DNA of 64,000 nucleotides. Origin: an uncultured bacterium (GTDB lineage Bacteria > Verrucomicrobiota > Kiritimatiellia > CAIKKV01 > CAIJXV01). The position numbers and the translations under genes were made by a program. The notes beneath the pieces are model-generated. The model was not told the DNA's origin and made no database searches. It saw only the letters and a program-made list of their open reading frames with translations. Numbering within the stretch: the stretch's first letter is position 1; the number at the start of each line of letters is the position of its first letter. Shown piece by piece: positions 1 to 64,000 of this stretch. The DNA lies in assembly GCA_903824675.1 (NCBI GenBank), contig CAIJXV010000088.1, forward strand, positions 7,318 through 71,317, in the 5' to 3' direction.

Positions 1-233
1 ATGGAATTGAAATGGTTGGACTGGTTTATCATGATAGGCAGGCTTCGGTGGTGTACAGACATGGTAAGCGGGATCGGTTTGTTTGCCAATCGATATCTTG
101 AGGGCAGCACACCCGAAGAAAAGGTGCTAACCAAAATCTAACAATCCCCTCATTTTTCCCAAATACGCATTCCCTATCTTGGTCCCCACAACAACACCCA
201 TTCCAGAAGGAATGGAAGGAAAGGAACGGGACT

Positions 234-1400
234 ATGAAGCGATGGATGATCGGAATGATGGTGGTGTCGGGAGCGGGATTGGCGCTGGCGCAAACCAGCG
301 TCCCTCCGGCCGCAGTCAAGAATTGGACGGATACGGTCACGGTCAAGGGCGATCTTCGCTATCGGTACGAATCGATCATGGACGATTCGAAAAAGGATTC
401 CAATGGGGACACGATTACCCGCGAGCGGAATCGCATCCGGGCGCGTTTGGGCGCCGAGGCTAAACCGGCCGATGACCTGAAAGTCGGCGTCGAACTCTCA
501 ACCGGTCAGAGCGATCCGGTTTCCGGCAATCAGACCGAGGGGGATGGGTTCATGAAAAAGGACATGAAGCTCAATCTGGCCTACCTCGAATGGAGTGCGC
601 TGCCGAGTGATAATGCGAATGAGGCCAAGTTTACGGCCGGCAAAATGAAGAATCCGTTCATCAATGTTTCAGACCTGATTTGGGATGGCGACTTGACCCC
701 TGAAGGGGTGGCCTTCAAAGGACAGATGGGATCTGAAAAAGTGACCCTGCTGGGTAACGCGGGTTACCTGTGGGTCAAAGAACGCAGCGCCGAAAATGAC
801 GACAGCATGCTCTATGCGGGTCAGGGCGCGGTCAAGATCCAGTTCGTCCCTGAAGTCTCCCTGTTGGCCGGGGTGAGTTACTATGCCTATGACAACATGG
901 TCGGCTACGATGTGATCGATTGGGAAAACAACAAAAACGCCTATGGCAACAGCACGATGAAGGGGAGCGTTTCCGGCTCAACCACCAACAAGGCCTATCA
1001 ATACGACTATACCCCGATCGAATATTTCGCCGAGCTGAACATTTGGGCGGGAATTCCTATCAGTCTGTATGGCCAGATGGTGTCGAACGACGAGGTTGAC
1101 GATCTGGAATCAGGCTACCTCTACGGGGTGCTCCTGGGCAAAGCCAAGAACAAGGGGACCTTCGAAATGGGGTATGCCTATGCCAAGCTTGAAAAGGATG
1201 CCGTGGTCGGGGCTTTCACGGATTCCGATCGTTGGGGTGGTGGCACCGACGGCAACAGCCACAAAATTCAAGCGCGCTATCAGATCACCAAGAACCTCCA
1301 GGTGGGGGCGACATATTTCACGGGTGAGAAGCTGATCTCGGATGACGCCAAAACGGCGGATTACGACCGCCTGCAGGTGGATCTGGTTGCTGCGTTTTAA
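234..1400 (+). CDS. Outer-membrane beta-barrel porin, probably phosphate-selective (OprO/OprP-like); N-terminal signal peptide, C-terminal aromatic residue
   Basis: Signal peptide MKRWMIGMMVVSGAGLALAQ. Alternating beta-strand composition. Terminal ...VDLVAAF with C-terminal Phe is typical of OM barrels. Lies directly upstream of the pst operon. RBS ggaaggaaagg is upstream of the ATG. Confidence 0.6.
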   Translation: MKRWMIGMMVVSGAGLALAQTSVPPAAVKNWTDTVTVKGDLRYRYESIMDDSKKDSNGDTITRERNRIRARLGAEAKPADDLKVGVELSTGQSDPVSGNQTEGDGFMKKDMKLNLAYLEWSALPSDNANEAKFTAGKMKNPFINVSDLIWDGDLTPEGVAFKGQMGSEKVTLLGNAGYLWVKERSAENDDSMLYAGQGAVKIQFVPEVSLLAGVSYYAYDNMVGYDVIDWENNKNAYGNSTMKGSVSGSTTNKAYQYDYTPIEYFAELNIWAGIPISLYGQMVSNDEVDDLESGYLYGVLLGKAKNKGTFEMGYAYAKLEKDAVVGAFTDSDRWGGGTDGNSHKIQARYQITKNLQVGATYFTGEKLISDDAKTADYDRLQVDLVAAF

Positions 1401-1427
1401 ATCGCCGCGGTTGAGAGGGGTATCGCC

Positions 1428-1790
1428 ATGATCATGAGTCAGACAATGGGGCCTGTGGGGGGCGATGCGATGCGTCCCTTGGGCCGCCGGATCCGGCATG
1501 TTCTGGAAAAACGCCAGGCGATGAACCTGGCGGAGATCAGTCGAGCCCTCGTTCTGGATCCCGGTGTCGTGGTGGAGATCCTGAGCGGCCTGGTTGGCGC
1601 CGGAGAGGTGGAGCGGTTGCGGCCCGTGGCCTATCTGGCTGAGGACTGCGATTTCTACCGACTCCGGCGACTGGACGACCAGGCGTTTTTGTGGGAGCAG
1701 AGTTATCTGGAAATCGGGACCCAGGTTCAACGGCCGGTTCCGAGTTTTAACCGGCAGGTGCGCCGGTGGATGGACCGCAAGGTCATGTGA
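1428..1790 (+). CDS. Small hypothetical protein, possibly winged-helix-like
   Basis: 120-aa ORF with RBS gagagggg. Segment AEISRALVLDPGVVVEILSGLVGAGEVERL resembles a winged-helix fold. Sits between the porin and pstS. Confidence 0.45.
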   Translation: MIMSQTMGPVGGDAMRPLGRRIRHVLEKRQAMNLAEISRALVLDPGVVVEILSGLVGAGEVERLRPVAYLAEDCDFYRLRRLDDQAFLWEQSYLEIGTQVQRPVPSFNRQVRRWMDRKVM

Positions 1791-1813
1791 AAACAGCAAA
1801 AAGGAAACGAACA

Positions 1814-2629
1814 ATGAAAAGCATGATGATGGGAATGATATCAGTGGTGATCGGTGCAGGAATGGTATTTGCCGGGGATCCCAATAAGGTCGTGGTGGAC
1901 GGCTCGACAACGGTGGGGCCCATCGCCAAGGCGTTTGCGGAATATGCCATGCAGAAGAACCCGGTGATGAATATCACGGTGAGCGAATCCGGGAGCGGCA
2001 ACGGGGCCAAAAGCCTGCTGAACAACGCCTGTGATGTCGCCACGATGTCGCGCCCGATGAAGAACTCGGAGAAGAAAGCCGCCCAGGAGGCGGGGATTCT
2101 CGCGTTCGAAACTGTGGTGGCCATGGATGGGTTGGCGATGATTGTCCATGAGTCAAATCCGGTGCAGGGGCTCACCCTGGAACAAATCCGCGCGATCTAT
2201 TCCGGGCAGATCGTCAATTGGAAGGAACTGGGCGGGCCGGATCAGCCGATTGTTTTGATCAGCCGGGATACGAACAGCGGGACCTATGAGAGTTTCGAAA
2301 CCCTGGTGATGAAAGGGGCGAAGATCGGGTCCAAGGCGGAATATGTGGGCAGTAATGGTGCGATCCGCCAGCGGGTGGTGAGCACTCCGGCGGCCATTGG
2401 CTATGTCGGGTTGGCGTTTTGCGAAGGGGTCAAGGTTCTGGCGGTCAATCAGGTGACGCCTTCGGCTGAGACGGTTGTCAATAAATCATACCCGATTTCC
2501 CGTCCCTTGTTCATGTATACCAACGGGCGCCCGAAAGCCGGCACGGCGAAAGGTGATTTCGTGTTGCTGGGGAACACCCCGGAGGGACGCAAGATCATTG
2601 AGGATGTCGGATATATTCCGGTTCAGTAA
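1814..2629 (+). CDS. pstS: Phosphate ABC transporter substrate-binding protein PstS
   Basis: Signal peptide MKSMMMGMISVVIGAGMVFA. PstS-family motifs are GSTTVGPIAKAFAEY and SESGSGNGAKSLLNNACDV. RBS aaggaaa upstream. The track ORF starts earlier at 1766, but the ATG at 1814 has the RBS and signal peptide. Confidence 0.9.
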   Translation: MKSMMMGMISVVIGAGMVFAGDPNKVVVDGSTTVGPIAKAFAEYAMQKNPVMNITVSESGSGNGAKSLLNNACDVATMSRPMKNSEKKAAQEAGILAFETVVAMDGLAMIVHESNPVQGLTLEQIRAIYSGQIVNWKELGGPDQPIVLISRDTNSGTYESFETLVMKGAKIGSKAEYVGSNGAIRQRVVSTPAAIGYVGLAFCEGVKVLAVNQVTPSAETVVNKSYPISRPLFMYTNGRPKAGTAKGDFVLLGNTPEGRKIIEDVGYIPVQ

Positions 2630-2761
2630 GCGGATCCGAAATGCCCGGCTCTCCGGGGGATGCGGAAGTAGAGCCAGACCTCCGGGATGGCTCAAGCCAA
2701 GCAGGAATGCCCGGCTTTACTGAGGGATATCGACATCGGGATTGGAAATAAAAGGCAACGA

Positions 2762-3925
2762 ATGATAAAGGGGGATACCTGGTTAACCCCGACGTTGGCA
2801 CGTCGGGGGTTGCTATTGACGCCGGCTGCCCGCCGGCGTCAATGGCTGGTCCGTCATGTGGGGCAGGGATCCCTATTGCTGGTCACCTCGCTCTCGACGC
2901 TGGCGGTTTTATTTATTTTTTATTTCATTATCCGGGATGCGTGGCCCTTTGTGCAACTACGCGGAATCCGTGAATTTTTTACCAGTACGCACTGGTATCC
3001 TTCGGCGGCCGGGGCTGAATTTGGTGCGGCCTCGATTCTTTTCGGCAGTGCGGTGGTTACCTTCGGTGCGATCCTGGTGGCCGTTCCCCTGGGGGTGGCG
3101 GCCGCGGTCTGTTTGAGCGATGTCCTGCCCTTTTCCCTGCGGCAGGGCGTCAAGCCGGTGATTGAAATTCTGGCTGCAATTCCCTCGGTGGCCTATGGTT
3201 TTTTTGCCTTGGTGGTATTTGCCCCCCTGCTTCAGGAAAAAGGGGGCCAGCTGTTGGCCGTGGCCAGTTGGCTGATCGGCGCTCCAGTGCTCGCCCTGGC
3301 GATCATCGTTCTGAGTGACCTGGCGACGACGCGAATGACCGATGCCCGGCGAAGGGCGGGGCGGTGGGGCCTGGCCATGGGGTTGGCGGTACCGGCGTTG
3401 TATGGGCTCTGGGCGCTCTCACGTGGATTGGACGGTCTGCAGATCAACAGTGGTACCAATGCGCTGAATGTGGCCATCATCCTGGGGATCATGGCTTTGC
3501 CTACGGTGGTTAGCGTTTCGGAAGATGCACTCCAGGCGGTGGGTCGTGAATTGCGGGAAGGGAGTTATGCCCTGGGGGCCACACGGGCTGAGACCCTGGT
3601 GAAGATCGTGATTCCGGCCGCGCGGAGCGGGATCACGGCCGCGATTATTCTGGGCGTCATGCGGGCCCTGGGTGAAACGATGGTGGTTTGGATGGCTTCG
3701 GGCAACGCCGCCCAGATTCCCACCCCCTGGTTTAACGTACTGGAGCCGGTGCGGACGTTGACGGCAACCATCGCCGGAGACATGGGCGAGGCGGATCAGG
3801 TCACCGGTTCAGCCCGATATCATGTGCTCTTTTTCATGGCCTTATGTCTGCTGGTTTTTTCCTTTCTATGCAACGGGATCAGCCAGCGGTTTATTCGCAA
3901 AGCCAAACGGATTTCGGAGTCCTGA
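2762..3925 (+). CDS. pstC: Phosphate ABC transporter permease PstC
   Basis: Multi-TM permease with the EAA-like loop region and the PstC-typical N-terminal TM followed by a periplasmic loop. The start is uncertain; the alternative is 2687. Confidence 0.85.
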   Translation: MIKGDTWLTPTLARRGLLLTPAARRRQWLVRHVGQGSLLLVTSLSTLAVLFIFYFIIRDAWPFVQLRGIREFFTSTHWYPSAAGAEFGAASILFGSAVVTFGAILVAVPLGVAAAVCLSDVLPFSLRQGVKPVIEILAAIPSVAYGFFALVVFAPLLQEKGGQLLAVASWLIGAPVLALAIIVLSDLATTRMTDARRRAGRWGLAMGLAVPALYGLWALSRGLDGLQINSGTNALNVAIILGIMALPTVVSVSEDALQAVGRELREGSYALGATRAETLVKIVIPAARSGITAAIILGVMRALGETMVVWMASGNAAQIPTPWFNVLEPVRTLTATIAGDMGEADQVTGSARYHVLFFMALCLLVFSFLCNGISQRFIRKAKRISES

Positions 3926-3928
3926 CCC

Positions 3929-5275
3929 ATGCGCATCGGCACCCGTAAAATTCTCGACCGGTCCTTCACCGCGCTGGGGGGATTTTCGATTGGACTGATG
4001 ATCTTGGCGCTGATCCTGATCCTGGTGCCGATGTTTATCCGGGGAGGGGGGGCCTTGGGGTTTCGGGGGACGATCGAGCACCGGCGGTTGTTGCTCGAAA
4101 AATTCGAACGAGGCAACCGTCCGGCGATCGAGGCGGAGATCCGGCGATTTGAAGAACGTCGGGCACCGATCTACCGCCAGATCGCTGAATTCGAGGCGGA
4201 ATTGACGCGCGGCGACAGCGCCCGCCGGCGCCAATACGCGCCCGCCCTCCGCGATCTTAAAAAAAACCTCGGCATCCTGCTCGGGCCGGCACCCGGTGCG
4301 CCGCGGCCCATGCTGGCGCGCGATCAGTTCGGACAGACCCGATGGGATCGGGCGGTGATCAAGCTCGATCGCGTATTGATTCGGGAAAGCTGGGACTATT
4401 CCGATCCGACTCGCGGCGGCGTGCGTGTCCGGGTGCCCCGTGCCCGCGAATTTGAGGGGACCCCCGTGGCGGGAATATTCCCCTTTCTGGAAAACCATTT
4501 GGCGGAGATTCTCCAGCCGCGCCCGACGTTCTACTGGGGATTCTTAACCGATGAATCGTTCGACTCCCATTTCTTCGGCGGGATCTGGGCCGAGTTGTTG
4601 GGCACGTTTTACCTGACCGCCGGAGCCATGCTCTTTGCCTTGCCGATGGGCATCATGGCCGCCATTTATTTAACCGAATACGCAACAGATGGGCCGGTTA
4701 TCCGCCTGATCACCACCAGCATCACCACTTTGGCCGGGGTGCCGAGCATTGTCTTTGGATTATTTGGACTGGCCTTTTTTATCAATACCCTTCACTTGTC
4801 CAGCGCCAAAAGTGTGCTGGCGGGTTCGCTGACCCTGGCGTTGATGATTCTGCCGACGGTGATCCGCTCCGCAGAGGAGGCGATCCGTGCCGTTCCCCGG
4901 ACGTTTAAGGAAGCGGCCTTGAGTTTGGGGGCCGGGCGATGGCAGACGGTGACCGGCGTGATTCTGCCGGCGGCATTGCCCGGAATTCTGACCGGTGCCA
5001 TTATCAGCATGGGCCGGGCGGCTGGCGAGACCGCGCCGATCATTTTTACCGCCGCGGTCAGCATTGGCAAACCGCTCACCTTGTTCCAGACGCTAACCCA
5101 ACCCACCCCGGCGTTGTCGTGGAATATCTATAACCTGGCCACCGAGCACGAGGCGATGGATGAAATCCGCCATGTCCAGTTCGGCATGGTGCTGGCCCTG
5201 GTATCGTTGGTTCTGATTTTAAACATCGCCGCGATCATCGTTCGCGCTCGCATTTCAAAAAAATTGAAAGGATGA
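3929..5275 (+). CDS. pstA: Phosphate ABC transporter permease PstA, long form with an extended N-proximal loop
   Basis: 448 aa with an ABC permease core near the C-terminus ([21 protein letters not shown]). A ~200-aa extension follows TM1. Positioned between pstC and pstB. Confidence 0.9.
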
Positions 5276-5279
5276 GGGT

Positions 5280-6089
5280 ATGAAAATCCTGATGGCGCCC
5301 GCCCCTGAAGCTGCACCGGTCCCTGCGGCAACTTTTGTTCCGCATGTCTTGGCCCACGATTTTTCGGTGTATTACCGGGCCAACCAGGCCGTCAAACACA
5401 TGACGCTCGGGATTCCCACGGGACAGGTGACGGCGATCATCGGCCCGTCCGGTTGTGGCAAAAGCACCTTTCTTCGCGCCATCAACCGCATGAACGACCT
5501 GGTGCCGGGCTGCCACACCACCGGCGCCTTGATGTTCGATGCTGAAAATATCTACAGCCCCCAGATCGATGTGGTCGGTTTGCGGCGGCGGGTGGGGATG
5601 GTGTTCCAAAAGCCCAATCCGTTTCCCAAGTCGATTTTTGACAACGTGGCCTATGGGCCCCTGCTGTGCGGCGATTACAGTAAGCGGGAACTGGCGGAGA
5701 TGGTCGAACGCAGTCTGCTAGGCGCAGCGTTGTGGGACGAGGTTAAGGATCGCCTGCAACAAAACGCCCTCGGTTTGTCCGGCGGCCAGCAACAGCGGCT
5801 GTGCATCGCGCGGGCCCTGGCCGTCAACCCCGAGATTTTGCTGATGGACGAACCGACCTCCGCGCTGGATCCGCGGGCGACCCTGCGAATCGAGGATCTC
5901 ATCGCCGAGCTACGCGGCCGTTATACCTTGATCATTGTGACGCATAACATGCAACAGGCGGCGCGGGTATCGGATTACACGGTATTCATGTACGAGGGCG
6001 TACAGGTGGAATTTGGATTGACGCGTCAATTGTTCACCAAACCGGCAGAAAAACAGACCGAGGACTATATTACCGGTCGATTTGGATGA
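5280..6089 (+). CDS. pstB: Phosphate ABC transporter ATP-binding protein PstB
   Basis: Walker [13 protein letters not shown] signature [15 protein letters not shown]. Walker [12 protein letters not shown]. Confidence 0.95.
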
Positions 6090-6121
6090 CCGACGGTCCC
6101 GCCGTCGCGAGGAGGAGTCCC

Positions 6122-6805
6122 ATGAGTGTTTTATTGCAACGCGAAATCGATCGGTTGAAGCGACAGATTCTGGAATTGAGCGCCGAAGTCGAGGAGACCT
6201 TGGTGGATGCGGTGCGGGCGGTGGAGAATCGGGATCCGAGCCTGGCGCGCAAAGCCGCCGCGGGAGAGGCGGCAACGAATGCCCACGAGATCGACATCGA
6301 AGAGGAGTGTTTGAAAATTCTGGCGTTACACCAGCCGGTGGCGAGCGACCTGCGTTTCATCATTGGAGTGCTGAAAATTAATCAGGATTTGGAACGGATT
6401 GGCGACCTCGCGGTCCACATCGCCGAGCGCGCGACCGTTCTCTCCGGGGAGGCGCCCCTGGCGGGGGTCTTCAGTCTGAACGAAATGTCGGGCAAAGCCC
6501 AGATGATGCTGAAAAAAAGCCTGGATGCCTTCGTCAATCAGAATTCGGCTGCGGCCAAAGCCGTCTGCGCGGCGGATTACGAGGTGGATTTATTGAAAAA
6601 GGAGATCAACCGTCAGGTGTTGGCGGCCATCCGGCGTCAGCCGGATCGCTTGGAGGCCTATTTGCAGGTCATGCATGTGGCGCGGCATCTGGAGCGGATC
6701 GCCGACCATGCGACGAATATTGCCGAGGATTTGATTTACATGGTGCAGGGCGATATTGTCAGACACCAGGTGGACGGGGAGACCGGCGGGACTGCAGGAC
6801 GGTGA
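6122..6805 (+). CDS. phoU: Phosphate signalling complex protein PhoU
   Basis: Two PhoU-type repeats: DxxxxxxExxxD-like LERIGDLAVHIAE and LERIADHATNIAEDL. Strong SD aggagg lies 8 nt upstream of the ATG at 6122. The alternative ATGA-coupled start is 6086. Confidence 0.9.
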   Translation: MSVLLQREIDRLKRQILELSAEVEETLVDAVRAVENRDPSLARKAAAGEAATNAHEIDIEEECLKILALHQPVASDLRFIIGVLKINQDLERIGDLAVHIAERATVLSGEAPLAGVFSLNEMSGKAQMMLKKSLDAFVNQNSAAAKAVCAADYEVDLLKKEINRQVLAAIRRQPDRLEAYLQVMHVARHLERIADHATNIAEDLIYMVQGDIVRHQVDGETGGTAGR

Positions 6806-7016
6806 GACGGACGCCGGGTTAGATGTCGGGTCCGTCCTGCCGGAGATCTTGATTCCCGGGGTCCGGGAGCCGCAACGGCCCCAATACTTTACTCCCTCTT
6901 GTATTTACAATTGCAGAAAAGAATTGCAGGGGATTCAATGGGGGGAGTATAAACATTCCTAATAGCCCGTCGGACTTTGGCTGTGCCCAATCCCATAGGA
7001 TTCTAGGAGGACTCTC

Positions 7017-8867
7017 ATGAACGAACACGCACCATCCCCTCGTTGTGCATTGAATATTCGGGTGTACGCCCTTAGTGCCGTTATTTGCGTGGCGATGCTG
7101 ATCGGCAGTGTGGCCCAAGCGGCGAACCGCTACTGGGTGGCGGCGTCGGCCGCCGACTGGAATGCCACCGCCAACTGGTCGACCACCTCAGCCGGAACGG
7201 GAGGCGCGAGTGTCCCCGGTAGTGCGGACATAGCCTTTTTTGATGGGGCCGGCGGCAAAAACGGCGATTGCCGTCTTGACGTCGCGATTACGGTGGGGGG
7301 CTTTCGGATCGAGAGCGGTTACAGCGGTTCGGTCAGGCAGGAAGCCTTAACCCTCACGATCACCAACGCCTTTTATCAGGCGGGCGGCGTGTTCGCGGGC
7401 GGAACGGCAGACATCTCGACTTCCGCGGGATTTACACTCGCCGGCGGTGTATTCACCAATACCAGCGGCATACTCACGGTAGCCTTCGGCAGTCCTATCT
7501 TCTCTTTCACCGGCGGCAGTTTCAGCCATAATAACGGCACCCTCCGCTTTAATTGCACCGTCGCCGCAAATAATAGTGCGGTCTATGCCATTGACATCCA
7601 ACAACCGCTGACGCTGAAGCACCTCGTTTACGATGGCGGCAACAATAACAGCGGTTATTACCGCACTTATTCAAACACTCTTTCCGGGGCAGGTCAGGTG
7701 GTCGTGGAAGGCGATTTTTCAATGAATCCCAGCCGCAATCTGAAGGCGGACAGCGGTACGATTGAGGTGCGCGGCAACATCACCGTAGGTCCCAGGGCCT
7801 ACAGCGGAACGACAAAACTGCTGATCAACGGAACAGGAAACCAGACCTATACGTCAACCGGCGGACGACTGCCGCGCGTGTCGGTGAATAAGCCGTCCGG
7901 CAGTTTTGCGCCGGCAGTCGGCACTACCGACCTGAGTAGCTATGGATTCGAACTCATGTCGGGTGCGTTTGTTGCTCCTGCGGGCATATTTGACATTGCT
8001 GAACTTAATGCCAGCGTCACGTTATTCTCTTTTACCGGCGGCACTTATGACGCGAACAACGGAACACTCCAGTTCTCTTGGGCGAGTTCCACTGTGGCCT
8101 CACGAACGGAAACGATTTACCTGCGCGCACCGCTGACACTCCGACATCTCATTTACACCGGCGGCCATTCCCACCAATACACTCTTTCATATATGAACGA
8201 CATTGCCGGCAGTGGATCTTTGACCGTGGAAGGCGATTTAAAAATCCAGCAAAACGCGGCCAATCGCCTGCTAGCCGTAAATGGCGGAACGATGGAAGTG
8301 CGCGGCAATGTCGAGATCGGGATCGGCGCCAGCGGCGGGACGACCGCTATCAAGCTTGCGGGGGCAGATCCGCAAAATCTGACTCGTACGGACGGAACGC
8401 CCCCAGCGGGCTCTTGGACCATTGCCAAAACCGGGGGAGCGGTCAATCTGGCCACAAGCTTCTCCCTGTTCGGTGCCGCTCAGGATTTATTGTGGAATGC
8501 CGGGAACCTCAACCTGTCCTCGAACACCTTTACCATCGGACGGCATTTGACGATCGGGGCTGGTGCGAAGACGCTGGGCGTCACGGTGGCGGACGCGGTG
8601 ACCGCCGGGCGGTTGACCGTCGCAGGCACGGCCAGCGGCATCAACAACGTCGGCTTGGAGGTTCTGGTTACCGGCCCGAAAACGGAGGTAGCGGGGCAGA
8701 CTTATACCATCCTGAGCAACAACGTCGCGCTCAACTCGGCATTCGCCTCGGTGGCTTGGGGCGTGCCATGGAAGGGAACCGTGGCCTATACGGCTAATAG
8801 CAGCAAGAACGTGACGATTTTCGACCTCATTCAGGGATTTCCCGGTTCGATATTTATCCTTCAGTAA
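7017..8867 (+). CDS. Secreted autotransporter-associated beta-strand repeat protein (putative surface or adhesin-like)
   Basis: Signal peptide ...AMLIGSVAQA. Motif NRYWVAASAADWNATANWSTTSAGTGG is typical of the autotransporter-associated beta-strand repeat family. The FTGG(S/T).xxNNGTLxF modules are repeated. Confidence 0.7.
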   Translation: MNEHAPSPRCALNIRVYALSAVICVAMLIGSVAQAANRYWVAASAADWNATANWSTTSAGTGGASVPGSADIAFFDGAGGKNGDCRLDVAITVGGFRIESGYSGSVRQEALTLTITNAFYQAGGVFAGGTADISTSAGFTLAGGVFTNTSGILTVAFGSPIFSFTGGSFSHNNGTLRFNCTVAANNSAVYAIDIQQPLTLKHLVYDGGNNNSGYYRTYSNTLSGAGQVVVEGDFSMNPSRNLKADSGTIEVRGNITVGPRAYSGTTKLLINGTGNQTYTSTGGRLPRVSVNKPSGSFAPAVGTTDLSSYGFELMSGAFVAPAGIFDIAELNASVTLFSFTGGTYDANNGTLQFSWASSTVASRTETIYLRAPLTLRHLIYTGGHSHQYTLSYMNDIAGSGSLTVEGDLKIQQNAANRLLAVNGGTMEVRGNVEIGIGASGGTTAIKLAGADPQNLTRTDGTPPAGSWTIAKTGGAVNLATSFSLFGAAQDLLWNAGNLNLSSNTFTIGRHLTIGAGAKTLGVTVADAVTAGRLTVAGTASGINNVGLEVLVTGPKTEVAGQTYTILSNNVALNSAFASVAWGVPWKGTVAYTANSSKNVTIFDLIQGFPGSIFILQ

Positions 8868-9010
8868 ATTTGACGGGATGGCGCGCGCCTTTACGTCGTA
8901 ATCCCGCACTTTCGGATTATTTTCGTGTTGCCCCACCCCGAAAGGATGTGATACCCCTATTGCCCTATACCGGAAGGTGAGTCGCGGCCGGCAACCGGAA
9001 CGAAGTACGC

Positions 9011-10006
9011 ATGATCATTAAAACGCACGCTTATGCCCGCGCGGGATTGATAGGGAATCCGTCGGACGGATTCTTCGGCAAGACCATTTCGATCATCCTG
9101 CGCAATTACCGGGCCGAGGCGACGCTTTATGAGTCGCCCGAACTTCGGATTGAACCCAGTCCGGAAGACTTCACCCATCTGGCCTCGCTGAAGGATCTGG
9201 TCCGCGAAGTGAAGCGCCATGGCTATTACGGGGGCATGCGGTTGGCCAAGGCCGCCATCAAGCGGTTTGCGGATTATTGTGACGATCACGGGATCGAGCT
9301 GGAAAATCGCAATTTCACCATCCGGTACACCACCAATATCCCCCGGCTGGTGGGTATGGCGGGATCGAGTGCGATCGTCACTGCCGTGGTTCGGGCCCTG
9401 ATGGCTTTTTACGGCGTGGAAATTCCCAAGCCGCACCTGGCCAATTTGATCCTTTCGGCGGAGAAATCGGAATTGGGGATCAGCGCCGGGTTGCAGGACC
9501 GGGTGATCCAGGTGTACGAAGGGGTGGTCTTCATGGATTTTTCCAAGGAGTTGATGGATCGGCAGGGATATGGTCGTTACGAGCCGATCGCCCCGAACCT
9601 GTTGCCGCCCTTATATATCGCTTTCGACGCCAATCGGGCGGAAAGTTCAGAATGGGTACACAATCCCGTTCGGACGCTGTTCGAAAAAGGGGACCGCAAG
9701 GTGCTTGACGCCATGCAGGGGTTTGCCGAGCTGACCGAGAAGACGCGGATGTTGCTGTTGGCGCGGCGGGGACACGAGATCGGCCCGCTGTTGAACGCCA
9801 ACTTCGATTTGCGGACGACGATCTACAATATCGCCGAAGGCAATCGATCCATGGTCATGACCGCCCGGCGGGCGGGAGCTTCAGCCAAATTTGCCGGGTC
9901 CGGCGGTGCGATCATCGGCACGTATGAGGACGAAACGATGTTCCGGGCTTTGGAAAAAGCCTTGAACGGGATCGGCTGTGTGGTGTTCAAACCGGAGATT
10001 GCATGA
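9011..10006 (+). CDS. GHMP-family sugar kinase (glucuronokinase-like sugar-1-kinase)
   Basis: N-terminal YARAGLIGNPSDGFFGKTIS. GHMP ATP motif PRLVGMAGSSAIVTAVV. The stop overlaps the galU start (ATGA). Confidence 0.7.
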   Translation: MIIKTHAYARAGLIGNPSDGFFGKTISIILRNYRAEATLYESPELRIEPSPEDFTHLASLKDLVREVKRHGYYGGMRLAKAAIKRFADYCDDHGIELENRNFTIRYTTNIPRLVGMAGSSAIVTAVVRALMAFYGVEIPKPHLANLILSAEKSELGISAGLQDRVIQVYEGVVFMDFSKELMDRQGYGRYEPIAPNLLPPLYIAFDANRAESSEWVHNPVRTLFEKGDRKVLDAMQGFAELTEKTRMLLLARRGHEIGPLLNANFDLRTTIYNIAEGNRSMVMTARRAGASAKFAGSGGAIIGTYEDETMFRALEKALNGIGCVVFKPEIA

Positions 10007-10908
10007 AAGCGCGTGTAACCAAAGCGGTCATTCCCGCCGCGGGGTTTGGGACCCGTTTCCTGCCGGCGACCAAGGCGCAACCCAAAGAGATGTTGCCCAT
10101 TGTTGACACGCCGACGATTCAGTTCGTGGTCGAGGAGGCGGTGGCGTCGGGAATCACCGACATCCTGATCATCACCGGGCGCGACAAGCGCTCGATCGAA
10201 GACCATTTTGACCGCAACCTGGAATTGGAGCGGCGGCTGGCGAGCGCCGGGAAGACCACTCTTTTGCGGAATATGCGCCGGATTTCGGAGATGGCCCATA
10301 TCCACTATGTGCGTCAGAGCGAGCAACTGGGGTTGGGCCACGCGATTTTACAGGCCCGCTGCCATGTGGACAACGAACCGTTTGCGGTCTTGCTGGGCGA
10401 TACCATCATTCATTCCGAACAGCCGTGCGTGGGGCAGTTGATGAAGGTGCATGAGCGGTTTGGCGGGCCGGTGGTGGGGTTGGAAAAAGTGCCCCTGGAA
10501 AAAGTCAGCCGCTATGGAATCATCAGCGGGTCCCGGCTGGCGCCGCGGGTTTACCGGTTGACGGATCTGGTCGAAAAGCCCGAACCGGCGAAAGCGCCGA
10601 GCCAGTTGGCGATCGGGGGCCGATATATTTTAACGGCGGAGATCTTCAATTATCTGGAGCGGGCCCGGCCGGGTAAAAACGGAGAGATCCAGTTGACGGA
10701 TGCGCTGTTGGCCCAGGCGCAGGTGATGCCGGTCTATGGGCATCATTTCGAAGGGATCCGGTACGACATTGGCGACCGGGTCGATTATCTGATTACACAG
10801 GTGGAGTACGCCTTGCGCCGGGATGATCTGCGGCGCCAGTTTGAACCCTACCTGAAGCAACGCATGCGGTTGCTGGCCAAAGCCAGCCCGCGGAGGAACC
10901 GGACATGA
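10003..10908 (+). CDS. galU: UTP-glucose-1-phosphate uridylyltransferase
   Basis: KAVIPAAGFGTRFLPATKAQPKEMLPIVDTPTIQFVVEEA is the canonical GalU N-terminus. Confidence 0.9.
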   Translation: MKARVTKAVIPAAGFGTRFLPATKAQPKEMLPIVDTPTIQFVVEEAVASGITDILIITGRDKRSIEDHFDRNLELERRLASAGKTTLLRNMRRISEMAHIHYVRQSEQLGLGHAILQARCHVDNEPFAVLLGDTIIHSEQPCVGQLMKVHERFGGPVVGLEKVPLEKVSRYGIISGSRLAPRVYRLTDLVEKPEPAKAPSQLAIGGRYILTAEIFNYLERARPGKNGEIQLTDALLAQAQVMPVYGHHFEGIRYDIGDRVDYLITQVEYALRRDDLRRQFEPYLKQRMRLLAKASPRRNRT

Positions 10909-11588
10909 GCGATAGTCAAGGACGCGGACGATGGCCGATAGTTGAGCTGATCTATGTGGCGGGGTTGGCGATCCTGTTGATCTATGCCATATTCTTCATG
11001 AATCCACACCGGGTGGGCGTATTGGACGTGGCGCGGGTGGCGCGCGAAACCGGGGTGTTGGATCGAATGCAACGGGAAGAGCGGGGTTTGCAGGACGAAG
11101 CCCGCGAACGGCTGGGCAAACTTCAACAAGCGCATATTCAGAAGGTCAACGACCTGAGTCGGAAATTGAAAAATGCCGTCTCCGAACCGGAAAAAACCCG
11201 GATCCAGGGCGAGATCGATTCCCTCCAGGATGCTTTCCAACAGAGTGTGACCGCCGCCCGGCAAAATCTGCAACGCCATGAAGCCCAGATGTTTGCCACG
11301 TTCCGGAAACGCCTGATGCCCCAGGTCGAAAAAGTCGCCCATAAACGGCGCTTGGATATCGTGCTCGATCCGGCCACCACGGTTTTGATCACAAAGAAAA
11401 CGCCGGACATCACGGCGGATGTCGTCGCCGCCGCGCGGGATGTGTTTTCACCCTCGCAACCCCTGGTTGATCTGTCCTTGATCGAAACCCGTCAGCCGGT
11501 CGGGAAATGGACCGGAGCGGCGGATGATCAGGGCGAGGAACCCTTGGCGGCACCGGTTCAGCCGGCGAAAGCCCGCCAGGGACCCTGA
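10905..11588 (+). CDS. OmpH/Skp-like periplasmic chaperone
   Basis: N-terminal hydrophobic anchor. Long coiled-coil region rich in Q, E, K and R, with Skp-like length and composition. ATGA-coupled to galU. Confidence 0.6.
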   Translation: MSDSQGRGRWPIVELIYVAGLAILLIYAIFFMNPHRVGVLDVARVARETGVLDRMQREERGLQDEARERLGKLQQAHIQKVNDLSRKLKNAVSEPEKTRIQGEIDSLQDAFQQSVTAARQNLQRHEAQMFATFRKRLMPQVEKVAHKRRLDIVLDPATTVLITKKTPDITADVVAAARDVFSPSQPLVDLSLIETRQPVGKWTGAADDQGEEPLAAPVQPAKARQGP

Positions 11589-11591
11589 GAC

Positions 11592-12380
11592 ATGGAGCGC
11601 TATCAGCGGGCCAAGGGCAAGCCCCGACTTTTGGGCAATCACCAGAAGTGCTGGATTTGGGGCCGTAACCCGGTATTGGAAACCCTGCGTGCCGGACGTT
11701 GGCCCATTCTTGAATTGTGGCTGGAGGCCGCTTTGGCGGACGATCCGGCCCGTGAAGCTCTGGCCTGTGCGGAGCAATTAAAGATTCCGATCCATCGCGG
11801 ATCGATCGACGATCTGGTCCGGCTTTGCCACTCCGCTGAACATCAAGGCTATCTGGCCAAAATGGGGGAGTTCCCTTATGTCGGGGAAGAAGAACTTTTG
11901 GGTGGAGAGGGACCGCCAGCGACGGCCTTTTATCTTTTACTGGATGGCGTGCAAGATCCCCATAATCTGGGAGCGATACTGAGATCGGCCGAGGTCTTTG
12001 GCGCCACGGCGGTCGTATTGGCCGGACAGGGACAGGTGGGGGTGACACGCCAGGTGGCGCGGAGTTCGGCGGGGGCGGTTAACCGGGTGACCTTGGTGCA
12101 ATCGTCTGATTTGCCGGCGCTGGCCGGGCGGCTCAAGCAGGCCGGGGTTACCGTGGTGGGCGCCAGCGAGAAGGCCGAAACGACGATCGATCATTTCGAT
12201 TGGCGGCGACCGGTGGCCTTAGTGGTGGGTAATGAGGGCCACGGCCATAGTCCGGAGATGTCCGCGCAGATTGAGTCCTGGGTCCGGATCCCGCAGGAGG
12301 GCCAGATCGGGTCCTTGAATGCAGCCGTAGCGGCGGCGATTTTTTGCTATGAAATCCGTCGGCAACGCCGGATGGAATAG
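11592..12380 (+). CDS. rlmB: 23S rRNA (guanosine-2'-O)-methyltransferase, SpoU/TrmH family (RlmB-like)
   Basis: SpoU motifs LLLDGVQDPHNLGAILRSAEVFG, LVVGNEG and IPQEGQIGSLNAAVAAAI. Confidence 0.85.
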   Translation: MERYQRAKGKPRLLGNHQKCWIWGRNPVLETLRAGRWPILELWLEAALADDPAREALACAEQLKIPIHRGSIDDLVRLCHSAEHQGYLAKMGEFPYVGEEELLGGEGPPATAFYLLLDGVQDPHNLGAILRSAEVFGATAVVLAGQGQVGVTRQVARSSAGAVNRVTLVQSSDLPALAGRLKQAGVTVVGASEKAETTIDHFDWRRPVALVVGNEGHGHSPEMSAQIESWVRIPQEGQIGSLNAAVAAAIFCYEIRRQRRME

Positions 12381-12564
12381 GTGGCGAGACGGCAGGATTT
12401 TGGACGGGTACCAGGGGTGTTCTCGTGGGCAAATGCGCTTGGACTTGTGGCAGGATTACTCGGTAGATTATTGCCAGAACAGGCGTGTGATTGCTGTTGT
12501 CAATCATGGCAGCGAAGATAATATCGATTACTTATAGCGTTAAAAAACAAGATTTTGATGCCGG

Positions 12565-13041
12565 ATGGAGAAAGCATTGAGAAGATTGAAAATCATACTG
12601 TTAATAGCTTTATCTTTTTGCCTCGTGGTTTTGGCGGTTATTAAGGTGTCCAACCGAGTGTTCAATATATCGCCACCTGGTCGAAAGGAATTCCACCAGC
12701 ATCTCGCCATGCTACGAGTCGGGATGCACAAAGAAGAGGTTCAAGCACTATTCGGGCAAATTCCAACGTATGCTTGCCGCATTTCGAAATCGGAGATCTG
12801 GTATTACGCCGCCCCCGGGTGCCTTACGGGACGATGGACAACAAACACGCCAGAAAACGGAACGGTATTTCACATCCCCACAGAACTGCCTGATATCTAC
12901 GCTAATATTCAGATGGCTTTCAATACTAACAATGAGTTGTTCGCCTACGCCTTCATTGGAGAAAGTTATGATATTATGACGACCAATGGTCCCGTTAAGG
13001 GCGATCATTTTAAATATCTTCCTCAGGATAGCTTTCGATAA
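12565..13041 (+). CDS. Hypothetical secreted or membrane-anchored protein in a low-GC patch
   Basis: N-terminal hydrophobic helix LKIILLIALSFCLVVLAVI. Local GC is clearly lower than the flanks. No recognisable domain. Confidence 0.45.
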   Translation: MEKALRRLKIILLIALSFCLVVLAVIKVSNRVFNISPPGRKEFHQHLAMLRVGMHKEEVQALFGQIPTYACRISKSEIWYYAAPGCLTGRWTTNTPENGTVFHIPTELPDIYANIQMAFNTNNELFAYAFIGESYDIMTTNGPVKGDHFKYLPQDSFR

Positions 13042-13374
13042 CGGGTTGACAAACGGGAATAGGGTTCTAGTCGAGATTGAAGTTGCGATGGCAGCACCGG
13101 CAGCGACATAGTATTCCAGTCCTGTATTACACGTTCCGACGCCAGGGGAAGGCGTGTGCCAAACGGGCGGGGATTTTGGTCGAGGTGACGCCGCATACCT
13201 TCCGCAGGAGTTCTCATTCCGACCTCCTTTTCTGCATTGCATGTGGACCCGTTTCACAAGAAATGGCAGAAAGGCGCGACTGGCGTTAAACGCATACCCC
13301 CTTGTTCCCGCTGCAAGATCGGGGCCACCGATTTTACAATCCGGGGATGGGGCGGTGGATGTTTAAGGATCTGA

Positions 13375-14376
13375 TTATTTGGACGACGGGGCTGTCGATG
13401 CCGGAGTGGAGGATTCCATCATGGCGGGAGCTCGCATGCGTTTCGAGATTTGCTGGGACAGCAAATCGAATAATTTCTCAGCCGATTGTTGCACCTGAAG
13501 GGTGACGGTTGAACCCTGGGCGGAAACTTGAGCGTTTTGAGCCAATTCGGCGAGTTCCGGATTCTGCTTGGCGGTCAGGAGGGCGGAAAGGACGAGCCCT
13601 TGCAGAACCTGCAGGGTCGAGGCGGCCATTTGTTCGTCTTCGGCCAGGATATTGAAACGCGCTTCAACCAAACCCTCCGCGCTCTCGCCCAGAGTCGTAT
13701 TGAAACCCTTGGAATTACCCAGGGGACCCATTTTGACGGCATCGCCGGTGGCGGTCGCCAGTAAAAAACCCCGCGCGTTTTCCGGAACGGAGAGTGCCGA
13801 GCCGGGGACGAGATGGGGTCGTTTGCCGTCCAGTACTTCCAGCGCCTGGCCCATCGTTTGGGGGCTGCCGGTGATGAGCAGTTGCCCGGCCTGAAGCAGG
13901 CAGAGGGACAGGGTCTGGCTTTTGCGCGGCTCGGTCCACTGATAGATGGTCCGGTTCCCGGCCCGACTTTCGCTCACTCCCTGACGTTGACGCACCCGCG
14001 CTAACACCTTTTCGCTGTCAAAACGACCGGTGAAGAGAGCGACTCCACTCTGGGGATCTTCGGTCCGACCATACAGCGTCATGTGATCCATGTCCTTGAG
14101 GGGATTGAATCCCAGCAGGTCCTGACTTTGTGCGAGGGGTTCTCGCATTTCAGCGGGAGCCCGGTCGCTTTGGAGGAGCGAGCCGAATTTGGAGGCATTG
14201 AATTGTTTGACATTAATATAGATCAGCCAGTTGGCGTCCGCCGCGACCTGTTTGCGGGACAAGGCGCCGACATTGGCCTCTATTCCTCCTGCCTTGGAGG
14301 GAGCCGGGGCGGCTGGGGCGCTGGCGACGACGATCGACAACAGAAGGGGGAGACTCCACTGGATTAATTTATTCAT
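13375..14376 (-). CDS. Hypothetical secreted protein
   Basis: Signal peptide MNKLIQWSLPLLLSIVVASAPAAPA, from the ATG at 14376; the track ORF extends to 14481. In the same orientation as, and downstream of, the GH30 gene. Confidence 0.6.
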   Translation of the reverse strand: MNKLIQWSLPLLLSIVVASAPAAPAPSKAGGIEANVGALSRKQVAADANWLIYINVKQFNASKFGSLLQSDRAPAEMREPLAQSQDLLGFNPLKDMDHMTLYGRTEDPQSGVALFTGRFDSEKVLARVRQRQGVSESRAGNRTIYQWTEPRKSQTLSLCLLQAGQLLITGSPQTMGQALEVLDGKRPHLVPGSALSVPENARGFLLATATGDAVKMGPLGNSKGFNTTLGESAEGLVEARFNILAEDEQMAASTLQVLQGLVLSALLTAKQNPELAELAQNAQVSAQGSTVTLQVQQSAEKLFDLLSQQISKRMRAPAMMESSTPASTAPSSK

Positions 14377-14493
14377 AAACGGACCTTTCACATGAATTCG
14401 AATGAGAAGAATTCTATCACTCCATGAAATCGAAGCAAGTCTTCCTATTATCACCCCCGGGGGCCGGATGGACTGCGTCAACTCCGGTCCGGT

Positions 14494-15783
14494 TTACCGC
14501 AGTACCCAGGTATTGATGGATTCGGGGGCGAGGGTGGCTTGGAAGCGGGAACCGGCGACGCCCAGGCAAAGCGCGGCGGGGGTTTTCAAAGGATTACGGA
14601 GGACCGCGATCCGGGATCCATCGGGATTTTCAAACGCCACGGCGTTGGCCGACCAGGGTCCCTCCGTTTCCAGGCGATAGGCGCCGGGCGCGATAAAGCG
14701 GGCGAAATGCCGCATGACATGGAATTCCGGATTATAGATCACCCGGTTGCCGTCGATGGTGATCATGGAATTCTGAAGCCAGCCCCAGGTGCTGCGTCCG
14801 CCTTTTTCCAACACCATGTTCCAATAGAGATAGGCATTGGCGCCATTGCAGAGGTAATGCCGGATCAGGTTGAAAATATAGCCGGCGTAGTCCCAGGTAT
14901 TCTGACCATCCCCGCATTCATTTTCGCTTTGCATCAGCCGCTTTTCGGGCCAGGCGGCGTGGGTGCGCTGGATGGCATTCCGGCCGGCCCACTGGAAGGC
15001 GACCCCCGCGACCCAGGGATACGCCTTGGGATCGCTGAGCACGGTCAAGGGAAAGCCGTCGTAATCATCGGTATTCAGGGTGCCCAGCCAGATTTCGCAA
15101 TCGAGTCCGTGTTGCTTGAAGGCGGGACCCAGGTAGCGCCCGATGAAATCCCGGAGTTGTGCGCCCGTCCACAGGCAGGAGGGGAATTTCTGATCGGCGA
15201 CGGGTTCATTCTGTGGATGGACCTGGCTGATTTTGATGCCGGCCTTCTGGTAGGCCTTGACGAATTTGACGAAATACAGGGCGTAGGCCTTGAGGATGGC
15301 GGGGGTCCAGATCAAGGTGCCGTAGTTATAGGCCTTGGGACATTTCATCCAGGTGGGCGGACTCCAAGGGGAGGCAAAGAGGGTGAGATCCGGACGGAGG
15401 GCGAGGGCGGATTGGATATAGGGCAGCAGGTGTTTGTTATCGCGCTCAATGGAGAAACGCTTCATGGCCAGATCGCCCTCGACTTCGTTGTGACTGTACC
15501 ATTCCGCGGCATAATCGCTGGCGCCGATGGGCAGTCGCCCATAATTAAAGCGGCATCCCGTCCGGGGATGAAACAGGGCCTGGAGCACGGCCTGACGCTG
15601 GGCGGGTGAGACCTTGGAAAGCGCGATCCAGCCCAGTTCATTAAAACACCCGCCGAATCCCTCCCAAGGTTGACGGCGGAGGGATGTAAGGGATAACGAC
15701 GGCTTGCCCCGGGAGGTGGCCGGGAGGGCGACGGGAGCGGCGGAGGGGCGGGTGGGCGTGGTCGAAATCCAGGAGCATTTCAT
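14494..15783 (-). CDS. Glycoside hydrolase family 30 (glucosylceramidase or xylanase-like)
   Basis: PWEGFGGCFNELGW N-terminal motif. ASPWSPPTWMK. A catalytic Glu context (NEP) typical of GH30. Confidence 0.8.
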   Translation of the reverse strand: MKCSWISTTPTRPSAAPVALPATSRGKPSLSLTSLRRQPWEGFGGCFNELGWIALSKVSPAQRQAVLQALFHPRTGCRFNYGRLPIGASDYAAEWYSHNEVEGDLAMKRFSIERDNKHLLPYIQSALALRPDLTLFASPWSPPTWMKCPKAYNYGTLIWTPAILKAYALYFVKFVKAYQKAGIKISQVHPQNEPVADQKFPSCLWTGAQLRDFIGRYLGPAFKQHGLDCEIWLGTLNTDDYDGFPLTVLSDPKAYPWVAGVAFQWAGRNAIQRTHAAWPEKRLMQSENECGDGQNTWDYAGYIFNLIRHYLCNGANAYLYWNMVLEKGGRSTWGWLQNSMITIDGNRVIYNPEFHVMRHFARFIAPGAYRLETEGPWSANAVAFENPDGSRIAVLRNPLKTPAALCLGVAGSRFQATLAPESINTWVLR

Positions 15784-15943
15784 CTGCGGTATCCTTTCTA
15801 AAATTTAGCGGCCAAGGCAGGTCGAAATATTGCCCGCCCACCCGGGGAAGTCAAGCCCTCATCGCGTTTCATTGACAGGCGAAAGGCATTTTGAATATAG
15901 TGCCATCTACAAACAACCCTGAACGGACGAGGATTTCCAGACC

Positions 15944-16426
15944 ATGCCAACCCTGAACGATATTCAAAAAGACACCGTAAAAAAATGGATTGAAGAAGGG
16001 TGCGGATTGAACGATATCCAGCGCCGGCTGACCTCCGAATTACAGCTCAACCTGACCTACATGGATGTGCGGTTTTTGGTCATCGATCTCGGCCTGCAAG
16101 TTAAGGAAAAGAAAGTTACGGAGCCGATCGCGAATCTCAAAACGGCCGCGACCACGGCGCCGGCCACCGAGACTGCGGCGCCGATCGGTCCTGATTCCGA
16201 TCTGCCAGCCGGCGGCATTCAATTGGAAGTCGACCGGATTACCCGGCCCGGTTCGGTGATCAGTGGAACGGTCACGTTCAGTGACGGCGTGGCGGCCAAA
16301 TGGATGCTCGACCAGCAGGGGCGTCTGGGACTGGATGCCGGTAAGCCGGGATACCGTCCGAGCCAGGAAGATTTGCAGGAATTCCAGATGATTCTGAGCC
16401 AGAAGCTGCAGTCGCAAGGCTATTGA
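15944..16426 (+). CDS. Hypothetical protein
   Basis: 160-aa ORF with coding-like composition. Its stop lies 3 nt before the next gene's start. Confidence 0.5.
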   Translation: MPTLNDIQKDTVKKWIEEGCGLNDIQRRLTSELQLNLTYMDVRFLVIDLGLQVKEKKVTEPIANLKTAATTAPATETAAPIGPDSDLPAGGIQLEVDRITRPGSVISGTVTFSDGVAAKWMLDQQGRLGLDAGKPGYRPSQEDLQEFQMILSQKLQSQGY

Positions 16427-16428
16427 TC

Positions 16429-18300
16429 ATGTCCAAGATCATCAATCGGTTGTCCGGCGAATCGGATGAACCCCACCCGACCGTGCCCCAGCCCCAGCAA
16501 CTGGAACTGCTGGGGCCCCTGCCGATATCCCTGAAGGATCCCCCTTCGATTACCGCCTCCATTCCGCCCCGGAATAATAACCTTTCCCGTGGGCGGAGCA
16601 AGCCGCCGCAGGCCGAGCCGATTTTGAGTCCGCCGGAAGAATTGGGTAAATTGCATGCCGCCCTGGCCGATGCCGAGACGCGGATGGAAGCCCTGCGGAT
16701 GGAAATCCTGAGCCTGCAGGACTCGCGGGAGGGAGAGCGAAAAAGCCGGTTGGCCGGTGAACAACGCATCCGCGAATTGGAAGAACAGATCCGGGGGGTG
16801 CCGGCGGCGGAATCGGGGGATACCCGGCAGGCGTTGGATGAGGCGCAAACCCAATTGGACGATTTAAGGTCTCAATTCCGGCACTTGGAAGGCAGCCATG
16901 GGGAGCAGGCGCACCAGGCGGAACAGCGGGTCAAGGAACAGGCCTCCGCCCTGGCCGATGCCGAGACGCAGATGGAAGCCCTGCGGATGGAAATCACGAG
17001 CCTGCAGGATTCGCGGGAGGGAGAGCGAAAAAGCCGGTTGGCTGGTGAACAGCGCATCCGCGAATTGGAAGAACAGATCCAGGGGGTGCCGGCGGCGGAA
17101 TCGGGGGATACCCGGCAGGCGGTGGATGAGGCGCAAACCCAATTGGACGATTTAAGGTCTCAATTCCGGCACCTGGAAGGCAGCCATGGGGAGCAGGTGC
17201 ATCAGGCGGAACAGCGGATCAACGAGTTGTCGGCCGCTTGGGAGCGGGAGAAAAATGAATTACAAGCCGCCCGGACGGAGATCGACCGGTTAGCCGGCGA
17301 AGCGGCGCAGCAAGCGGAAGAGGGCGAGGAATCCTTGCTCCAGGCGCGCATGCGGGTGGAAGAATTGGAAACCCGACTATGTGCCGAGGCTGAAATTCGC
17401 AGCCGTTCCGAGCGCCAGGCCGGTGAACTTCAGACCCGTCTGGATGAAGTCCAGCGGGATATGGAACAACGGCTTCAGGCTCAAGCCGAAGCAATGGAAA
17501 TCCGGCTTCGCGAAGCCGGGCAGCAGATCCGTCAATTGCAGGCGGAACGGGATGACGCCTTGGGGCTGGCCCAGCAAGCCCGGACTTTGCGCGAACAAGA
17601 AGCGGCCCGGTTCCAGGAGCGGGAACGGTTGGCTGCCCAACGGATGGCGACTTTTCGCCGGGTGGAATCCCCGGTTTCCGCGCGTCTCCCGACCCGCGCA
17701 TTATCCGCATCGCCCCTGCCGTGGGCGCTATTCCTGGTGGTGATTCTGATTGCCTGCGGAGGCGCATTCCTGCTGGGGCGTTGGCAGGGGAAGGGAATGC
17801 AGAGTCCGGATGCGACCCAACCGGCGGCCACGTCTGTCGTTTCCCCGGGCATCGCCCCCCGCCCGATCGTGCCGAAACCGGTGCAATGGCCGGTGATCAA
17901 GGGCAACTTCATACGGGTTCAAACGGCATCCGACCGGATGACGATGGTGTTTGATTATCCGGTTTTCAGCCGGCGAACAGAAATCCAACCCGATGCGATG
18001 CGCGATTTGCAGAAACTGGCCCGGCAGTTGGCACCGCTGACCAGGACGTTTCGGCTTGAGATCACGGGGCATACCGACGCCGATCCGGTTTCATCCAAGG
18101 CGGGGGAATATTCCAACAATCTCGATCTGGGTCTTAAACGGGCCCAGACGGTTCGAGAGGCTCTCATTCGCCAGGGTGGGCTTCCGCCAGAGGCTATGAC
18201 GGCCGTTTCAGCCGGCGAATTAAATTCGCCCTATCCCAACACCACGCCCGAACTGCGCAAGAAAAACCGGACCGTCACCATCGTACTGATTCCGAAATGA
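16429..18300 (+). CDS. OmpA-family protein with a long coiled-coil region, a TM helix and a C-terminal OmpA-like peptidoglycan-binding domain
   Basis: C-terminal ITGHTDADPV...NNLDLGLKRAQTVREALIRQGG...NRTVTIVLIPK matches the OmpA C-like domain. The central heptad-rich region has 96-aa tandem repeats. A TM segment is WALFLVVILIACGGAFLLG. The ATG at 16429 is preferred over the TTG at 16423. Confidence 0.8.
   Translation: MSKIINRLSGESDEPHPTVPQPQQLELLGPLPISLKDPPSITASIPPRNNNLSRGRSKPPQAEPILSPPEELGKLHAALADAETRMEALRMEILSLQDSREGERKSRLAGEQRIRELEEQIRGVPAAESGDTRQALDEAQTQLDDLRSQFRHLEGSHGEQAHQAEQRVKEQASALADAETQMEALRMEITSLQDSREGERKSRLAGEQRIRELEEQIQGVPAAESGDTRQAVDEAQTQLDDLRSQFRHLEGSHGEQVHQAEQRINELSAAWEREKNELQAARTEIDRLAGEAAQQAEEGEESLLQARMRVEELETRLCAEAEIRSRSERQAGELQTRLDEVQRDMEQRLQAQAEAMEIRLREAGQQIRQLQAERDDALGLAQQARTLREQEAARFQERERLAAQRMATFRRVESPVSARLPTRALSASPLPWALFLVVILIACGGAFLLGRWQGKGMQSPDATQPAATSVVSPGIAPRPIVPKPVQWPVIKGNFIRVQTASDRMTMVFDYPVFSRRTEIQPDAMRDLQKLARQLAPLTRTFRLEITGHTDADPVSSKAGEYSNNLDLGLKRAQTVREALIRQGGLPPEAMTAVSAGELNSPYPNTTPELRKKNRTVTIVLIPK
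16660..17235 (+). repeat. Perfect in-frame tandem duplication, 2 x 288 bp, a handful of mismatches (96-aa coiled-coil unit)
   Basis: gccctggccgatgccgagacg...gaacagcgg recurs with period 288 (16660 vs 16948) and only a few substitutions. The protein repeat is ALADAETxMEALRMEIxSLQDSREGERKSRLAGEQRIRELEEQI... Confidence 0.9.
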
Positions 18301-18308
18301 CGAGAAGC

Positions 18309-19121
18309 CTACCGCTTGGGTGAGGGTCCCGGAAAAACCACCTTAACCCCCTCCGGCGGCTTGAACGTGAAAACTGGCTCGGCGGGGGTCCGGTTTAATT
18401 CCACGCCATCGAGTTGGACTTCACTGGTCACAAATTCCGATTTAATCGAATAGGCGGCTCGGATCCGGCGGGGAAACCAAAAGCCGGGCAACGCTTCTTC
18501 CCAATCGGAAGCCTCGGTTCGAAGGGTCAGGCGATCCTGGGAATCGTAAATTTCAGCCGATAAAAGGGTTTTGCGCTGGGGATCCAGGGTCAGAGTGAAC
18601 CGGGGATGAAGACCTTCAATGCGCCAGGTGATATTTGACCCGGGGACCTGGGTGACCGTCTGGACCGCGCCGGTAAAGGTCTCGATGGCGCCCGGATGAA
18701 GGCCATCGATCGAAACGCGGGCCATCACAGTGGCGAGGCGTCGCGCCTTTTCGGTGGGCGCCAGGGGTTTCAGGTCGGTTTTCAGCGCTTGCCGGATGGA
18801 AGGGATATATTCCCACATTTCATCGGCATTGATGAGAATGAGCCGTTCCTGGGGGGATTGGTAATCGATCCGGAGTCGATCCGGCGCTAAAAAGGTGAAA
18901 ATCCACCGTTCGGTTTGGGATTGTTGACCTTTTTGCGAAGAGCGGACAACCTGGTAACGAAGGGCGTGGAGGGAGGTGAACCGTTGTTCGATCTCCTGCA
19001 ACAGCTGGATAGCCGCAGCGGGGGAGGGGGAGGGGACGGCGGCCGGTATTTCGGCTGCGAACGCCCCGGTGGCCAGGATCAGGGGCAACAAAATCAGGCA
19101 GGCATAATTCTTCATTTTCAC
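18309..19121 (-). CDS. LolA-like outer-membrane lipoprotein-sorting / carrier-fold protein (secreted)
   Basis: Signal peptide MKMKNYACLILLPLILATGAFAA. The composition and strand pattern are of LolA-fold length. Weak similarity only. Confidence 0.45.
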   Translation of the reverse strand: MKMKNYACLILLPLILATGAFAAEIPAAVPSPSPAAAIQLLQEIEQRFTSLHALRYQVVRSSQKGQQSQTERWIFTFLAPDRLRIDYQSPQERLILINADEMWEYIPSIRQALKTDLKPLAPTEKARRLATVMARVSIDGLHPGAIETFTGAVQTVTQVPGSNITWRIEGLHPRFTLTLDPQRKTLLSAEIYDSQDRLTLRTEASDWEEALPGFWFPRRIRAAYSIKSEFVTSEVQLDGVELNRTPAEPVFTFKPPEGVKVVFPGPSPKR

Positions 19122-19549
19122 TCCATATACTTCGGATTCACCCCAAGGTAGGGCTTGAGCCCGCCGCCGTCAATGGTTTTGGAGGGTCCCTGATCCTCGC
19201 GTAATCTCCGCGGTGCGGCGGTCCCCGCCCTCGTCGGGCCGAAGACAGCTGGCTCGTCAGAGTCTCGCCCTCCAAAATCCATACAAATAGTGCTCCCCTG
19301 GAGATACTATGCAGGGCGAGACTCTGGTGAGCCGCGAGGGCAAGGGATGACACGGGGGGGCGCTATTCGCCGATGAGGTTTTAAGCGGGGATTTTGGAGG
19401 GGATAAAATAAGTTAAAAAATAAGTTGCTCTTTTAAGACAACAGCCTATAGTAGACGCCGGTGGTTAGTAATTTTCCGAAGCAATTCATGTTGGACGGTC
19501 GTACGATTCGTCGGTTGCCCCGGGACCACCGTGAGAAGAGGTATGGGTT

Positions 19550-19879
19550 ATGGGTACACGGTTATATGTGGGCAATCTGTCGTTCAACAGCACCGAGGAT
19601 GGACTTCGCCAGGCTTTCAGCCAGGCCGGCGCGGTCAAAGACTGCCGGTTGATGATTGATAAATTCACCAACAAATCGCGCGGTTTTGCGTTCATTGAGA
19701 TGGAAACGCAGGCTGATGCGAATAAAGCGATTGAAATGTTCAATGGCAAGGATCTCGATGGCCGTTCTTTGAAGGTCAACGAAGCCAAGCCTTTGGAAGA
19801 TCGTCCCCGTCGTGAAGGTGGTGGTGGTGGCGGCGGCGGCGATCGCCGTGACAGCCGCGGCCCTCGTCGCGACTATTGA
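19550..19879 (+). CDS. RRM-type RNA-binding protein with a glycine-rich tail
   Basis: RNP2 LYVGNLSF and RNP1 RGFAFIEM. The C-terminus reads GGGGGGGGDRRDSRGPRRDY. Confidence 0.85.
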   Translation: MGTRLYVGNLSFNSTEDGLRQAFSQAGAVKDCRLMIDKFTNKSRGFAFIEMETQADANKAIEMFNGKDLDGRSLKVNEAKPLEDRPRREGGGGGGGGDRRDSRGPRRDY

Positions 19880-20075
19880 TATTGATGCGGTTTTGCCGCA
19901 GTTGAATATCAGCCCCGGACAAGGGGTTGGGTTTTGGAGTGCTTGACACTTCTGAATTCAGCCTTTTGACTGGGGCTCGTTTTTTTTAGGGGCCCATATT
20001 TTTCTTGCCTATCCGTGAGGAAGCGTCAAAATTGCGGCTATCAATACGGTAATTGTGGTTAAGGAGGAGGTCCGC

Positions 20076-21698
20076 ATGAAGTTCTTTCATTCGATGGTAG
20101 GGCTATCGCTGGCAATGATCCTGGCCGGGAGTTGGGGATGTTCGAAGGCAAAGACCGAAAAAAATGCCGATCAGGCGCGGGCCGAACAAGTATTGGCCGA
20201 TGAAGCGCGGGTTCAGGCGGAACAGGCCCGGGCTGAAAAAGCACGCATCGATTTCCAAACCATCATGATGACTTGCGATCAGCTCCAGCAGGAAGGGAAG
20301 CTGGCGGAAATGATGGCGGCCTTGGAAGGCGCCCTGGCCAATCCGGAATTGAGCGTGTTTAAGGGCGATGTTTTCCAGCGCATTCTTTTTGCCGAGTTAA
20401 CGGCTGACCATTTATCTGGTGCCCAGACCCGTTTTCTGGCCATGCGGCGGGCCGATCTGGCCGTGGCACAGCGCTGCCAGGGACTGATTGAAGGGCATCT
20501 TTTTGAGCGCCAACAATTTGCCGCGTTGGGAGAGTGGGTTACCTCCCTGCTGAAGGAGGAGACCGACGAAGGTCTGATCCTCGCTTTGGCTCGTTGGCAA
20601 TTCCGGGCTGCGCGGGCTCAGGGAACGGCGAATGCGGCGGTGGTTACGTTGACGCCTTTGGGGACCCGGGTGAGTCCGGTCGTCTGGCGGGGATTGGCGG
20701 GGGAATTCGGTTCCATCTTGATTCAGTCCGGGGTGGCCGATGAAGCCGGCCAGTTGATCGAATTCTTGGGTGCCCGGGAAGCCGCGGATCCCGAAATTGG
20801 ACCTTTGCGGATTACGTTGCGGTTGGCCTTGTGGATTTCCCGGCAGGAATGGGATCCCGCTACTGAATTCCTGAAAGGGTTGGCGACGAAGACCGGGGAT
20901 GCGTCCTTTAATGGATATTTCGTTCAGATTGCGGACCCCCTGCGGCGCGCCCAGCAAAATGAGAAACTCGTGGCGCTGTGCAAGTGGGCGATATATGAAT
21001 TAAAAGATAAACCCGCGACTCGCGAAACGGCCGCCCAGATGTATGTTCGTAATGCAGTGGAGATCGAGCAGGTCGCCCTGGCGCTCGATCGGATCAACGA
21101 GTTGAAAACGGCGGGCTTCGACGTGACCCATGTGGCTCGTTGGCTGGACCTGGCCTACCCCATTTCCATGAAAAATGGAGTGGATGAAGATTTCAAGGCC
21201 CTGTTGGTTTTGTGTGAAGCCATTCTGCCCGGTTTGGCGGATCCCCGCGATCAGGCGAATGTGGCCGGGATCATTCTGGATGTTTCCTTCCGGCTGGACC
21301 GGTTCGAGACCGCCCTGAAAGTGGTGGAGCGCGGCGTCAGTGGCCAGGACAAAGCCTGGCATGAGGCGATGATCAATAAGGTCAAGGCGCATATCGATAT
21401 GCAGCAGGGCCGTCCGCTGGACGCGGCTCAAAAATTCACTAAATACCTTAACGAGACCGCTTCGACCATGGAACCGGCCATCGATCCCATCACCGGTGAA
21501 CTGATCACCCGCGCCATGGTGCAGGGTTTGAATGCCAAGCGAATCGCCGATTTGATGAAAAAGGGCGGGAACGATGCGGAGGCCGCGGTCTATTATACGA
21601 AAACCCGGGAATATTATTCCCAAGCGCTTAAGACGATCGACCCCAAATCCAGCTGGGTACAGAAAATCAAGACGGAATTGGCGGAGATTCCCCAGTAA
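20076..21698 (+). CDS. Hypothetical lipoprotein (helical, TPR-like)
   Basis: Strong SD aaggaggagg upstream of the ATG at 20076. Signal plus lipobox-like LAGSWGC. Alpha-helical composition. Confidence 0.6.
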   Translation: MKFFHSMVGLSLAMILAGSWGCSKAKTEKNADQARAEQVLADEARVQAEQARAEKARIDFQTIMMTCDQLQQEGKLAEMMAALEGALANPELSVFKGDVFQRILFAELTADHLSGAQTRFLAMRRADLAVAQRCQGLIEGHLFERQQFAALGEWVTSLLKEETDEGLILALARWQFRAARAQGTANAAVVTLTPLGTRVSPVVWRGLAGEFGSILIQSGVADEAGQLIEFLGAREAADPEIGPLRITLRLALWISRQEWDPATEFLKGLATKTGDASFNGYFVQIADPLRRAQQNEKLVALCKWAIYELKDKPATRETAAQMYVRNAVEIEQVALALDRINELKTAGFDVTHVARWLDLAYPISMKNGVDEDFKALLVLCEAILPGLADPRDQANVAGIILDVSFRLDRFETALKVVERGVSGQDKAWHEAMINKVKAHIDMQQGRPLDAAQKFTKYLNETASTMEPAIDPITGELITRAMVQGLNAKRIADLMKKGGNDAEAAVYYTKTREYYSQALKTIDPKSSWVQKIKTELAEIPQ

Positions 21699-21790
21699 AT
21701 TTTCGCCTGAAACAAGGCGGATCATCCAAAGGCCGGTTTTTGCACCCTGTGCGAAACACCGGCCTTTGTTGTCAGACTGAAAGGCGTGCT

Positions 21791-22378
21791 ATGAAAAGGT
21801 TTCAACGGATAGTTCTGTGTGGACTCCTGGGGGGTGGGTTGGGGCTGGGTCTGTTGCTGGCATCCGAAACGAAAGGAATACCTGTGTCGTCCATTTATGA
21901 TTTGACGGTTAAAACGATTGAAGGCAAGGACGCGGCCCTGTCCGCCTATACCGGCCAGGTGGTCATGATTGTGAATGTCGCCAGCAAATGCGGATTCACA
22001 CCCCAATACAAGGGACTCGAGGCCCTGTATCAACGGTATCGGGCGCAAGGTTTTGTCGTGCTGGGCTTCCCCTCCAATGATTTCCTGGGGCAGGAACCGG
22101 GAACGGATGCCGAAATTCAGCAGTTTTGCTCGCTGCGCTACCAGGTCACGTTTCCCCTGTTTTCAAAAATCACGGTCAAAGGTAAGTCCGCGCATCCGTT
22201 GTATCAATACCTGACCGACCCACAAACCAATCCCGAATTCGGCGGCAACATCAGCTGGAACTTCAATAAATTCCTGATCGATCGGCGGGGCCGGATTGTG
22301 GCCCGCTTTGGCAGTCGCACCACGCCCGAGTCCGAAGACGTGAAGGTCGCCATTGAGAAAGCATTGGCCGATCGCTAA
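21791..22378 (+). CDS. Glutathione peroxidase
   Basis: VASKCGFTPQYKGLEALY catalytic Cys motif. LGFPSNDFLGQEPG. WNFNKFLIDRRG. Confidence 0.9.
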   Translation: MKRFQRIVLCGLLGGGLGLGLLLASETKGIPVSSIYDLTVKTIEGKDAALSAYTGQVVMIVNVASKCGFTPQYKGLEALYQRYRAQGFVVLGFPSNDFLGQEPGTDAEIQQFCSLRYQVTFPLFSKITVKGKSAHPLYQYLTDPQTNPEFGGNISWNFNKFLIDRRGRIVARFGSRTTPESEDVKVAIEKALADR

Positions 22379-22397
22379 AGTCGGGGGGCCGTTGCTG

Positions 22398-23030
22398 ATG
22401 TTCAAGGTCTTTTCTAAAAAAGAAAAAGTGACCGCGGTGGTCTATGGAACCAGCCTGACCGCCGGCGGGGCGTGGGTCAACCAACTCCAGGACTGGATCG
22501 AAACCCTTTTCCCGGGGCGATTGACCCTGATCAATAGCGGACAGAATTCCCGGGCATCCAATACCGGCCTGGCCCATCTCCAGCCCTTGGTCCTCGCCCA
22601 TTCGCCGGATATCGTGCTGATCGAATTTGCCGTCAATGATGCCTATCGCGATTATGGTCCGGAGGATCTGGATCGCGGCATCTCCCTCGAAAAATCCCGT
22701 TCCAACCTGAATGCCATGATCGATCGTATCCAGGAGGCGAATCCCCAGGCGGACATCGTTCTGCAAACGATGAACAGTGCGTGGGACGCCCCATCGAACT
22801 ATCGGGCGGCAACCCTGCGTCCTCAGCTTGCGGAATATTATCAAGGATACCGGGAGGTGGCCCGGCAACGGGGACTGCTCTTGATCGATCATCACGTCCA
22901 CTGGTGCGAGCTTCAAGGACGTCAACGGGCGCTGTTTGAGTCCTACATTCCCGATGGAATCCATCCCGAAGACACCGGGTGCGAGACGATCATCCTGCCC
23001 GAATTAAAAGCGCGGCTCACCTCGATTTAG
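22398..23030 (+). CDS. SGNH/GDSL-family hydrolase (lipase or acylesterase-like)
   Basis: Block I VVYGTSLTAGG (GDSL-like, with Thr replacing Asp). A C-terminal DGIHP block supplies the catalytic His. Confidence 0.65.
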   Translation: MFKVFSKKEKVTAVVYGTSLTAGGAWVNQLQDWIETLFPGRLTLINSGQNSRASNTGLAHLQPLVLAHSPDIVLIEFAVNDAYRDYGPEDLDRGISLEKSRSNLNAMIDRIQEANPQADIVLQTMNSAWDAPSNYRAATLRPQLAEYYQGYREVARQRGLLLIDHHVHWCELQGRQRALFESYIPDGIHPEDTGCETIILPELKARLTSI

Positions 23031-23044
23031 ACGTCAGGTCACCG

Positions 23045-23261
23045 GCGTCTCTTCCCAGCGGAGGGCGGTCCGACCGTACCGGATGCCCAGCTTACGCATC
23101 CGGGCGCGCAGCGTATTGGCTTGAATACCCAAGAGATTGGCGGCACCTCCCGCTCCTTGGATTCGGCCCCGGGCCGTGTGCATGGCCTTGCGGATATGTT
23201 CCGCGGTCATGTCGCAACTCTTTGAAAATGTCCCCATTAACAGACTCCGGCATATCAGCAA
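23045..23261 (-). pseudogene. Orphan C-terminal Fis-type HTH fragment of a sigma-54-dependent (NtrC-family) regulator
   Basis: EHIRKAMHTARGRIQGAGGAANLLGIQANTLRARMRKLGI matches the extreme C-terminal Fis HTH of NtrC-like activators. No AAA+ or receiver domains lie upstream; an IS remnant occupies that position. Confidence 0.5.
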
Positions 23262-23270
23262 GGAGACCCC

Positions 23271-24004
23271 ATGGAGATGATAGCAATGAGCGCCAAGGAG
23301 CGACGACGAATGAATTTGATGTCACGCGTGAGGAGCCGTGTTCTGAAATGGAGTGCCGCTTCGAGCGATATGTGCGCCTGCATGACCTGCCGACGGCGCT
23401 CTATCCGGACCGCGACAGCATCTATGTCTGTACGCGCGAAGCGTGCCTGGAAGGGGATCTGGCCCAGGTAGGTCCCGAGACGCAGTTCGCCCGCGCCATG
23501 CGCGAACTGGGGGTGGAACTGATCCCCGCACACTCACCCCAAGCCAAAGGACGGGTGGAGCGACGCCATGGCCGATTCCAGGACCGTCTGGTCAAGGAAA
23601 TGCGCCTGCGGGGCATCTCCAGTATCGAGGCGGCCAACGCCTATCTCGAGGGACCCTTCCTAAAGATGATCAATGAACGCTACACGGTCAAAGCGCGTGA
23701 CCCCGCGAACGGCCACCTGCCGCGGCCGACCCCCGCCACTCTGGCCTTGGTCATCTCCTGGCAAGAATCCCGTAGCGTGGCAAAGGATTGGACCATTCGC
23801 TGGCGCAATCGCCAGTTCCAAATTGATGCTCGACACGCGGCACTGGGTCTTCCCGGTCGGCGCGTCATCGTCGTCGAACGCCGCGACGCACCTCCGCCCG
23901 CCATACCCACCCCCCGACCCTCCCGGCCGCTGATCACCCGTGGCGCCAGAGCGCTATTCCCCCTCCCCCCGTCTGGTTCCCCGCCCTCTTCCGACGAGCT
24001 ATAG
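23271..24004 (+). mobile_element. Degenerate IS481-like (rve/DDE) transposase remnant with an internal deletion and a frameshift
   Basis: The N-terminal frame gives MSAKERRRMNLMSRV, the IS481/ISNCY-type HTH start. A second frame gives DRDSIYVC...AHSPQAKGRVERRHGRFQDRLVKEMRLRGI, the rve integrase core C-terminal motif. The total is ~245 aa against ~400 aa expected. Confidence 0.6.
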
Positions 24005-24234
24005 AGCCCATTCTCAGAGGGCGGGAAACCAGACTGCCGCCCCGTCCAAACACACTGCAACCCTAAGATGAAAAGGGGACATTTCTAATGAGTCTTGACA
24101 CGGTTTCCACCGTTGACTTGTGAGGTCGTAAAGTCCAAAATAACTTCAATTAAGCAATCCGACTCTTTCGTCAGGTGTGTCGATGAGCGAGGATGCACTG
24201 ACCCGGTCATGATGACCACAGAGGAAAGAGCAAT

Positions 24235-25842
24235 ATGACAGATTTCACGCATTTCGGTCTCGAGCTCGCGCTTCTGCGGGCGATTAAAGAACTGGGTTTT
24301 GAGAAACCCACTCCCGTTCAAAGCAAAGTGCTTCCCCTGCTCATGAAGGGCACAGAGGATGTGGTGGCGCTGGCCCAGACCGGCACCGGAAAAACGGCCG
24401 CCTATGGTCTGCCCCTGGTGCAGCTGACGGATCCCGCCAACCCCGCGACCCAGGCTTTGATTCTCTGTCCAACCCGCGAGTTATGCCTGCAGATCACCAA
24501 GGATCTGAATGGATTCGCCAAATATATTCCGGAAATCCGGATTCTCGCGGTCTATGGAGGAGCCTCCATTAGCGAACAAATTCGGGTCCTCAAGCGGGGC
24601 GCCCAGATCGTGGTGGCCACTCCGGGCCGGATGAACGACCTCCTGCGCCGCAAAAGTGCCAAGCTGGATGCGGTTGCGAGCATCGTGCTGGATGAGGCCG
24701 ACGAAATGCTCAACATGGGCTTTCAGGAGGATGTCGAAACCATTTTGAAGGAGATGCCCGAGACCGTCCGCAAACTGATGTTCTCCGCCACCATGCCGCG
24801 GCAGGTTGCGGCGATTGCCGGCAAATATATGCATGAGCCCGAGGAGATCACCATCGGCCAGCGCAATTCCGGTTCGGAAAATATCAGCCACGAATATTAT
24901 ATGGTCCATGCCAAGGACCGCTACCTGGCTCTGAAACGGATTGTGGATTTCAACCGGAATATGTATGCCATCATCTTCTGCCGGACCCGGGCGGATACCC
25001 AGGAAGTCGCCGCCAAACTCATGGCGGATGGCTACCCCGCCGATGCCTTGCACGGCGATTTGACCCAGGATCAGCGTGATCGTGTCATGAAGAAATTCCG
25101 CAACCGGGCAATCCAGCTGTTGGTCGCCACCGATGTGGCGGCGCGCGGACTGGATGTCACCGATTTGACCCACGTGATTAATTACGAGCTGCCCGACGAG
25201 GCGCGCGGGTATACCCATCGCAGCGGACGGACGGGGCGGGCCGGCAAGGAAGGCGTCTCGATCGTCATCGTCAACCTGCGGGAAGAATATAAAATCGGCT
25301 ACATCGAGCGGCTCATCAAGCAGAAGTTTGTCCACAAACAGATTCCGTCCGGTCAGGAGGTCTGTGTCTCCCAACTCCGGGGGTTGATTGAACGACTCCA
25401 GCAAGTCGATTTGCGCGATGCGGCGATCAAGCCCTTTATGCCGATCGTGGCTGAAGCGTTGGCTGCCATGCCTCCGGATGAAGTCGTGAAACGCTGTATC
25501 CTGCTCGAGTTCAATCGCTTTTTGTCCTATTACAAAGACGCCCCGGACCTGAATCAGGGACAACGGCCGGCGGGGGGTCATGAGCGGAGCCGGACGCGCA
25601 CCGATCACACCCTGGTCAAGCTGGAAATCAACCTGGGAGCCCGGAACGGGTTGACGCCTGCAGAATTGATCGGCGTGATCAATCGGGCCACACCCGGTCC
25701 CCAGTTGCGTATCGGCCGGATTCAAATCACCGAACATATCAGTCAATTCGAAGTCGCCGGCGAGGCGGCCCGGGATTTGGCCCATGCGATGAGCCAGGCC
25801 AGTTACAATAATCGCAAAATCACCGCGAGATTAGCCCGCTAA
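24235..25842 (+). CDS. deaD: DEAD-box ATP-dependent RNA helicase (DeaD/CsdA-like) with a C-terminal DbpA-type RNA-binding domain
   Basis: Q-motif and Walker A AQTGTGKT. The DEAD box is realised as VLDEADEML, with SAT and HRSGRTGRAG. The C-terminal KLEINLGARNGLTPAELIGVI is DbpA-like. Confidence 0.9.
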   Translation: MTDFTHFGLELALLRAIKELGFEKPTPVQSKVLPLLMKGTEDVVALAQTGTGKTAAYGLPLVQLTDPANPATQALILCPTRELCLQITKDLNGFAKYIPEIRILAVYGGASISEQIRVLKRGAQIVVATPGRMNDLLRRKSAKLDAVASIVLDEADEMLNMGFQEDVETILKEMPETVRKLMFSATMPRQVAAIAGKYMHEPEEITIGQRNSGSENISHEYYMVHAKDRYLALKRIVDFNRNMYAIIFCRTRADTQEVAAKLMADGYPADALHGDLTQDQRDRVMKKFRNRAIQLLVATDVAARGLDVTDLTHVINYELPDEARGYTHRSGRTGRAGKEGVSIVIVNLREEYKIGYIERLIKQKFVHKQIPSGQEVCVSQLRGLIERLQQVDLRDAAIKPFMPIVAEALAAMPPDEVVKRCILLEFNRFLSYYKDAPDLNQGQRPAGGHERSRTRTDHTLVKLEINLGARNGLTPAELIGVINRATPGPQLRIGRIQITEHISQFEVAGEAARDLAHAMSQASYNNRKITARLAR

Positions 25843-25898
25843 TGGATTCCTAAAGCCCAAGCAGGGACACGACTTCCACCGCAGCAGGAGAACCCACG

Positions 25899-27920
25899 AT
25901 GCTGTATCCGGGAAAATGGCATGGGGACGAACGCTACCTCGGCCTTCACTACGATCTGCACGCCGATGTGGGCGATACGGATTTGGGCAGCCGGTGCGGA
26001 GAGGACGAACTGGTACCCCTGCTGCAAATGATGGCGCCGGATTTCGTGCAGACCGATTGCAAAGGGCATCCGGGTTACACGAGTTGGTTCAGCCAGGTCG
26101 CCGATGCGTCCATGCCTCCGGGCTTGAAACACGATGCCCTGATGCAATGGCGCCAGGCCACCCGTAAACTGGGACTCCCTTTGCACTGTCACTACTCCGG
26201 TGTCTGGGATAAAGCGGCCGGGGCAAAACATCCTGAATGGTGTGTGGTCACGGCAGATGGTAAGCCCGCCGGCGCTCCCTTCGGTCAGAACGCCGGCGCA
26301 CCGACCGGCGAAAAAATGTGTCCGCGCAGTCTCTATCTCGATCAGTTGATGATCCCCCAGATGCTGGAATTGATCGACCGCTATGAGGTGGACGGTTTCT
26401 GGATCGACGGCGACCTCTGGGCGGTCGAACCCTGCTATTGCGCCAAATGCAAGGACGCCTGGCACCGGCAGACCGGGCTTGCCGAGCCGCCCGCGCAGAC
26501 GACCGATCCCGAGTGGCCGCGTTGGTGGAACTTCACGCGCACGAGTTTTTATGACCTGGTGACCCGCTACTGCGATGCGGTGCATACGCACAAGCCGGGT
26601 GTGCTCGTCTGCTCGAACTGGTTGCAGACCTTCAAGAACCCCGGCGCTCCGGTGGTACCCACCGACTGGATCAGCGGTGACAACGCCTGGGTCTGGGGGC
26701 TCGACGGCAGTCGCTGCGAGGCGCGTTTCCTATCCACCCGCGGCAAGCCGTGGGATATCATGCTGTGGAATTTTTACTGCTCCCACGACATGGGCAAACC
26801 CGAATCGTCATGGACGGTCAAGCCGCCCCAGATGCTGATGCAGGAGGCGGCGGTGTTGCTGAGCTTCGGGGGCAACGTGCAGGTCTATGAGCATCCGCCG
26901 GTGCGCGACGGTCGGTTGATCGAATGGCGGCAGCGGCGACTCGGGGAGTTCGCGACATTCGTCAAGGCGCGGCGCGAACTCTGCCAGCACACGGAGACCT
27001 TTCCCCAAATCGCCATCCTGCACTCCGAACATCACCTGTTCAGCGACGTGCGCGGCAAGAACCTGATGTGGAATGTCGATGCCGCGCCGGTGCAAGGTGC
27101 TGTCTACGCTCTGCTGGAGAACAGCTATGGCGTCGACATCCTGGACGAGTGGGCACTGCTGCCGCGCGTGAACGAATTTCCGCTGATCGTCGTGCCCGAG
27201 CAGACGCGCCTGTCCGAACCGATGGTCGCGGCTTTGCGAGCCTATGTCGAGAACGGCGGGCACCTGCTGCTGACCGGCAGCGACCTGTTCGACCGGTTCG
27301 AAGAAACGTTCCTCGGCTTCCGCACCAGCGAAGTCCAGGCGGAAAAGACCTATGTGGTCCCGGCCGCCGATGGCGAGGTGCCGCTTTATAGCCGAAACTG
27401 GCGCCTGGGCACGGTTACCACCGCAAAGGCGATCGGTCCTCTCGGCCGCGGGTGCTTGCTCGAGGATTGCTTGCTACCCCATCCGTCGGCTGTTATCAAT
27501 AAGGTCGGACAGGGGCAGGTTGCCTATGTGCCGGCCGATGTGTTCCGCGATTTTGCCCACAATCGTTATCCCCTGACCCGCTGTTTTATCGGCGCTCTGG
27601 CGGATCGGTTGCTGCCGAAACCCGACATCCGGGTGCAGGCGCCGCCGAGTGTGGACATCACGTTGCGCCGACGAGCTGATACGCGCCTGGTGCACCTCGT
27701 CAATCGCGCCAGTGGTGTTCCGAATTCGCCGAACAACGGCGCGATTGATGCCATTCCCGCCGTCGGCCCTGTTACGGTGCGGATGAGTCTGAACGCGAAG
27801 CCGCGCGCGGTCAGCTGGGCGCTGGAGCCTGGCGAGATAGATTGGCAGTGGGCGGCGGGATCGCTCTCGGTCCGCATTCCGGCCGTGACAATTCACGGCG
27901 TTTTGGTGGTGGACGCCTGA
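25899..27920 (+). CDS. Putative glycoside hydrolase: TIM-barrel N-domain plus a GH42-like trimerisation (GATase-like) C-domain
   Basis: C-terminal LIVVPEQTRLSEPMVAALRAYVENGGHLLLTGSD resembles the GH42 beta-galactosidase middle domain. DGFWIDGDLWAVEPCYC is N-terminal. The family is not resolved. Confidence 0.5.
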   Translation: MLYPGKWHGDERYLGLHYDLHADVGDTDLGSRCGEDELVPLLQMMAPDFVQTDCKGHPGYTSWFSQVADASMPPGLKHDALMQWRQATRKLGLPLHCHYSGVWDKAAGAKHPEWCVVTADGKPAGAPFGQNAGAPTGEKMCPRSLYLDQLMIPQMLELIDRYEVDGFWIDGDLWAVEPCYCAKCKDAWHRQTGLAEPPAQTTDPEWPRWWNFTRTSFYDLVTRYCDAVHTHKPGVLVCSNWLQTFKNPGAPVVPTDWISGDNAWVWGLDGSRCEARFLSTRGKPWDIMLWNFYCSHDMGKPESSWTVKPPQMLMQEAAVLLSFGGNVQVYEHPPVRDGRLIEWRQRRLGEFATFVKARRELCQHTETFPQIAILHSEHHLFSDVRGKNLMWNVDAAPVQGAVYALLENSYGVDILDEWALLPRVNEFPLIVVPEQTRLSEPMVAALRAYVENGGHLLLTGSDLFDRFEETFLGFRTSEVQAEKTYVVPAADGEVPLYSRNWRLGTVTTAKAIGPLGRGCLLEDCLLPHPSAVINKVGQGQVAYVPADVFRDFAHNRYPLTRCFIGALADRLLPKPDIRVQAPPSVDITLRRRADTRLVHLVNRASGVPNSPNNGAIDAIPAVGPVTVRMSLNAKPRAVSWALEPGEIDWQWAAGSLSVRIPAVTIHGVLVVDA

Positions 27921-28043
27921 TCGGTCAGCCGGCCGTGCCTCCGACAGCCCTGCAAAGTGACTAATTTGTTTGTGTCGTAACCCGGAGATGATTAACATCT
28001 GGCGCGGTAGACGTATGAACCCGCCGTTTCAAGGAGAACGACC

Positions 28044-29234
28044 ATGTATCGTGCCGGACAAGAAGAGATCGATGAAGTATCCAAGGTCATTTTATCGAAA
28101 CAATGGTTTCGGGTCGGTGATCCAAAATCCGGACATCTGCAAGAGGTTGTGCTTTTTGAGCAAGAGTGGGCGGCGAAAATGGGGGTCACCTACGCCCTCC
28201 TGATGAGCGGAGGCGGGACGGCGGGTCTGGTCTGCGCCCTTGCGGCGCTCGGTATCGGGCCGGGGGACGAGGTCATCGTGCCCGCCTACACCTGGTTGGC
28301 CACCGCCACCTCGGTGTTGACGGTGGGCGCCATTCCGGTGTTGGCGGAAGTGGATGAAACCCTGGGGCTGGACCCCGCCGATTTTGAGCGCAAGATCGGT
28401 CCGAAAGTCAAGGCGGTGATCCCCGTTCACATGAGCGGCCGGCCGGCCAATCTGGAGGCGATTGTGGCCATTGCCCGCCAGCGGGGGATCAAGGTGGTTG
28501 AGGATTCCTGCCAAATGGACGGGGGTTCCTACAAAGGACGCCGGACCGGCACCTGGGGAGATGTGGGAGTATTCAGTTTCAATTATTACAAAATCATCTC
28601 CGCAGGCGGGGAGGGCGGATGCCTGGTGACGAATGACCGGCAGCTTTATGAGCGAGCCACCATTTATCACGATTCAGGCAGTGCATTTCGACCTCAGGCC
28701 GGTGAGCTGCAGACCCCGATCTTTGTGGCGCAGCAGTACCGGGCGGGTGAGGTGATGGGGGCCCTGGCGCGCGTCCAGATGAAACGCATGGACGGGATCA
28801 TCGCCGACTTGCGTCGGATGCGCAATACGCTGGCGGAGGCTGTTTCCGGGCGGGGGGGCGTTTGGGTGGCGCCCAGTAATGACCCGGCGGGTGACTGCGG
28901 GGTGATGTTGACTCTCCAGTTGAAAAACGAGGCCCAAGCCCGGGCCTTTGCCGCACAGCCCGGGGTTGGCGGTTTCGTACTGATTGACCATGGCAAACAT
29001 GTCTATACGAATTGGGAGCCCTTGCGTGAAAAGCGCATCTCGCACCATCCGGATATGAATCCCTTCTTCTTTCCCAAGAACCAGGGATTGCGCGCAGATT
29101 ACAGTGATACCGCCTGTCCGCGGACGCTGGAGATTTTACGCCGGACGGTTTACGTTGCCATCAATCCGGACTGGACGGATGTGGAGGTCAAGGCCAAGCA
29201 GAAAGACTTGCAGGCCGCGGCCGCGACCCTCTAA
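28044..29234 (+). CDS. DegT/DnrJ/EryC1/StrS-family PLP-dependent aminotransferase (sugar aminotransferase or dehydratase)
   Basis: GDEVIVPAYTWLATATSVLTVGAIPVLAEVD. DSCQMDGG. The PLP-lysine context is FSFNYYKIISAGGEGG. Confidence 0.85.
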   Translation: MYRAGQEEIDEVSKVILSKQWFRVGDPKSGHLQEVVLFEQEWAAKMGVTYALLMSGGGTAGLVCALAALGIGPGDEVIVPAYTWLATATSVLTVGAIPVLAEVDETLGLDPADFERKIGPKVKAVIPVHMSGRPANLEAIVAIARQRGIKVVEDSCQMDGGSYKGRRTGTWGDVGVFSFNYYKIISAGGEGGCLVTNDRQLYERATIYHDSGSAFRPQAGELQTPIFVAQQYRAGEVMGALARVQMKRMDGIIADLRRMRNTLAEAVSGRGGVWVAPSNDPAGDCGVMLTLQLKNEAQARAFAAQPGVGGFVLIDHGKHVYTNWEPLREKRISHHPDMNPFFFPKNQGLRADYSDTACPRTLEILRRTVYVAINPDWTDVEVKAKQKDLQAAAATL

Positions 29235-30064
29235 CCCCGGCTTAACTTTACGGCGATCAAGCCGGCGATGGTTCCGATGGCTTCGGTCGGCAGCGTTCTA
29301 CTTTTCACCGCCAGTATAGCCAGCGGAGTCTTTCCCGTATTGATCGACATGTAGCGTACTCCCATCAGATTCTCATCGGCCAGTTCCATTAAATCCCTGG
29401 AATGGTCCTGAAGAAATTTAACTTGGGTTTCAACCTCGGGAGCGAGATCGGATGACGCGGCTCCCGTAAAATGCTGCCATTTTCCCTCTCCATGGACATG
29501 GATCGAGCAATATTCCAGAGAAAATATCCGCAGGGTTTCCTTGGCAATTACCGAAAGATTGAGCTGGTCGGTTGGCAGGGATGAAAGCCGTTCGCCAAAT
29601 TCTTTTAATTGCTCCAGCGTTTTATTGAGGATCTCGGCTTTTCGTGAGTTTTCAGCCGCCGAGGCCGTCAACCGGCTGATGATCACCGAAGCCAGCAGGA
29701 AGGCAATGAGTGAAATCCAATCGGAGAAAGCGGTAATGTGGAGTGTTCCCGCCGGCTCCAAATAAAAATAATCAAAACAAAGCGTTGCCACTAAAGAGGT
29801 GGTGATGGCTACCAGGAGATCCCCGAAAAAAGCGGACAGCAGAACAATGATGAGGAAGCTGAAGGCGGCCGTTGGAGCGCTGGTGAGGGTGTCGAACTCC
29901 AGCGTGAGTTTCGTCGTGCCGAGAAGTGCCGCCGTAAAAGCGATCATCTTCCCCAGTCGCAGGAGCAAGGCGCGATGTTGGAGTGAAACTTTCATCATCA
30001 ATCTCCGAAACGTGTTTGAACGAAAGCTGTGCCATGACCAATCCTGCGGATAAGATAGTTCCAA
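29231..30064 (-). CDS. Orphan sensor module: DUF4118-like TM domain (KdpD-type) plus a GAF-like domain, with no kinase
   Basis: Four TM helices (IAFTAALLG..., FSFLIIVLLSAFFGDLLVAITTSLVATLCFDYFYLEP...) match the DUF4118 architecture. They are followed by a ~100-aa globular region. There is no HisKA or HATPase. The probable true start is MMKVSL at 29998. Confidence 0.45.
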   Translation of the reverse strand: MELSYPQDWSWHSFRSNTFRRLMMKVSLQHRALLLRLGKMIAFTAALLGTTKLTLEFDTLTSAPTAAFSFLIIVLLSAFFGDLLVAITTSLVATLCFDYFYLEPAGTLHITAFSDWISLIAFLLASVIISRLTASAAENSRKAEILNKTLEQLKEFGERLSSLPTDQLNLSVIAKETLRIFSLEYCSIHVHGEGKWQHFTGAASSDLAPEVETQVKFLQDHSRDLMELADENLMGVRYMSINTGKTPLAILAVKSRTLPTEAIGTIAGLIAVKLSRG

Positions 30065-30140
30065 ATAAAATCCAAAGCCAACTATAATTTTGGGGCGTCT
30101 AATTAAATTGTTGCGTTTAATGTGACCTCAGTCCAATGTT

Positions 30141-30864
30141 TTGCTTCAGGTCGTGAATAAATATTTTTTTCTTTCACGAGAGGGGCGGGTTCAGTTGGCG
30201 TTGAGCTTGCTTTCTTTCGGACTGCTGATGGTACCGCTAGCAGGCCTGCTTCCGGCTGGCGAATTGGGCGAGGGGGTCCAGTATGAGTTGATCTCCAAGC
30301 TAGAGGTCCCGCTGTCCATCCATGTTTTGGAGATCCGTCGAGGGCAACCCGCCGTGCATCTTAAACGGTCAGCCGCACGGGCAATACCGCGATTCCGACG
30401 AATGGTCTGATCCTCAGCATCTCGAAGAAGGCGGATGCCGCGACGCCCAAGGTGCAGGCCGGTGACCTCCTGGTTCTCAGCCCGGCCGTTAACGAGGATC
30501 TCTCCGCCATCGTCACTGCGGTGGGGGGTGATCCGCCATTGATCGAGGGTGGACGAATCAGGCCGAAGCTCACGGAACCCTCCGGGATCCCGCTTTCGCG
30601 CGGACCGCGGTTGGATTCAATGCCACGAATATTTTTTGGGTCGTGGTGGATGGTCGGCAGGCGAACCTTTCCCTCGGCATCAATCTTCGTGAGCTTGCGG
30701 AATTCATGCAATCCCCGGGTTGCACCGATGCTCTGAATCTGGATGGCGGAGGGTCCTCGACCTTTTGGTTGAACGGGCGGGTAGTGAACTCGCCTTCGGG
30801 TTTCAGTTTGCGGCCTGTGGGCAACGGCTTGATCCTGTTGCGTCGGCCAGTTTTTGCACCCTAG
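30141..30864 (+). pseudogene. Frameshifted phosphodiester glycosidase family (PF09992 / NAGPA-like) gene
   Basis: The family C-terminal motif ...LRELAEFMQSPGCTDALNLDGGGSSTFW is in one frame (30643..30864). The upstream family body VTAVGGDPPLIEGGRIRPKL is in a second frame (30452..). The signal-peptide N-terminus is in a third (30141..). At least two frameshifts. Confidence 0.6.
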
Positions 30865-30970
30865 ACCTGCTTTCTAAATCCCTATTTAAAGTTGTTAATC
30901 AGTACGAAATCGGGCACACTATTCGCTTCATTTATCAGTCTGGCGTGGAGTCTTCTTAAATGAGGTTCAA

Positions 30971-31972
30971 ATGACTACCGATATCGAAAAACAGGTCGCC
31001 GAATTACAGGCCGCCCGATCTGCCCTGATGACGGGATTTGGTCAGGTGATTGTCGGGCAAACCGCGGTATTGGAGGAGTTATTGATTACGGTTTTTGCGG
31101 GAGGGCACAACCTGCTGGAGGGTGTTCCGGGTCTCGCCAAAACCCTAATGATCAATACGCTGGCGCATCTGCTCGCGTTGGATTTCAAGCGTATCCAGTT
31201 TACGCCGGACTTGATGCCCTCGGATATCACCGGAACCAACGTGATCGAAGAAGATCATGTCAGCGGCAAACGCATCTCGGTGTTCATGGCCGGTCCGATC
31301 TTTACGCATGTATTGCTGGCCGATGAAATCAACCGGACCCCGCCCAAAACCCAGTCGGCCCTATTACAGGCGATGCAGGAGAAGGAAGTCACCGCCGCCG
31401 GGAAGACCTATCCGCTCTCACCGCCTTTCTTTGTCCTCGCCACCCAGAATCCCATCGACCAGGAAGGCACCTATCCTTTGCCCGAGGCGCAGAAGGACCG
31501 GTTTTTGTTGAATACCTTCATCGGGTATCCGGCTTTGACTGAGGAAGAGGATATCGTCGAAAAAACGACCGCCAACTGGGAAGCCTCCGTTCAACCGGTT
31601 TTGGATCGGGACCGCCTGATCGCCTTTCAGAAAGTGGTGCGCAGTCTGCCGGTTTCTCGGCATGTGACGGGTTATGCCGTGGATCTGGCGCGCGCCAGCC
31701 GACCGGCCGATCCCACCGCGCCCGAATTTATTCGCAAGCAGGTGATTTGGGGTGGCGGGCCGCGCGCGGGGCAGGCCTTGATCCTCTGCGCCAAATGCCG
31801 GGCGGCCCTGGCCGGCCGGATCAATGTCTCCTGCGAAGATGTCCGCCGGATGGTGCTGCCGGTGATGCGGCATCGGGTGGCGCCCAGTTTCGTGGCCGAA
31901 GCCGAAGGCATCACTTCTGACATGATCCTGAACAAACTGTTGGAGACGGTGCCGGAGCGGACACACGTCTAG
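30971..31972 (+). CDS. moxR: MoxR-family AAA+ ATPase
   Basis: VIVGQTAVLEELLITVFAGGHNLLEGVPGLAKT Walker A. VLLADEINRTPPKTQSALLQAMQE Walker B and sensor. The length and order are typical of MoxR. Confidence 0.9.
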   Translation: MTTDIEKQVAELQAARSALMTGFGQVIVGQTAVLEELLITVFAGGHNLLEGVPGLAKTLMINTLAHLLALDFKRIQFTPDLMPSDITGTNVIEEDHVSGKRISVFMAGPIFTHVLLADEINRTPPKTQSALLQAMQEKEVTAAGKTYPLSPPFFVLATQNPIDQEGTYPLPEAQKDRFLLNTFIGYPALTEEEDIVEKTTANWEASVQPVLDRDRLIAFQKVVRSLPVSRHVTGYAVDLARASRPADPTAPEFIRKQVIWGGGPRAGQALILCAKCRAALAGRINVSCEDVRRMVLPVMRHRVAPSFVAEAEGITSDMILNKLLETVPERTHV

Positions 31973-32030
31973 GAATCGGTTGGACTTTGCCGGGTGGGCG
32001 GCAGCAGAAAAGAACGTGTTCAGGCGTGCA

Positions 32031-32111
32031 GTCATCCCGAGCGAAGTCGAGGGATCTCATATTCCGGATAACTGAGGAGCCGATAGATCCCTCGACTGCG
32101 CTCGGGATGAC
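32031..32111. repeat. Long imperfect inverted repeat or hairpin (27-bp stem, 26/27 paired, 27-nt loop) in the moxR-DUF58 intergenic region
   Basis: Left arm gtcatcccgagcgaagtcgagggatct (32031..32057). Right arm agatccctcgactgcgctcgggatgac (32085..32111). One mismatch. Confidence 0.85.
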
Positions 32112-32273
32112 GAACGAGGAGCGGCAGGATGACGAACGGGGTGCGGTGGGAGGACGAACCGGGAGTAGCGGAATGGAAGCTATTAAGATGGGTACCGGAC
32201 TTAACAAATTAGCGACAAATCATTTATCGTTACATTGGCACGAGATGCTTATTAAAGGCGAGGCCTCGTACGC

Positions 32274-33296
32274 ATGAGCTTGCCGCGCTTGACTCCACTT
32301 CATTTCCCGCCCTGGTGGGGCGCCTTACGGGACCGGTTGGATCGGTTGCGAACGCGTTGGCGGGACCGGGGTGATCTGACGGTGACGACCCGTATCCGGG
32401 AAGGACAGGATTCCCGGCGGTTCCTCGATCCCGAGACCCTGGCGCGATTCGGATTGACCCCGCTGATGGCGCGCCGGGTGGTGGAGGGATACATCAGCGG
32501 ATTGCATCGCTCGCCCTTTCGGGGGTTTTCAGTGGAATTTGCCGATCATCGCGAATACGTGCCGGGCGACGACCTGAAATTTCTCGATTGGATGTTGTAC
32601 GCCCGGACCGATCATTATTACATCAAGCGGAGCGAGGAAGAGACCAATGTTCGCTGTTTCATCCTGCTCGATCGATCGGCCTCCATGGCGTTTGGTACCG
32701 GGCGGCTCACCAAGTGGGATTATGCCTGCCAGATGACCGCTTGTCTCTCCTATCTGATGATCAAACAGCAGGACGCGGTGGCCCTGGGTCTTTTTTCCGA
32801 CACGCCGACGGTTTTAATTCCGCCGCGGGGTCGCAATCAGCATTTACACACCCTGCTACGGACCCTGATCCAGTATCCCCCGTCCGGGCCTTCGAAGGTG
32901 GGGGAAAGTATGCGCATTCTTCTGCAACGCATCAAGCGGCGGAGCCTGGTGGTGGTGATCAGCGATCTACAGGACGATCCCGAAGAGACCCTGCGAGGGA
33001 TCCGTCTGATCGCCAGCCATAACCATGATGTGCTGGTTTTCCAGGTCCAGGATCCGGCCGAAATCGATTTCCATTTTACCGCGTCAGCCCGTTTTCGCGA
33101 TGTCGAAACCGGCGAGGAACTCGAGGTGGATCCGGCGACCATCCGGGAAACCTACCAGGCGCAAATCCGCGCCCTGACTGATTTTTACCGGCGCGGTTTG
33201 TCCGAGGCGGGGATTGATTATCAGCCCGTGAATATCCGGGACCCCCATGACCGGACGCTGGAAGCCTATTTGCATCGGCGGATGAAATTGCGGTAA
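32274..33296 (+). CDS. DUF58 domain protein (MoxR-associated, vWA-like)
   Basis: FRGFSVEFADHREYVPGDDLKFLDW is the DUF58 hallmark. Lies immediately downstream of moxR. Confidence 0.85.
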   Translation: MSLPRLTPLHFPPWWGALRDRLDRLRTRWRDRGDLTVTTRIREGQDSRRFLDPETLARFGLTPLMARRVVEGYISGLHRSPFRGFSVEFADHREYVPGDDLKFLDWMLYARTDHYYIKRSEEETNVRCFILLDRSASMAFGTGRLTKWDYACQMTACLSYLMIKQQDAVALGLFSDTPTVLIPPRGRNQHLHTLLRTLIQYPPSGPSKVGESMRILLQRIKRRSLVVVISDLQDDPEETLRGIRLIASHNHDVLVFQVQDPAEIDFHFTASARFRDVETGEELEVDPATIRETYQAQIRALTDFYRRGLSEAGIDYQPVNIRDPHDRTLEAYLHRRMKLR

Positions 33297-33304
33297 AGGA
33301 GCAG

Positions 33305-35590
33305 ATGATGTTGGCATGGCTGGCACCGATGGCCCTGGCGGGATTGGCATTTCTCAGTGTGCCGATCCTCCTCCATCTTTTCAAGCCGCGCCGCATCCGG
33401 GTGGTTCCTTTCAGCAGTCTGCGCTGGCTCAAGGCCAGTCGCCATCATCTGTCCCGCCGTATCCAACTGCACCAGGTCCTGCTTTTCATCTTGCGGGTGG
33501 TGATTATTACGGCCCTCGTACTGGCCCTGGCCCAGCCCGTGTTTTCTCCCGGCCGGGGCGAGGGGAATGCCGAGCGGTTCCTGATTATCGATGTCAGCCG
33601 CAGTATGGCCTTTCAAGTTCCGGGCAAGACGCGGCCGATTGACCGGGCCCGGGTTCTGACGGAACGCATTCTATCCGGCGGACGGGCGGGAGACCGGTCG
33701 GCCGTCGTTCTGGCCGGTGGACGACAACCCGAAGGATTGGGCCCGTTGGTCGACGACCCCCGTTTTCTCCTGGGACGTCTGCGGGCTTTGCGTGCTGAAT
33801 CCACGGAGGGCGAACTCACCGACGCTCTGCCAACCGTGGCCGGACTCCTGGCGGAACGCCGACCCCATGCCCGCGTGGACTTGATTTTCATCACTGATCA
33901 TCAGGCTCAAGCGTGGGATCCCTCAAGCATCTCCCGTTTTCTGGCCGCCGTACCCCCGCCGGTTACGGTCCGGGTGGTGACCGTGGAGCCGGAGCAACCG
34001 GAGAATGCCTGGATTGCGTCTGCCGCCGTTCAGCCGGGGGATGGGGCTAATCCGGCTGCCACTCTGAGGGTCACCCTGTCGGCCGTCGGCTCGGGAACCC
34101 AGGAACGGACGGTCAAAGTGGGAAACCTGCCGGGATTGCCGGATATGTCCCAATCCGTCAGCCTGACGGCCCACCGGCCGGTAACGGTGAATTTTAAATT
34201 GCCGGTCGGCTATGAAACCGCCGGGCGGGTTGCCGTCATCAGCCTTTTGCCGTCCGATGCCCTGGCATCGGACGATCTCTATTGGCTGGCGCTGGATGCC
34301 CCCGCGGCTCCGCGCATCCTGATCCTGGAGGAAGCGGGGAAAGGCCCTGAATCCCTGGCACCGGCCTGGCACTTGAAAACCGCGCTGTCGGTGCTGGCGA
34401 AGGATCGCAGTGGATGGCAGGCGCTGACGGTGCGCACGCCGGGCCGGGTTACGCGCGAGGAGATCGACCGGGCCGAAGTGATTCTCCTGGCCGATCTGCC
34501 GGACTGGAGCGGTGATTTAGGGGCACGGATCGCAGCCCGGGTTCGGCAGGGGGCGGGATTGGTCGTCTTCCTGGGCCCTGCGAGCAAGCCCGCCTTTTAC
34601 AATGACTTTTTTGCGCAGACGGGACTTTCGGTTCCCCCGCTGGTACCGGTTCGCCTGGCCGCGAAGCGGCTGGGTGCCGGCACGGCAGAACTGTCGTCCC
34701 TAGCGGGACTGGATTGGCGTCATCCCCTGTTGGCGCCGTTGCAGGACGACACCTTCGGCGATTTATTGCAGGTGAAGGTTTCGGCCTGGCATGCCCTGGA
34801 AATCGATCCTGCGGGGGAACCTTGCCGGGTCCTGGCCCGAGCCAACGACGGAAAGCCGTTTTTGATGGAGTCCGAATCAGGTCGGGGCCGGGTAGTGCTG
34901 TTGAATACCTCGGCTGACGATGCCTGGAGTGATCTGCCCCGTCGTCGGATTTTTGTGCCCTTGATCGATCGTCTGACGCGATTTGCAGCCGGGACCCTGT
35001 ATCTCGACGAACAACCGACCATTGACATGCCCCTCCGGATTCCGATCCGCGAACTCGAGCCGCCGACCGACGTGACGGTCCGGGATCCGGCCAACGAATC
35101 GCTTCCTTTCCAGCTTCGGACCTCGGCGGGCGGTTGGGAGGTCCAGGTGGACCAGGCGCGCCGGCCCGGTTTGTATACCCTCGCTTATCGCCGGGGCGGC
35201 GTGGCGGTGGAACGGATTATTCCGGTTCAATGCGGACGGCGGGATAGCGCCTGGGTGACGGCGGATTCCGCTCTGCTCCAACGCTGGTGGAAGCCGGCTC
35301 CTTTTAAAACGGTGTCCAGCGTCGATTGGGAACGGCATGCGGCGACGGAATCCTCCCGCCGCTTCGAACTGGATGCCTGGCTGATGTTGCTCGCCTTGCT
35401 GGTTCTGGTGACGGAATTTTTCTGGACTCATTGGGTTTGCCCGCGAGTCGAATCCGGCGTTTCGGCCCAGGCGACGCCACCGGAAACCCTGGGCGAAATT
35501 CTGCCGGAAGTCATTCCGGACGGCTTGCCTGAAGTGTTGACGGGGATCGGGGATTCGGACTCGATCCCGGCGCGAAAGGGGGGCGCATGA
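33305..35590 (+). CDS. BatA-like N-terminal double-transmembrane domain protein with a vWA-like core; very long (761 aa)
   Basis: MMLAWLAPMALAGLAFLSVPILLHLFKPRRIRVVPFSSLRWL matches the N-terminal double-TM domain family. DVSRSMA is vWA MIDAS-like. RBS aaggag. Confidence 0.7.
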   Translation: MMLAWLAPMALAGLAFLSVPILLHLFKPRRIRVVPFSSLRWLKASRHHLSRRIQLHQVLLFILRVVIITALVLALAQPVFSPGRGEGNAERFLIIDVSRSMAFQVPGKTRPIDRARVLTERILSGGRAGDRSAVVLAGGRQPEGLGPLVDDPRFLLGRLRALRAESTEGELTDALPTVAGLLAERRPHARVDLIFITDHQAQAWDPSSISRFLAAVPPPVTVRVVTVEPEQPENAWIASAAVQPGDGANPAATLRVTLSAVGSGTQERTVKVGNLPGLPDMSQSVSLTAHRPVTVNFKLPVGYETAGRVAVISLLPSDALASDDLYWLALDAPAAPRILILEEAGKGPESLAPAWHLKTALSVLAKDRSGWQALTVRTPGRVTREEIDRAEVILLADLPDWSGDLGARIAARVRQGAGLVVFLGPASKPAFYNDFFAQTGLSVPPLVPVRLAAKRLGAGTAELSSLAGLDWRHPLLAPLQDDTFGDLLQVKVSAWHALEIDPAGEPCRVLARANDGKPFLMESESGRGRVVLLNTSADDAWSDLPRRRIFVPLIDRLTRFAAGTLYLDEQPTIDMPLRIPIRELEPPTDVTVRDPANESLPFQLRTSAGGWEVQVDQARRPGLYTLAYRRGGVAVERIIPVQCGRRDSAWVTADSALLQRWWKPAPFKTVSSVDWERHAATESSRRFELDAWLMLLALLVLVTEFFWTHWVCPRVESGVSAQATPPETLGEILPEVIPDGLPEVLTGIGDSDSIPARKGGA

Positions 35591-37842
35591 CCTGGATTTG
35601 GAATCCGGTATGGCCGCCGTGGGCGATCGGTTGTGCGGTCCTGCTGTTATTGCTGGTGACCTGGCTGGGTTACCGGATCCTGCGGCTCCGGAACATTCCC
35701 AACCGGTGGGCGGGAATTCTGCTGATGCTCCGGCTCCTGGCGGTCCTGGTGTTCGCCTTGTGTCTGTTACGTCCGACGGTGCGGATGGAACACCGGGTTC
35801 GACGCGCGCCTGACCTGCTCGTGCTGGTGGATCGGTCGGCCAGCATGGCGGCACCGGCCGGCACGAACCAACCCGCCCGCTGGGACTCCCTGCGTCGGAC
35901 GTTGACCGACAGTCCGTTGGCGACCCGCTATCTCAGCCGGCACAATACGCATCTGTTTGTTTTTGATCGCACGGTCGTGCGGGCTGAAATTCCGGATCTG
36001 GCGCGAATGAAACCCGACGGGGCGACCACCCGGATGGCCGCCGCGATTCAAACCGCCTGGAGTCTGTATCGCCAGCAAAGCATCCCGGACGATTTACCGG
36101 GAATGCAAGCCAACCGGGTTCTGCTCCTGTCTGATGGACTGGATCGCGATCCACAGGATCCGGCGGAGGTGGCCCGCGCCCTGGGGTTGGCGGTGGATGT
36201 TCTGGAATGGCCGGCACCGGGACTGCCGTCGGCGGATACCCCGCCGGCGATAACCGCGATTCAGGCGCCGGTCCGGATTCTGCAAGGGGCCGAGGGCCGG
36301 GTCCGGGTGACGCTGGCCATACCCCCCGCTTCGGGGGCCACGGTTCTGCGGCTGATCGAAGGCGAGCAGGAGATCGTACGGCAGGATCTGCCGGCGGGCC
36401 CCACGCTTTCAAGGGGACCGGTTGAACTGGTTTTTACGCCGACGCTTCCCGGCACTCATCATTACCAGGTTCGATTGACTTCGACGGCCTCGCCCGTTCC
36501 TTTTTCCGGTGAAGCAGAACGGCCCTTCAGCGTGACCGTGCCCAGTTTGAAAAACGAAGTGTTGTTTCTGGATGATGCCTGGCGCTGGGATTTTAAGTTT
36601 TTGCGGCGGGTAATGGAAGACGACCCCGCGTTTGCCTTGACCGCTTTTCTGTCGCGCGGCACGGGATTGTACCAGCAATTCGGCGAGCCGGACCGGCAAA
36701 TCAGTCTGGGAGGTTTTCCCCAAAGCCGGACCGAATTAGGCTGGTTCGATATCTTTATCCTGGGCGACACGGATCCACGGAGGTGGCCCCGGGCCCTGGC
36801 GCCGGCCTTGCGTGATTTAGTGGTGGAGGAGGGTAAATCCCTGTTGGTGATCGCGGGCCCGCGCTTGGTGGGGTGGGCCGATGTGCCCGAACTCGCCGGA
36901 CTGTTGCCGGTGGAGATGACCCCGGAAACGGCAAAACCCCTGCCCGGTCCGATCGCGATCCGATTGCGTCCGGAGTCCCGGAACAGCGCTTGGTTTTTTG
37001 CGCCCACCGGGCAGGCGCTTCAGCGTTGGGCCGATCTGCCCCCGGTGGATCAGATTTATCCGGTGACGCGCAAACGCCCCGCCGCGCAAATCCTGCTGGA
37101 AGCGTCCGGCCTGTCGAATGCCAACGGTCCCCTGATCGTCCTGGCGGAACATACCGTGGGGCGGGGGCGCGTTCTCTTCCTCGCCACGGACACCCTTTGG
37201 AAATGGCAGATGGCGGCCGTCCTGGATGCGGAAGGCAACACGCCTTATCTCTTTTTCTGGCAACAGGCCTTGCGGGCGCTTCAACCCATCCATTCCCGCA
37301 AGGGGAATCAAGCACTTCACCTGGAAACCGACCGGAGCAGTTATCAGGTGGGCGCCGAAGTCCGATTGAAAGCCAGGCTGGAAGGGGATAAGGTTGCAGA
37401 CCAACCCGTTTTCGAGACGGGCGTGACGTTACCTGATGGGCAGACGCTTCCCCTGAACTTGCTGGCCGATCCCCGGCAGCCAGGAGTTTTCCAGGCGGTT
37501 TTTGAAGCGGCGCTTTCCGGTGCTTACACGGTACGCGCAACCGGCTACGATGGGGGCCGCCCGTTGGCCGATGCGCAGTTGATTCTGAATGTCGTCGAAG
37601 CGCCGCCGGAAGAGCGGGCGCAACCACCGGCGGCCATGTTCCTGGCCAATCTGGCGCAGGCGACCGGCGGGATGCGGATCGATCCTCAGGATCCGGCGAC
37701 CTGGCCGCCGCCGGCCACGGCCGAGCGCGAGATTCTGGTGCCGCGTTTCATCGAGGGTTGGGCCTTGCACCGATTGCTTTTGCTGTTGGTCGTGTTGTTG
37801 GGCGCCGACTGGTTGATCCGTTTGATCCGGGGGTATGTATGA
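35587..37842 (+). CDS. BatB-like membrane-anchored vWA domain protein (751 aa) with a C-terminal TM anchor
   Basis: N-terminal TM helices. LVLVDRSASMA is a MIDAS-like DxSxS. The C-terminal helix is LLLLLVVLLGADWLIRL. ATGA-coupled on both sides. Confidence 0.6.
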   Translation: MTWIWNPVWPPWAIGCAVLLLLLVTWLGYRILRLRNIPNRWAGILLMLRLLAVLVFALCLLRPTVRMEHRVRRAPDLLVLVDRSASMAAPAGTNQPARWDSLRRTLTDSPLATRYLSRHNTHLFVFDRTVVRAEIPDLARMKPDGATTRMAAAIQTAWSLYRQQSIPDDLPGMQANRVLLLSDGLDRDPQDPAEVARALGLAVDVLEWPAPGLPSADTPPAITAIQAPVRILQGAEGRVRVTLAIPPASGATVLRLIEGEQEIVRQDLPAGPTLSRGPVELVFTPTLPGTHHYQVRLTSTASPVPFSGEAERPFSVTVPSLKNEVLFLDDAWRWDFKFLRRVMEDDPAFALTAFLSRGTGLYQQFGEPDRQISLGGFPQSRTELGWFDIFILGDTDPRRWPRALAPALRDLVVEEGKSLLVIAGPRLVGWADVPELAGLLPVEMTPETAKPLPGPIAIRLRPESRNSAWFFAPTGQALQRWADLPPVDQIYPVTRKRPAAQILLEASGLSNANGPLIVLAEHTVGRGRVLFLATDTLWKWQMAAVLDAEGNTPYLFFWQQALRALQPIHSRKGNQALHLETDRSSYQVGAEVRLKARLEGDKVADQPVFETGVTLPDGQTLPLNLLADPRQPGVFQAVFEAALSGAYTVRATGYDGGRPLADAQLILNVVEAPPEERAQPPAAMFLANLAQATGGMRIDPQDPATWPPPATAEREILVPRFIEGWALHRLLLLLVVLLGADWLIRLIRGYV

Positions 37843-40800
37843 GTCCTCCCTATAATCTCCAGTCTCTCCGGCGGTTGGTCCGGCATCACAACCGGCGCTG
37901 GCGCAACCTGGTCATCGCCGAGGCTTTTTCATTTTCAGCGGCGACCCTGCTGGCGGCGCTCTGGCTGGTCTTTCTATTGGATAACGCCCTGCACTTCACG
38001 ATGCCCCTGCGGCTGATCGTCTGTGGTTTCTTCGGCTTAGGCGTCCTGTTCGGATTGATCCGGGTGGTCAATCGGTGGCGTCGTTCGCGATTCGGCGAGG
38101 ACCAGGTGGCTCTGGCGATCGAGGGCGGAACGCAGAATCATCTCGAAAATCGCCTGATCAATTCCCTGCAATTGGCGCGAATCGGGGATCCGGATGCGAT
38201 GACCACGGCGGTCATTGAGGACAATTGCCGGCATTTGACGGCACTCCATCTGCCGCCGGCGATGAGTGGCCGGCCAGCGGCGATCGCCGCCGGGCTGGCG
38301 TTGACGATGGCGTTGGCGGGGATCGGATTCTGGTGGATTGCGCGGGATCGTTTTGTCAATGCCGCGACCCGGATTTTCATGCCCCTGGCCGATGTTGCCC
38401 CCCTTTACCGCACCCGGATCCTGTTGGCGCCGGGCGACGTCGAGATCCGTCCGGGAAGCGATGTCCTCCTGACGGCGCAGATCGAAGGGCGCGTGCCGGA
38501 GTCGATTACGCTCTTCCGGCATGGCGCCGAGGCGCGGTTCAGCGAAGACCTTCCGGTGCCGCCCGGAACCAACCGGGTGAGCTATCTCCTGCGAAACATC
38601 CAGGTGTCGATGACCTACGCGGTTCGGGGCGGGGATTACATCACTCCGTTTTATGCAATCACCATTCCCCAGCCGGCGGATCTTCAGCGGTTGACGGCGA
38701 CGTATGTGTATCCTGCCTATACCCGTCGCCCGGATAAAATTCAGGAAGGTTCCCAGGGGGAGTTGGAGGCGCTTCATGGAACGCGGGTGACCGGACTGTG
38801 GGGATTAAACCGGCCGGTCGAGGCGGCGGTTCTGGTTTTGGAGGGGACCACCGATCCGGCCGCCGACTCCAACGAAACCCAACGGATCGCCCTCGCCCGG
38901 GTGGATGCCCAAACGTATCGGGGTGAATTTGAAATCGGCCGGTTTACCGGCTACCGGATCGAATCGCGTCAGACCGGCCGCCCGGCCGAATCGGGTCGCC
39001 GGTATGAAATCCGCATTGGCGAGGATCAACCGCCCGATCTTCAATTCGGGGGAATTGAACCGCAGGCGGAGCTGATGATGGATGCCGTGATCCCCGTTAC
39101 CTTGATAGGTCGCGACGATTTCGGACTGCGGACGATGGGGTTGTTCTTCCGTCCCGATGACGACGAGGGAACCAATCCGGTGTCCAGTTCATCCAGCACG
39201 CAAGCCTGGCAGACCTTGCGGCAATGGGATCCACCGGGAATGCCGGTCGTGTTCACCACGAATACGGCTCTGGCTCTGGCCGCCCTGGCGGTGGCGGAAG
39301 GGGAGCGGGGCGAGATTGCCATTCGGGGCCGGGACACGTGTCCTGCCCGCGCGGATCAATGGGTCACCGGGCGGACGTGTGCCGTGGTGATGGGCGGGGT
39401 CGGTACGGCTCTGCAACTCCAGTATGAAAAGATTTTACATGACGAGGCCGCTCTGGCCCGGCTGACAGCGGAAGTCCAGGGGCTGATCACGAGGCAAAAC
39501 GAGTGGAGCGCGAAACTGGATCCGGCATCGGGCTTGCGCTGGGATACCCGGGAGACGCTGGATCCCTTCGTCAAAGCAGTCCAGGTGATGGTCCGCGATG
39601 CGGATGGCCTGCGCGAGCGGACGGCCGCCCTGGCCCGCAGTTTGGATGAGGCGGAGGCGGCGGTTCGCTTGAGTCTCGGATTGCTGGCGGATACCGAACA
39701 GGTCCGACTCCGGCGGGTTTTTCAATCCGTGGCGGGCCGGGACAGTGTCCAGGGCAAGCGGGCGGCTTTGGGGGAAGCGCGGTTGACGCTCGAACGGATG
39801 TTCCGAAGTTTGAAGGACAATCAGGCGCATCATGCCCGATACCGCCAGGATTGGGAATTGGCGCACATGACGGCGTTCCTCAAGATGCTGGCCGAACGAC
39901 AGGATCGGATGGCGACCGAGTCGGCCACCTATGCCGGGCTGGAGGCCGGATCGATCGATCCCCGTGTGGCGTTGGGGACGGGGCGACGGCAGGACAAGGT
40001 GGATGCCTTGTTGGGTTTGGCTGGCACGGCGATGAAGGGACTGGGGAGCGGAGACACTCCGCCGGCGGGTCCGGCGTTGGGTGCGGCCTTTATCGCGACG
40101 GCGGCCGCGTTTGAGGAGCCCGGCGTTCGACCGGCTTTGCGCGAAGCGGCGGGTCATCTGCGGGCGGCCCGGTGGGCCGAGGCCTCCGGAATTCAACGCC
40201 GGTGTGCCGAAACGTTGATGACCTTGTATGTAGGGTTGGTCAAGATCCAATCCGATGCCGCCCGGCAGGCGTTGGAGGATGTCCAAAAACTCACCGAGAG
40301 CGGGTTGGAAGGACAAAAGGCGATTGAGGAATTGAAGGCGGGTTCCCCGGAGAACCTGTTGGATCTGAATCCGGATCAATTGAGTGTGGCGGAGATTGTG
40401 CATCTTCAGGAGATGGCGGCGCGGGAACGACAGCGGCGGAGTGCGGCGGCTGACAAGCGCAACGATTATCTCTTCGAGGAAAAGATGAAAGCGTTGTTGT
40501 CCCCGCCTGACAACGGGCGTCGCCAGGCTTTCGAAGATTTGAAACTGGCCCAGAAACCCTCCGGGGAAAAGAGTTTTCCCAATTCCTCCGATCGCGCCGG
40601 AAACAGCGTCAAGCCGCATGTCCAGGAGGAATTCGAGGATCTGGTGGGGAATCTGCTGGAAGAAGCCGACGACTTGCGGAAAGATTACGAAACCTACAAC
40701 ATCAATGCCGGCTTCAACATTTCCGAACAAGGGGAAATCGGCAAACAGAGTGGGGATTTGAATTCAACCGCGGCGGCGGCCGCCACGGGTAACATGAAAC

Positions 40801-41513
40801 CGCCCTCGCAGGATGTGGGCGGAGTTTCCCGTAGCGGACGCCAGGGGGCCCGGGCCCATGGAATGGTCGCCGGCGAAAAATCGATCAATCGGCGGGGCCG
40901 CGATGAGGCGCAGGAAGGCCAGCAGGAAATTCCCGACCAGGCCGGGAAGCTCGCCGAGGAAAAATCAAGCGATCCCCAGAAGGATACCTCCACCGGGGTG
41001 GGCGGCAAGGAGGTCGCATCGGACGATGCGAGTTTCAGCGTCAAGGATGCCGGTGAATGGAAGGATGAGATGGCCGATCGGATGAAACCGCCCAACACGG
41101 TGAACCGGGTGGTGGAGCGCCAGGGAAAACCGTTGCCGCCGGATGTCGCCGACAAATTGCGCGATTGGGAGAGCCGCCAGGAACAAATCGTCCAGCGGCT
41201 CAAGGTAATCCGCAAGAAACTTGACAACCTCTATCTCCCCACGGAAGATCTCGATGCCTTGGCCAACCAGTTGAATGCGAACCTCGACCGGCTCAAGGAG
41301 AATCCCTCCGCCGACCTGTTCCGTCTCCAACAACAGACGCTGGATCGGCTGGTGGGGACGTTGATGGTGTTCAACCGGGCGGCGGCTGAATTTGCGCCCA
41401 GTGTGCCGCGCGAACAGCGGGTTCGCGGATCCATTTTGGATGAAATGTCCGCGCCGTCCCTGCCGGGTTACGAAGAGGCGGTCAAGCGCTACTACGAGGA
41501 GTTGATCCGATGA
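37839..41513 (+). CDS. Large (1224 aa) membrane protein: N-terminal double TM, central globular region and a highly charged coiled-coil C-terminal third
   Basis: TM helices FSFSAATLLAALWLVFLL and LRLIVCGFFGLGVLFGLI. The C-terminal ~400 aa are rich in E, K, R, D and Q. ATGA overlap with both neighbours. Confidence 0.6.
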   Translation: MSPPYNLQSLRRLVRHHNRRWRNLVIAEAFSFSAATLLAALWLVFLLDNALHFTMPLRLIVCGFFGLGVLFGLIRVVNRWRRSRFGEDQVALAIEGGTQNHLENRLINSLQLARIGDPDAMTTAVIEDNCRHLTALHLPPAMSGRPAAIAAGLALTMALAGIGFWWIARDRFVNAATRIFMPLADVAPLYRTRILLAPGDVEIRPGSDVLLTAQIEGRVPESITLFRHGAEARFSEDLPVPPGTNRVSYLLRNIQVSMTYAVRGGDYITPFYAITIPQPADLQRLTATYVYPAYTRRPDKIQEGSQGELEALHGTRVTGLWGLNRPVEAAVLVLEGTTDPAADSNETQRIALARVDAQTYRGEFEIGRFTGYRIESRQTGRPAESGRRYEIRIGEDQPPDLQFGGIEPQAELMMDAVIPVTLIGRDDFGLRTMGLFFRPDDDEGTNPVSSSSSTQAWQTLRQWDPPGMPVVFTTNTALALAALAVAEGERGEIAIRGRDTCPARADQWVTGRTCAVVMGGVGTALQLQYEKILHDEAALARLTAEVQGLITRQNEWSAKLDPASGLRWDTRETLDPFVKAVQVMVRDADGLRERTAALARSLDEAEAAVRLSLGLLADTEQVRLRRVFQSVAGRDSVQGKRAALGEARLTLERMFRSLKDNQAHHARYRQDWELAHMTAFLKMLAERQDRMATESATYAGLEAGSIDPRVALGTGRRQDKVDALLGLAGTAMKGLGSGDTPPAGPALGAAFIATAAAFEEPGVRPALREAAGHLRAARWAEASGIQRRCAETLMTLYVGLVKIQSDAARQALEDVQKLTESGLEGQKAIEELKAGSPENLLDLNPDQLSVAEIVHLQEMAARERQRRSAAADKRNDYLFEEKMKALLSPPDNGRRQAFEDLKLAQKPSGEKSFPNSSDRAGNSVKPHVQEEFEDLVGNLLEEADDLRKDYETYNINAGFNISEQGEIGKQSGDLNSTAAAAATGNMKPPSQDVGGVSRSGRQGARAHGMVAGEKSINRRGRDEAQEGQQEIPDQAGKLAEEKSSDPQKDTSTGVGGKEVASDDASFSVKDAGEWKDEMADRMKPPNTVNRVVERQGKPLPPDVADKLRDWESRQEQIVQRLKVIRKKLDNLYLPTEDLDALANQLNANLDRLKENPSADLFRLQQQTLDRLVGTLMVFNRAAAEFAPSVPREQRVRGSILDEMSAPSLPGYEEAVKRYYEELIR

Positions 41514-42763
41514 GCCTTTTGCTCGTGATTCTCGACGGCTCGCCGGAGGCTCGCCCTCCAGTGCTGGAGCAGTCCGTCGGGAATTCTTTGACCCGTTTTA
41601 TGGAGGGCGAACGTCTCGTGAGCCGCATGTTCGCCGGGCTAAAAAGTTCTTTGGTTTTGGGCGTGATCGTCCTGGCCTTGGCGCTGGGAACGGCGCGAGC
41701 CGAGTGGGCGTCGAATCGCCTGGTCTGGGTGCGTGAACCCGGGGCGATGGTGATGGCGGTGCATTCTGTGCAACCCTGGTTGGCCGTTGGGCGACAGGGG
41801 GGGGTGGACGAGGCGGTGCGGATTTACCGGTTGGAGGCGGATGGACAACGCGCGGCAAGCCCCTGGGTGACCTTGTCGGCGCCACCGGTACCTGCCGCTG
41901 TGAAACCCCAAACCGTGGTCGACCTGGTCTTTCATCCGCGGGAACCCCTGTTATATGTCCGCTGGGGCTGGTCGTCGGAGAGCCTTGCCGATCCGAAGAC
42001 TCGGGCGGCCTCCACCAACCTGGGGTGTTTGGCGATTTACCCATTGACTGAAACGGGTTTGGGTCGGGCGGAGCTATTTGCCCGGGGGGCGATGTTTGCC
42101 GCCGGTTTGAAACCGGGCCGGATGGCGATCGAGGCGGATGCCCGCCGATTATATTTATCCAACCTGACGCTTGGCAGCGGAATCGGTTTAGGGTTGGGGT
42201 CACTGCCCTTGTTGACCAATGGCTGGCCCCGTCTGAGCGATGGCGAATGGCTTCCGGTGACGATCAATGTGGACGTCTTACGCGGCCCGCCGAACGGCTG
42301 GGGATTCCTGGCTTGTTCCAACGCGTTGATTTTCGGCACCCAGTTCGGACTGGCGACTTGGGATGCCGGGAACCGGTTGGCTCCGCTCGGAGTACTTCCC
42401 ATTCAGGAATTGGTCAATCAGATCTGGGCAGGTGGAGTTGCGGAGATTCCGGCGGCTTACGGATTGGAAGTTGATCGCAGTCTGGCCATCGGGGTTGCCC
42501 AGAGCGACGGATTTTTATCGGGCCGGCCACAAACCCTGACCGTGGAGGGGGCGGCTTTTTGCGCCCCCCCGGCGGTGGTTTCACGACCGCCGATGTACGT
42601 GGCGGCGCCGAGTCCGGCGAAGGTGGATCTCCTGTCGATCAATGCGCTGGGCAATTTTGACGGAGCGGTGGAGAGCCGGCCTGCGACGGGGGGTAAGATC
42701 TGGGATGTGAAATATTCCGCCCGGGCCGACCGTCTGTATGTCTTGCAGGAGGTGACGCCATGA
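41510..42763 (+). CDS. Hypothetical exported protein
   Basis: ATGA-coupled. An internal signal-like segment MFAGLKSSLVLGVIVLALALGTARA (alternative start 41627). No recognisable domain. Confidence 0.5.
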   Translation: MSLLLVILDGSPEARPPVLEQSVGNSLTRFMEGERLVSRMFAGLKSSLVLGVIVLALALGTARAEWASNRLVWVREPGAMVMAVHSVQPWLAVGRQGGVDEAVRIYRLEADGQRAASPWVTLSAPPVPAAVKPQTVVDLVFHPREPLLYVRWGWSSESLADPKTRAASTNLGCLAIYPLTETGLGRAELFARGAMFAAGLKPGRMAIEADARRLYLSNLTLGSGIGLGLGSLPLLTNGWPRLSDGEWLPVTINVDVLRGPPNGWGFLACSNALIFGTQFGLATWDAGNRLAPLGVLPIQELVNQIWAGGVAEIPAAYGLEVDRSLAIGVAQSDGFLSGRPQTLTVEGAAFCAPPAVVSRPPMYVAAPSPAKVDLLSINALGNFDGAVESRPATGGKIWDVKYSARADRLYVLQEVTP

Positions 42764-43461
42764 AGGGGACCCCGAGACGCCGCCCCGAAGGGAAAATCGT
42801 GGAATCTGCGAATACGGGAAGAGGGTTGTTCCAGGCCCTCATTCTGGCGATCGTTCTCGGTTTGACGGCGAGCCTGAGTTCCGCCCGCACCGTGATTTTG
42901 GAGGGACAGGAGATCGATCGGGCGGCTGGAATGGCGGCGGATGCGCCCCGGATGGGTTGGGCGATGTCGTGGCTTCGGCCGGGCATCTACACCACAGCCT
43001 TGCTGGACCTGGTACCGGGTCGCAGTTTCTTATTCCGGTTTCCGCTGGAACGAATCCCGGCCAGGCAACGAATTACGCAGGCGGAGCTTATTTTGCCGGT
43101 TGAGGGGGTGGAGGGTACGGATCCCCGCCTCTATGTCTGGCGGTTGGCGGCAGAGTGGGGGGTGGGGGCGTGTTACGATTACCGAAAAACCATTCCCCAG
43201 AAAATCGCCTGGACGCGGCCGGGCGCCGGTGGACGTTTTTCGGATCGGGCGGGGCGGCCGACGGTGGTGGCCCGACTGGTGGCCCCCGGGTTAAAAGTTT
43301 TGAATGTGACCGAAGACGTTGAACTCTGGTACGCCGGGGCGGCGACCAATTGGGGTTGGTTATTGACGGTGGAGGATCCGGGGATCCGGATCCAACTGGG
43401 CGCTCCCCTGATCACCGGCGAACGGCAATGGAAATTACGGATCACCCATGAACCCGAATAA
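42760..43461 (+). CDS. Hypothetical secreted protein
   Basis: ATGA-coupled. Hydrophobic signal anchor LFQALILAIVLGLTASLSSA. Confidence 0.5.
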   Translation: MKGTPRRRPEGKIVESANTGRGLFQALILAIVLGLTASLSSARTVILEGQEIDRAAGMAADAPRMGWAMSWLRPGIYTTALLDLVPGRSFLFRFPLERIPARQRITQAELILPVEGVEGTDPRLYVWRLAAEWGVGACYDYRKTIPQKIAWTRPGAGGRFSDRAGRPTVVARLVAPGLKVLNVTEDVELWYAGAATNWGWLLTVEDPGIRIQLGAPLITGERQWKLRITHEPE

Positions 43462-46400
43462 CCGGCCTCGTAAACAGCAAAAAGGGACACCGGGCCAGCA
43501 GACCCGGTGGTGGGTTGGCTTGGCCGCGGGTTTGATACTGGCTTGCGCGATTGGTGGGGTGGATGCCCGGGTGTCGGCTGGAGTGGATACCAATCGCCCG
43601 GCGGCGCCGGAGTGGTTGGCGGGTTATCAAATCCGCTATCCGGTTTTTGTGCCCGAGGCGGCCTCGCTGACGGCGCCGAATTCAGTGATGGTCCGTCTGC
43701 CGACCGGCGGTTGGCTATTACCGGATGCGCGGGATGTGGCGGTGCAGGGGCGGGATGGCCGGTTGATTGCCTCGGCGGTGTTGAGCCATGATCCCCGGGG
43801 TTTCACTTTGGTCCAATTCAAACGGCGCGAACACGACGAGTGGTATTGGATTTACGGGGTGCATCCGAATCCCCCCCCCGCCATCGATGCCGGTCTGTTG
43901 CGACAAATCCAGGCGGCGGATGCAGTGGCTCGCAAGGCCTTGACCGAAAAGATGGAAATGCAGAAGCTTTCGGCACAAGCCGCTGAAGCTTTGCGCGCGG
44001 TGCGGGATCGGGTTGACCAGGCAACGGCTACGAGCAATGCCGCCGCGCGGGAGATCGCCTCATGGGAGCCCTTGCTGGCGGAACGGCAGGCCAAGGTCGA
44101 CGCGGCCGTTGCGCAGGTTCCACCCGCCGATGCGGCTTTGACAGCGGCCACGGCAGCTGCGACCGGGGCACGGACGATTGCCCAGGAGCGTTTAGCCCGG
44201 GTTCAGAAACTGGACGGGGAGGTTCGGGCGGCCAGCAATACCTGGGGGATGGCCCGATCGGCTTACCTGGTTGCATCGAATGCCCTGGCGGCGGCGCAAG
44301 CGGCAGTGAAGAAGGCGACTCCGGACAAAATAGGTGCCGCGCGACAGGCGGTTCAAACGGCCACCGAGGCTTACCGGACGAGCGAGGCCCAGATTCAGAC
44401 GACGGGAAAAGAGCTGACCCAACGGACGGTCCAATGGCGCGAAGCCGAGGGGGCGGCATTGCCGGAGCGAATGGAGGCGACCCGTCTGGAAACCCTGATG
44501 GAAACCGCCCGTCAGGATCGGGCTCAGAAAGCGGCCCAGCTTCAGAAAGCCCAGGCGTCGGTAGGGGAAGCGCGCACCGCACGGGATCGGGCGATGTCCT
44601 TGCGCGATAGTTCAGCCGCGATCCTGACGGAGGCCGCGCCCCAGTTGCCGGATTTAAAAGAGGCCTTTGAAATCCGGCACACGACCGCCGAACAGGCGGC
44701 GGTTGCAGCCCAGGCGGCGGTTGCCCAACACACCCGGCTGGTGGCCGATGCCGATCCCCGGGTTTTGCGCGAAGGACTGACGGTGGAATTTCGGGATTGG
44801 GCGGGTGACGAGTTAACCGATTGGGCGACGGTTTATGAGGGATTGAATCGCAGCGAATCGGTCATCGGTAATGGAATCGTTCCGGCGATCCTGCAAAACT
44901 TCAATCCCGTCCGCCGATCTGAACCGCGGAATTTCGCCGCTTCCTATCGCGGCTATTTAAAGATCACCGAACCCGGAGTCTACCGGTTCCTGATCAACGG
45001 GGACGATGCAGCCTTTCTCTTCATCGATAATTATAAGGTCTATTCACGGAAGGGAAGCCATGCGCCCCTGGTGGGCCGGATTCCGATGTACGGGGTGGGC
45101 GAGGAGATCGAATTGGAGGCGGGCCTGCATCCGATCGAAGTTCACCAGGTGGTGGGGAATACGCCGGGAGCCGAAGGACGCTGTGCGCTGCTCTGGTTGA
45201 AGCCGGGGGCTTCCGGTTGGTCGTTGGTGCCGCCGCCGGCATTTTCCCAGTCGTTAATCGGCACACCGGCGGGAGTGGAGGCGCGGGATGGGAAACCGGT
45301 GGCGATCATTGGGTGGGGGATCGATGACACCCTGGTATCGGATGGGGTTTTCCTTTCGTTGGTCCGGTTCCAGGCGGTGGGTTCCTATCCCGACGGAGCC
45401 CGTTTGAGCTGGAATTTCGGTGACGGATTGTCCGGGGTCGGCGAAACCCCGGCGCATGTCTATTTCCAAACAGGCGATCGGGAAGTGAGTCTGGCCTCGC
45501 ATCCGACCCTGCCCCCTTTCAAACGGCGAATTCACATCTGGTCCGCGCCAATGCCGACCAGTCCCTTTTCCCTGGCGGCCGTGGTCGACGTCTTTCGCGG
45601 TTGGAATCCCGACCGGTTATCCCGGGCACAACTCGATTCGATGTTCGCGGTTTTGACGCTGTGCGGGCAGACCAACCGCTGGGACTTGCAGGAGCGGTTG
45701 TGCGAACGGCTGCTGGCCCAGAAGGATTTGGATTCTCAATACCGAATGGCGGTCCAGGTTGCGCGGATGGATGCGCGGGCGGCGGGCGGCCGCGCGGCCG
45801 AAGCGTTGAATGGGTACCGTGCCGCCACCAACGAAGTGAATCGGTTGCGGATTCCCAGAATGCGATTGATGATGGAAGGGGCACGGATTCAACAGGTGTA
45901 TCTGCGCGATTTCGAGGCGGCCGGCCGGCTTTATGATGCGATTTTGGATGAAGGTCGCCGGATCCGGCATCCGGTGGTACGGGCCGCCGCGACGGCACGG
46001 GGTGATTTATACTGGGACGCGGGTGACTGGGCTCAAGCCTCGGCCGCTTACCGGGCGGCGGCAGATCTCGGGAGTGATGCCGTTGCGGATCTGGATCCCA
46101 CCGGTGCGGATCAGGATGCGACCCGGGGCGCATTGTTGCGCGTGGCGGAACAGGCGCTGAAAAGCGGCGATATGCGACAAAGCCAACGGTTGTTGAAGCG
46201 GATTGAAAGAGCTTTTCCGGAGCAGAAACTGGAGGGCTTCTATCGATTTTTACGCGCCGAAACCGATCGCAAGCTGGGGGCCTATGATGACGCGGTGCGC
46301 AATTATGAAGCCGTCCTGAAATTGCCGGCCTGGTCCTCCTACCGGGCAGCGACGCTGGCGGGGATTGCCGATGCGTATGCCCGGGCGGAAGAGTGGAACC

Positions 46401-47020
46401 AGGCGTTAGAGTGGATAAAAAGTCTGGAGACGGGCTTTCCTGAATTTTATGCCCAGAATGGATATGCCGCAACGGCCACCCGGTGGGCGGCGAAGGGGGT
46501 GGCCACGACGAATTCATTGGCGACCCGCTTGATGGATTTCGATTTCGACCACACCTTTCCCCGGGTCAATGAAAACACGCCGGACGATGTGATGCCTCTG
46601 CTGGGGCGTGAAAATCCCGGGGTCTTGTTGGTGGCGATCGAGAAAGCCCGGACACAAGGACTCCGGTATTCGCTCAATCTGCCGAAGTTGACGGCGGGTG
46701 GGCGGATCTGGGTTGAATTTTGGTATACTGCGGAGGGGACCCTGGCGCCGCCGTTCGACGATCCAACGGTGACCATCGAAGTCAAGGGGGATTCAGACGA
46801 GATCTCCCGAAACCGGGAAGGGCTCGATCAAACCTATGGCGATTGGCGGAAATATGCCCATTGGTTTGTGGCCCCCCATTCGGATTCCGCCATCGTTGTT
46901 TTAAGATTGGGCGCCTTGACGCGGGGACTTTATCAGTTTGATGATGTGCGGGTCCGGTCCGTCAGCGACGCCGAAGCCGAACGTTTGCGCCAATTCATTG
47001 AAGGGACGGACCCGCAATGA
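43448..47020 (+). CDS. Large secreted multidomain protein: Ala/Gln-rich coiled coil, PA14 domain, PKD domain and C-terminal TPR-like repeats
   Basis: Signal anchor WWVGLAAGLILACAIGG. PA14-like YRGYLKITEPGVYRFLINGDDAAFLFIDNYKVY...GLHPIEVHQV...LLWLKPG. PKD-like LSWNFGDGLSGVGETPAHVYFQTGDREVSL. TPR-like AAYRAAADLG...YEAVLKL.... Confidence 0.7.
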   Translation: MNPNNRPRKQQKGTPGQQTRWWVGLAAGLILACAIGGVDARVSAGVDTNRPAAPEWLAGYQIRYPVFVPEAASLTAPNSVMVRLPTGGWLLPDARDVAVQGRDGRLIASAVLSHDPRGFTLVQFKRREHDEWYWIYGVHPNPPPAIDAGLLRQIQAADAVARKALTEKMEMQKLSAQAAEALRAVRDRVDQATATSNAAAREIASWEPLLAERQAKVDAAVAQVPPADAALTAATAAATGARTIAQERLARVQKLDGEVRAASNTWGMARSAYLVASNALAAAQAAVKKATPDKIGAARQAVQTATEAYRTSEAQIQTTGKELTQRTVQWREAEGAALPERMEATRLETLMETARQDRAQKAAQLQKAQASVGEARTARDRAMSLRDSSAAILTEAAPQLPDLKEAFEIRHTTAEQAAVAAQAAVAQHTRLVADADPRVLREGLTVEFRDWAGDELTDWATVYEGLNRSESVIGNGIVPAILQNFNPVRRSEPRNFAASYRGYLKITEPGVYRFLINGDDAAFLFIDNYKVYSRKGSHAPLVGRIPMYGVGEEIELEAGLHPIEVHQVVGNTPGAEGRCALLWLKPGASGWSLVPPPAFSQSLIGTPAGVEARDGKPVAIIGWGIDDTLVSDGVFLSLVRFQAVGSYPDGARLSWNFGDGLSGVGETPAHVYFQTGDREVSLASHPTLPPFKRRIHIWSAPMPTSPFSLAAVVDVFRGWNPDRLSRAQLDSMFAVLTLCGQTNRWDLQERLCERLLAQKDLDSQYRMAVQVARMDARAAGGRAAEALNGYRAATNEVNRLRIPRMRLMMEGARIQQVYLRDFEAAGRLYDAILDEGRRIRHPVVRAAATARGDLYWDAGDWAQASAAYRAAADLGSDAVADLDPTGADQDATRGALLRVAEQALKSGDMRQSQRLLKRIERAFPEQKLEGFYRFLRAETDRKLGAYDDAVRNYEAVLKLPAWSSYRAATLAGIADAYARAEEWNQALEWIKSLETGFPEFYAQNGYAATATRWAAKGVATTNSLATRLMDFDFDHTFPRVNENTPDDVMPLLGRENPGVLLVAIEKARTQGLRYSLNLPKLTAGGRIWVEFWYTAEGTLAPPFDDPTVTIEVKGDSDEISRNREGLDQTYGDWRKYAHWFVAPHSDSAIVVLRLGALTRGLYQFDDVRVRSVSDAEAERLRQFIEGTDPQ

Positions 47021-47382
47021 GAAACCTTTGGATGCGAAAAAAACCCTTTTTGATATTCGCGCCCTTCCCACTCGAATCCCCGCGGCCATCGGCCGCGGCT
47101 ACAACCGATCTCCCTGTGGAGGTGGTCGCTGACCGCCTTTCTCCTCCCCATTGGGGTGCAAACGAAGTCCACCGAAAATTGTTCCGTCCCATTGCAGAAG
47201 AAAGCGATCTGACTGGATGCGGATGGAGATCCGGGGTAGTGCGAGCTCTCCGAGCGAGCCGAGGAACAACCCCGACGGTTCCCCCGGGCCTACTCCGCCG
47301 AAGTCAAGCCTCTGGCTACGAAGGCTGGAAGGTGTCGCCCGACCCGAGTCAACTACCGCTTGGCGGCTCTTTTTCTCCGGTG

Positions 47383-49458
47383 ATGTTTTGGAAAAAGCCC
47401 TGCATCTGGTTGTTGGCGGCGATGGGGTTGTTGGCGGGGAATCTGTTGGCCGCCGCGGAATGGCGCAGTAACGGCCGGGGGGGCGGCGCCTGGATGGAGG
47501 GTTCCGCCTGGCAGGGGGGACGGGTTCCCGGCGAACGGGATACGGTGCGGGTTGTCAGCGGCGACCAGTTGGTATATGCCGGCCTGACCCCGACGGGTCG
47601 GCTGACCTGCGCGGGAATTTTCATGGAGACCAATACGGTTCTCGAATTCAAGGCCGATGGGGGACATTATGTGTTGCGCGTAGCGGGGGCCATCCGCTCT
47701 TCCGGCACCCTCCGACTGGATGCGTCCAAAACACCCAAGGGGATGATGGAACTGCATCTGGTGGGCGAGCGTGAGGATGAGCGGATGATTCACTTGCTGT
47801 CCAATAGTCTATTTGTCGCGCACGGGGCAACTGGATTGCCGGAACGGCGCAATAACGTGCTGGTTTGTACCGGGCCCCCTCGTCCCGGCCAAATCCGCCG
47901 CTCGGCGGTGATCAAGGGTGAGGACTATGCCCGGGTGGACTTGAGCAACGTGGGATTGGCCTATCCTTCCGAGTTGCATTCCAACGGACGGGGCGGGGGG
48001 GCCTGGACCGATCCGTTGAGTTGGCGCGAAAAGATTGTGCCCTTCAGCGCCGACACGGTGATTCTAACGGCGGGCGACACGGTTGAATTCGATGGAGATG
48101 GGCGGACCGAGGCCTCGTGCCGGCGGCTGTTGCTCGATCCTCAATCGACGCTGACCTTTCGGGACGATGGGGAGACCCATGTGCTGAGCATCAATGGGGG
48201 GGTGGAATCTTATGGTTTGATCCGGCTGGACGGGCGGCATCAACCGCAAGGGGTACTCGAACTCCGGCTGGTGAGCGGCGATTCCGCGGATAACCAATTA
48301 ATTTGCAGAGATAAATCCGCCTTGTTTCTGGCGGGTCACGAAAGTCCGGTTGGCGGTCGGCCGAATGTGCGGATGACCGGTGGAAGTTTGGATACGGGGC
48401 GGCCAAAGAGTCTTCCCTTGAGGATCGAGGCCGGGGCGGGGGTGCAGATCGATTGTCAGCGCAGTGAATTCTCGAACGTGGTGCTTCGGGCTGAAAAACT
48501 GGACAATACGGGTGTTCGCTCGGATGAACGGATGCAATTGACCGGCAACCGGTTTATGGGCGCCGCGCGGGTGGAATTGGTCCAGTGTGATACCCCGGTG
48601 ATTCAAAAAAATATCTGGGTCGGGGGCGGCACGGCAGAGGCGAGCCCAACGGCGCTCAAACTCGACGGTTGTAGTCTGGCGCAATTGCAATACAACACCT
48701 TCTCCGGAGCGTATGAACGTGCGGTTTGGATCATCCGGGATACGGACAGTTCGGCGATGTTCAACGAGATCGTGGGGGCGAACCAGGGGTTTGATTGGCA
48801 AGGCCAGAATGCCATGTTGAAATCAAACCGGATTCGCGTCACAGGAGTGGGGGCGACCTTTGACAAGACACCGGCGGTCATCGAGAGTTCCACAATTGAA
48901 GGGAAGGTTCCCCTATTGGGCCGTCAGACCCACCTGCAGGTGAGCGATTGCGCTTTGTCGGCACCCGAAACGAACGGGCCCTTGATTCGATTGGAATCCG
49001 CTTCCGCAACGATTCTGAATGTTGCGTTGACGCCGGGGCAGGTTCAACGAGTCGGGACTGCGTCGGGTCCGTTCTGGGTGGAGACGATGAATTATGTGGT
49101 GGTCCGGTTGCGCGGGACGATTCCGGTCGGGGCTCGGGTGGCGATCCGGACGGCGAAAGCTTCCGGCGGACCTCCGGCGGGTGCGGCTGATATGAATGTG
49201 CGCAACAGTCCCGTACCGGTTTCGACAGAGGGGTGGACGCCTCTGCCACGAAGCTTGCGGTCTTTGATCGTCCGTGCCTGGAGTGTGACGGGCGCGGGGG
49301 TGGTGAAGGACTCCCCATTTTATGATCTGGACGTGACGGCGGCGGATCCAACCGGGCCCGTCCGGGTCGTTTCGACCCAAGTGGTGGAACCGAAAACGGA
49401 TTGGATCCGGCCTGATCCCCAGGCCGCGCAGGCCACCGTGGAGGTGAGCCTGCCATGA
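47383..49458 (+). CDS. Secreted protein with an internal ~150-aa duplication, likely beta-helix/beta-sandwich
   Basis: Signal peptide MFWKKPCIWLLAAMGLLAGNLLAAA at 47383. The ORF is open from 47017 (ATGA with the upstream stop), but that 122-aa extension is unstructured and lacks a signal. The modules NGRGGGAWxxxxxW...TVxxxxGDxxxxxG...RLDxxxTPKG/HQPQGxxELxLV repeat twice. Confidence 0.55.
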   Translation: MFWKKPCIWLLAAMGLLAGNLLAAAEWRSNGRGGGAWMEGSAWQGGRVPGERDTVRVVSGDQLVYAGLTPTGRLTCAGIFMETNTVLEFKADGGHYVLRVAGAIRSSGTLRLDASKTPKGMMELHLVGEREDERMIHLLSNSLFVAHGATGLPERRNNVLVCTGPPRPGQIRRSAVIKGEDYARVDLSNVGLAYPSELHSNGRGGGAWTDPLSWREKIVPFSADTVILTAGDTVEFDGDGRTEASCRRLLLDPQSTLTFRDDGETHVLSINGGVESYGLIRLDGRHQPQGVLELRLVSGDSADNQLICRDKSALFLAGHESPVGGRPNVRMTGGSLDTGRPKSLPLRIEAGAGVQIDCQRSEFSNVVLRAEKLDNTGVRSDERMQLTGNRFMGAARVELVQCDTPVIQKNIWVGGGTAEASPTALKLDGCSLAQLQYNTFSGAYERAVWIIRDTDSSAMFNEIVGANQGFDWQGQNAMLKSNRIRVTGVGATFDKTPAVIESSTIEGKVPLLGRQTHLQVSDCALSAPETNGPLIRLESASATILNVALTPGQVQRVGTASGPFWVETMNYVVVRLRGTIPVGARVAIRTAKASGGPPAGAADMNVRNSPVPVSTEGWTPLPRSLRSLIVRAWSVTGAGVVKDSPFYDLDVTAADPTGPVRVVSTQVVEPKTDWIRPDPQAAQATVEVSLP

Positions 49459-51227
49459 GAGAGATGAGTAATCCCAATGTCACACCCCTCACCCCCGCCC
49501 TCTCCCTCAAGGGGCGAGTGAGGAGACCAGACCCGGAATCCAACCTGATATCGGGGCCTTTTTCCGGGGATGGCGTCCCCTGTTTCCCATCTCTCCCCGA
49601 CGAGGGAGAGGTCGGAGCCGATCGCCGTTTCGGCGCGTCGGGTCCGGGTGAGGGGAATCGTTTAACGGTTCGATGGGGTCGGCGAGTTGTACTCGTGGCA
49701 GGGGTGTTGGCATTCCTCCTGTTCGGCGGCGGACCCAGCGCGTCATTGGCCCAGCGGACGGTCAGCTTCCCCCCAGCGGAAAGCAAGCCGCCGCCTCCAG
49801 TGAAGGCTCCGCCCCGGACGCAGTCCTCGGGGGAAGATACCAGCCTGCTTCCGGATTTCGGGCCGACGATGCGCAAGACCCAGGAGCGCCAGCCGCCGCC
49901 GCCGACCTCCCTGACGGTGATGTACAAGGTCGAGTATGGCGAAGCTTTGCAATATGTTTATCCGGATGGCACCGTCCAAAAATTCCAGCAATGGATGAGC
50001 TACCAGAACGACGGCTTTCAGCTGCTGAAATGGGTTAATGAACGCTTGCAGGATGGCAACAACTACCTGTATGCGACCAAACCGTTGGCCAGTCCCGGAT
50101 TCGATCCGGTCGATATTCCCCTGTTGTACATGACGGGCGATTATGATTTTCAATTGCGAGAGACGGAGGTCGCCAATCTGCGGCGGTTTTTATTGGATGG
50201 AGGCACGATCCTGTTCAATGCGGCCCGGGGACGGGATGATTTTTCGGCGGCGGTCGTCCGGGAAATGAAGCGCGTTTTTCCGCAGAAGAACATGATGAAA
50301 CTGCCGCCGGACCACCCGATTTTCAACAGCCGGTACCGGATCAACCAGGTGAATGTCATGATCAACGGGGTTCAGTTTTTACAACCGCCGGAATTATATG
50401 CCGTGGATATTGGTACGCGGTCGGCGGCCATCCTGGCGCCGTCCGGATTTGGTTCGGCCTGGAGCGGCGAAGCCTATCATCCCGGGGGACGGCATATGAT
50501 CGGGGAATCGGCCGTGCGGCTGGGGGTCAACCTGGTAGCCTATGTGCTGGCGAGTACGGAGTATGGTCGGTTTTTGGCGCAGGAATTTCCCGTGTATGAA
50601 GGGAGTTCCCGCGCGGGGGATGTTTTCCGGTTTGCCCTGGCGCGCTATGCCGGAAGTTGGGATGTGAACCCGGCCGTGCAGAATTCGATCCAGCAGGCGC
50701 TCAAGGAAAACACCGGGATCGATGTCGATTATGCGCCACATGCGATTAATCTGGACGACCCCGAGTTGGCCAATTTCCCGCTGGTGTTTATGACAGGGCA
50801 CTACGATTTCACGCTGACGGCGCCTGAGATTGAAAATCTGCGAGCCTTTCTGAACAAAGGCGGGTTGCTGGTGGGATTGCCGGCGGCGGGGTTCCAGCCG
50901 TTTACAACCGCTTTCCGGCGGGAGCTTCTCCGGGTTTTGCCGGAGACCGAATTCATTCCCATTCCTCCGTCCCACGCCGTGTTTAGCGGCGGATGGAATG
51001 CGATCGATCAAGTGGCCTATACGCCGCGGGCTCTGCGGGACGATCCGAGTTTGACGACCCCGCAATTTGACGGACTTTTTGTCCAACAGCGTCTGGCGGT
51101 ATTAGTGACGCCGTATGATGTTTTGAGTGGAGCCAATCGGGAGCCGAACGCTTACAGCAAAGGTCTGGTGGCGGACGATGCGCTGCGGGTCATGCTGAAT
51201 CTCATTACGCATGCGTTGAGTCATTAG
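49455..51227 (+). CDS. Protein with two tandem DUF4159-like domains
   Basis: Signal anchor VVLVAGVLAFLLFGG. Two copies of the module (P/F)LLYMTGDYDFQLRETEVANLRRFLLDGGTILFNA and FPLVFMTGHYDFTLTAPEIENLRAFLNKGGLLVGLP, matching the DUF4159 consensus as recalled. It is the last gene of the moxR operon. Confidence 0.6.
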   Translation: MREMSNPNVTPLTPALSLKGRVRRPDPESNLISGPFSGDGVPCFPSLPDEGEVGADRRFGASGPGEGNRLTVRWGRRVVLVAGVLAFLLFGGGPSASLAQRTVSFPPAESKPPPPVKAPPRTQSSGEDTSLLPDFGPTMRKTQERQPPPPTSLTVMYKVEYGEALQYVYPDGTVQKFQQWMSYQNDGFQLLKWVNERLQDGNNYLYATKPLASPGFDPVDIPLLYMTGDYDFQLRETEVANLRRFLLDGGTILFNAARGRDDFSAAVVREMKRVFPQKNMMKLPPDHPIFNSRYRINQVNVMINGVQFLQPPELYAVDIGTRSAAILAPSGFGSAWSGEAYHPGGRHMIGESAVRLGVNLVAYVLASTEYGRFLAQEFPVYEGSSRAGDVFRFALARYAGSWDVNPAVQNSIQQALKENTGIDVDYAPHAINLDDPELANFPLVFMTGHYDFTLTAPEIENLRAFLNKGGLLVGLPAAGFQPFTTAFRRELLRVLPETEFIPIPPSHAVFSGGWNAIDQVAYTPRALRDDPSLTTPQFDGLFVQQRLAVLVTPYDVLSGANREPNAYSKGLVADDALRVMLNLITHALSH

Positions 51228-51359
51228 TTTGGTCGGAATACGATGCGTAACGGGGCGCGGGGCGTCGGGCGGTGGCCGGTCTTGCGATTCGAGTTGAAAA
51301 GTGCTAAAATGTAAAAATTAAGTTTAAACTGGATGGCCAGCGGCAAGGAGACGGGTATT

Positions 51360-54062
51360 ATGAAAATCAGCGTGCAGATTTTATGCCTTTCCCTGTTATG
51401 GGTGACCCTGGTAGGGCGGCTGAGTGCGGCTGACTATTATGTGGCGACCAATGCAGTCCCGGCCTCGCCCTACAACGTCTGGTCCAAGGCGTTTACCAAT
51501 GTCCAGGATGCGTTGAATGTGGCGCGAGCCAACGACACGATCTACCTCGCCGGCCACGTGTTTGGGATTACGAATCAACTCAGTTGGACGGGGTTGGCCT
51601 ACGCGGTCACGATTCGCGGCGGGTATGTTGCCACCAATGAAACCAATCTGCCCGGCAGCAACAACCCGGCGCTTTGGCCGACGGTCATTGTGCGCACCTC
51701 AGGTACGAACGGCATCTGGATGCTCAACGGCGTAACGAACGGCACGCTGGCCCAGGTCACGATTGCCGGTGGCAGTAATACCTATAGTGGGCAGACGTAT
51801 GGCGGCGGACTTTATCTGACCAACTGTTTTGGACAGACGATCTCCTCTTGCGTCATCAGCGGGAATGTTGCTCGATCCACGTTGAATCATGGATATGCCT
51901 TCGGAGGCGGCATTTGTCTCGCCAAGAGTTCCGTAGTCCTGACCAATTGCGTGGTATTGCAGAACAAGGCGATCAGTGAGGGGAATTTTACGAGTGATGC
52001 CGGTTTGGGCGGCGGGTTGTTTGTGGCGGGTTCTGCGACCGCGACGGTTCGGGATTGTGTTTTCACCCTGAATGACGCGAATAATAACCTCTATCGTTAC
52101 GGCCAGGGCGGGGGTATTTATGCCGCCGGCACGGTGGTTCTCAAGAACTGCCTGTTGTTTGCCAACCGATCCTATACGGTGGGAGATGGACTTTATGTGA
52201 CGTCCGGGATTACCCGCGTCGAGAACTGCACGGTGGCCAGCCATGCCGACGACGGGATATACCGGGGGTCTGGCAGTTTCTCGGTCAGCAACTCCATCAT
52301 CTGGGACAACGGTGACGATATTGTGGGAACAGGAACCCTGGCGTATTGCTGTATCCAGGATGGCGATAGCAATGGAGTGAATGGTTGCATCAGCTCGAAT
52401 CCCCGTTTCGAATACGGCTATTATCTGCCGGCTGACAGTCCCTGTACCAATGCCGGATCGATGAGTGCGATCGACGCCGGACTCAGCGCTTACACGACGT
52501 TAACCAATGGGCAGGTGGATGGCGATACGGTGGATCTGGGTTATCACTATGCCGGCGCCTTCGATCCGACCTACTTGGATTTGTATGTTGCACCCGCACC
52601 AACGGGTAGTGATGGGTACGTCGGAACGGATCCCCTGTTCCCGCTGGCGACTATCGGCAAGGCGATTGCGAAAGCGAGGGATGGCAGTCGGATCCACATC
52701 GCCTCAGGCGCTTACACCAATGGTGCGGAGTCCTTCCCCCTGATACTGCTTGGCAAGGTGGGCGTACAACTCCTTGGAACGAACCGGGAGACGACCGTGG
52801 TGAGCGCTTCCGGGAGCAATCAACGGGTATTCACCCTGGTGGGGGCGCCCCTGAGTCGCATCGAAGGGCTTTCTGTCAGAGGAGGGAAATTCGCGGTAGC
52901 GGGAACCAGTTATGGCGGGGGTGTTTACGTCGACTCTTGTGGCGGAACGATTCTGGCCTCCTGTACTGTCATCAGCAATCGGGTGGAACCGTCGCTTTGG
53001 CATGCCCAAGGTTACGGCGGGGGCTTGGCTTGCATTGGGGGTTCATTGCTGGTTTCGAACTGTCAGTTCAGTTATAACGCGGCCTCGGGGTATGGCGACT
53101 CCGCGACCGATTTCGGTCGCGGCGGCGGCGTCTATGCGGGGGGTGAAGTGACGATCCGCGATACCGTTTTTAATATGAATGACGCAGTTTACGATAATCT
53201 CAGCAACGTTCGGTCCGGAGAAGGGGGCGGGGTATACGGAAACGGGCCGGTGGTGTTGAAAAATTGCCTGTTCTATGGAAACCGGGCGTTTGCCGCGGGT
53301 GACGGGATATGTGTGGGTGGGGGAACCTCGCGGGTCGAGAACTGCACTGTGGCCAATCATGCCGACGACGGGATCTACCGTTCGGGTGGTGTTCTATCGG
53401 TGAGCAACTCGATTGTCTGGGAAAACGGCGATGACATCACCGGCGTGGTCAGCCTGGCCTATTCCTGCATTCAGGACGGGGACAGCAACGGGGTCAACGG
53501 GTGTATTAATACGGATCCGTTGTTCGAGTATGGCTACTACCTGGGGGCGAATAGCCTATGCGTGAACACCGGCTCGATGAGTGCGGTGGCCGCGGGGCTC
53601 AGCGCATACACGACCCGCGCGGACGGACAGACTGACTCCGGGACCGTGGATTTGGGTTATCACTATAGTGCGGGTGCTGATTTGGGATATGCGGATCTTT
53701 ACGTGGCCCCGGCGCCGACGGGAAGCGACGGTTATGTCGGAACAAATCCTCTCCTGCCCCTGGCCACGATCACGAAGGCGATCTCGCTGGCCCGGGATGG
53801 AAGCCGGATTCATTTGTCGACCGGAGCTTACACGAACGGACCGGAAACCTTTCCCTTGAGGTTGATCGGGAAAGGCGGCGTGCAGTTGCTCGGGACCAAT
53901 CGTGAGGCGACCGTGATCAACGCGGCGCGGAGCGGCCAACGCGTATTGCTCGTCAGCAACGCACCCAATACGCGGGTTGAAGGGGTGACGATTACCGGCG
54001 GGACGGCAACCAACTCCACAGTCACCTCCTGCGGGGGGGGGGATTTATATCGACAACTCTAG
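51360..54062 (+). CDS. Giant parallel beta-helix repeat surface protein, N-terminal portion, interrupted by a G10 frameshift
   Basis: SD aaggag 9 nt upstream of the ATG at 51360. Signal peptide MKISVQILCLSLLWVTLVGRLSAA. Repeated modules NCTVA(N/S)HADDGIYR...VSNSI(I/V)W(D/E)NGDDI...CIQDGDSNGVNGCI...DLGYHY. The frame ends 7 codons after the G10 run at 54033..54042. Confidence 0.75.
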   Translation: MKISVQILCLSLLWVTLVGRLSAADYYVATNAVPASPYNVWSKAFTNVQDALNVARANDTIYLAGHVFGITNQLSWTGLAYAVTIRGGYVATNETNLPGSNNPALWPTVIVRTSGTNGIWMLNGVTNGTLAQVTIAGGSNTYSGQTYGGGLYLTNCFGQTISSCVISGNVARSTLNHGYAFGGGICLAKSSVVLTNCVVLQNKAISEGNFTSDAGLGGGLFVAGSATATVRDCVFTLNDANNNLYRYGQGGGIYAAGTVVLKNCLLFANRSYTVGDGLYVTSGITRVENCTVASHADDGIYRGSGSFSVSNSIIWDNGDDIVGTGTLAYCCIQDGDSNGVNGCISSNPRFEYGYYLPADSPCTNAGSMSAIDAGLSAYTTLTNGQVDGDTVDLGYHYAGAFDPTYLDLYVAPAPTGSDGYVGTDPLFPLATIGKAIAKARDGSRIHIASGAYTNGAESFPLILLGKVGVQLLGTNRETTVVSASGSNQRVFTLVGAPLSRIEGLSVRGGKFAVAGTSYGGGVYVDSCGGTILASCTVISNRVEPSLWHAQGYGGGLACIGGSLLVSNCQFSYNAASGYGDSATDFGRGGGVYAGGEVTIRDTVFNMNDAVYDNLSNVRSGEGGGVYGNGPVVLKNCLFYGNRAFAAGDGICVGGGTSRVENCTVANHADDGIYRSGGVLSVSNSIVWENGDDITGVVSLAYSCIQDGDSNGVNGCINTDPLFEYGYYLGANSLCVNTGSMSAVAAGLSAYTTRADGQTDSGTVDLGYHYSAGADLGYADLYVAPAPTGSDGYVGTNPLLPLATITKAISLARDGSRIHLSTGAYTNGPETFPLRLIGKGGVQLLGTNREATVINAARSGQRVLLVSNAPNTRVEGVTITGGTATNSTVTSCGGGDLYRQL
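54033..54042 (+). repeat. G10 homopolymer at the frameshift point of the giant beta-helix gene
   Basis: gcGGGGGGGGGGat. With 9 G the translation reads ...CGGGIYIDNSSGSMVLSSVISSN..., continuing into ORF 54070..57783 and matching sister modules (GGGVYVDSCGGTILASC..., GGGVYIENCSGVTLASC...). Confidence 0.9.
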
Positions 54063-54069
54063 CGGGAGC

Positions 54070-57000
54070 ATGGTGTTGTCGAGTGTGATTTCCAGCAACA
54101 AAGCGGAGTCGATCTCGCCCGCCAACCACGTAATGGGCTACGGGGGAGGGGTCTATTGCGGCAGTGGATCCCTGATCCTGTCGAACTGTGTCATTTCCAG
54201 CAACGCCGCCATCAGCCGGGGCGATTGGGCGACCGATCCCGGTTGTGGGGGCGGCATTTATGCGGCGGGTATTGTGACCCTCCAGCGGTGTGTTCTTTTT
54301 CAGAACGTGGCGACCAACGGCAGTAACCCCTATGGTGAAGGGGGCGGCGTGTATGGCATGGGAACGGTCTTGTTGCGGAATTGTCTGCTCTACGGAAATC
54401 GGGCACGTTCGGCTGCGGACGCGATCATGGTGCGGGGCGGGCAGATGAACCTGGAAAACTGCACCGTGGCCAACCACCCGCGCGACGGGATCTGGCGCAC
54501 CAATGGAACGGTTGCGGTGACGAACTCGATTGTCTGGAATAACGGGGATGATATTGTGGGGCCGATGACGCTGGGTTACTCCGACATTGAGGATGGGGAT
54601 AATAATACCACCAACGGTTGTTTTAGCGTCAATCCCCAATTTGCGGATACGACGAATTTTCATCTTCTATCAAAGGCCGGTTACTATGGCGGTGGGTATT
54701 TTAGTGGCGGGAGTTGGTCCACGAATACCGCGGTGTCAAATAATCCCTGCATCGACATGGGGAATCTCGCTTCGCCGTGGTCGGCGGAGCCCGCGCCTAA
54801 CGGTAGGCGGGTCAATCTGGGCGCGTACGGGAACACGGAGGTGGCGTCCCAGACCTTTCTGGAGGAACCGGGTACGTTCACGAATTTAACCGTGCATGCT
54901 TATCCGTTGGCGATTGCGGATTTGGGACCGGACTGGGCGATTCTGAAAGGCGAGGTCCTGCATACGGGAGGGGGGGCGAATCCGCAGGCCTATATCTGTT
55001 GGGCCACCTCCGACAAGGGGACCAGCGGAACCGACCAATGGACGCATGTGGAATCCATGGGAGCCCGGGCGCAATGGGAGCCCTTTTCAAACAATTTGTC
55101 AGGGTTGGCCCAGATCGCCTACTGTTTTCGCTGCTACGTGACGAACGATGTGGGAGAGGACTGGTCTGCGCCGGTGGTGTTCGGGATTCTGGTGCCGGCG
55201 GTAACCAATACAGGGGCGAGTCCGGTACGTCGGCGTTCGGCCCGGCTGAACGGACAGATTCTGGACGTTGGGGGCAGTACGCCCAGCGCTTGGTTCCACT
55301 ATTGGAAAACGGGGGATTCTGTGACCAATGTGGTTGTGATGAACTCTCAAACGGGAACCTTTAGCGCGCTCCTGTCACCGCTCCCGGTTAATACCAGTTA
55401 CTCTTACAGGATTCTGGCGTCGAACAGCTCGGGAAGTGTGTGGTCGGACATCAAAACCTTCGCGACCTGGAGCGATCCGACCGGATGGTATGTGGCCACG
55501 AACGGCAGCGGTGCCGGAGGGACCAATTGGACGACGGCCTTCACCAATATCCAGGATGCGATGGATGAAGTGGCGCCCAGCGATACGGTGTACCTGGCCG
55601 CCCAACGGTTTGCGGTGGGGCGACAGATCGAACTGACGAACCGGACGGATGTCAGTGTCCGCGGCGGTTATGCCGGTGTTGGCACACCGGGAAGTTTCTC
55701 GGCGGATCCCACCGTGATCACGCGACTGGTGAGTATTGATTCGTTCCGTCTTTGGTACATCAGCGGGGTAACGAACAGCACGCTGGATCGGTTGACGGTC
55801 ATGGGGGCTTCGAACGCCCAGTACCTCGCGACCGTGTATGGCGGAGGCTTTATGGTCACCAACTCCTCCAATCTAACCCTCGCCTCCTGTAACCTCCTCA
55901 GTAATCGAGTGGAATCGGCTAACTGGCATAGCTACAGTTATGGAGGTGGTTTGTGTTGTATGGCCGGATCCTCCGTGCTGCTGACCAACTGTGTCCTGTC
56001 CTATAATCAGGCTTTCGGTTGCGGAGATTTCGGTGTCGGATACAACCCGGGCGACAATGGGTATGGCGGTGCCATTTGTGCTCTGGGCACCGTGACGCTA
56101 CAGGACTGCCGGTTGTTCATGAACGAAGTGGATACGATTACGGCGAGCAGGGATGCGGGGCGGGGTGGCGCGGTCTATTCCTCCGGCCTCTTATCGATGC
56201 GGAATTGTTTGCTCTATCAGAATCGATCCCTGGCCCCTGTCAGCGGGTGGGGTGATGCGGTGTATGTCGGCGGCGGGACGTCATCGTTTCAGAATTGTAC
56301 CATCACCAGTCATTCGGACGACGGAATCTGCCGCGCGGCCGGTCTGGTCTCGGTCAGCAATTCGGTGGTGTGGGAAAATGGCGATGACATTACGGGAGTC
56401 GTGAGTCTGGCCTATTCCACCATCCAGGACGGGGACAGCAACGGGGTCAATTATTGTATCAGCGCCGATCCGATGTTCGAGATGGGCTATTATTTGGGAA
56501 CGAACAGTCTTTGCGTAAATGCCGGATCGATGAGTGCGGTTGCGGCGGGACTCGCCAATTATACCACTCGAACCGATGGACAGGCCGACGACGGAACCGT
56601 TGATTTGGGGTATCACTACACTGCGGGTCTGGACACGACGTATGCCGATTTGTATGTGACGCCGGCGCCGGTGGGCAATGATGTCAATGTGGGTACGAAT
56701 CCCGCCCTACCGTTGGCCACGATTACGAAAGCGATCGCCACGGCTCTGGACGGAACGCGTATTCATCTTTCCGCGGGTTCCTATACGAATGGGGTTGAGA
56801 CGTTCCCGCTGACGATTCAGGGGAAGAGCGGAGTGCAACTCCTGGGGACCAATAAGAGCCTGACCGTGATTAATGCCTGGGGGAGTAATCAACGCGTGCT
56901 GGTGTTGAATAATGCTCCCTTTGCGCGGATTGAAGGCGTCACTTTGACCGGAGGAAAGCTGCTCACGGGCAGCAATAATAGTTATGGAGGAGGCGTCTAC

Positions 57001-57783
57001 ATTGAAAACTGCAGCGGCGTAACCCTCGCATCCTGTCAAATTGTGTCCAACCGGACGGAAGTCACGGGGAGCACTGTTCACTACCTGGGTGCCGGTGGCG
57101 GTGTCTACTGCGCGAACGGCTCTCTGACCCTCTCAAACTGCGTCGTGGCCACCAATATTGCCTTATGCGGTGGCGACCAGCCGGGGGATTCGGGCCGGGG
57201 TGGTGGAATCTATGCGGCCGGATTGGTAACCCTGCTGAACTGCGCTATATTCAAGAATGAGGCGGGCAACACGATGCAACAGCTCGGTCAGGGAGGCGGT
57301 CTGTTCGCCAGCGGGACCTTGTTGATGCGGAATTGCCTGGTTTATACGAACCGGGCTTATTCCCAGGGCGATGCCCTTTATGTGGGCGGGGGCTCTGCTG
57401 TTTTGGAAAACTGCACGGTGGCGAACCATGGGCGCGACGGAATCTGGCGGACCAATGGGACGGTGGCGGTGACGAACTCGATTGTCTGGAACAACGGCGA
57501 TGATATCGTTGGATCGGTGACCCTGGGTTATTCTGATATTGAAGACGGGGATAGCAACGGGGTGAATGGTTGCGTAAACAGCAATCCGAAGTTCGTCAAT
57601 GCGGCTATCGGTGACTTCAAACTCGGGGTGGGATCCGCGGCGATCAACTTGGGTCTCAAACAGGATTGGATGACGACGGCCTCCATCGACCTTGCCGGCA
57701 ACCCGCGACTGGTGGGGAGCACGGTCGACATGGGAGCCTACGAGTCGTCGTCCGGTCTCGGCACCATATTCACGCTTTACTGA
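54070..57783 (+). CDS. Giant parallel beta-helix repeat surface protein, C-terminal portion (same gene as 51360..54062 if G10 becomes G9)
   Basis: The same module family as the upstream ORF, including a second YVATNGSGAGGTNWTTAFTNIQDAMDEV N-terminal-type module. No independent RBS or signal peptide. Confidence 0.7.
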   Translation: MVLSSVISSNKAESISPANHVMGYGGGVYCGSGSLILSNCVISSNAAISRGDWATDPGCGGGIYAAGIVTLQRCVLFQNVATNGSNPYGEGGGVYGMGTVLLRNCLLYGNRARSAADAIMVRGGQMNLENCTVANHPRDGIWRTNGTVAVTNSIVWNNGDDIVGPMTLGYSDIEDGDNNTTNGCFSVNPQFADTTNFHLLSKAGYYGGGYFSGGSWSTNTAVSNNPCIDMGNLASPWSAEPAPNGRRVNLGAYGNTEVASQTFLEEPGTFTNLTVHAYPLAIADLGPDWAILKGEVLHTGGGANPQAYICWATSDKGTSGTDQWTHVESMGARAQWEPFSNNLSGLAQIAYCFRCYVTNDVGEDWSAPVVFGILVPAVTNTGASPVRRRSARLNGQILDVGGSTPSAWFHYWKTGDSVTNVVVMNSQTGTFSALLSPLPVNTSYSYRILASNSSGSVWSDIKTFATWSDPTGWYVATNGSGAGGTNWTTAFTNIQDAMDEVAPSDTVYLAAQRFAVGRQIELTNRTDVSVRGGYAGVGTPGSFSADPTVITRLVSIDSFRLWYISGVTNSTLDRLTVMGASNAQYLATVYGGGFMVTNSSNLTLASCNLLSNRVESANWHSYSYGGGLCCMAGSSVLLTNCVLSYNQAFGCGDFGVGYNPGDNGYGGAICALGTVTLQDCRLFMNEVDTITASRDAGRGGAVYSSGLLSMRNCLLYQNRSLAPVSGWGDAVYVGGGTSSFQNCTITSHSDDGICRAAGLVSVSNSVVWENGDDITGVVSLAYSTIQDGDSNGVNYCISADPMFEMGYYLGTNSLCVNAGSMSAVAAGLANYTTRTDGQADDGTVDLGYHYTAGLDTTYADLYVTPAPVGNDVNVGTNPALPLATITKAIATALDGTRIHLSAGSYTNGVETFPLTIQGKSGVQLLGTNKSLTVINAWGSNQRVLVLNNAPFARIEGVTLTGGKLLTGSNNSYGGGVYIENCSGVTLASCQIVSNRTEVTGSTVHYLGAGGGVYCANGSLTLSNCVVATNIALCGGDQPGDSGRGGGIYAAGLVTLLNCAIFKNEAGNTMQQLGQGGGLFASGTLLMRNCLVYTNRAYSQGDALYVGGGSAVLENCTVANHGRDGIWRTNGTVAVTNSIVWNNGDDIVGSVTLGYSDIEDGDSNGVNGCVNSNPKFVNAAIGDFKLGVGSAAINLGLKQDWMTTASIDLAGNPRLVGSTVDMGAYESSSGLGTIFTLY

Positions 57784-57804
57784 TAGACTCAACGCTCAAC
57801 GACG

Positions 57805-58098
57805 ATGGCGCCTCATTCGGCTGAGGCCGTTGTTCTCCGGGTGGGCGAACTATTACGGGTCATCGATGCGGTTGGGGGCCAACCAGGCGATTGGGTGGCT
57901 TTCAATGCCAATAACCTGGCTGAACGTTTCAGCCAGTCCCGGACACGGGTTGAAAACCGGGTGTACCGGATTACCCCGGGGGCACACCCTGTGGAGCAAC
58001 ACTCTGCCCCCGCAGGTGATGTTGACGGTGACGGACGATTCCAGCGGACATCACGATCTTATTTTTTAATGTTCTGGCCGATCCCGCAGGAAGAATGA
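57805..58098 (+). other. Possible remnant ORF (DUF1989-like fragment?) in a 500-nt leader region
   Basis: 97-aa ORF. GQPGDWVAFNANNLAERFSQSRTR weakly recalls the DUF1989 family. No RBS and no partner domains. Confidence 0.2.
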
Positions 58099-58216
58099 CG
58101 GTAGGAAATCAATTGTCGAAACCGGGTGTCTTTATCGAATTGCAGGCCGAAATGGATTGTGTGGTGGCGATATCGACGTGTTCAGTGCCCATTGCCGGCC
58201 GCTAAATTATTCTACA

Positions 58217-58238
58217 AACTTTGTATTGCAAAGTACTC
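58217..58238. promoter_or_regulatory. 22-bp palindromic operator-like site (copy 1) overlapping a sigma70-like promoter (-35 TTGCAA, 17-nt spacer, -10 TATCTT)
   Basis: ACTTTGTATTGCAAAGTACTCT has inverted half-sites ACTTTG-N5-CAAAGT. It sits 41 nt upstream of the ATG at 58279. A 20/22-identical second copy is at 59282. Confidence 0.6.
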
Positions 58239-58278
58239 TGTTATCTGCTATCTTGATTCTGGAAATCAGGAGGACCAG

Positions 58279-58887
58279 ATGATTGCCAACCATATTCATG
58301 ATGCCCTGGCGCAGGTTCGACGGGTCCAGGCGGTGATCCTGGAGCGGCGCGCGTTTCGCGGTTATTCGGGGGCCGCTCGGGCCGCGGGGGGATTGGCGGC
58401 GTTGGCGGGCGCGGCCGTCCTGTCGTCCCCTGGTCTGCCACAAACTGAATGGGCGCATCTGATCGGGTGGGGTGGAGTCCTGCTCCTCGCCGTAAGCATT
58501 AACTATGGGGCGCTTCTCTATTGGTTTCTTTTTGACCCGGATGCCCGACGTGAATTTCTCCGCCTCATGCCGGCAGTGGATGCCATTCCACCCCTGGCAG
58601 TGGCAGGCATTCTCAGCCTGACCCTTATCGTCCACGGTCAGTTCGATCTCCTCTTCGGCACCTGGATGTGTCTCTATGGCCTGGTTCATGTTCCGTATCG
58701 GCTCTCTCTGCCACGCGCCAACTACGGCATCGGGCTCTATTACATCTTTTGCGGCACCGTCTGCTTACTCACCCCCCTCGGCCAGTTCTTACACCCCTGG
58801 ACCATGGGTCTCGTGTTTTTTATCGGGGAAATCAGTGGGGGACTGTTACTCCATCAACATCGGCTGGTTCAGGAGGAGAAACCATGA
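58279..58887 (+). CDS. Hypothetical polytopic membrane protein
   Basis: SD aggagga upstream of the ATG at 58279. 4-5 predicted TM helices. The stop overlaps the regulator's start (ATGA). Confidence 0.6.
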   Translation: MIANHIHDALAQVRRVQAVILERRAFRGYSGAARAAGGLAALAGAAVLSSPGLPQTEWAHLIGWGGVLLLAVSINYGALLYWFLFDPDARREFLRLMPAVDAIPPLAVAGILSLTLIVHGQFDLLFGTWMCLYGLVHVPYRLSLPRANYGIGLYYIFCGTVCLLTPLGQFLHPWTMGLVFFIGEISGGLLLHQHRLVQEEKP

Positions 58888-59261
58888 ATACAAAAGTAGA
58901 GACCCCTTACGAACAGTTGGCGAAGGTTTTTCATGAACCCAATCGGCTATCCATAGTATCCGCCCTTTGCGCGGCGGCGGAGGGGCTGACGTTCAACGAA
59001 CTTCGCGATGACTGTAATCTGACGGATGGGAACCTCAACCGGCATCTGGCCGTATTGCGCGAGGCCGGGGTAGTGCGGACCGACAAAACGTTTGTGGACG
59101 AGAAACCGAGGACAACGGTGTTTATCACGCGGACAGGACTCGACCGGTTTCAAGAGTATTTGACCGCCCTCCAGGAAGTGTTGAAGACAGCCCAGAAGGC
59201 TATTCCGTCCGATAAAAAAGCGGCGCATTTATCCGGCGCCCTCCGCGCCGTCACGCGCTAA
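58884..59261 (+). CDS. Winged-helix transcriptional regulator (HTH_34 / ArsR-PadR-like small wHTH)
   Basis: EPNRLSIVSALCAAAEGLTFNELRDDCNLTDGNLNRHLAVLREAGVVR is a winged helix-turn-helix. 125 aa. ATGA-coupled to the upstream membrane protein gene. Confidence 0.7.
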   Translation: MNTKVETPYEQLAKVFHEPNRLSIVSALCAAAEGLTFNELRDDCNLTDGNLNRHLAVLREAGVVRTDKTFVDEKPRTTVFITRTGLDRFQEYLTALQEVLKTAQKAIPSDKKAAHLSGALRAVTR

Positions 59262-59281
59262 GCGCGTGTTTTTGGTCTTAT

Positions 59282-59303
59282 ACTTTGTAATGCAGAGTAC
59301 TCT
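59282..59303. promoter_or_regulatory. 22-bp operator-like site (copy 2), 25 nt upstream of the next operon's start
   Basis: ACTTTGTAATGCAGAGTACTCT, 20/22 identical to copy 1. Flanking sequence is unrelated. The downstream TATATA is -10-like. Confidence 0.6.
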
Positions 59304-59327
59304 ATATAACAACATCTGGAGGTGGAT

Positions 59328-60104
59328 ATGAACGGTGAAGTGGGATCGGAGAAGATCGGACCGCAAACAGGCGACGCCCCAAATTCAGCTTCGCCACCGC
59401 CCCTCCCGGGGCAAAGAGCCGCCCCTTGTTCCCGGCGCGAACCCTTGCAGGCGGATGCGGGAATTCTGGCGGTGGCCGATGCTCTGCTCAAGAGTCCGGG
59501 GGCCATTAGGCAGGAGGTTTTACATCGTAACCACCGGGTTCGCTTCCTCCTTCTAGGGCTGGTGCTCGCAGGTACCGCCGCGTATGGATTGACGATGGGT
59601 TCTTTTTCCGGCGGAATGCAACTCTGGGCCGTGCCTCTAAAAACCATGAGCATGGTGCTTTTCAGCGCGTTGCTGTGCCTCCCGAGCCTTTATATTCTTA
59701 CCGCCCTGGGCGGGGGTGAACGGAATCTGACGCAGGTGGCGGGCATTTTGCTCCAGGCTCTGGGACTGACCAGCCTGCTGTTGCTGGGCTTTGCTCCGAT
59801 TGCCTGGATCTTCTCGCAGTCGACCTCTAGCCTCGGGTTCATGGGGGCGCTTCACATGGTGTTTTGGGGTATTTCACTCGCGGTCGGTCTGCGCCTGTTA
59901 TTCAAAGACGTCAATGCCGGGCAGTCGGGGCAACCGGCCGGGATGTTGGGTTTATGGTGTGTGGTGTTCTGTGCCGTTTTGTTGCAGATGGGCACGGTGC
60001 TTCGCCCTCTGATCGGCCCCGCGGATCGGGTTCTGGAGAGCGGCAAAAAATTCTTTATTGTGAATATCGGAGAGACTCTGGCGGAGGCGCCGCACGAGCG
60101 GTGA
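59328..60104 (+). CDS. Hypothetical membrane protein (paralog family A)
   Basis: SD ggagg upstream of the ATG at 59328. Multiple TM helices. Its core aligns with the next ORF (G..YG...G....L.AVK.PLL.FS.LL). Confidence 0.55.
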   Translation: MNGEVGSEKIGPQTGDAPNSASPPPLPGQRAAPCSRREPLQADAGILAVADALLKSPGAIRQEVLHRNHRVRFLLLGLVLAGTAAYGLTMGSFSGGMQLWAVPLKTMSMVLFSALLCLPSLYILTALGGGERNLTQVAGILLQALGLTSLLLLGFAPIAWIFSQSTSSLGFMGALHMVFWGISLAVGLRLLFKDVNAGQSGQPAGMLGLWCVVFCAVLLQMGTVLRPLIGPADRVLESGKKFFIVNIGETLAEAPHER

Positions 60105-60110
60105 TCGAAC

Positions 60111-60833
60111 ATGGGCAACGGACTGACCGAAATAGGAGCATTGTGTCGCATGAACCGGCTGATGGCGTCCCAACTGGCGGACGCGGATGCAGCGGGCTTG
60201 CGGCGGGTCATGGTCGGGATCGTGCTGGGAGGTCTGATTTATGGCTTTTGTTTCGGAGTCTGGCGATCCCCGTTACAAGGCCTTTATTCGGCTGTCAAAA
60301 TGCCACTCCTATTTTTCAGTGTGGTGTTGGCAAGTGCGGTGATCAATACCTTGATCGCCCGGGTGGCGGGTTGCAGCCTGCGGTTGGGACAGGTGTTGGT
60401 GTGCATGCTGACGGCCTTTGCGGTCATGGCGGCGGTGGCGGGGAGTCTGGCGCCGGTGGTGGGACTTTTTGTGATGTGCGCTCCGGTTCCTCGGAGTGAG
60501 CCGGCTGTGGCGGCACAGGCTTACCGCGCGTTGCTCCTCCTGCATGTGGGGGTATTGGCGCTGGCCGGTATCATTGGAAATCGTCGAGCCCTGCGCCTGT
60601 TGGAAACCATGGTGGGGGAGAAACGACGGGCGCGGAGGGTGGGACTGGTCTGGTTGTTGACGGCGGGATTTGTAGGCTGCCAACTCTCGTGGTTGTTCAG
60701 CCCCTTCCTTTGCAAACCGACACAGGAACCGCACCTGTTGCCGCGTGAGTATTTTCAGGAAAACTTTTATGAAAGGGTCTGGCACACGCTGCGGGCACTC
60801 AACAATCAGTCATTGGAAGAAAGGAGCGGGTGA
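60111..60833 (+). CDS. Hypothetical membrane protein (paralog family A)
   Basis: 6 nt downstream of the previous stop. TM-rich. Paralogous core to 59328..60104. Confidence 0.55.
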   Translation: MGNGLTEIGALCRMNRLMASQLADADAAGLRRVMVGIVLGGLIYGFCFGVWRSPLQGLYSAVKMPLLFFSVVLASAVINTLIARVAGCSLRLGQVLVCMLTAFAVMAAVAGSLAPVVGLFVMCAPVPRSEPAVAAQAYRALLLLHVGVLALAGIIGNRRALRLLETMVGEKRRARRVGLVWLLTAGFVGCQLSWLFSPFLCKPTQEPHLLPREYFQENFYERVWHTLRALNNQSLEERSG

Positions 60834-60834
60834 A

Positions 60835-63435
60835 ATGAAAAAATGGGCATTGATCATTTTGGTGGGATTGCCGATTCTCGGATTGTGGGGGTTGGGGCGT
60901 TTGGGTCCCGAAGAGATCGCGCCCTACTTGGAATTTCCACCTTTAACCCGGCACGTGCCCCATGCGCCGTTTTCAGCGTGGGTTTTTCTGGGGCTGGCGG
61001 CGTTCATAGTGCTGGGCATCCTTCCCTTCGTTATTGCCATGGTACGGGGACGGCTCTCCGAAGAGGTCCCGACCGAACGAGGCACGAACCGTCCATTCCC
61101 GTGGTGGGGTTGGTGCGGGTTAGCCTTTACACTGGGGGCCTGGATTATGGCTTGGACCCGGTTCCCCTGGTTTGCCGGATTCCAAGCCTTTACCTTTTCT
61201 CCCTTGTGGGTTGGATATATCGTTGTGGTCAACGCGGTCACGGCGTGGCGCAGTGGTCGCTGTATGTTGGTGGACCGGCCGCGCCAGCTGTTGGGCCTGG
61301 CACTTCTGAGCGCCGGGTTCTGGTGGTACTTCGAATATCTGAACCGTTTTGTGCAGAACTGGTATTACGTTGGGGTGGCCAACTTGTCCGCTTTCCAATA
61401 CTTCCTTTATGCCACTCTGCCTTTTGCCACTGTTTTACCTGCCGTGATGGGCACGTTTGAATTGCTCCAGACCTTTCCACGCCTGTCGACCGGGCTGAAA
61501 CATTTGCGGCCCTTGCGAATCATGCATCCGAAAGGGGCGGCGGCCTTCATCTTGCTTTTGTTCGGGTTCGCTCTGGCGGGAATTGGGGTGTGGCCCGATC
61601 TCCTTTTCCCTGTGCTTTGGCTGGCGCCCTTGGGAATCCTGACCTGTCTGCGAGTTTTGCGGGGGAAACCGACGATCTTCGCGAGCCTCGCCCAAGGAGA
61701 CTGGCGGAGTGTGATCCTGCTGGCACTGGCGGCCTTGATCTGTGGGTTCTTTTGGGAGATGTGGAACTTCGCGAGTCTGGCCAAGTGGATCTACGCGATT
61801 CCCTTCGTGAATGCGGTCCATCTTTTTGAAATGCCGATGCTCGGCTATGTCGGGTATCTGCCCTTCGGTCTCGAGTGTGCGGTGATTGCCGCGGAATTCT
61901 TTCCAGAACATCAGCCAGAGTCGCGGGCGACAGGTCCACAGCCGGTATCCAGTTCGCGGTTGGGGCGGGTGACCGGCACGGTCAACGCGGCACTGTTGGC
62001 TTTGGTTGCGGTATTCATTTTTTGGGCGCCGGCGGGTCTGTTGGTCAACAATTTACGTGATCCAGCCTGGCGGACCGGGGCGGTGCCGGAACTCGCCTGG
62101 AAACTGCATCGGAACCTGGCGCCGCGTTATGCGCAATGGGCGCGGGAGCGGGTGGCCTCGGGTCGCGCCGCGCACCTGGCGTTGCGCGATGTCCCGAGCA
62201 CCGAATGGCCGATCTTCGGTTCCGTCTATTTCTTGTGGGCCACGGAGAAATTACAACAGGAATGGGAGAAGGATCCATCGCATTCAACCGTGGCGCCCCG
62301 GGTGTATGCGCGCGAGGCCATCGAAGTGGCGGCGGATTTGGTGATGGATCCAGTTCATCACACCTGGGTTCAAACGCACTGGGGCACCAACTACCTGCAT
62401 CGGGAGAATGTATTTTTCCGTTCGTTACTCATCGCCGGCATGACGGTCCGCCAGAATCTGTTGCAGGATGATCGTCATCTGGATCAATTGCGAGATCAGG
62501 TGGAAACCCTCGCGGCGGAACTGGATGCCTCGCGGCTGGGGATTCTGAATGATTACCCCGATGAATGTTATCCGATCGACGTATTTGCCGCATGGGTTTG
62601 TATCCAACGCGCAGACCGGGTGTTGGGAACAGACCACAGCCGGTTTTTAGCACGAGCCCGTCGCGCTTTCGAAGGCCAAATGCTGGATGGCGTCGGCCTG
62701 GTGCCATTCGTTTCGGATCCCGATACCGGGGAACAATATCAACCTTCGCGGGGTACCGGTAATTCGTGGGTGCTCCTGCAGGCCCCCGAGCTATGGCCGG
62801 ACAAGGCGGCTGACTGGTATGCGCGATACGAGACGCACTTCTGGCAGGACCTGGGCTGGGCCGCCGGTTTTCGCGAGTTCGATCGGGAACTAAAGAACCC
62901 GGAGTATGAATGGGGCTATGACGTGGATTCCGGACCGATCCTGGCCGGGTTCAGTGCGGCGGCCAATGCGTTTGGGATGGCGGCTGCACGGGTGAATGGT
63001 CGGATGGACCAGGCCTGGACTTTGTCGAGCCAGGTTTTGGCCGCTACCTGGCCGCTGCCGAACGGGCAACTGCTGGGGCCCCGAATTCTCTCCAGTTCGG
63101 GGCATGCTCCTTATTTGGGTGAGGCCTGCCTGCTCTACCTGATGGTCCAGACGCCCGCATCCGGCGTGCCGGTGGTACAGGGGGGACATATGCCGCGCTG
63201 TGTTTATTATGGGCTGGCCTTTTATCTGGCGGGCGGGTTTCTGTTGCTGGGATTAGCCGCATGGATTTTCCTGCGCGCCTGGCGAGGAAAGATCCCGGTG
63301 TTTGGGTTGGGCTTTGTCATGTGGGGGATATTGTTGGCGGCAGGAATCGGGCTGGTCATAACGGGGCGAGTCGTTATGGCTGCTGCTGTGCTGGTAATGA
63401 TGCTGGTGGCACCCAGGATCCGGAAATGGGTTTGA
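60835..63435 (+). CDS. Large (866 aa) polytopic membrane protein with a ~450-aa soluble domain and a C-terminal TM bundle
   Basis: SD aaggagcggg upstream of the ATG at 60835. ~10 N-terminal TM helices rich in W, F and Y. A central hydrophilic domain. 3 C-terminal TM helices. No recognised family. Confidence 0.6.
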   Translation: MKKWALIILVGLPILGLWGLGRLGPEEIAPYLEFPPLTRHVPHAPFSAWVFLGLAAFIVLGILPFVIAMVRGRLSEEVPTERGTNRPFPWWGWCGLAFTLGAWIMAWTRFPWFAGFQAFTFSPLWVGYIVVVNAVTAWRSGRCMLVDRPRQLLGLALLSAGFWWYFEYLNRFVQNWYYVGVANLSAFQYFLYATLPFATVLPAVMGTFELLQTFPRLSTGLKHLRPLRIMHPKGAAAFILLLFGFALAGIGVWPDLLFPVLWLAPLGILTCLRVLRGKPTIFASLAQGDWRSVILLALAALICGFFWEMWNFASLAKWIYAIPFVNAVHLFEMPMLGYVGYLPFGLECAVIAAEFFPEHQPESRATGPQPVSSSRLGRVTGTVNAALLALVAVFIFWAPAGLLVNNLRDPAWRTGAVPELAWKLHRNLAPRYAQWARERVASGRAAHLALRDVPSTEWPIFGSVYFLWATEKLQQEWEKDPSHSTVAPRVYAREAIEVAADLVMDPVHHTWVQTHWGTNYLHRENVFFRSLLIAGMTVRQNLLQDDRHLDQLRDQVETLAAELDASRLGILNDYPDECYPIDVFAAWVCIQRADRVLGTDHSRFLARARRAFEGQMLDGVGLVPFVSDPDTGEQYQPSRGTGNSWVLLQAPELWPDKAADWYARYETHFWQDLGWAAGFREFDRELKNPEYEWGYDVDSGPILAGFSAAANAFGMAAARVNGRMDQAWTLSSQVLAATWPLPNGQLLGPRILSSSGHAPYLGEACLLYLMVQTPASGVPVVQGGHMPRCVYYGLAFYLAGGFLLLGLAAWIFLRAWRGKIPVFGLGFVMWGILLAAGIGLVITGRVVMAAAVLVMMLVAPRIRKWV

Positions 63436-63448
63436 AAGGAATACGGCA

Positions 63449-64000
63449 ATGAACATCAAACTGATTTCTCCACGAAGCACGATGCGGCCGATGGATTCTG
63501 CCTGGAAGACCCACATGGCGCCGCCCTTAGGCTTATTGGTGGTAGGGGCCTTGACTCCCGCTGAGCACGAAGTGCAGATGGTGGATGAGAATGTGGAATC
63601 GTTGGTGATCGACGATAACCCGCAGTTGGTCGGGATCAGCGTTAAGGTGGATACTCTGGATCGGGCGGTGGCCATAGCTCGGGCGTACTGTAGCCGGGGA
63701 GTCAAGGTTGTGATGGGCGGGATTCATGCCACCGCCTGTCCCGAAGATTGTCTGGACGAAGCCGATGCCGTGGTCGTGGGGGAGGCGGAAGAGAGCTGGC
63801 CCGGTCTTTTACAGGATATCAGTGCCGGGCGCCTGCAACGATTGTATCGGGGGAGTGGCCGCGGGGCTGATTTGGCGTCCAGTCCGGCACCGCGCTGGGA
63901 ATTATTGCGCGGTAAGAATTACCTGTTTACCAACACGTTGACCATGAGTCGGGGTTGCCCGTGGCGGTGCGAGTTTTGCTACAACAGCGCGGAGAACGTG
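63449..64000 (+). CDS. B12-binding domain radical SAM protein (5' partial, runs off the window end)
   Basis: IKLISPRS...PPLGLLVVGALTP...VGISV...VVMGGIHATACPE...VVVGEAEESWPGL is the cobalamin-binding domain. It is followed by MSRGCPWRCEFC, a CxxxCxxC radical SAM cluster motif. Absent from the ORF track because it has no stop codon within the window. Confidence 0.85.
   Translation, partial: MNIKLISPRSTMRPMDSAWKTHMAPPLGLLVVGALTPAEHEVQMVDENVESLVIDDNPQLVGISVKVDTLDRAVAIARAYCSRGVKVVMGGIHATACPEDCLDEADAVVVGEAEESWPGLLQDISAGRLQRLYRGSGRGADLASSPAPRWELLRGKNYLFTNTLTMSRGCPWRCEFCYNSAENV

Follow-up and report, generated by a model that had tools for sequence, protein, structure and literature searches.

A conserved ten-gene MoxR-DUF58-vWA operon of PVC-group bacteria joins a Bat-like core to a divergent DUF4175 protein and secreted proteins with predicted glycan-binding folds

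The closest described relatives of the locus studied here are the Bat operons of Bacteroides, B. burgdorferi (BB0170-BB0176) and Leptospira (batABD), in which genes for a MoxR AAA_3 ATPase, a DUF58 protein, BatA and a second transmembrane (TM) vWA protein follow one another in this order, together with a TPR-containing partner. The BatA-like protein BB0173 has been placed experimentally in the inner membrane with its vWA domain in the periplasm (PMC5700661). Deletion of batA raises the sensitivity of Riemerella to oxidative stress (PMC11834572), whereas a Leptospira mutant without any bat genes has no oxidative-stress phenotype, so that Bat-like cores may be dispensable in laboratory conditions (PMC3557215). 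More widely, MoxR proteins act in pairs with MIDAS-bearing vWA partners, as in RavA-ViaA, NorQ-NorD, CbbQ-CbbO and CoxD-CoxE, where the MIDAS grips an extended client peptide and the AAA+ protein remodels the complex (PMC7159879, PMC3495828). A literature search found no experiment on the cluster described below or on any DUF4175 or DUF4159 protein.

We analysed a window of 64,000 nucleotides from an uncultured bacterium, in which ten open reading frames lie in one orientation between positions 30971 and 51227, running from moxR (g1), the first gene and head of the operon, to a DUF4159 gene (g10; Table 1). Their positions match exactly those of a first-pass annotation of this DNA, and the seven stop/start overlaps it had listed, six of the ATGA type and one of 14 nt (43448/43461), are all present in the sequence, accounting for seven of the nine junctions. 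At the other two, g2 and g3 are spaced by 8 nt without overlap, and g1 and g2 by 301 nt with a hairpin of -59 kcal/mol inside the gap; in the window, co-transcription across this gap is putative. The longest reading frame of g5 opens at a TTG (37758), and the ATG at 37839 corresponds to the conserved M1 of its homologues. In the window copies of g6, g9 and g10, the signal peptide does not follow directly on the overlapping ATG but comes after a further 40, about 115 and about 75 residues, respectively, that are not conserved, so internal starts are possible; in g6 orthologues, a plain signal peptide begins at the overlapping ATG.

Table 1. Genes of the cluster and two segments of g5, with positions in the window.
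Feature	Position	Strand	Length	Assignment	Basis
g1	30971..31972	+	333 aa	MoxR-type AAA+ ATPase, cytoplasmic	Pfam AAA_3 2.1e-60, AAA_lid_2 3.8e-14
g2	32274..33296	+	340 aa	DUF58 protein	Pfam DUF58 1.3e-54, VWA_2 1.6e-12
g3	33305..35590	+	761 aa	BatA-type inner-membrane protein	BatA_N (PF07584) 1.3e-14, VWA_2 2.6e-10, TIGR02226 5.9e-16
g4	35587..37842	+	751 aa	second TM-vWA protein, paralogue of g3	hhalign, PDB profile
g5	37839..41513	+	1224 aa	divergent DUF4175-family protein	hhalign
g5, cytoplasmic loop (predicted)	38070..38276	+	residues 78-146	motifs EDQVALAIE, NRLINSLQL	
g5, G/R/D-rich segment	40719..41063	+	residues 961-1075	predicted disordered, most conserved part of g5	
g6	41510..42763	+	417 aa	secreted orphan, probably beta-propeller	PDB profile matches
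g7	42760..43461	+	233 aa	secreted DNRLRE/CBM96-type (TGF-beta-prodomain-like) beta-jelly-roll	
g8	43448..47020	+	1190 aa	secreted PA14-PKD-TPR protein	Pfam PA14 2.4e-7, PKD 7e-5, TPR sub-threshold; YbgF-like TPR 2e-6
g9	47017..49458	+	813 aa	secreted, G8 and right-handed beta-helix	G8 7.6e-5
g10	49455..51227	+	590 aa	secreted tandem DUF4159	DUF4159 (PF13709) 7.2e-61, two stretches

All ten genes are conserved together in dozens of MAGs labelled to several PVC lineages, either in the order g1-g10 or rotated, with g5-g10 ahead of g1-g4. MoxR, DUF58 and BatA are mutually adjacent in both orders, g6-g10 adjoin g5 in 30 of the 36 loci that have enough flank, and independent gene calls for L081 and L082 gave the same gene set; the genes outside the cluster vary, with different flanks at every locus. 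Co-conservation, on which the first-pass annotation had staked its interpretation, therefore holds. The overlaps recur too: that of g3/g4 (4 nt) in 13 of 17 orthologous loci, g5/g6 in 30/47, g6/g7 in 23/45, g8/g9 in 30/39, g9/g10 in 25/33 and the 14-nt overlap of g7/g8 in 13/43, while for g4/g5 the 4-nt form of the window and its clade occurs in 5 of 18 loci and a 1-nt form in another 4. Between orthologous loci whose proteins are only 25-45% identical, such recurrence is more than chance would give. The ten genes constitute a real operon conserved in PVC-group bacteria. Most scanned MAGs contain one full cluster; the second loci found within one MAG (L030/L033, L027/L039) amount to a lone g5 paralogue only, which also occurs in L051. 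In L009 the two blocks lie on separate strands, and a minimal, Phycisphaerae-type version keeps DUF4159, MoxR, DUF58, two vWA proteins, a DUF4175-like and a PA14/TPR protein together.

The core of the cluster is Bat-like, as had been proposed: g1-g3 match the corresponding Pfam and TIGR models, and g4 aligns to g3 by hhalign. In translation, g1 has intact Walker A (GVPGLAKT) and Walker B (LLADEINR) motifs, and it shares 66-80% identity with its orthologues in the loci. Its neighbour g2, which is above the Pfam DUF58 cut-off of 23.4 bits, carries the MIDAS motif DRSAS and belongs to the vWA-like co-chaperone class. Neither has a TM or signal sequence, g2 lacking any hydrophobic segment by hydropathy. 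The topology of all components was derived from hydropathy and the positive-inside rule only, which predict three TM segments each for g3, g4 and g5 and one N-terminal hydrophobic segment each for g6-g10. For g3, segments at residues 5-23, 58-76 and 689-711 leave a large part in the periplasm, a prediction that agrees with the topology of BB0173; those of g4 lie at 14-32, 43-61 and 729-747. The vWA MIDAS of g3 reads DVSRS, and the vWA of g4, although below the Pfam threshold, has its DxSxS motif intact (DRSAS). Against the PDB, the g4 profile matches a GATase1-like domain (3rht, 5.9e-7), vWA domains (4rck, 2.7e-5; 4cn8, 3.5e-5) and filamin Ig (1e-4), and with g3 and g4 being paralogues (hhalign probability 99.8, E 7e-28), the equivalent GATase1-like and Ig-like regions of g3 were assigned through homology to g4. 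These predicted domains are newly recognised in long vWA proteins and, along with a length of about 750 aa and the C-terminal TM segment, set g3 and g4 apart from their Bat counterparts. They had been described as more than twice the size of BatA and BatB; the long form stands, but it is not peculiar to this locus, for homologues in the contigs L083 and L084 measure 717, 775 and 805 aa, and 700-800 aa is the usual long form in MoxR-DUF58-BatA clusters.

What had appeared as a 1224-aa membrane/coiled-coil protein, g5, can now be specified as a divergent member of the DUF4175 family. It aligns with seven PF13779-bearing proteins over 762 columns (hhalign probability 100, E 1.7e-66) and is linked to DUF4175 proteins directly by HMMER matches as strong as E 8e-18; being too divergent for the PF13779 and NCBIfam models, it matches neither even at E<=10. 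With DUF4175 (PF13779/TIGR02302-like) proteins it has about 760 columns in common, among them those of the TM and beta-sandwich regions and of a C-terminal VKRYYEEL motif. A TM hairpin is predicted to lead through a cytoplasmic loop to a third TM segment. The predicted periplasmic part has three to four Ig/FN3/MG-like beta-sandwiches arranged in tandem (about 190-520), then a bundle of helices about 350 aa long, a G/R/D-rich stretch that is disordered yet conserved, and further helices at the C-terminus. Two segments, the most conserved of the protein, exceed its overall conservation (0.59): the cytoplasmic loop (0.65), with V90, A91, L92, A93, E95, N104-N108 and Q111 invariant, may be where MoxR/DUF58 docks, and the G/R/D-rich stretch (0.71), with many invariant G, R and D and a pLDDT <50 in the structure model, is a candidate extended-peptide ligand of periplasmic MIDAS sites. 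Canonical DUF4175 genes adjoin MoxR-DUF58-BatA in the unrelated contigs L083 and L084, and DUF4175 is newly recognised as a regular partner of such clusters elsewhere. The series DUF58, BatA-vWA (775 aa), vWA (805 aa) and DUF4175 in L084 parallels g2-g5, whereas the PVC cluster inserts g6, g7, g8 and g9 between the DUF4175-like and DUF4159 genes; L083 and L084 instead have a TPR/peptidase_MA-like or a prenyltransferase-like neighbour.

Among the secreted proteins, g6 and g7 had been listed as two secreted unknowns; secretion agrees with our predictions, and a fold can be assigned to g7 and, as a probable one, to g6. g6 belongs to an orphan family with no Pfam family in 38 orthologues and only 198 clusters among 1.84 billion representatives, and is probably a beta-propeller, judging from weak matches (E 0.002-0.1): its nine best PDB profile matches are coatomer beta-propellers (E 0.002-0.03), followed by YbhE (0.06) and YncE (0.15). 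The g7 family matches DNRLRE_dom and the jelly-roll fold, the window copy itself staying below the model threshold, and its closest structures, at about 11% identity, are chondroitin-sulfate- and alginate-binding CBMs; compared with such DNRLRE/CBM96 modules (PDB 8wab, 7vbo), g7 is a stand-alone secreted protein with no lyase or hydrolase attached. The domain calls for g8-g10 were also borne out, and DUF58, DUF4159 and PA14, whose failure had been named as a refutation, all pass profile search. In g8, a conserved domain at the N-terminus is followed by a coiled coil specific to the clade (about 150-430), by PA14 (493-575), PKD (639-682) and TPR (about 819-1003), and by a beta-rich domain at the C-terminus. 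For the window copy the PKD and TPR calls are borderline; most orthologues carry the domains (PA14 35/38, PKD 36/38, TPR at least 24/38, as counted by TPR_12). In g9, the G8-like N-module is indeed doubled (33% identity, E 4e-25), in the window clade only; orthologues match Beta_helix (23/27), NosD (21/27) and G8 (11/27), with weak PDB matches to NosD and a fucoidan lyase. The tandem protein g10, whose first DUF4159 domain alone reaches 2.6e-28, matches PDB 4i66 (Hoch_4089, a solved member of the family) at 6.9e-23, has a conserved proline-rich mature N-terminus and no invariant Cys, and at 50-73% identity across PVC loci is second only to MoxR in conservation within the set. PA14 is found in glycosidases and adhesins, and for PA14, DNRLRE and beta-helix folds protein binding is also possible.

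The cluster thus adds six genes to the Bat operon (DUF4175-like, g6, g7, g8, g9 and DUF4159), and the earlier description of a Bat-like core with accessory proteins and no established function was correct. BatD and BatE-type TPR-SH3 proteins are absent: searches at E<=0.01 with all ten proteins, and at E<=10 with the unknowns, gave no match to a BatD or SH3 model. The only counterpart of the BatC/BatE TPR(-SH3) proteins is the TPR region inside the PA14-PKD protein g8. With MoxR-vWA pairs, the system has in common an AAA+ protein and a MIDAS-bearing partner, here DUF58, and the expected mode of action, but three multi-TM proteins are the probable clients and the bulk of its mass is extracytoplasmic; neither the ten genes nor their flanks yielded an enzyme family that could be a client.

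Every part of the machine can be classified, and from the parts we infer the function of the whole. The reading we favour, to which we give an even chance, is that of a MoxR/DUF58-powered inner-membrane complex of the Bat/DUF4175/DUF4159 kind joined with a PVC-specific periplasmic glycan-binding module in one conserved PVC cluster. A cytoplasmic MoxR hexamer would partner DUF58 as its MIDAS-bearing vWA co-chaperone, and both would grasp conserved cytoplasmic loops and tails of g3, g4 and g5, so that ATP-driven remodelling would control the assembly or conformation of their periplasmic parts, namely the vWA-MIDAS, GATase1-like and Ig domains of g3/g4 and the beta-sandwich stalk and helical bundle of g5. 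The periplasmic MIDAS of g3/g4 may take an extended acidic peptide, for which g5 with its highly conserved disordered stretch and g10 with its proline-rich N-terminus offer the best candidates. The secreted g6-g10 would assemble on this g3-g4-g5 platform and hold or process an envelope glycan polymer, which might be cell wall, capsule/EPS or some other layer of the surface. Such a mechanism would imply that the system builds, tethers or maintains a polysaccharide structure of the envelope or surface, rather than serving cytoplasmic metabolism. The predicted folds of the secreted module (g7 DNRLRE/CBM96, g8 PA14, g9 G8/beta-helix) argue for the glycan part of this proposal. Arguing for the complex as a whole are the joint conservation of the ten genes, the recurrent overlaps, the component assignments, the predicted topology, the two conserved segments of g5 and the general logic of MoxR-vWA pairs.

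With its homologous core, including BatA_N, vWA and TPR proteins, the cluster might be a classical aerotolerance system of the kind proposed for Bacteroides fragilis, which would guard the periplasm during oxygen stress or provide it with reducing power. The Riemerella phenotype is in line with this, but profile search found no redox, thiol or haem domain in any of the ten proteins, BatD is missing, the Leptospira mutant had no such phenotype, and the PVC-specific module consists of glycan-binding folds; we therefore regard aerotolerance as improbable. Somewhat better placed, though still unlikely, is the capture of nutrient polysaccharides, whereby polysaccharides from outside, for example sulfated ones, would bind to the secreted PA14, DNRLRE and beta-helix proteins and be pulled or threaded into the periplasm by the MoxR-driven platform. 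The structures nearest to g7, the fucoidan lyase matches of g9, the occurrence of PA14 in glycosidases and adhesins and the spread of the cluster over several PVC lineages would suit this role, yet no conserved glycoside hydrolase, sulfatase, TonB/SusCD-type system or ABC sugar transporter lies in or beside the cluster, whose flanks vary. The conservation of g10 and MoxR across phyla also fits housekeeping better than substrate-specific uptake, and there is mostly one full cluster per MAG, unlike multi-copy polysaccharide utilisation loci.

It is also conceivable, at about the same low probability as aerotolerance, that MoxR-DUF58-vWA-vWA and the DUF4175-like gene with its secreted proteins are independent modules that merely adjoin. 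The blocks occur in either order without any g10/g1 overlap, L009 has them on different strands, and g5 paralogues can stand alone. Against this, the blocks are adjacent in every locus with enough sequence, g4 and g5 overlap in the window, its clade and other loci, canonical DUF4175 sits beside MoxR-DUF58-BatA in unrelated contigs, and the minimal Phycisphaerae-type version is intact. MoxR-vWA pairing is a hallmark of maturation systems (PMC7159879), and together with the NosD-model matches of g9 it could suggest a cofactor-insertion chaperone on the NorQ/NorD, CoxD/CoxE or CbbQ/CbbO model for one periplasmic enzyme, such as the NosD-like g9. This is very improbable: PbH1 beta-helices in general match the NosD model, the neighbourhood has no client gene of the nosZ, nor, cox or RuBisCO kind, the vWA domains of g3/g4 are predicted across the membrane from MoxR, and seven large accessory proteins go far beyond the needs of a maturation factor. 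Least credible of all is a role in phage defence or other conflict, on the pattern of MoxR-vWA ternary systems. The bpMoxR Pfam model does match g1, at exactly its cut-off (27.0 bits, against 203 bits for AAA_3), and g6 may be a beta-propeller, but this putative propeller is secreted, PADLOC gave no match for any of the ten proteins, profile search found no effector, peptidase or nuclease domain, VMAP, iSTAND and FtsH components are missing, and the cluster is syntenic across phyla and mostly single in each MAG, unlike mobile defence islands.

Returning to the favoured MoxR/DUF58-powered complex, a bolder version of it, which we put forward only as a long shot, would see in the cluster a PVC-specific, ATP-regulated, periplasm-spanning apparatus, with g5 as inner-membrane stalk and g6-g10 as glycan-binding cap, and hence the genetic basis, so far missing, of an envelope feature typical of PVC bacteria. 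This feature could be the crateriform or fibre structures of planctomycetes, a tether for an enlarged periplasm or an anchor for a surface polysaccharide layer, and DUF4175, DUF4159 and, by extension, long-form Bat systems would gain their first function. The first-pass annotation had suggested that the coupled genes may specify a stoichiometric envelope-spanning complex, or assemble an adhesin. Concerning gene order, wherever g10 precedes g1 the g1-g4 and g5-g10 blocks never overlap; the gap between them measures 0-30 nt in 6 loci, 31-150 nt in 13 and >150 nt in 5, an arrangement that counts against a single complex.

Starting from an alignment of homologues of g5, the 1224-aa membrane protein of the cluster, a genome scan yielded 80 loci from MAGs, labelled nearly all as Verrucomicrobiota, Kiritimatiellia, Lentisphaeria, Planctomycetota or Chthoniobacterales. 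When all window proteins were compared with these loci by tblastn and blastp, the ten genes from MoxR (g1) to the DUF4159 protein (g10) were found to move as a set; the labels of the loci in which this PVC cluster shows such strong co-conservation span several phyla. Sequence reaching 9.5 kb or more past g5 was available for 36 loci, and g6-g10 are complete in 30 of them; in the exceptions, the genes are displaced beyond the examined range by an insertion (L018, L021), g6 is too divergent to detect (L034, L048), or the locus consists of a lone g5 paralogue (L033, L039). Full-length g5 paralogues without other cluster genes occur in L033, L039 and L051, two of them in a MAG that also holds a full cluster (L030/L033, L027/L039). 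Six cluster-bearing loci (L020, L021, L047, L055, L076, L079) are assigned in their records to Klebsiella sp., Candidatus Kuenenia stuttgartiensis or Akkermansia muciniphila; these labels are evidently wrong, and the bins look taxonomically mis-assigned. The upstream GHL6/fucosidase-like, DegT aminotransferase and DUF4118 genes were absent from every relative's locus in the same searches and, lacking synteny in all relatives, were rejected as members of the system.

The window order, g1-g4 followed by g5-g10, recurs in 8 loci, while 19 loci have a rotated order in which g5-g10 precede g1-g2-g3; the latter is explicit in L081 and L082, for which independent gene calls and precomputed Pfam assignments were available. 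The MerR gene that precedes g5 in L081 has no conserved counterpart in other loci and was discarded as a cluster component. Four Phycisphaerae-labelled loci (L072, L075, L077, L078) carry the reduced order DUF4159 - MoxR - DUF58 - vWA - vWA - DUF4175-like - PA14/TPR, with no recognisable g6, g7 or g9; behind the reduced cluster, L072 and L078 have unknown ORFs (407 and 580 aa). The g10-to-g1 junction is overlapping in no locus examined. The two gene orders and the reduced version indicate that the system is composed of two blocks that are always adjacent: g1-g4, the engine and anchor, and g5-g10.

Reading of the window located the ten plus-strand ORFs exactly where the first-pass annotation had placed them, and the junction sequences reproduced all of its six ATGA overlaps and its 14-nt overlap (see table). 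Its description of a ten-gene translationally coupled operon slightly overstates the case: seven of the nine junctions overlap, the first two do not. For g5, whose longest ORF begins at a TTG, the overlapping ATG is the codon that aligns with the invariant first methionine of its homologues. Loci sharing the 4-nt overlaps have protein identities of just 25-45%, and the g7/g8 14-nt overlap is repeated in 13 of 43 loci, where the conserved Y/H-E-P-E-stop end of g7 contains the ATG of g8. This recurrence at such low identity indicates that start/stop coupling is an ancestral and selected trait. The 14 nt are dual-coding, constraining both the C-terminus of g7 and the N-terminus of g8 (MNPN, MSRN).

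In most orthologues the overlapping ATG leads straight into a normal signal peptide. In the window, unconserved stretches of about 40 (g6), 115 (g9) and 75 (g10) residues lie between the two. No DNA corresponding to those of g9 and g10 exists in L001, a relative of 88% identity, and the true starts of g6, g9 and g10 may therefore be internal in this genome. The g9 and g10 extensions are in-frame, open, unconserved and junk-like in composition; either a cytoplasmic leader may have tolerated their insertion, or the real starts may lie downstream, for g9 for example at M115 (47359).

Coordinates of cluster junctions and surrounding features in the window
Feature	Position	Description	Loci with 4-nt start/stop overlap
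Ordinary chromosome	234-12380 and 24235-29234	porin, pstC-pstA-pstB-phoU, GHMP kinase, nucleotidyltransferase, Skp/OmpH, SpoU methylase, DEAD-box helicase, DegT aminotransferase	
NAGPA (PF09992) remnant	30141-30864	frameshifted; final fragment 30643-30864 (E 9e-20), earlier fragments in other frames	
g1-g10	30971-51227	ten + strand ORFs	
g1/g2		301-nt spacing	
Inverted repeat	32031-32057 / 32085-32111	27 nt, 96% complementary, -59 kcal/mol (z -7)	
Direct repeats	32105-32170	three, 22 nt each	
g2/g3		8-nt spacing	
g3/g4	35587/35590	ATGA overlap	13/17
g5 upstream TTG	37758	start of longest g5 ORF	
g4/g5	37839/37842	ATGA overlap	
g5/g6	41510/41513	ATGA overlap	30/47
g6/g7	42760/42763	ATGA overlap	23/45
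g7/g8	43448/43461	14-nt overlap	
g8/g9	47017/47020	ATGA overlap	30/39
g9 N-terminal extension	47017-47358		
g9/g10	49455/49458	ATGA overlap	25/33
g10 N-terminal extension	49455-49670		
Promoter-like site	51282-51310	ahead of the DUF1565/beta-helix genes	
DUF1565/right-handed beta-helix genes	51333-57783	two internally repetitive proteins, 909 and 1237 aa, same strand	

The domain calls of the Bat-like core hold: g1 is a MoxR AAA_3 protein (2e-60) with intact Walker motifs, and g2 a DUF58 protein (1e-54) that lacks TM segments and has DRSAS as its MIDAS motif. The g3 protein combines a BatA/TIGR02226 double-TM N-domain with a vWA domain, and hhalign shows g4 to be a paralogue of g3 (prob 99.8, E 7e-28), the g4-family profile matching vWA structures, GATase1-like proteins (3rht, 5.9e-7) and filamin Ig repeats. 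An assignment of the GATase1-like domain to DUF4159 was not borne out, hhalign comparison with DUF4159 being non-significant (prob 0.4% for g3, 6% for g4). For both proteins the prediction is a pair of N-terminal TM segments with a strongly basic loop between them, plus a single C-terminal TM segment. This pattern would place the vWA-GATase1-like-Ig mass in the periplasm, consistent with the topology that experiments established for the BatA-like BB0173 (PMC5700661).

Pfam, NCBIfam and PDB sequence searches with the window copies of g5, g6 and g7 returned no matches, and the classification of these proteins draws on ortholog sets rather than on the window copies alone. The weakest database relatives of g5 carry PF13779, and profile-profile comparison of g5 with seven PF13779 proteins gave a probability of 100% (E 1.7e-66, 762 columns), which identifies g5, at the profile level, as a divergent DUF4175 protein. 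In its AF2 model (pLDDT 73.6), a TM hairpin is followed by a cytoplasmic loop, a third TM segment and then 3-4 beta-sandwiches in tandem; beyond these come a helical bundle (about 350 residues), a G/R/D-rich stretch of low confidence and helices at the C-terminus. Fold searches recovered nothing beyond generic Ig/FN3/macroglobulin arrays. The low-confidence stretch (961-1075) has the highest conservation in the protein (0.71 vs 0.59), and the cytoplasmic loop (78-146) is also conserved above average (0.65).

Canonical DUF4175 genes are found next to similar genes elsewhere. Two unrelated contigs show this: in L083, DUF4175 adjoins MoxR-DUF58-BatA, and L084 has the order DUF58 - BatA-vWA (775 aa) - vWA (805 aa) - DUF4175. 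These neighbourhoods indicate that the long vWA proteins and their DUF4175 partner belong to a wider cluster type, already visible yet uncharacterised, and that the PVC elaboration consists of the insertion of g6, g7, g8 and g9 together with the tandem DUF4159 protein. A full-text literature search found no functional study of DUF4159, DUF4175 or the PVC MoxR cluster; the 'DUF4175' mentioned for Acinetobacter AdvA annotates the N-terminus of a different protein, one of cell division.

All five proteins g6-g10 carry signal sequences. The g6 protein is an orphan: none of its 38 orthologues contains a Pfam family, and just 198 clusters among 1.84 billion representatives correspond to g6; the nine top PDB matches of its profile are coatomer WD40 beta-propellers (E 0.002-0.03), with YbhE and YncE weaker, which suggests a beta-propeller fold. 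The g8 protein has a PA14-PKD-TPR architecture (PA14 in 35/38, PKD in 36/38 and TPR in at least 24/38 orthologues), with a coiled coil at about 150-430 in part of the family only. The g9 protein combines G8 with a right-handed beta-helix, its N-module being duplicated in this clade, and g10 is a secreted tandem DUF4159 protein related to 4i66, a solved structure of no known function. At 50-73% identity across PVC loci, g10 is second to MoxR alone in conservation within the set.

The classification as a Bat-like system with accessory proteins is supported and sharpened; the PVC version is the most elaborate form in this analysis and joins three domains of unknown function in a single machine. 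Of its components, only MoxR and DUF58 are predicted to be cytoplasmic. Where MoxR-vWA pairs have been characterised, the MIDAS of the vWA protein holds an extended peptide while the ATPase remodels the bound complex (PMC7159879, PMC3495828). Just three other cytoplasmic surfaces are predicted, namely the basic TM1-TM2 loops and the C-terminal tails of g3/g4 and the conserved 70-residue loop of g5, which makes these the likely points at which MoxR and DUF58 would act. On the periplasmic side, g3 and g4 are predicted to contribute two further intact MIDAS sites; an extended peptide to fill them could plausibly be supplied by the conserved, disordered acidic/glycine-rich stretch in g5 and by the conserved N-terminus of g10, which is rich in proline. 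The glycan-recognition-type folds in three of g6-g10 (DNRLRE/CBM96, PA14, G8/beta-helix) hint at what the machine acts on and, together with the signal sequences, lead us to favour, with roughly an even chance of being right, a periplasmic complex, anchored in the inner membrane and regulated by ATP, that would bind or organise envelope or surface polysaccharide.

One rival is a redox 'aerotolerance' role. The PVC cluster shares MoxR, DUF58, a BatA-type vWA protein, a second TM-vWA protein and TPR with the Bat operon, but lacks BatD and BatE. Bat-like MoxR-DUF58-BatA clusters also occur in Bacteroides, Riemerella, Borrelia and Leptospira. Although the bat operon was published more than 25 years ago (Tang et al. 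1999, as cited in PMC11834572), these clusters have no agreed biochemical function, and DUF4175 and DUF4159 have none whatever. The evidence on Bat systems is conflicting: deletion of batA makes Riemerella sensitive to oxidative stress (PMC11834572), whereas complete deletion of the Leptospira bat genes had no phenotype (PMC3557215). Cofactor insertion is a further rival; no client enzyme of the NorQD, CoxDE or CbbQO type lies near the cluster. A role in defence was also considered and rejected; PADLOC gives no match. Capture of nutrient polysaccharides would draw on the same glycan-type folds as the favoured polysaccharide-organising complex, and two unrelated, merely adjacent modules would fit the alternative block orders, with the constant adjacency of the blocks on the other side. 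Should the envelope role be true, the unusual cell envelope of PVC bacteria would gain an identified, conserved component; the vague 'aerotolerance' label gives way to testable hypotheses on envelope phenotypes, glycan binding and contacts of MoxR/DUF58 with the membrane proteins.

A search of the entire window against Rfam gave no family, and promoter and terminator scans performed no better than shuffles. The g1-g2 gap holds an inverted repeat followed directly by three direct repeats, without a T-run. This element occurs neither in the 88%-identical relative nor in any of the 84 loci; it resembles a REP/MITE-type insertion, by which expression of moxR might be uncoupled from that of the genes downstream. 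The apparently empty 900-nt region upstream of moxR contains the remnant of a phosphodiester glycosidase, and a suspected second MoxR system at 9-12 kb proved to be GHMP kinase, nucleotidyltransferase, Skp and SpoU genes. Directly downstream, the two DUF1565/beta-helix giants (g11, g12), which the locus searches detected in none of the relatives, were dismissed as members of the system; because no relative has them in synteny with the cluster, they are probably unrelated surface proteins.

What the first reader, a model, noticed from the sequence alone, without database searches (positions are those of the whole stretch)
54025..54075. G10 homopolymer splits a ~2150-aa beta-helix surface protein gene: phase-variable contingency locus or sequencing error
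The ORFs 51360..54062 and 54070..57783 belong to one repeat-module family. Removing one G from gcGGGGGGGGGGat (54033..54042) gives continuous ...CGGGIYIDNSSGSMVLSSVISSN... This exactly parallels sister modules elsewhere in the gene (GGGVYVDSCGGTILASCTVISN and GGGVYIENCSGVTLASCQIVSN). The downstream ORF has no RBS or signal peptide of its own. Long poly-G tracts are classic slipped-strand switches for surface antigens, so this may be an ON/OFF (or full-length/truncated) switch for a giant adhesin-like protein. It could equally be a homopolymer miscall.
Basis: seen in the sequence. Interest (0 to 1): 0.8.

Follow-up and report, generated by a model that had tools for sequence, protein, structure and literature searches.

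The report
Variable poly-G tract splits secreted-protein gene
A run of ten G's breaks one very large secreted beta-helix protein gene of an uncultured Verrucomicrobiota-like bacterium into two reading frames, and public metagenomes carry the same gene with 8, 9 or 10 G's, so this is a real slippage-prone on/off site of a well-known kind, not a sequencing error.

Summary
G10 lies at 54033..54042. Removing one G fuses ORFs 51360..54062 and 54070..57783 into one 2140-aa gene with five beta-helix modules.

It is not a miscall:
- G10 recurs in at least seven other public assemblies of the same strain.
- A Logan contig (SRR23493621) has G9 and an intact 2140-aa gene. That gene is otherwise 100% identical to the window over 6.4 kb.
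- A 97.6%-identical strain has G8, the other wrong frame, in five assemblies.

Between strains both gene halves show dN/dS of 0.11-0.15, like intact neighbours, with no other stop codons.

Best reading: a slipped-strand hotspot toggles the gene between a full-length form (G9) and a truncated form (G8 or G10). The window carries the OFF/truncated state.

Reversible switching within a clone is not shown. Tract length is constant within each lineage. The four SNPs inside the G10 lineage are all non-synonymous. The G8 strain has also lost the gene's 5' end. Incipient pseudogenisation at a mutational hotspot therefore remains a serious rival.

Precedents are close: Akkermansia Amuc_1413 (G9 ON, G8/G10 OFF) and chlamydial pmpG. 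This is a new member of a known kind, of moderate interest.

The parts
51282..51310 (+). sigma-70-like promoter candidate (TTGCGA-17-TAAAAT with TG extension) in the AT-rich spacer ahead of the gene
   Evidence: Consensus scan. The number of such sites in the region equals the shuffle expectation, so this is weak evidence. It lies within the segment 51273..51458 that is replaced in strain B.
51345..51350 (+). Shine-Dalgarno-like AAGGAG, 9 nt before the ATG at 51360
   Evidence: Read from the sequence printed. It supports 51360 rather than 51333 as the start.
51360..57783 (+). The whole gene. It is a single 2140-aa ORF when the tract is G9. It has five beta-helix modules (DUF1565 cap, GGG.Y rungs, choice-of-anchor-Q-like end) plus a central Ig-like stretch.
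   Evidence: Fusion. An identical intact protein, P0094, is encoded on L001. Pfam Beta_helix E=2.5e-35 and DUF1565 E=2.4e-18. Module alignment.
51360..51428 (+). Signal-peptide-like N-terminus MKISVQILCLSLLWVTLVGRLSA|AD
   Evidence: Read from the translation. This is an inference; no predictor was run.
51360..54062 (+). Upstream reading frame in the G10 state: a 900-aa product with the signal peptide, modules 1-2 and the cap of module 3, ending ...CGGGDLYRQL*
   Evidence: The exact protein is present on 6 public contigs.
54033..54042 (+). G10 homopolymer. The in-frame form is G9 = GGG GGG GGG, which encodes the Gly-Gly-Gly of the first rung of module 3.
   Evidence: Lengths of 8, 9 and 10 are seen in related contigs.
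54060..54062 (+). Premature TAG reached in the G10 frame, 18 nt after the tract
54070..57783 (+). Downstream reading frame, 1237 aa: the rest of module 3, the Ig-like middle, and modules 4-5. It has no signal peptide. Its ATG lies 7 nt after the premature stop.
   Evidence: The exact protein is P0001.
57613..57747 (+). C-terminal choice-of-anchor Q domain (...DLAGNPRLVGSTVDMGAYE)
   Evidence: NCBIfam NF041518, 32.4 bits against a cut-off of 25, residues 1182-1226 of the downstream ORF.
57810..57827 (+). Terminator-like hairpin 27 nt after the stop codon
   Evidence: Consensus scan. This is weak evidence.

Best explanation
The G tract is a real, heritable, slippage-prone simple-sequence repeat inside one 6.4-kb gene. 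The gene encodes a Sec-exported protein with five beta-helix modules, in an uncultured Verrucomicrobiota-like (PVC) bacterium.

**Shown**
- With 9 G's the gene is read through as 2140 aa.
- With 10 G's (this window) or 8 G's the frame is lost at the first rung of module 3.

**Inferred**
- In the G10 state the cell makes at most a 900-aa secreted two-module fragment.
- It may also make, by reinitiation at the ATG 7 nt after the stop, a 1237-aa fragment that has no export signal.
- Gain or loss of one G by slipped-strand mispairing during replication converts the states into one another. The locus therefore behaves as a full-length/truncated (ON/OFF) phase-variable gene, and the window shows the OFF state.

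**Confidence by step**
- About 0.9 that the tract-length differences are biological.
- About 0.6 that the locus still works as a reversible switch rather than being on its way to loss.
- Whether switching is selected for, for example to escape phages, grazers or other surface-recognising enemies, is unknown.
For: 1. **Three tract lengths in near-identical DNA.**
   - G10 occurs in the window and in L002, L005, L006, L007, L010 and L064. It is also implied by identical 900-aa products in ERZ1426737 and ERZ1426771.
   - G9 occurs in L001.
   - G8 occurs in L003, L004, L008 and L009. It is implied in GCA_041445565.1 by the product ending ...SYGGGFISTT....
2. **The tract is the only difference.** L001 (G9) differs from the window by nothing else over 51092..57971. 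It then shows 48 substitutions over 57972..60783, so it is a different strain, not the same data.
3. **Two independent frame losses of opposite sign at the same 9-bp site.** There is no other stop or indel in 6.3 kb of the G8 allele.
4. **Purifying selection on both halves.** dN/dS between strains A and B is 0.11 upstream and 0.15 downstream. Intact neighbours range from 0.06 to 0.27.
5. **Controls in the same assemblies.** The G8 tract at 41797 is constant. A poly-C tract in the neighbouring gene is C9-G-CC in the window. In strain B it is C12 (intact) or C13 (frameshifted) with zero other differences over 6.2 kb. Instability therefore scales with tract length.
6. **Precedent in the same phylum.** In Akkermansia muciniphila Amuc_1413, G9 became G10 repeatedly in culture, and G8 and G10 variants occur among genomes (PMC13055324).
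Against: - Tract length is constant within each lineage: every strain-A assembly has G10 and every strain-B assembly has G8. No switch was caught within a lineage.
- 13 of 14 assemblies carry an OFF allele.
- The four SNPs that arose inside the G10 lineage are all non-synonymous. My arithmetic gives P about 0.007 under the long-term ratio of 35 non-synonymous to 84 synonymous changes, and about 0.3 under neutrality. This hints at relaxed constraint.
- Strain B has also lost the promoter region, start codon and signal peptide. Window 51273..51458 is replaced there by unrelated DNA with an in-frame stop.
- The tract needs no selection to exist. One all-GGG Gly-Gly-Gly among 23 is about what codon usage predicts.
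- The tract sits mid-gene, not near the 5' end as in many classic contingency genes.
- No reads were available, so within-population heterogeneity is untested.
Confidence: 0.6

Rival explanations
1. Incipient pseudogene. The gene is dispensable and is being lost. The G tract is simply the most mutable site, so independent lineages were knocked out there (G9 to G10 in strain A, G9 to G8 in strain B). The OFF states are effectively permanent, and no selection maintains switching.
For: - The tract length is fixed per lineage across many assemblies.
- All 4 SNPs within the G10 lineage are non-synonymous.
- Strain B also lacks the 5' end of the gene.
- The gene is accessory. It is absent next to the DUF4159 gene in the nearest related species and in 46 other PVC loci, and synteny ends exactly at 51227/51272.
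- The tract is explicable by chance codon choice.
Against: - No second lesion occurs anywhere in 6.4 kb of the G10 alleles.
- dN/dS of both halves is as low as in intact neighbours, so any inactivation is recent.
- An intact G9 allele with an identical sequence still circulates.
- An excess of non-synonymous variants among very close strains is common even in functional genes. The neighbouring DUF4159 gene carries a nonsense SNP in one of the same assemblies.
- A G9/G10 tract will revert at an appreciable rate whatever selection does (PMC13055324).
Confidence: 0.3
2. Sequencing or assembly error. The true sequence is G9 everywhere, and G10 and G8 are homopolymer miscalls.
For: - Long G/C homopolymers are error-prone on several platforms. 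PMC4488443 raises the same caveat for pmpG.
- The G9 allele is seen in only one assembly.
Against: - G10 is reproduced in at least seven further assemblies made with different assemblers and under different accession series. Some of these carry their own private SNPs.
- G8 is reproduced in five assemblies of another strain.
- A systematic error would not give +1 in one strain and -1 in the other.
- The G8 tract at 41797 and the C9 tract at 43871 are in frame in the window. The G8 tract is constant in all assemblies.
Confidence: 0.04
3. Recoding. The G10 (or G8) allele is the functional form, and full-length protein is made by +1 (or -1) ribosomal frameshifting or by RNA-polymerase slippage on the G run.
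For: - A run of G's allows tRNA-Gly to re-pair perfectly after a one-base slip.
- Both halves of the gene remain under purifying selection although most alleles are out of frame.
Against: - Programmed frameshifts are conserved in one direction. Here +1, 0 and -1 alleles all occur within 2.4% divergence.
- No rare or stop codon sits at the slip site to stimulate +1 shifting; the next codon is GAT.
- From general knowledge, transcriptional slippage is efficient on A/T runs and much weaker on G/C runs.
- No evidence was obtained here.
Confidence: 0.05
4. Two genuinely separate genes that happen to abut at a G run.
For: Gene callers in NCBI, JGI and ENA annotate two ORFs.
Against: - One Pfam domain and one repeat module span the junction.
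- An intact single-ORF allele exists.
- The downstream ORF lacks an export signal, whereas every module belongs to an exported protein.
Confidence: 0.01

Closest known systems
Akkermansia muciniphila Amuc_1413 poly-G tract (PMC13055324; tracts first noted in PMC3048395)
   Same: - Same phylum-level group (Verrucomicrobiota).
- An intragenic G9 is the in-frame ON state.
- G10 and G8 variants truncate the protein and are found among sequenced genomes.
- The mechanism is slipped-strand mispairing.
   Different: - There the tract is near the 5' end (codon 55) of a 735-aa exopolysaccharide-export gene.
- G9 to G10 was observed experimentally in culture, with 87-91% read support and a phenotype (loss of mucin binding).
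- Here the tract is mid-gene (codon 891-893 of 2140) in a beta-helix repeat protein of an uncultured bacterium. Only between-lineage variation is documented.
Chlamydial pmpG-family poly-G phase variation (C. pneumoniae pmp10, C. abortus, C. trachomatis pmpG; PMC4488443, bioRxiv 10.1101/506121)
   Same: - Same PVC superphylum.
- A large exported beta-helix repeat protein with Gly-rich rung motifs.
- An in-frame poly-G of 8-9 or more, with frameshifted variants among strains.
- The same ambiguity between phase variation and pseudogenisation is discussed for that family.
   Different: - No Chlam_PMP (PF02415) repeats and no autotransporter beta-barrel were detected here.
- The architecture is five tandem DUF1565/beta-helix/choice-of-anchor-Q modules.
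- The organism is apparently free-living, not an obligate intracellular pathogen.
Classic simple-sequence contingency loci of Neisseria, Haemophilus, Campylobacter and Helicobacter (Moxon et al., cited in PMC4488443; review PMC11868660)
   Same: A homopolymeric G/C tract in the coding region of an envelope or surface-related gene, where a change of one repeat unit switches the reading frame.
   Different: - Those loci have measured switching rates, multiple loci per genome and demonstrated selective value.
- Here no rate is measured.
- There are only hints of several tracts in the same genome: C12/C13 in the neighbouring gene, and several G/C runs of 8-11 in strain-specific DNA.
DUF1565 / right-handed beta-helix / choice-of-anchor Q secreted repeat proteins of PVC and other environmental bacteria
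   Same: - Pfam DUF1565 and Beta_helix, and NCBIfam choice_anch_Q, all score above their cut-offs.
- Homologues of 1200-3600 aa at 30-43% identity come from metagenomes.
   Different: - No function is known for the family.
- No solved relative was found by sequence.
- The fold search gave only generic beta-solenoid matches: tailspikes, polysaccharide lyases and epimerases.

Membership tests
Simple-sequence-repeat phase-variable (contingency) locus | A homopolymer or short tandem repeat long enough to be hypermutable (about 8 or more G/C) in the coding region or promoter | tested here: met
   G10 at 54033..54042 inside the ORF.
Simple-sequence-repeat phase-variable (contingency) locus | A change of one repeat unit switches the gene between an intact and a truncated reading frame | tested here: met
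   G9 gives 2140 aa. G10 stops after 6 further codons. G8 stops after 17 further codons.
Simple-sequence-repeat phase-variable (contingency) locus | Repeat number differs among very closely related genomes while the flanks are conserved | tested here: met
   G8, G9 and G10 occur in contigs 97.6-100% identical to the window. The G9 and G10 alleles have 0 other differences in 6.4 kb.
Simple-sequence-repeat phase-variable (contingency) locus | Reversible, high-frequency switching within a clonal population (mixed tract lengths in reads or colonies) | not testable with these tools
   No read data are available. Consensus length is constant within each lineage. The neighbouring C12/C13 tract does differ between two sister samples of one strain.
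Simple-sequence-repeat phase-variable (contingency) locus | The gene is otherwise maintained: no secondary lesions, and purifying selection on both sides of the repeat | tested here: inconclusive
   For: dN/dS is 0.11 upstream and 0.15 downstream, with no other stops, comparable to neighbours. Against: 4 of 4 non-synonymous SNPs within the G10 lineage, and the 5' end is replaced in strain B.
Simple-sequence-repeat phase-variable (contingency) locus | The product acts at the cell surface or in interaction with the environment | tested here: inconclusive
   There is a signal-peptide-like N-terminus, beta-helix modules and a choice-of-anchor Q domain. No anchor or localisation could be established.
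Chlamydial polymorphic membrane protein (Pmp) family | Multiple GGA(I/L/V) and FxxN repeats (Pfam Chlam_PMP, PF02415) | tested here: not met
   No PF02415 match at E<=1 on the fused protein. The motifs here are GGG(I/V/L)(Y/F) ... N. Some distant homologues do carry PF02415.
Chlamydial polymorphic membrane protein (Pmp) family | C-terminal autotransporter beta-barrel | tested here: not met
   No autotransporter domain in the Pfam or NCBIfam scans. The protein ends 12 residues after the choice-of-anchor Q motif.
DUF1565 / beta-helix / choice-of-anchor Q repeat proteins | Pfam DUF1565 and Beta_helix above gathering score | tested here: met
   DUF1565 scores 66.8 bits (cut-off 20.3). Beta_helix scores 121.9 bits (cut-off 25.9).
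DUF1565 / beta-helix / choice-of-anchor Q repeat proteins | NCBIfam NF041518 choice-of-anchor Q domain above cut-off | tested here: met
   32.4 bits against a cut-off of 25, at the C-terminus.
Programmed frameshift / transcriptional-slippage gene | The same out-of-frame arrangement is conserved among relatives | tested here: not met
   +1, 0 and -1 arrangements all occur within 2.4% divergence.
Programmed frameshift / transcriptional-slippage gene | Full-length product or edited mRNA made from the out-of-frame allele | not testable with these tools
   This needs metatranscriptome or metaproteome data.

The most novel reading that the evidence does not exclude
This uncultured, apparently free-living Verrucomicrobiota-like lineage runs a multi-locus contingency system.

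- Several long G/C tracts sit in adjacent giant exported-protein genes and in strain-specific glycosyltransferase or lipase DNA.
  - The beta-helix gene has G8, G9 or G10.
  - The PA14/TPR gene has C9-G-CC in the window, or C12/C13 in strain B.
  - Strain-specific DNA has runs of 8-11.
- These tracts would switch independently and generate combinatorial envelope variants, for example against phages or grazers.
- The mid-gene tract would act as a 'full-length versus secreted two-module fragment' switch rather than a simple ON/OFF switch.
- The states could be tracked directly in public time-series metagenomes.
Probability: 0.2. Interest if true: 0.55.

Novelty: new member of a known kind. Interest (0 to 1): 0.35.

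Why it matters
- **For annotation.** The two 'hypothetical proteins' at 51360..54062 and 54070..57783 should be treated as one 2140-aa gene carrying a tract-length frameshift. They are not two genes, and the break is not an assembly error.
- **For biology.** Homopolymer phase variation is documented almost entirely in host-associated pathogens and commensals. Here there is an ON allele and both OFF alleles of a giant exported protein gene in an uncultured environmental PVC bacterium, plus a second variable tract next door. All are recoverable from public metagenomes.
- **What it makes testable.** Read-level analysis of existing data could show whether free-living bacteria use contingency loci.
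- **Limits.** The mechanism itself is textbook. A near-identical G9/G8/G10 case has been shown experimentally in Akkermansia. The surprise value is therefore modest.

Tried and rejected
- **Exact-pattern scans.** GTCAMCTCCTRCGGN{3,14}ATTTATATCGACAAC found nothing in genome contigs or metagenome contigs. No extra census of tract lengths came from those collections.
- **Synteny search for orthologues.** Searching via the neighbouring DUF4159 protein gave 47 PVC loci. None encodes a homologue of the beta-helix gene. The nearest species (L011, about 82% nt) loses synteny exactly at the end of the DUF4159 gene. Tract conservation at intermediate distance could therefore not be tested. The next-best homologues are only 30-43% identical.
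- **Junction-only protein search.** A 160-aa query returned nothing and cost one capped search.
- **Function of the protein.**
  - No PDB relative by sequence.
  - The AlphaFold model of module 5 was mediocre: mean pLDDT 57.9, core 70-90.
  - Foldseek gave only generic beta-solenoid hits at E>=1.9e-3.
  - No PADLOC defence-family match.
  - 'Adhesin' therefore remains a guess.
- **Homoplasy or reversion on the allele tree.** This was rejected as unprovable. L001 (G9) and the window (G10) have identical gene sequences, and L010 (G10) differs by 3 SNPs. One G9-to-G10 event therefore suffices.
- **Statistical enrichment of the tract.** Not supported.
- **Other.** There are no tRNA genes in the window to mark an island boundary.
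Full report
**Observation**

Window 54033..54042 is an uninterrupted run of ten G's between TGC and ATT. It is the longest homopolymer in the window. The next longest are a C9 at 43871 and a G8 at 41797, both in frame inside long ORFs.

The upstream ORF begins at 51333 in the ORF listing, but 51360 is the likely start. AAGGAG lies 9 nt before it, and the N-terminus MKISVQILCLSLLWVTLVGRLSA|AD looks like a signal peptide. NCBI, ENA and Logan gene calls use this start. In the G10 frame this ORF ends at TAG 54060..54062, as ...TSCGGGDLYRQL*. The downstream ORF is 54070..57783, 1237 aa, with no signal peptide.

Deleting one G gives a single ORF of 2140 aa. The fused stretch TSCGGGIYIDNSSGSMVLSSVISSN aligns column for column with the first beta-helix rung of the four sister modules, which are 40-58% identical. 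On the fused protein the Pfam DUF1565 match (residues 787-942) runs across the junction at residue 892.

**Is the tract itself beyond chance?**

No.
- Dinucleotide-preserving shuffles of the window give a mean of 1.74 G10/C10 runs, and 66 of 100 shuffles have at least one.
- Of the 23 Gly-Gly-Gly motifs in the gene, exactly one is written GGG GGG GGG. The expectation from the gene's Gly codon usage is 0.58.
- Real related genomes are poorer in such runs: one run of 10 or more in 732 kb of PVC loci.

The existence of the tract is therefore not evidence of selection. What is informative is its behaviour across genomes.

**One gene, and a real polymorphism**

An exact-sequence look-up put both ORF products in one 90%-identity cluster of 11 proteins. 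That cluster also contains a 2140-aa protein, P0094, identical to my in-silico fusion. Fetching the DNA gave these tract lengths:

| Tract | Where | Notes |
|---|---|---|
| G10 | L002, L005, L006, L007, L010, L064 | ENA assemblies under three accession series, 0-3 SNPs from the window |
| G10 (implied) | ERZ1426737, ERZ1426771 | No DNA available; identical 900-aa products |
| G9 | L001 (Logan, SRR23493621) | Intact gene |
| G8 | L003, L004 (JGI 3300044987/90), L008, L009 (SRR35365863, SRR21424293) | Strain 97.6% identical |
| G8 (implied) | NCBI MAG GCA_041445565.1 | Product ends ...SYGGGFISTTPAGAWCCRV* |

L001 has no other difference from the window over 51092..57971. It then has 48 substitutions over 57972..60783. 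It is therefore an independent strain whose gene differs by one G only.

A random or systematic miscall cannot explain +1 in one lineage, -1 in another and 0 in a third, each reproduced across assemblies. The sequencing-error reading is essentially excluded. 'Two separate genes' is excluded by the intact allele and by the domain continuity.

**Selection**

After normalising the tract, the strain-B allele has no other stop or indel across 6324 aligned bases. Nei-Gojobori dN/dS against the window is as follows:

| Region | dN/dS |
|---|---|
| Whole gene | 0.13 |
| Upstream of the tract | 0.11 |
| Downstream of the tract | 0.15 |
| Four intact neighbouring genes | 0.06-0.27 |

Neither half has been a long-standing pseudogene.

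Two independent frame losses of opposite sign hit the same 9-bp site in a 6.4-kb gene. This shows that the tract is by far the most mutable position (inference; a uniform mutation model would give about 10/6423 per event).

**A second tract behaves the same way**

In the neighbouring PA14/PKD/TPR gene (43448..47020) the window has C9-G-CC (...NPPPA...). Strain B has an uninterrupted C12 that leaves the gene intact at 1192 aa (L059, L060). In a sister sample it has C13, which frameshifts the gene to a 1077-aa call (L058/L061). There are zero other differences over 6.2 kb. The G8 at 41797 is unchanged in every assembly and strain. Instability therefore increases with tract length, as expected for replication slippage.

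**Evidence pointing towards decay rather than a maintained switch**

- The tract length is constant within each lineage at consensus level, and 13 of 14 assemblies are OFF.
- The four SNPs that arose within the G10 lineage are all non-synonymous: 52260 Y>D in L064, and 52818 N>D, 55753 W>R and 55763 S>T in L010. By my arithmetic the probability is about 0.007 under the long-term 35:84 ratio and about 0.3 under neutrality. Very recent polymorphism is generally enriched in non-synonymous changes, however. One of the same assemblies carries a nonsense SNP in the conserved DUF4159 neighbour (50832 G>T).
- In strain B, window 51273..51458 is replaced by about 219 nt of unrelated DNA with an in-frame stop. 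That segment holds the promoter-like site, the Shine-Dalgarno sequence, the start codon and the signal peptide. All five strain-B contigs break there. The same 127 nt continue into different genes on other contigs of the same samples. The strain-B copy therefore looks dead or silent.
- The gene is accessory. The closest species (L011, about 82% nt identity, 'uncultured Verrucomicrobiota bacterium') is syntenic up to the end of the DUF4159 gene and then unrelated. None of 47 PVC loci has a homologue nearby.

**What the protein is**

- Pfam Beta_helix (E=2.5e-35) and DUF1565 (E=2.4e-18), and a C-terminal choice-of-anchor Q domain above cut-off.
- Five modules of about 370 aa, with an Ig-like stretch in the middle.
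- No Chlam_PMP repeats and no autotransporter barrel.
- No PADLOC match and no PDB relative by sequence.
- An AlphaFold model of module 5 has a beta-solenoid core (pLDDT 70-90 in the core, 57.9 overall). Foldseek gives only weak generic matches to tailspikes and to polysaccharide lyases and epimerases.
- 'Exported beta-helix repeat protein' is supported. 'Adhesin' is not tested.
- A promoter-like site at 51282..51310 and a terminator-like hairpin at 57810..57827 suggest a monocistronic unit, but this is weak evidence.

**Mechanism**

Shown: G9 reads through, and G10 and G8 truncate at the first rung of module 3.

Inferred:
- One-base slippage during replication interconverts the states.
- In the G10 state the cell can export only a 900-aa two-module fragment.
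- Ribosomes terminating at 54062 might reinitiate at the ATG 7 nt downstream. That product would lack an export signal.
- Recoding by ribosomal or transcriptional slippage is possible in principle. It is disfavoured because all three frames occur among close relatives.

**Comparison with known systems**

- The closest precedent is Akkermansia muciniphila Amuc_1413. Its G9 tract became G10 repeatedly during laboratory evolution, with loss of mucin binding, and G8 and G10 variants occur among genomes (PMC13055324; tracts noted earlier in PMC3048395).
- Chlamydial pmpG-family genes are also from the PVC superphylum and also encode beta-helix repeat proteins. They carry poly-G tracts with frameshift variants, and the same phase-variation-versus-pseudogene ambiguity is discussed for them (PMC4488443; bioRxiv 10.1101/506121).
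- This locus works like those, but it is not a Pmp: the defining repeats and the barrel were tested and not met.

**Verdict**

This is a real tract-length polymorphism in a single gene, and the window carries the OFF/truncated allele. It is a new member of a well-known kind. Whether it is a maintained contingency switch (about 0.6) or a gene being lost through its most fragile site (about 0.3) needs read-level data.

Noticed in passing
window 43871..43882 (gene 43448..47020); L059 1930, L060 1930, L058 1584: There is a second variable homopolymer. The window has C9-G-CC, in frame (NPPPA). Strain B has an uninterrupted C12 with an intact 1192-aa gene in two samples. In a sister sample it has C13, frameshifted to a 1077-aa call, with 0 other differences in 6.2 kb.
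   Followed up: yes
window 51228..51458; L003 1..135, L061 11579..11789, L062 11579..11710, L011 after 11581: The DNA just downstream of the DUF4159 gene is a structural-variation hotspot. The window has the beta-helix gene there. Strain B has about 219 nt of unrelated DNA replacing the gene's promoter, start and signal peptide. On other contigs of the same samples, that same 127-nt stretch continues into an OEP/RND efflux operon or into PIN/glycosyltransferase genes. The nearest species has yet other genes at this position.
   Followed up: partly
L062 13029, 15871, 15920, 16500, 17712; L061 18916: Strain-B-specific accessory DNA is unusually rich in G/C runs of 8-11. It has five within about 5 kb, in and between glycosyltransferase-region genes, and a run of 11 in a GDSL-lipase gene. 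By comparison there are 10 runs of 8 or more in 732 kb of other PVC loci. This may indicate more contingency loci in this species.
   Followed up: no
window 50832 (gene 49455..51227); L006: The BUCK21-1_SAMEA6872903 assembly, and ERZ1426737, carry a G>T nonsense SNP. It splits the conserved DUF4159 gene into 459-aa and 118-aa products.
   Followed up: partly
L011 8718 vs window ~48190 (gene 47017..49458): The nearest related species has an in-frame G10 (INGGGE) in the orthologue of the G8-domain gene. The window has the interrupted G7-T-GG (INGGVE) at that position.
   Followed up: partly
window 57972..60783 vs L001 6881..9691: L001 is identical to the window across the whole beta-helix gene. 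Immediately downstream it is 1.7% divergent, including a cluster of 10 substitutions within 59908..59937. This suggests a recombination boundary at the 3' end of the gene.
   Followed up: no
window 52260, 52818, 55753, 55763: All four SNPs seen among G10-lineage alleles (L064, L010) are non-synonymous, and none is synonymous.
   Followed up: yes
window 33305..51227: The gene follows a long co-directional cluster with overlapping stop and start codons. The cluster encodes large membrane or exported proteins of unknown function: a 1251-aa protein, a PA14/PKD/TPR protein, a G8-domain protein and a DUF4159 protein. It is conserved at about 82% nt identity in the nearest species.
   Followed up: no

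Follow-up and report, generated by a model that had tools for sequence, protein, structure and literature searches.

A winged-helix autorepressor that acts through palindromic operators is a textbook type of switch. The ArsR/SmtB repressors include members without metal sites, such as BigR, HlyU and NolR, that are autoregulated through inverted repeats overlapping the promoter. In the SdpR/SdpI system of Bacillus subtilis, a membrane protein sequesters the repressor and thereby derepresses the operon (PMC2910880). A locus with a similar layout is found in the window, the 64,000-nucleotide stretch of DNA from an uncultured bacterium that was analysed here. Like SdpR/SdpI, it pairs a small ArsR-like winged-helix protein, the putative autorepressor REG, in one operon with a six-TM protein of ~200 residues, M1. 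A second operon, encoding three further membrane proteins (M2, M3, M4) and a radical SAM enzyme, follows downstream, and all features described below lie on the + strand. Two copies of a 23-bp element precede the two operons. With a probability of roughly 0.75, these are operators of REG through which it would repress both its own operon and the M2-M3-M4-radical-SAM operon.

REG is a 125-aa protein encoded at 58884..59261. The winged-helix gene that a sequence-only reading had placed here is borne out by a match to PF13601 HTH_34, an ArsR-like family (E 1.3e-20; 73.8 bits, cut-off 27, residues 21-99). The ArsR-type models HTH_5 (PF01022; 34.7 bits, cut-off 22) and HTH_20 (PF12840; 43.2 bits, cut-off 27) also match above cut-off, a winged-helix fold that REG shares with the non-metal ArsR/SmtB repressors. 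The NCBIfam metalloregulator model NF033788 gave 39.7 bits, short of the 55 needed. The REG sequence has neither a CxC motif in alpha-3 (LTFNELRDDC) nor a His-rich alpha-5 (GLDRFQEYLTALQEVL), and an ELCVCDL-type or alpha-5 His/Asp/Glu metal site is absent from it. Two cysteines, C29 and C44, are invariant only within the PVC subfamily; the wider family sharing this operator has L, V or T in their place, and cysteine or metal sensing was thus rejected as the general signal of REG. The recognition helix, LTDGNLNRHL, is invariant in the REG alignment A1, and among solved structures PH1061 (1UB9) and ArsR (6J0E) come closest. REG has more than 1,100 homologs and more than 570 genome loci. A literature search on HTH_34/PF13601 and the operator motif returned nothing relevant, and it appears that no member of the REG family has been characterised.

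M1 (58279..58887) is a 202-aa orphan membrane protein in which six TM helices come after a conserved N-terminal helix, MIANHIHDALAQV. Its Shine-Dalgarno sequence, AGGAGG, is at 58268..58273. The N-terminus is nearly invariant among homologs, and the helix is predicted to be cytoplasmic. All 622 homologs of M1 are annotated "hypothetical". No match was found in Pfam (E<=0.1) or NCBIfam, and neither a profile search nor Foldseek, using an AF2 model with a pLDDT of 81, found anything significant in the PDB. M1 adjoins REG on its 5' side in 76 of 80 loci. In the window, the start codon of REG overlaps the stop codon of M1 (ATGA, 58884..58887), and a short gap separates the two genes in most loci.

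The two elements were compared as 22-mers, ACTTTGTATTGCAAAGTACTCT at 58218..58239 (site 1) and ACTTTGTAATGCAGAGTACTCT at 59282..59303 (site 2). They are identical at 20 of 22 positions, their flanks are unrelated to each other, and both contain an ACTTTG-N5-CA(A/G)AGT inverted repeat, all as the sequence-only reading had claimed. Its coordinates were correct for site 2 and, at 58217..58238, one base too far left for site 1. It had also described each site as a 22-bp palindrome with an AGTACT tail. The inverted repeat stands; the tail instead opens a third half-site with the consensus ACTTTG, which reads ACTCTG at site 1 and ACTCTA at site 2. This extends the functional unit to 23 bp: ACTTTGTATTGCAAAGTACTCTG at 58218..58240 for operator 1, with the pentamers CTTTG, CAAAG and CTCTG, and ACTTTGTAATGCAGAGTACTCTA at 59282..59304 for operator 2. 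The third pentamer makes a second inverted repeat and, because the two repeats overlap, one dimer would be unable to use both. The distances from the 22-mers to the start codons (ATG at 58279 and ATG at 59328) measure 39 and 24 nt, agreeing within counting conventions with the 41 and 25 nt first noted.

The element is specific. With up to three mismatches allowed on both strands, the 22-mer search found only sites 1 and 2 in the 64-kb window and no match in 100 dinucleotide shuffles of it. Under a weight matrix derived from 99 homologous sites of other genomes, site 1 scored 39.4 bits and site 2 scored 29.4 bits, against 9.1 bits for the best unrelated position in the window and a maximum of 13.6 bits in 20 shuffled windows.

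Comparison of 80 genome loci and 120 metagenome loci gave the 23-bp consensus ACTTTG-yrTTG-CAAAGT-ACTTTG, consisting of the pentamers CTTTG, CAAAG and CTTTG separated by N5 and N2. The element co-occurs with the REG gene across phyla at fixed positions. Class U copies, such as site 1, lie upstream of the M1-REG operon in 66/80 loci from at least eight phyla; in 42 of 59 loci the distance to the start codon of M1 is 58-63 nt. Class D copies, such as site 2, lie within 300 nt 3' of REG, past the REG terminator, in 33/80 loci (about 40%), where they precede varied envelope or membrane genes. These frequencies upstream and downstream of the regulator strongly support the earlier proposal that the winged-helix protein is autoregulated through both sites. 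Both classes conserve all three pentamers, and class U alone conserves element positions 7-11. In the close relatives L001 and L203, the 23-mer of site 2 is kept while the flanks have wholly diverged. Across 787 kb of genome loci there are only six further sites matching at 15/17 or better, and at least three of these are directly 5' of a displaced M1 or M4.

The conserved positions that distinguish class U double as a -35. A conserved promoter, TTGCAA-N17-TAnnnT, was recognised in this class, with its -35 and spacer covered by the element. The predicted -35 of site 1, TTGCAA (58226..58231), is inside operator 1 and corresponds to element positions 9-14 in 54 of 59 class-U sites. The predicted -10, TATCTT (58249..58254), follows 17 nt past it; TAnnnT occurs at positions 32-37 (+/-1) in 48 of the 59 sites, with frequencies of up to 74% for TA and 78% for T in the matrix. 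With this -10, site 1 has 8/12 matches, under the threshold of a simple scan. A simple sigma-70 scan of 57700..60200 found no promoter, and the one at site 1 was recognised only through cross-genome conservation. The claim that both sites overlap -35/-10 elements thus held in part: site 1 overlaps the -35 and spacer, with the -10 lying 8 nt beyond, and at site 2 no promoter could be assigned convincingly. REG bound at operator 1 would cover the -35 and the spacer of the M1-REG promoter, and would therefore repress its own operon.

At site 2 the promoter search found no recognisable -35 and two candidate -10 hexamers. One, TATACT (59279..59284), overlaps the 5' end of operator 2; we infer it with some uncertainty, and T-A-T-A-C-T is the class-D consensus over positions -2..+3, at frequencies of 42-100% (TATGCT in L203). 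The other, TATAAC (59305..59310), abuts the 3' end of the site. Upstream, an intrinsic terminator of the M1-REG operon is predicted at 59252..59273, a CACGCGC-TAA-GCGCGTG hairpin followed by TTTTT, whose loop is the REG stop codon. The hairpin is kept in L001 and L203, and a T-run is present at positions -15..-7 of class-D sites. L201 and L202 have neither the terminator nor site 2, and there M4 and the radical SAM gene are in one operon with M1-REG. Operator 2 has the REG terminator on its 5' side and the M2 ribosome-binding site on its 3' side, a position from which bound REG would be expected to shut the M2-M3-M4-radical-SAM operon.

The same features could suit a REG that binds and activates, or acts dually, at least at site 2. 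Centred at about -30 to -18, REG might act on RNA polymerase in the way of MerR-type or class II activators, by recruiting or remodelling it. A sigma-70-like promoter was not detected at site 2, and class-D sites have neither the TTGCAA -35 nor a fixed -10. The TATAAT-like hexamer abutting the site (TATAAC in the window and TGTAAT in each of two relatives), if used as the -10, would leave the spacer and the -35 region under the element. Operator 1, however, sits on a complete and seemingly self-sufficient promoter, and in distant relatives the element is placed as a repressor site would be, around +1 of perfect TTGACA-17-TATAAT promoters. Proteins of the ArsR type, moreover, almost always repress. 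Activation is thus unlikely. Repression by REG better fits an element found over the core promoter in every arrangement, as is expected of a repressor site.

The inverted repeat could also function as RNA, as a 5'-leader hairpin (CUUUG...CAAAG) controlling translation or stability. It can fold as a hairpin of 7-8 bp, the whole leader has a z of about -2.3, and the class-D element is directly 5' of the Shine-Dalgarno sequence. The class-U -35 and -10, however, set the transcription start about 20 nt 3' of the element, so that the element is not transcribed there. The stem is conserved in sequence rather than by covariation: pairs 2/16, 3/15 and 5/13 are identical in 99-101 of 101 sites. A hairpin also leaves the third pentamer unexplained, and a search of 57900..59500 against Rfam 15 gave only a chance-level snoRNA match (E 0.78). 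This makes an RNA element very hard to credit, and the DNA operator remains the preferred reading.

Hundreds of genomes, drawn from many bacterial phyla, carry the site together with the regulator and its partner membrane protein. The 80 REG loci include Kiritimatiellia, Lentisphaeria/Victivallales, Verrucomicrobiota, Calditrichia, Acidobacteriota, Planctomycetota, Binatia, Bdellovibrionales and "Deltaproteobacteria". Cultured hosts of the module include Pontiella desulfatans, with the REG gene PDESU_05657, and Victivallis vadensis. An exact-pattern scan of metagenomes, many of whose sites are on short contigs, found 120 sites, at least 63 of them beside REG-family or M1-like genes that are 30-43% identical to those of the window. 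Some metagenome sites are in the opposite orientation, just 3' of a TTGACA-17-TATAAT promoter at about +1. On contigs with adequate flanks, at least about 20 exact copies have neither a REG nor an M1-like gene nearby. The two sites had been proposed to form a self-contained two-operon regulon. This is not established by a search of 64 kb, and the roughly 20 orphan metagenome copies are beside other genes; the regulon may extend beyond two operons, or some of the orphan copies may be chance matches.

These orphan copies, and the use of TTGCAA as a -35-like hexamer in class U, would also be consistent with the 23-mer being a promoter element or the site of an unlinked factor, such as an alternative sigma or a global regulator, only incidentally associated with REG. 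Class D, however, keeps the pentamers though the -35-like centre, TTGCAA, is not conserved there. The element is palindromic, and it occurs in phyla of differing promoter conventions at differing positions relative to the promoter. The link to the REG family, in 66/80 genome loci and at least 63/120 metagenome sites, also argues against an incidental association. Pfam and NCBIfam searches of the module found no DNA-binding protein besides REG, and no other DNA-binding gene is conserved in its neighbourhood. An unlinked factor is therefore quite improbable, and REG remains the expected ligand of the element.

The second operon begins with M2 (59328..60104), a 258-aa membrane protein whose Shine-Dalgarno sequence, GGAGG, is at 59318..59322, followed by M3 (60111..60833), a membrane protein of 240 aa. 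Neither matched a family in Pfam or NCBIfam. M2 homologs are found 3' of REG in 13/80 loci and M3 is present in 15/80. A paralogous relationship between M2 and M3 was not supported (BLASTP E 0.25). M4 (60835..63435, start set by homologs) has 866 aa, with an N-terminal polytopic membrane domain of ~385 aa, found 3' of REG in 39/80 loci, and a C-terminal domain. Its AF2 model (pLDDT 89) found no fold match in the PDB. The M4 family profile matches linalool dehydratase/isomerase (LDI) with an E of 1e-12 over about 280 residues, and PF18566 was found in a distant M4 homolog (P0289). The C-terminal half of the window's M4 found no match in the PDB when searched alone. The link, made through the family profile only, suggests that the family of the C-terminal domain is related to LDI, rather than pointing to a particular enzymatic activity.

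The last gene, at 63450..>64000, runs off the end of the window. It had been called a radical SAM gene, and this was confirmed by a CPWRCEFC motif and by a full-length counterpart of 469 aa in GCA_041445565.1 that has B12-binding (PF02310) and Radical_SAM (PF04055) domains. In P0333 the M4 N-terminal domain is fused to a B12-binding radical SAM enzyme. In other genomes the putative targets include CreD, PAP2, phospholipase-C-like and UPF0047 genes. The putative REG targets point to an envelope or membrane-lipid function.

From these sequence comparisons we infer REG binding, repression and the signal as follows. REG, presumably a dimer, would read the inverted repeat CTTTG-N5-CAAAG, with 10 bp between the pentamer centres, and would also need the third CTTTG, which follows at a distance of 7 bp. 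M1 is the most likely signal route, judging by gene order, coupling and conservation, on the hypothesis that its conserved N-terminal helix holds REG at the membrane or releases it, in the manner of SdpI and SdpR. A broader and more tentative proposal, against which we would put the odds, is that M1-REG is a pan-phylum membrane-to-DNA module, with a six-TM sensor, an HTH_34 repressor that the sensor's N-terminal helix would hold or release, and an envelope or membrane-lipid stress regulon that the 23-bp operator would define and that would include M4, as a novel membrane enzyme, and the B12 radical SAM enzyme. If true, M4 and the radical SAM enzyme of this lineage may modify isoprenoid or other membrane lipids.

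What is notable is the joint conservation, over many phyla, of an operator sequence, its putative regulator and an orphan membrane protein. The same 23-mer is found beside regulators just 30-40% identical to REG, and few transcription-factor motifs remain recognisable across such distances. With a defined operator, the regulon becomes computable for any genome with the module, and one response is seen to link M1, M2, M3, the membrane domain of M4, DUF6688 and the CreD/PAP2/UPF0047 neighbours.

Among known proteins, LDI (5G1U and others) differs from M4, which carries a large novel membrane domain as a fusion. The nearest structure to REG, PH1061 of Pyrococcus horikoshii from structural genomics (E 3e-9 by single sequence, 3e-12 by profile), shares the recognition-helix signature T-x-G-N-L-x-x-H. 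Unlike REG, it is archaeal, its function and operator are not known, and this analysis noted no M1-like partner for it. REG would resemble the non-metal ArsR/SmtB repressors in its predicted inverted-repeat autoregulation over the promoter; its best match, however, is PF13601 HTH_34 rather than an ArsR model, and its operator is a three-pentamer unit of 23 bp rather than a 12-2-12 repeat. As for SdpR/SdpI, REG scores 19.1 bits against the SdpR model NF033789 (cut-off 100) and so falls outside the SdpR subfamily, and M1 has no Pfam match, PDB profile match or significant fold match that would link it to the SdpI family. The gene order is sdpR-sdpI there and M1-REG here. The M1-REG module has no toxin gene, spans many Gram-negative phyla and appears to control a second operon. 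Sequestration of a repressor by its membrane partner, as in SdpR/SdpI, is the best working model for M1-REG.

Two near-identical elements flank the operon of M1, a membrane-protein gene, and REG, the winged-helix regulator gene: site 1, ACTTTGTATTGCAAAGTACTCT (58218..58239), and site 2, ACTTTGTAATGCAGAGTACTCT (59282..59303), both on the forward strand, as are all window features below. The sequence-only reading, which took them for a 22-bp palindrome, was right that both 22-mers exist, that they are 20/22 identical and that their flanks are unrelated, but it had placed site 1 one base too far to the left. When both strands of the 64-kb window were searched with up to 3 mismatches, the two sites were the sole matches, and none appeared in 100 dinucleotide shuffles. 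Relaxed to ACTTTG-N5-CARAGT with 2 mismatches, the pattern occurs 9 times against 4.7 expected in the window, with no enrichment past the two sites. With a weight matrix derived from 99 homologous sites, site 1 scores 39.4 bits and site 2 29.4 bits; the best unrelated window position reaches 9.1 bits and the maximum of 20 shuffled windows is 13.6 bits.

Re-examination of M1, REG and the second operon of membrane-protein and radical SAM genes bore out the earlier gene descriptions. M1 (58279..58887, 202 aa) has no Pfam or NCBIfam match; its AlphaFold model (pLDDT 81) consists of an N-terminal helix followed by six predicted transmembrane helices. REG (58884..59261, 125 aa), whose start overlaps the M1 stop in ATGA, matches PF13601 HTH_34 at 73.8 bits and lies also above the cut-offs of the ArsR-type HTH_5 and HTH_20 models and under those of the metalloregulator and SdpR models. 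Its TAA stop codon (59259..59261) forms the loop of a terminator hairpin (59252..59268) followed by T5 (to 59273); relatives keep the hairpin, one of them (L203) with a different loop. Site 2 starts 8 nt past this T-run and ends 24 nt ahead of the M2 start. The second operon comprises M2 (59328..60104), M3 (60111..60833), M4 (60835..63435) and a B12-binding radical SAM gene (63450 to past the window end), separated by 6, 1 and 14 nt. The GTG at 60745, the M4 start in the ORF list, was rejected because homologs use another start. Between an adhesin gene and the M1 promoter is a 97-aa ORF (57805..58098) that matches only the first ~60 of the 168 positions of DUF1989, a urea-amidolyase-associated family, and looks like a truncated remnant of a DUF1989 gene; the same short gene is annotated in the nearly identical assembly GCA_041445565.1. 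Farther 5' are two tandem, highly repetitive, paralogous giants of 909 and 1237 aa (51333..54062 and 54070..57783). They match beta-helix models (DUF1565 / Pel9A-like) weakly and probably act as adhesins at the cell surface or on polysaccharides.

The consensus element is 23 bp long, ACTTTG-yrTTG-CAAAGT-ACTTTG. Three pentamers, C2-G6 (CTTTG), C12-G16 (CAAAG) and C19-G23 (CTTTG), are kept both in the elements upstream of M1 (class U) and in those just after REG (class D), and positions 2, 3, 5, 13, 15, 16, 20 and 22 are 95-100% invariant. The first and second pentamers make up an inverted repeat and are centred 10 bp from each other, the usual geometry of a winged-helix dimer. The second and third form another, CAAAG-N2-CTTTG, which overlaps the first; the AGTACT previously noticed after the repeat is present, but as the junction of these two pentamers within the element. 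The third pentamer reads CTCTG at site 1 and CTCTA at site 2. In five metagenome loci of a distant subfamily (L091, L144, L173, L183 and L200) the 23-mer has the reverse orientation to the M1-like/REG operon, so the asymmetric third pentamer is not always gene-proximal.

Homologs of REG number more than 1,100 and fall mostly in the PVC group; the 24 that were aligned all share the recognition helix LTDGNLNRHL unchanged. A scan of species-representative genomes gave at least 574 loci, of which the best 80 were analysed; they come from Kiritimatiellia/Pontiella, Lentisphaeria/Victivallales, Verrucomicrobiota, Calditrichia, Acidobacteriota, Planctomycetota, Binatia, Bdellovibrionales and 'Deltaproteobacteria' MAGs. 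Among these 80, an M1 homolog lies directly 5' of REG in 76, and the genes downstream of REG encode the M4 N-terminal membrane domain (39 loci), M3 (15), M2 (13) or the radical SAM protein (1). The element is upstream of M1 in 66/80 and no more than 300 nt past REG in 33/80. Just 6 other sites matching at 15/17 or better occur in 787 kb of locus DNA (~0.1 expected by a base-frequency estimate), at least 3 of them directly 5' of displaced M1 or M4 genes (L005, L037, L059). That the element is another factor's site, or a plain promoter element, is highly improbable.

Relatives with 75-92% identical proteins retain the 23-mer between unalignable flanks; their site 1 matches at 21-23/23 and the pentamers of site 2 are kept. 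In L201 and L202, loci whose M1 is 89% identical, a DUF6688 gene (DUF6688_C; L201 6651..7541, L202 5308..6243) separates M1 from REG. Both loci lack the terminator and site 2, and the M4-rSAM genes, directly after REG, would then be controlled by a single operator. This one-operator arrangement supports a functional link between the window's two transcription units. The insertion and the lost operator and terminator indicate that the module is rearranged even among close relatives.

In class U, TTGCAA occupies element positions 9-14 in 54/59 sites, a TAnnnT hexamer lies 17 nt beyond it in 48/59, and the distance from the start of the element to the M1 start codon is 58-63 nt in 42/59. An A-rich stretch is found 5' of the element. 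The predicted promoter is sigma-70-type, with the -35 hexamer and the spacer inside the operator. By this conservation the predicted -35 and -10 of M1 are TTGCAA (58226..58231) and TATCTT (58249..58254), with a predicted transcription start near 58261 and a Shine-Dalgarno sequence at 58268..58273. With such a start, the site 1 element would not be transcribed from the M1-REG promoter. An RNA hairpin is barely credible as the function of the element: this geometry puts class U elements outside the transcript, sequence and not pairing is conserved, there is a third pentamer, and no Rfam match was obtained.

In class D, positions 7-11 are unconserved and no fixed -10 follows; a T-run (terminator tail) lies 5' of the site, which is often just 13-25 nt from the following start codon. 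Two weak candidate -10 elements, TATACT (59279..59284, overlapping the 5' end of site 2) and TATAAC (59305..59310), lack a recognisable -35. In distant relatives the M1-like/REG operon has a perfect TTGACA-17-TATAAT promoter, with the inverted element directly 3' of it. Thus the position of the putative operator varies and a predicted core promoter is always overlapped, as would be expected of a repressor and not of an activator. It is unlikely that REG activates, or both activates and represses, at site 2. Repression remains the preferred reading: REG highly likely binds sites 1 and 2, and it would likely repress both the M1-REG operon, its own, and the second operon (overall probability about 0.75). 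The autorepression proposed from the sequence alone is supported with qualifications, in that conserved putative operators are tied to REG but form a 23-bp three-pentamer element instead of a 22-bp palindrome.

When metagenome contigs were scanned for exact occurrences of ACTTTG-N5-CAAAGT-N-CTTTG, at least 120 stretches were returned. Among the matches listed, at least 52 carry a REG-family gene (at least 33 in class U geometry, at least 10 in class D and at least 9 in other arrangements), and at least 11 more have an M1-like ORF directly after the site on a contig ending before REG. The regulators beside the element, with the recognition helix TDGNLSSHL, are 30-43% identical to the window REG, which argues that the operator is conserved over a far broader HTH_34 subfamily. 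Among the matches listed, about 20 sites with ample flanks have neither REG nor an M1-like gene nearby and are followed by genes for other membrane proteins, an MMPL-type transporter, ABC ATPases and a ferritin-like protein. These sites may include both remote members of the regulon and chance matches, so the regulon cannot be called self-contained, as it had been, for the source genome from 64 kb.

Elsewhere, class D sites precede genes for CreD, B12 radical SAM/DUF4070, UPF0047 (YjbQ), ferritin/COQ7-like, DUF4184/phospholipase-C-like, DUF6688 and PAP2 proteins, as well as M2, M3 and M4. We infer that the target genes share an envelope or membrane-lipid theme. Two Calditrichia genomes carry, after the class D site, a gene (L063 6593..7378, L066 6555..7385) that by eye shows the features typical of an isoprenyl (undecaprenyl) diphosphate synthase; its link to the operator is uncertain because the gap exceeds 100 nt. 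M4 combines a strongly conserved membrane domain, with the motifs FWWYFEYLNRFVQNWYY and CGFFWEMWN, and a linalool-dehydratase-like domain. The N-terminal membrane domain is novel; its AF2 model (pLDDT 89) resembles no PDB fold significantly. For the C-terminal half, the family profile gives a match to linalool dehydratase/isomerase (E 1e-12), the window copy alone gave 0 matches in the PDB search, and PF18566 is found in distant M4 homologs (P0289). In one M4 homolog (P0333) the membrane domain is fused to a B12 radical SAM enzyme in place of the linalool-dehydratase-like domain, which suggests that the two act in one pathway.

The conserved M1 is the most plausible candidate for a sensor partner of REG. 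It is translationally coupled to REG, and its N-terminal helix, for which the positive-inside rule predicts a cytoplasmic location, is nearly invariant. The REG sequence has no metal-site motifs. C29 and C44 are invariant in PVC-group homologs only, the positions being Leu, Val or Thr in the wider same-operator family and Leu in PH1061, the nearest solved structure, itself uncharacterised. They are probably buried core positions, and a lineage-specific thiol switch is possible.

No literature was found on HTH_34/PF13601 regulators or on the element motif. The M1-REG pair resembles SdpI-SdpR, a membrane protein and an ArsR-type autorepressor from one operon in which SdpI sequesters SdpR (PMC2910880). 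However, M1 and REG fail the SdpI and SdpR family membership tests, so the likeness is one of working alike and not of belonging to the family. The class of mechanism is ordinary, but regulator family, operator and membrane partner are all uncharacterised, and their conservation is unusually wide.
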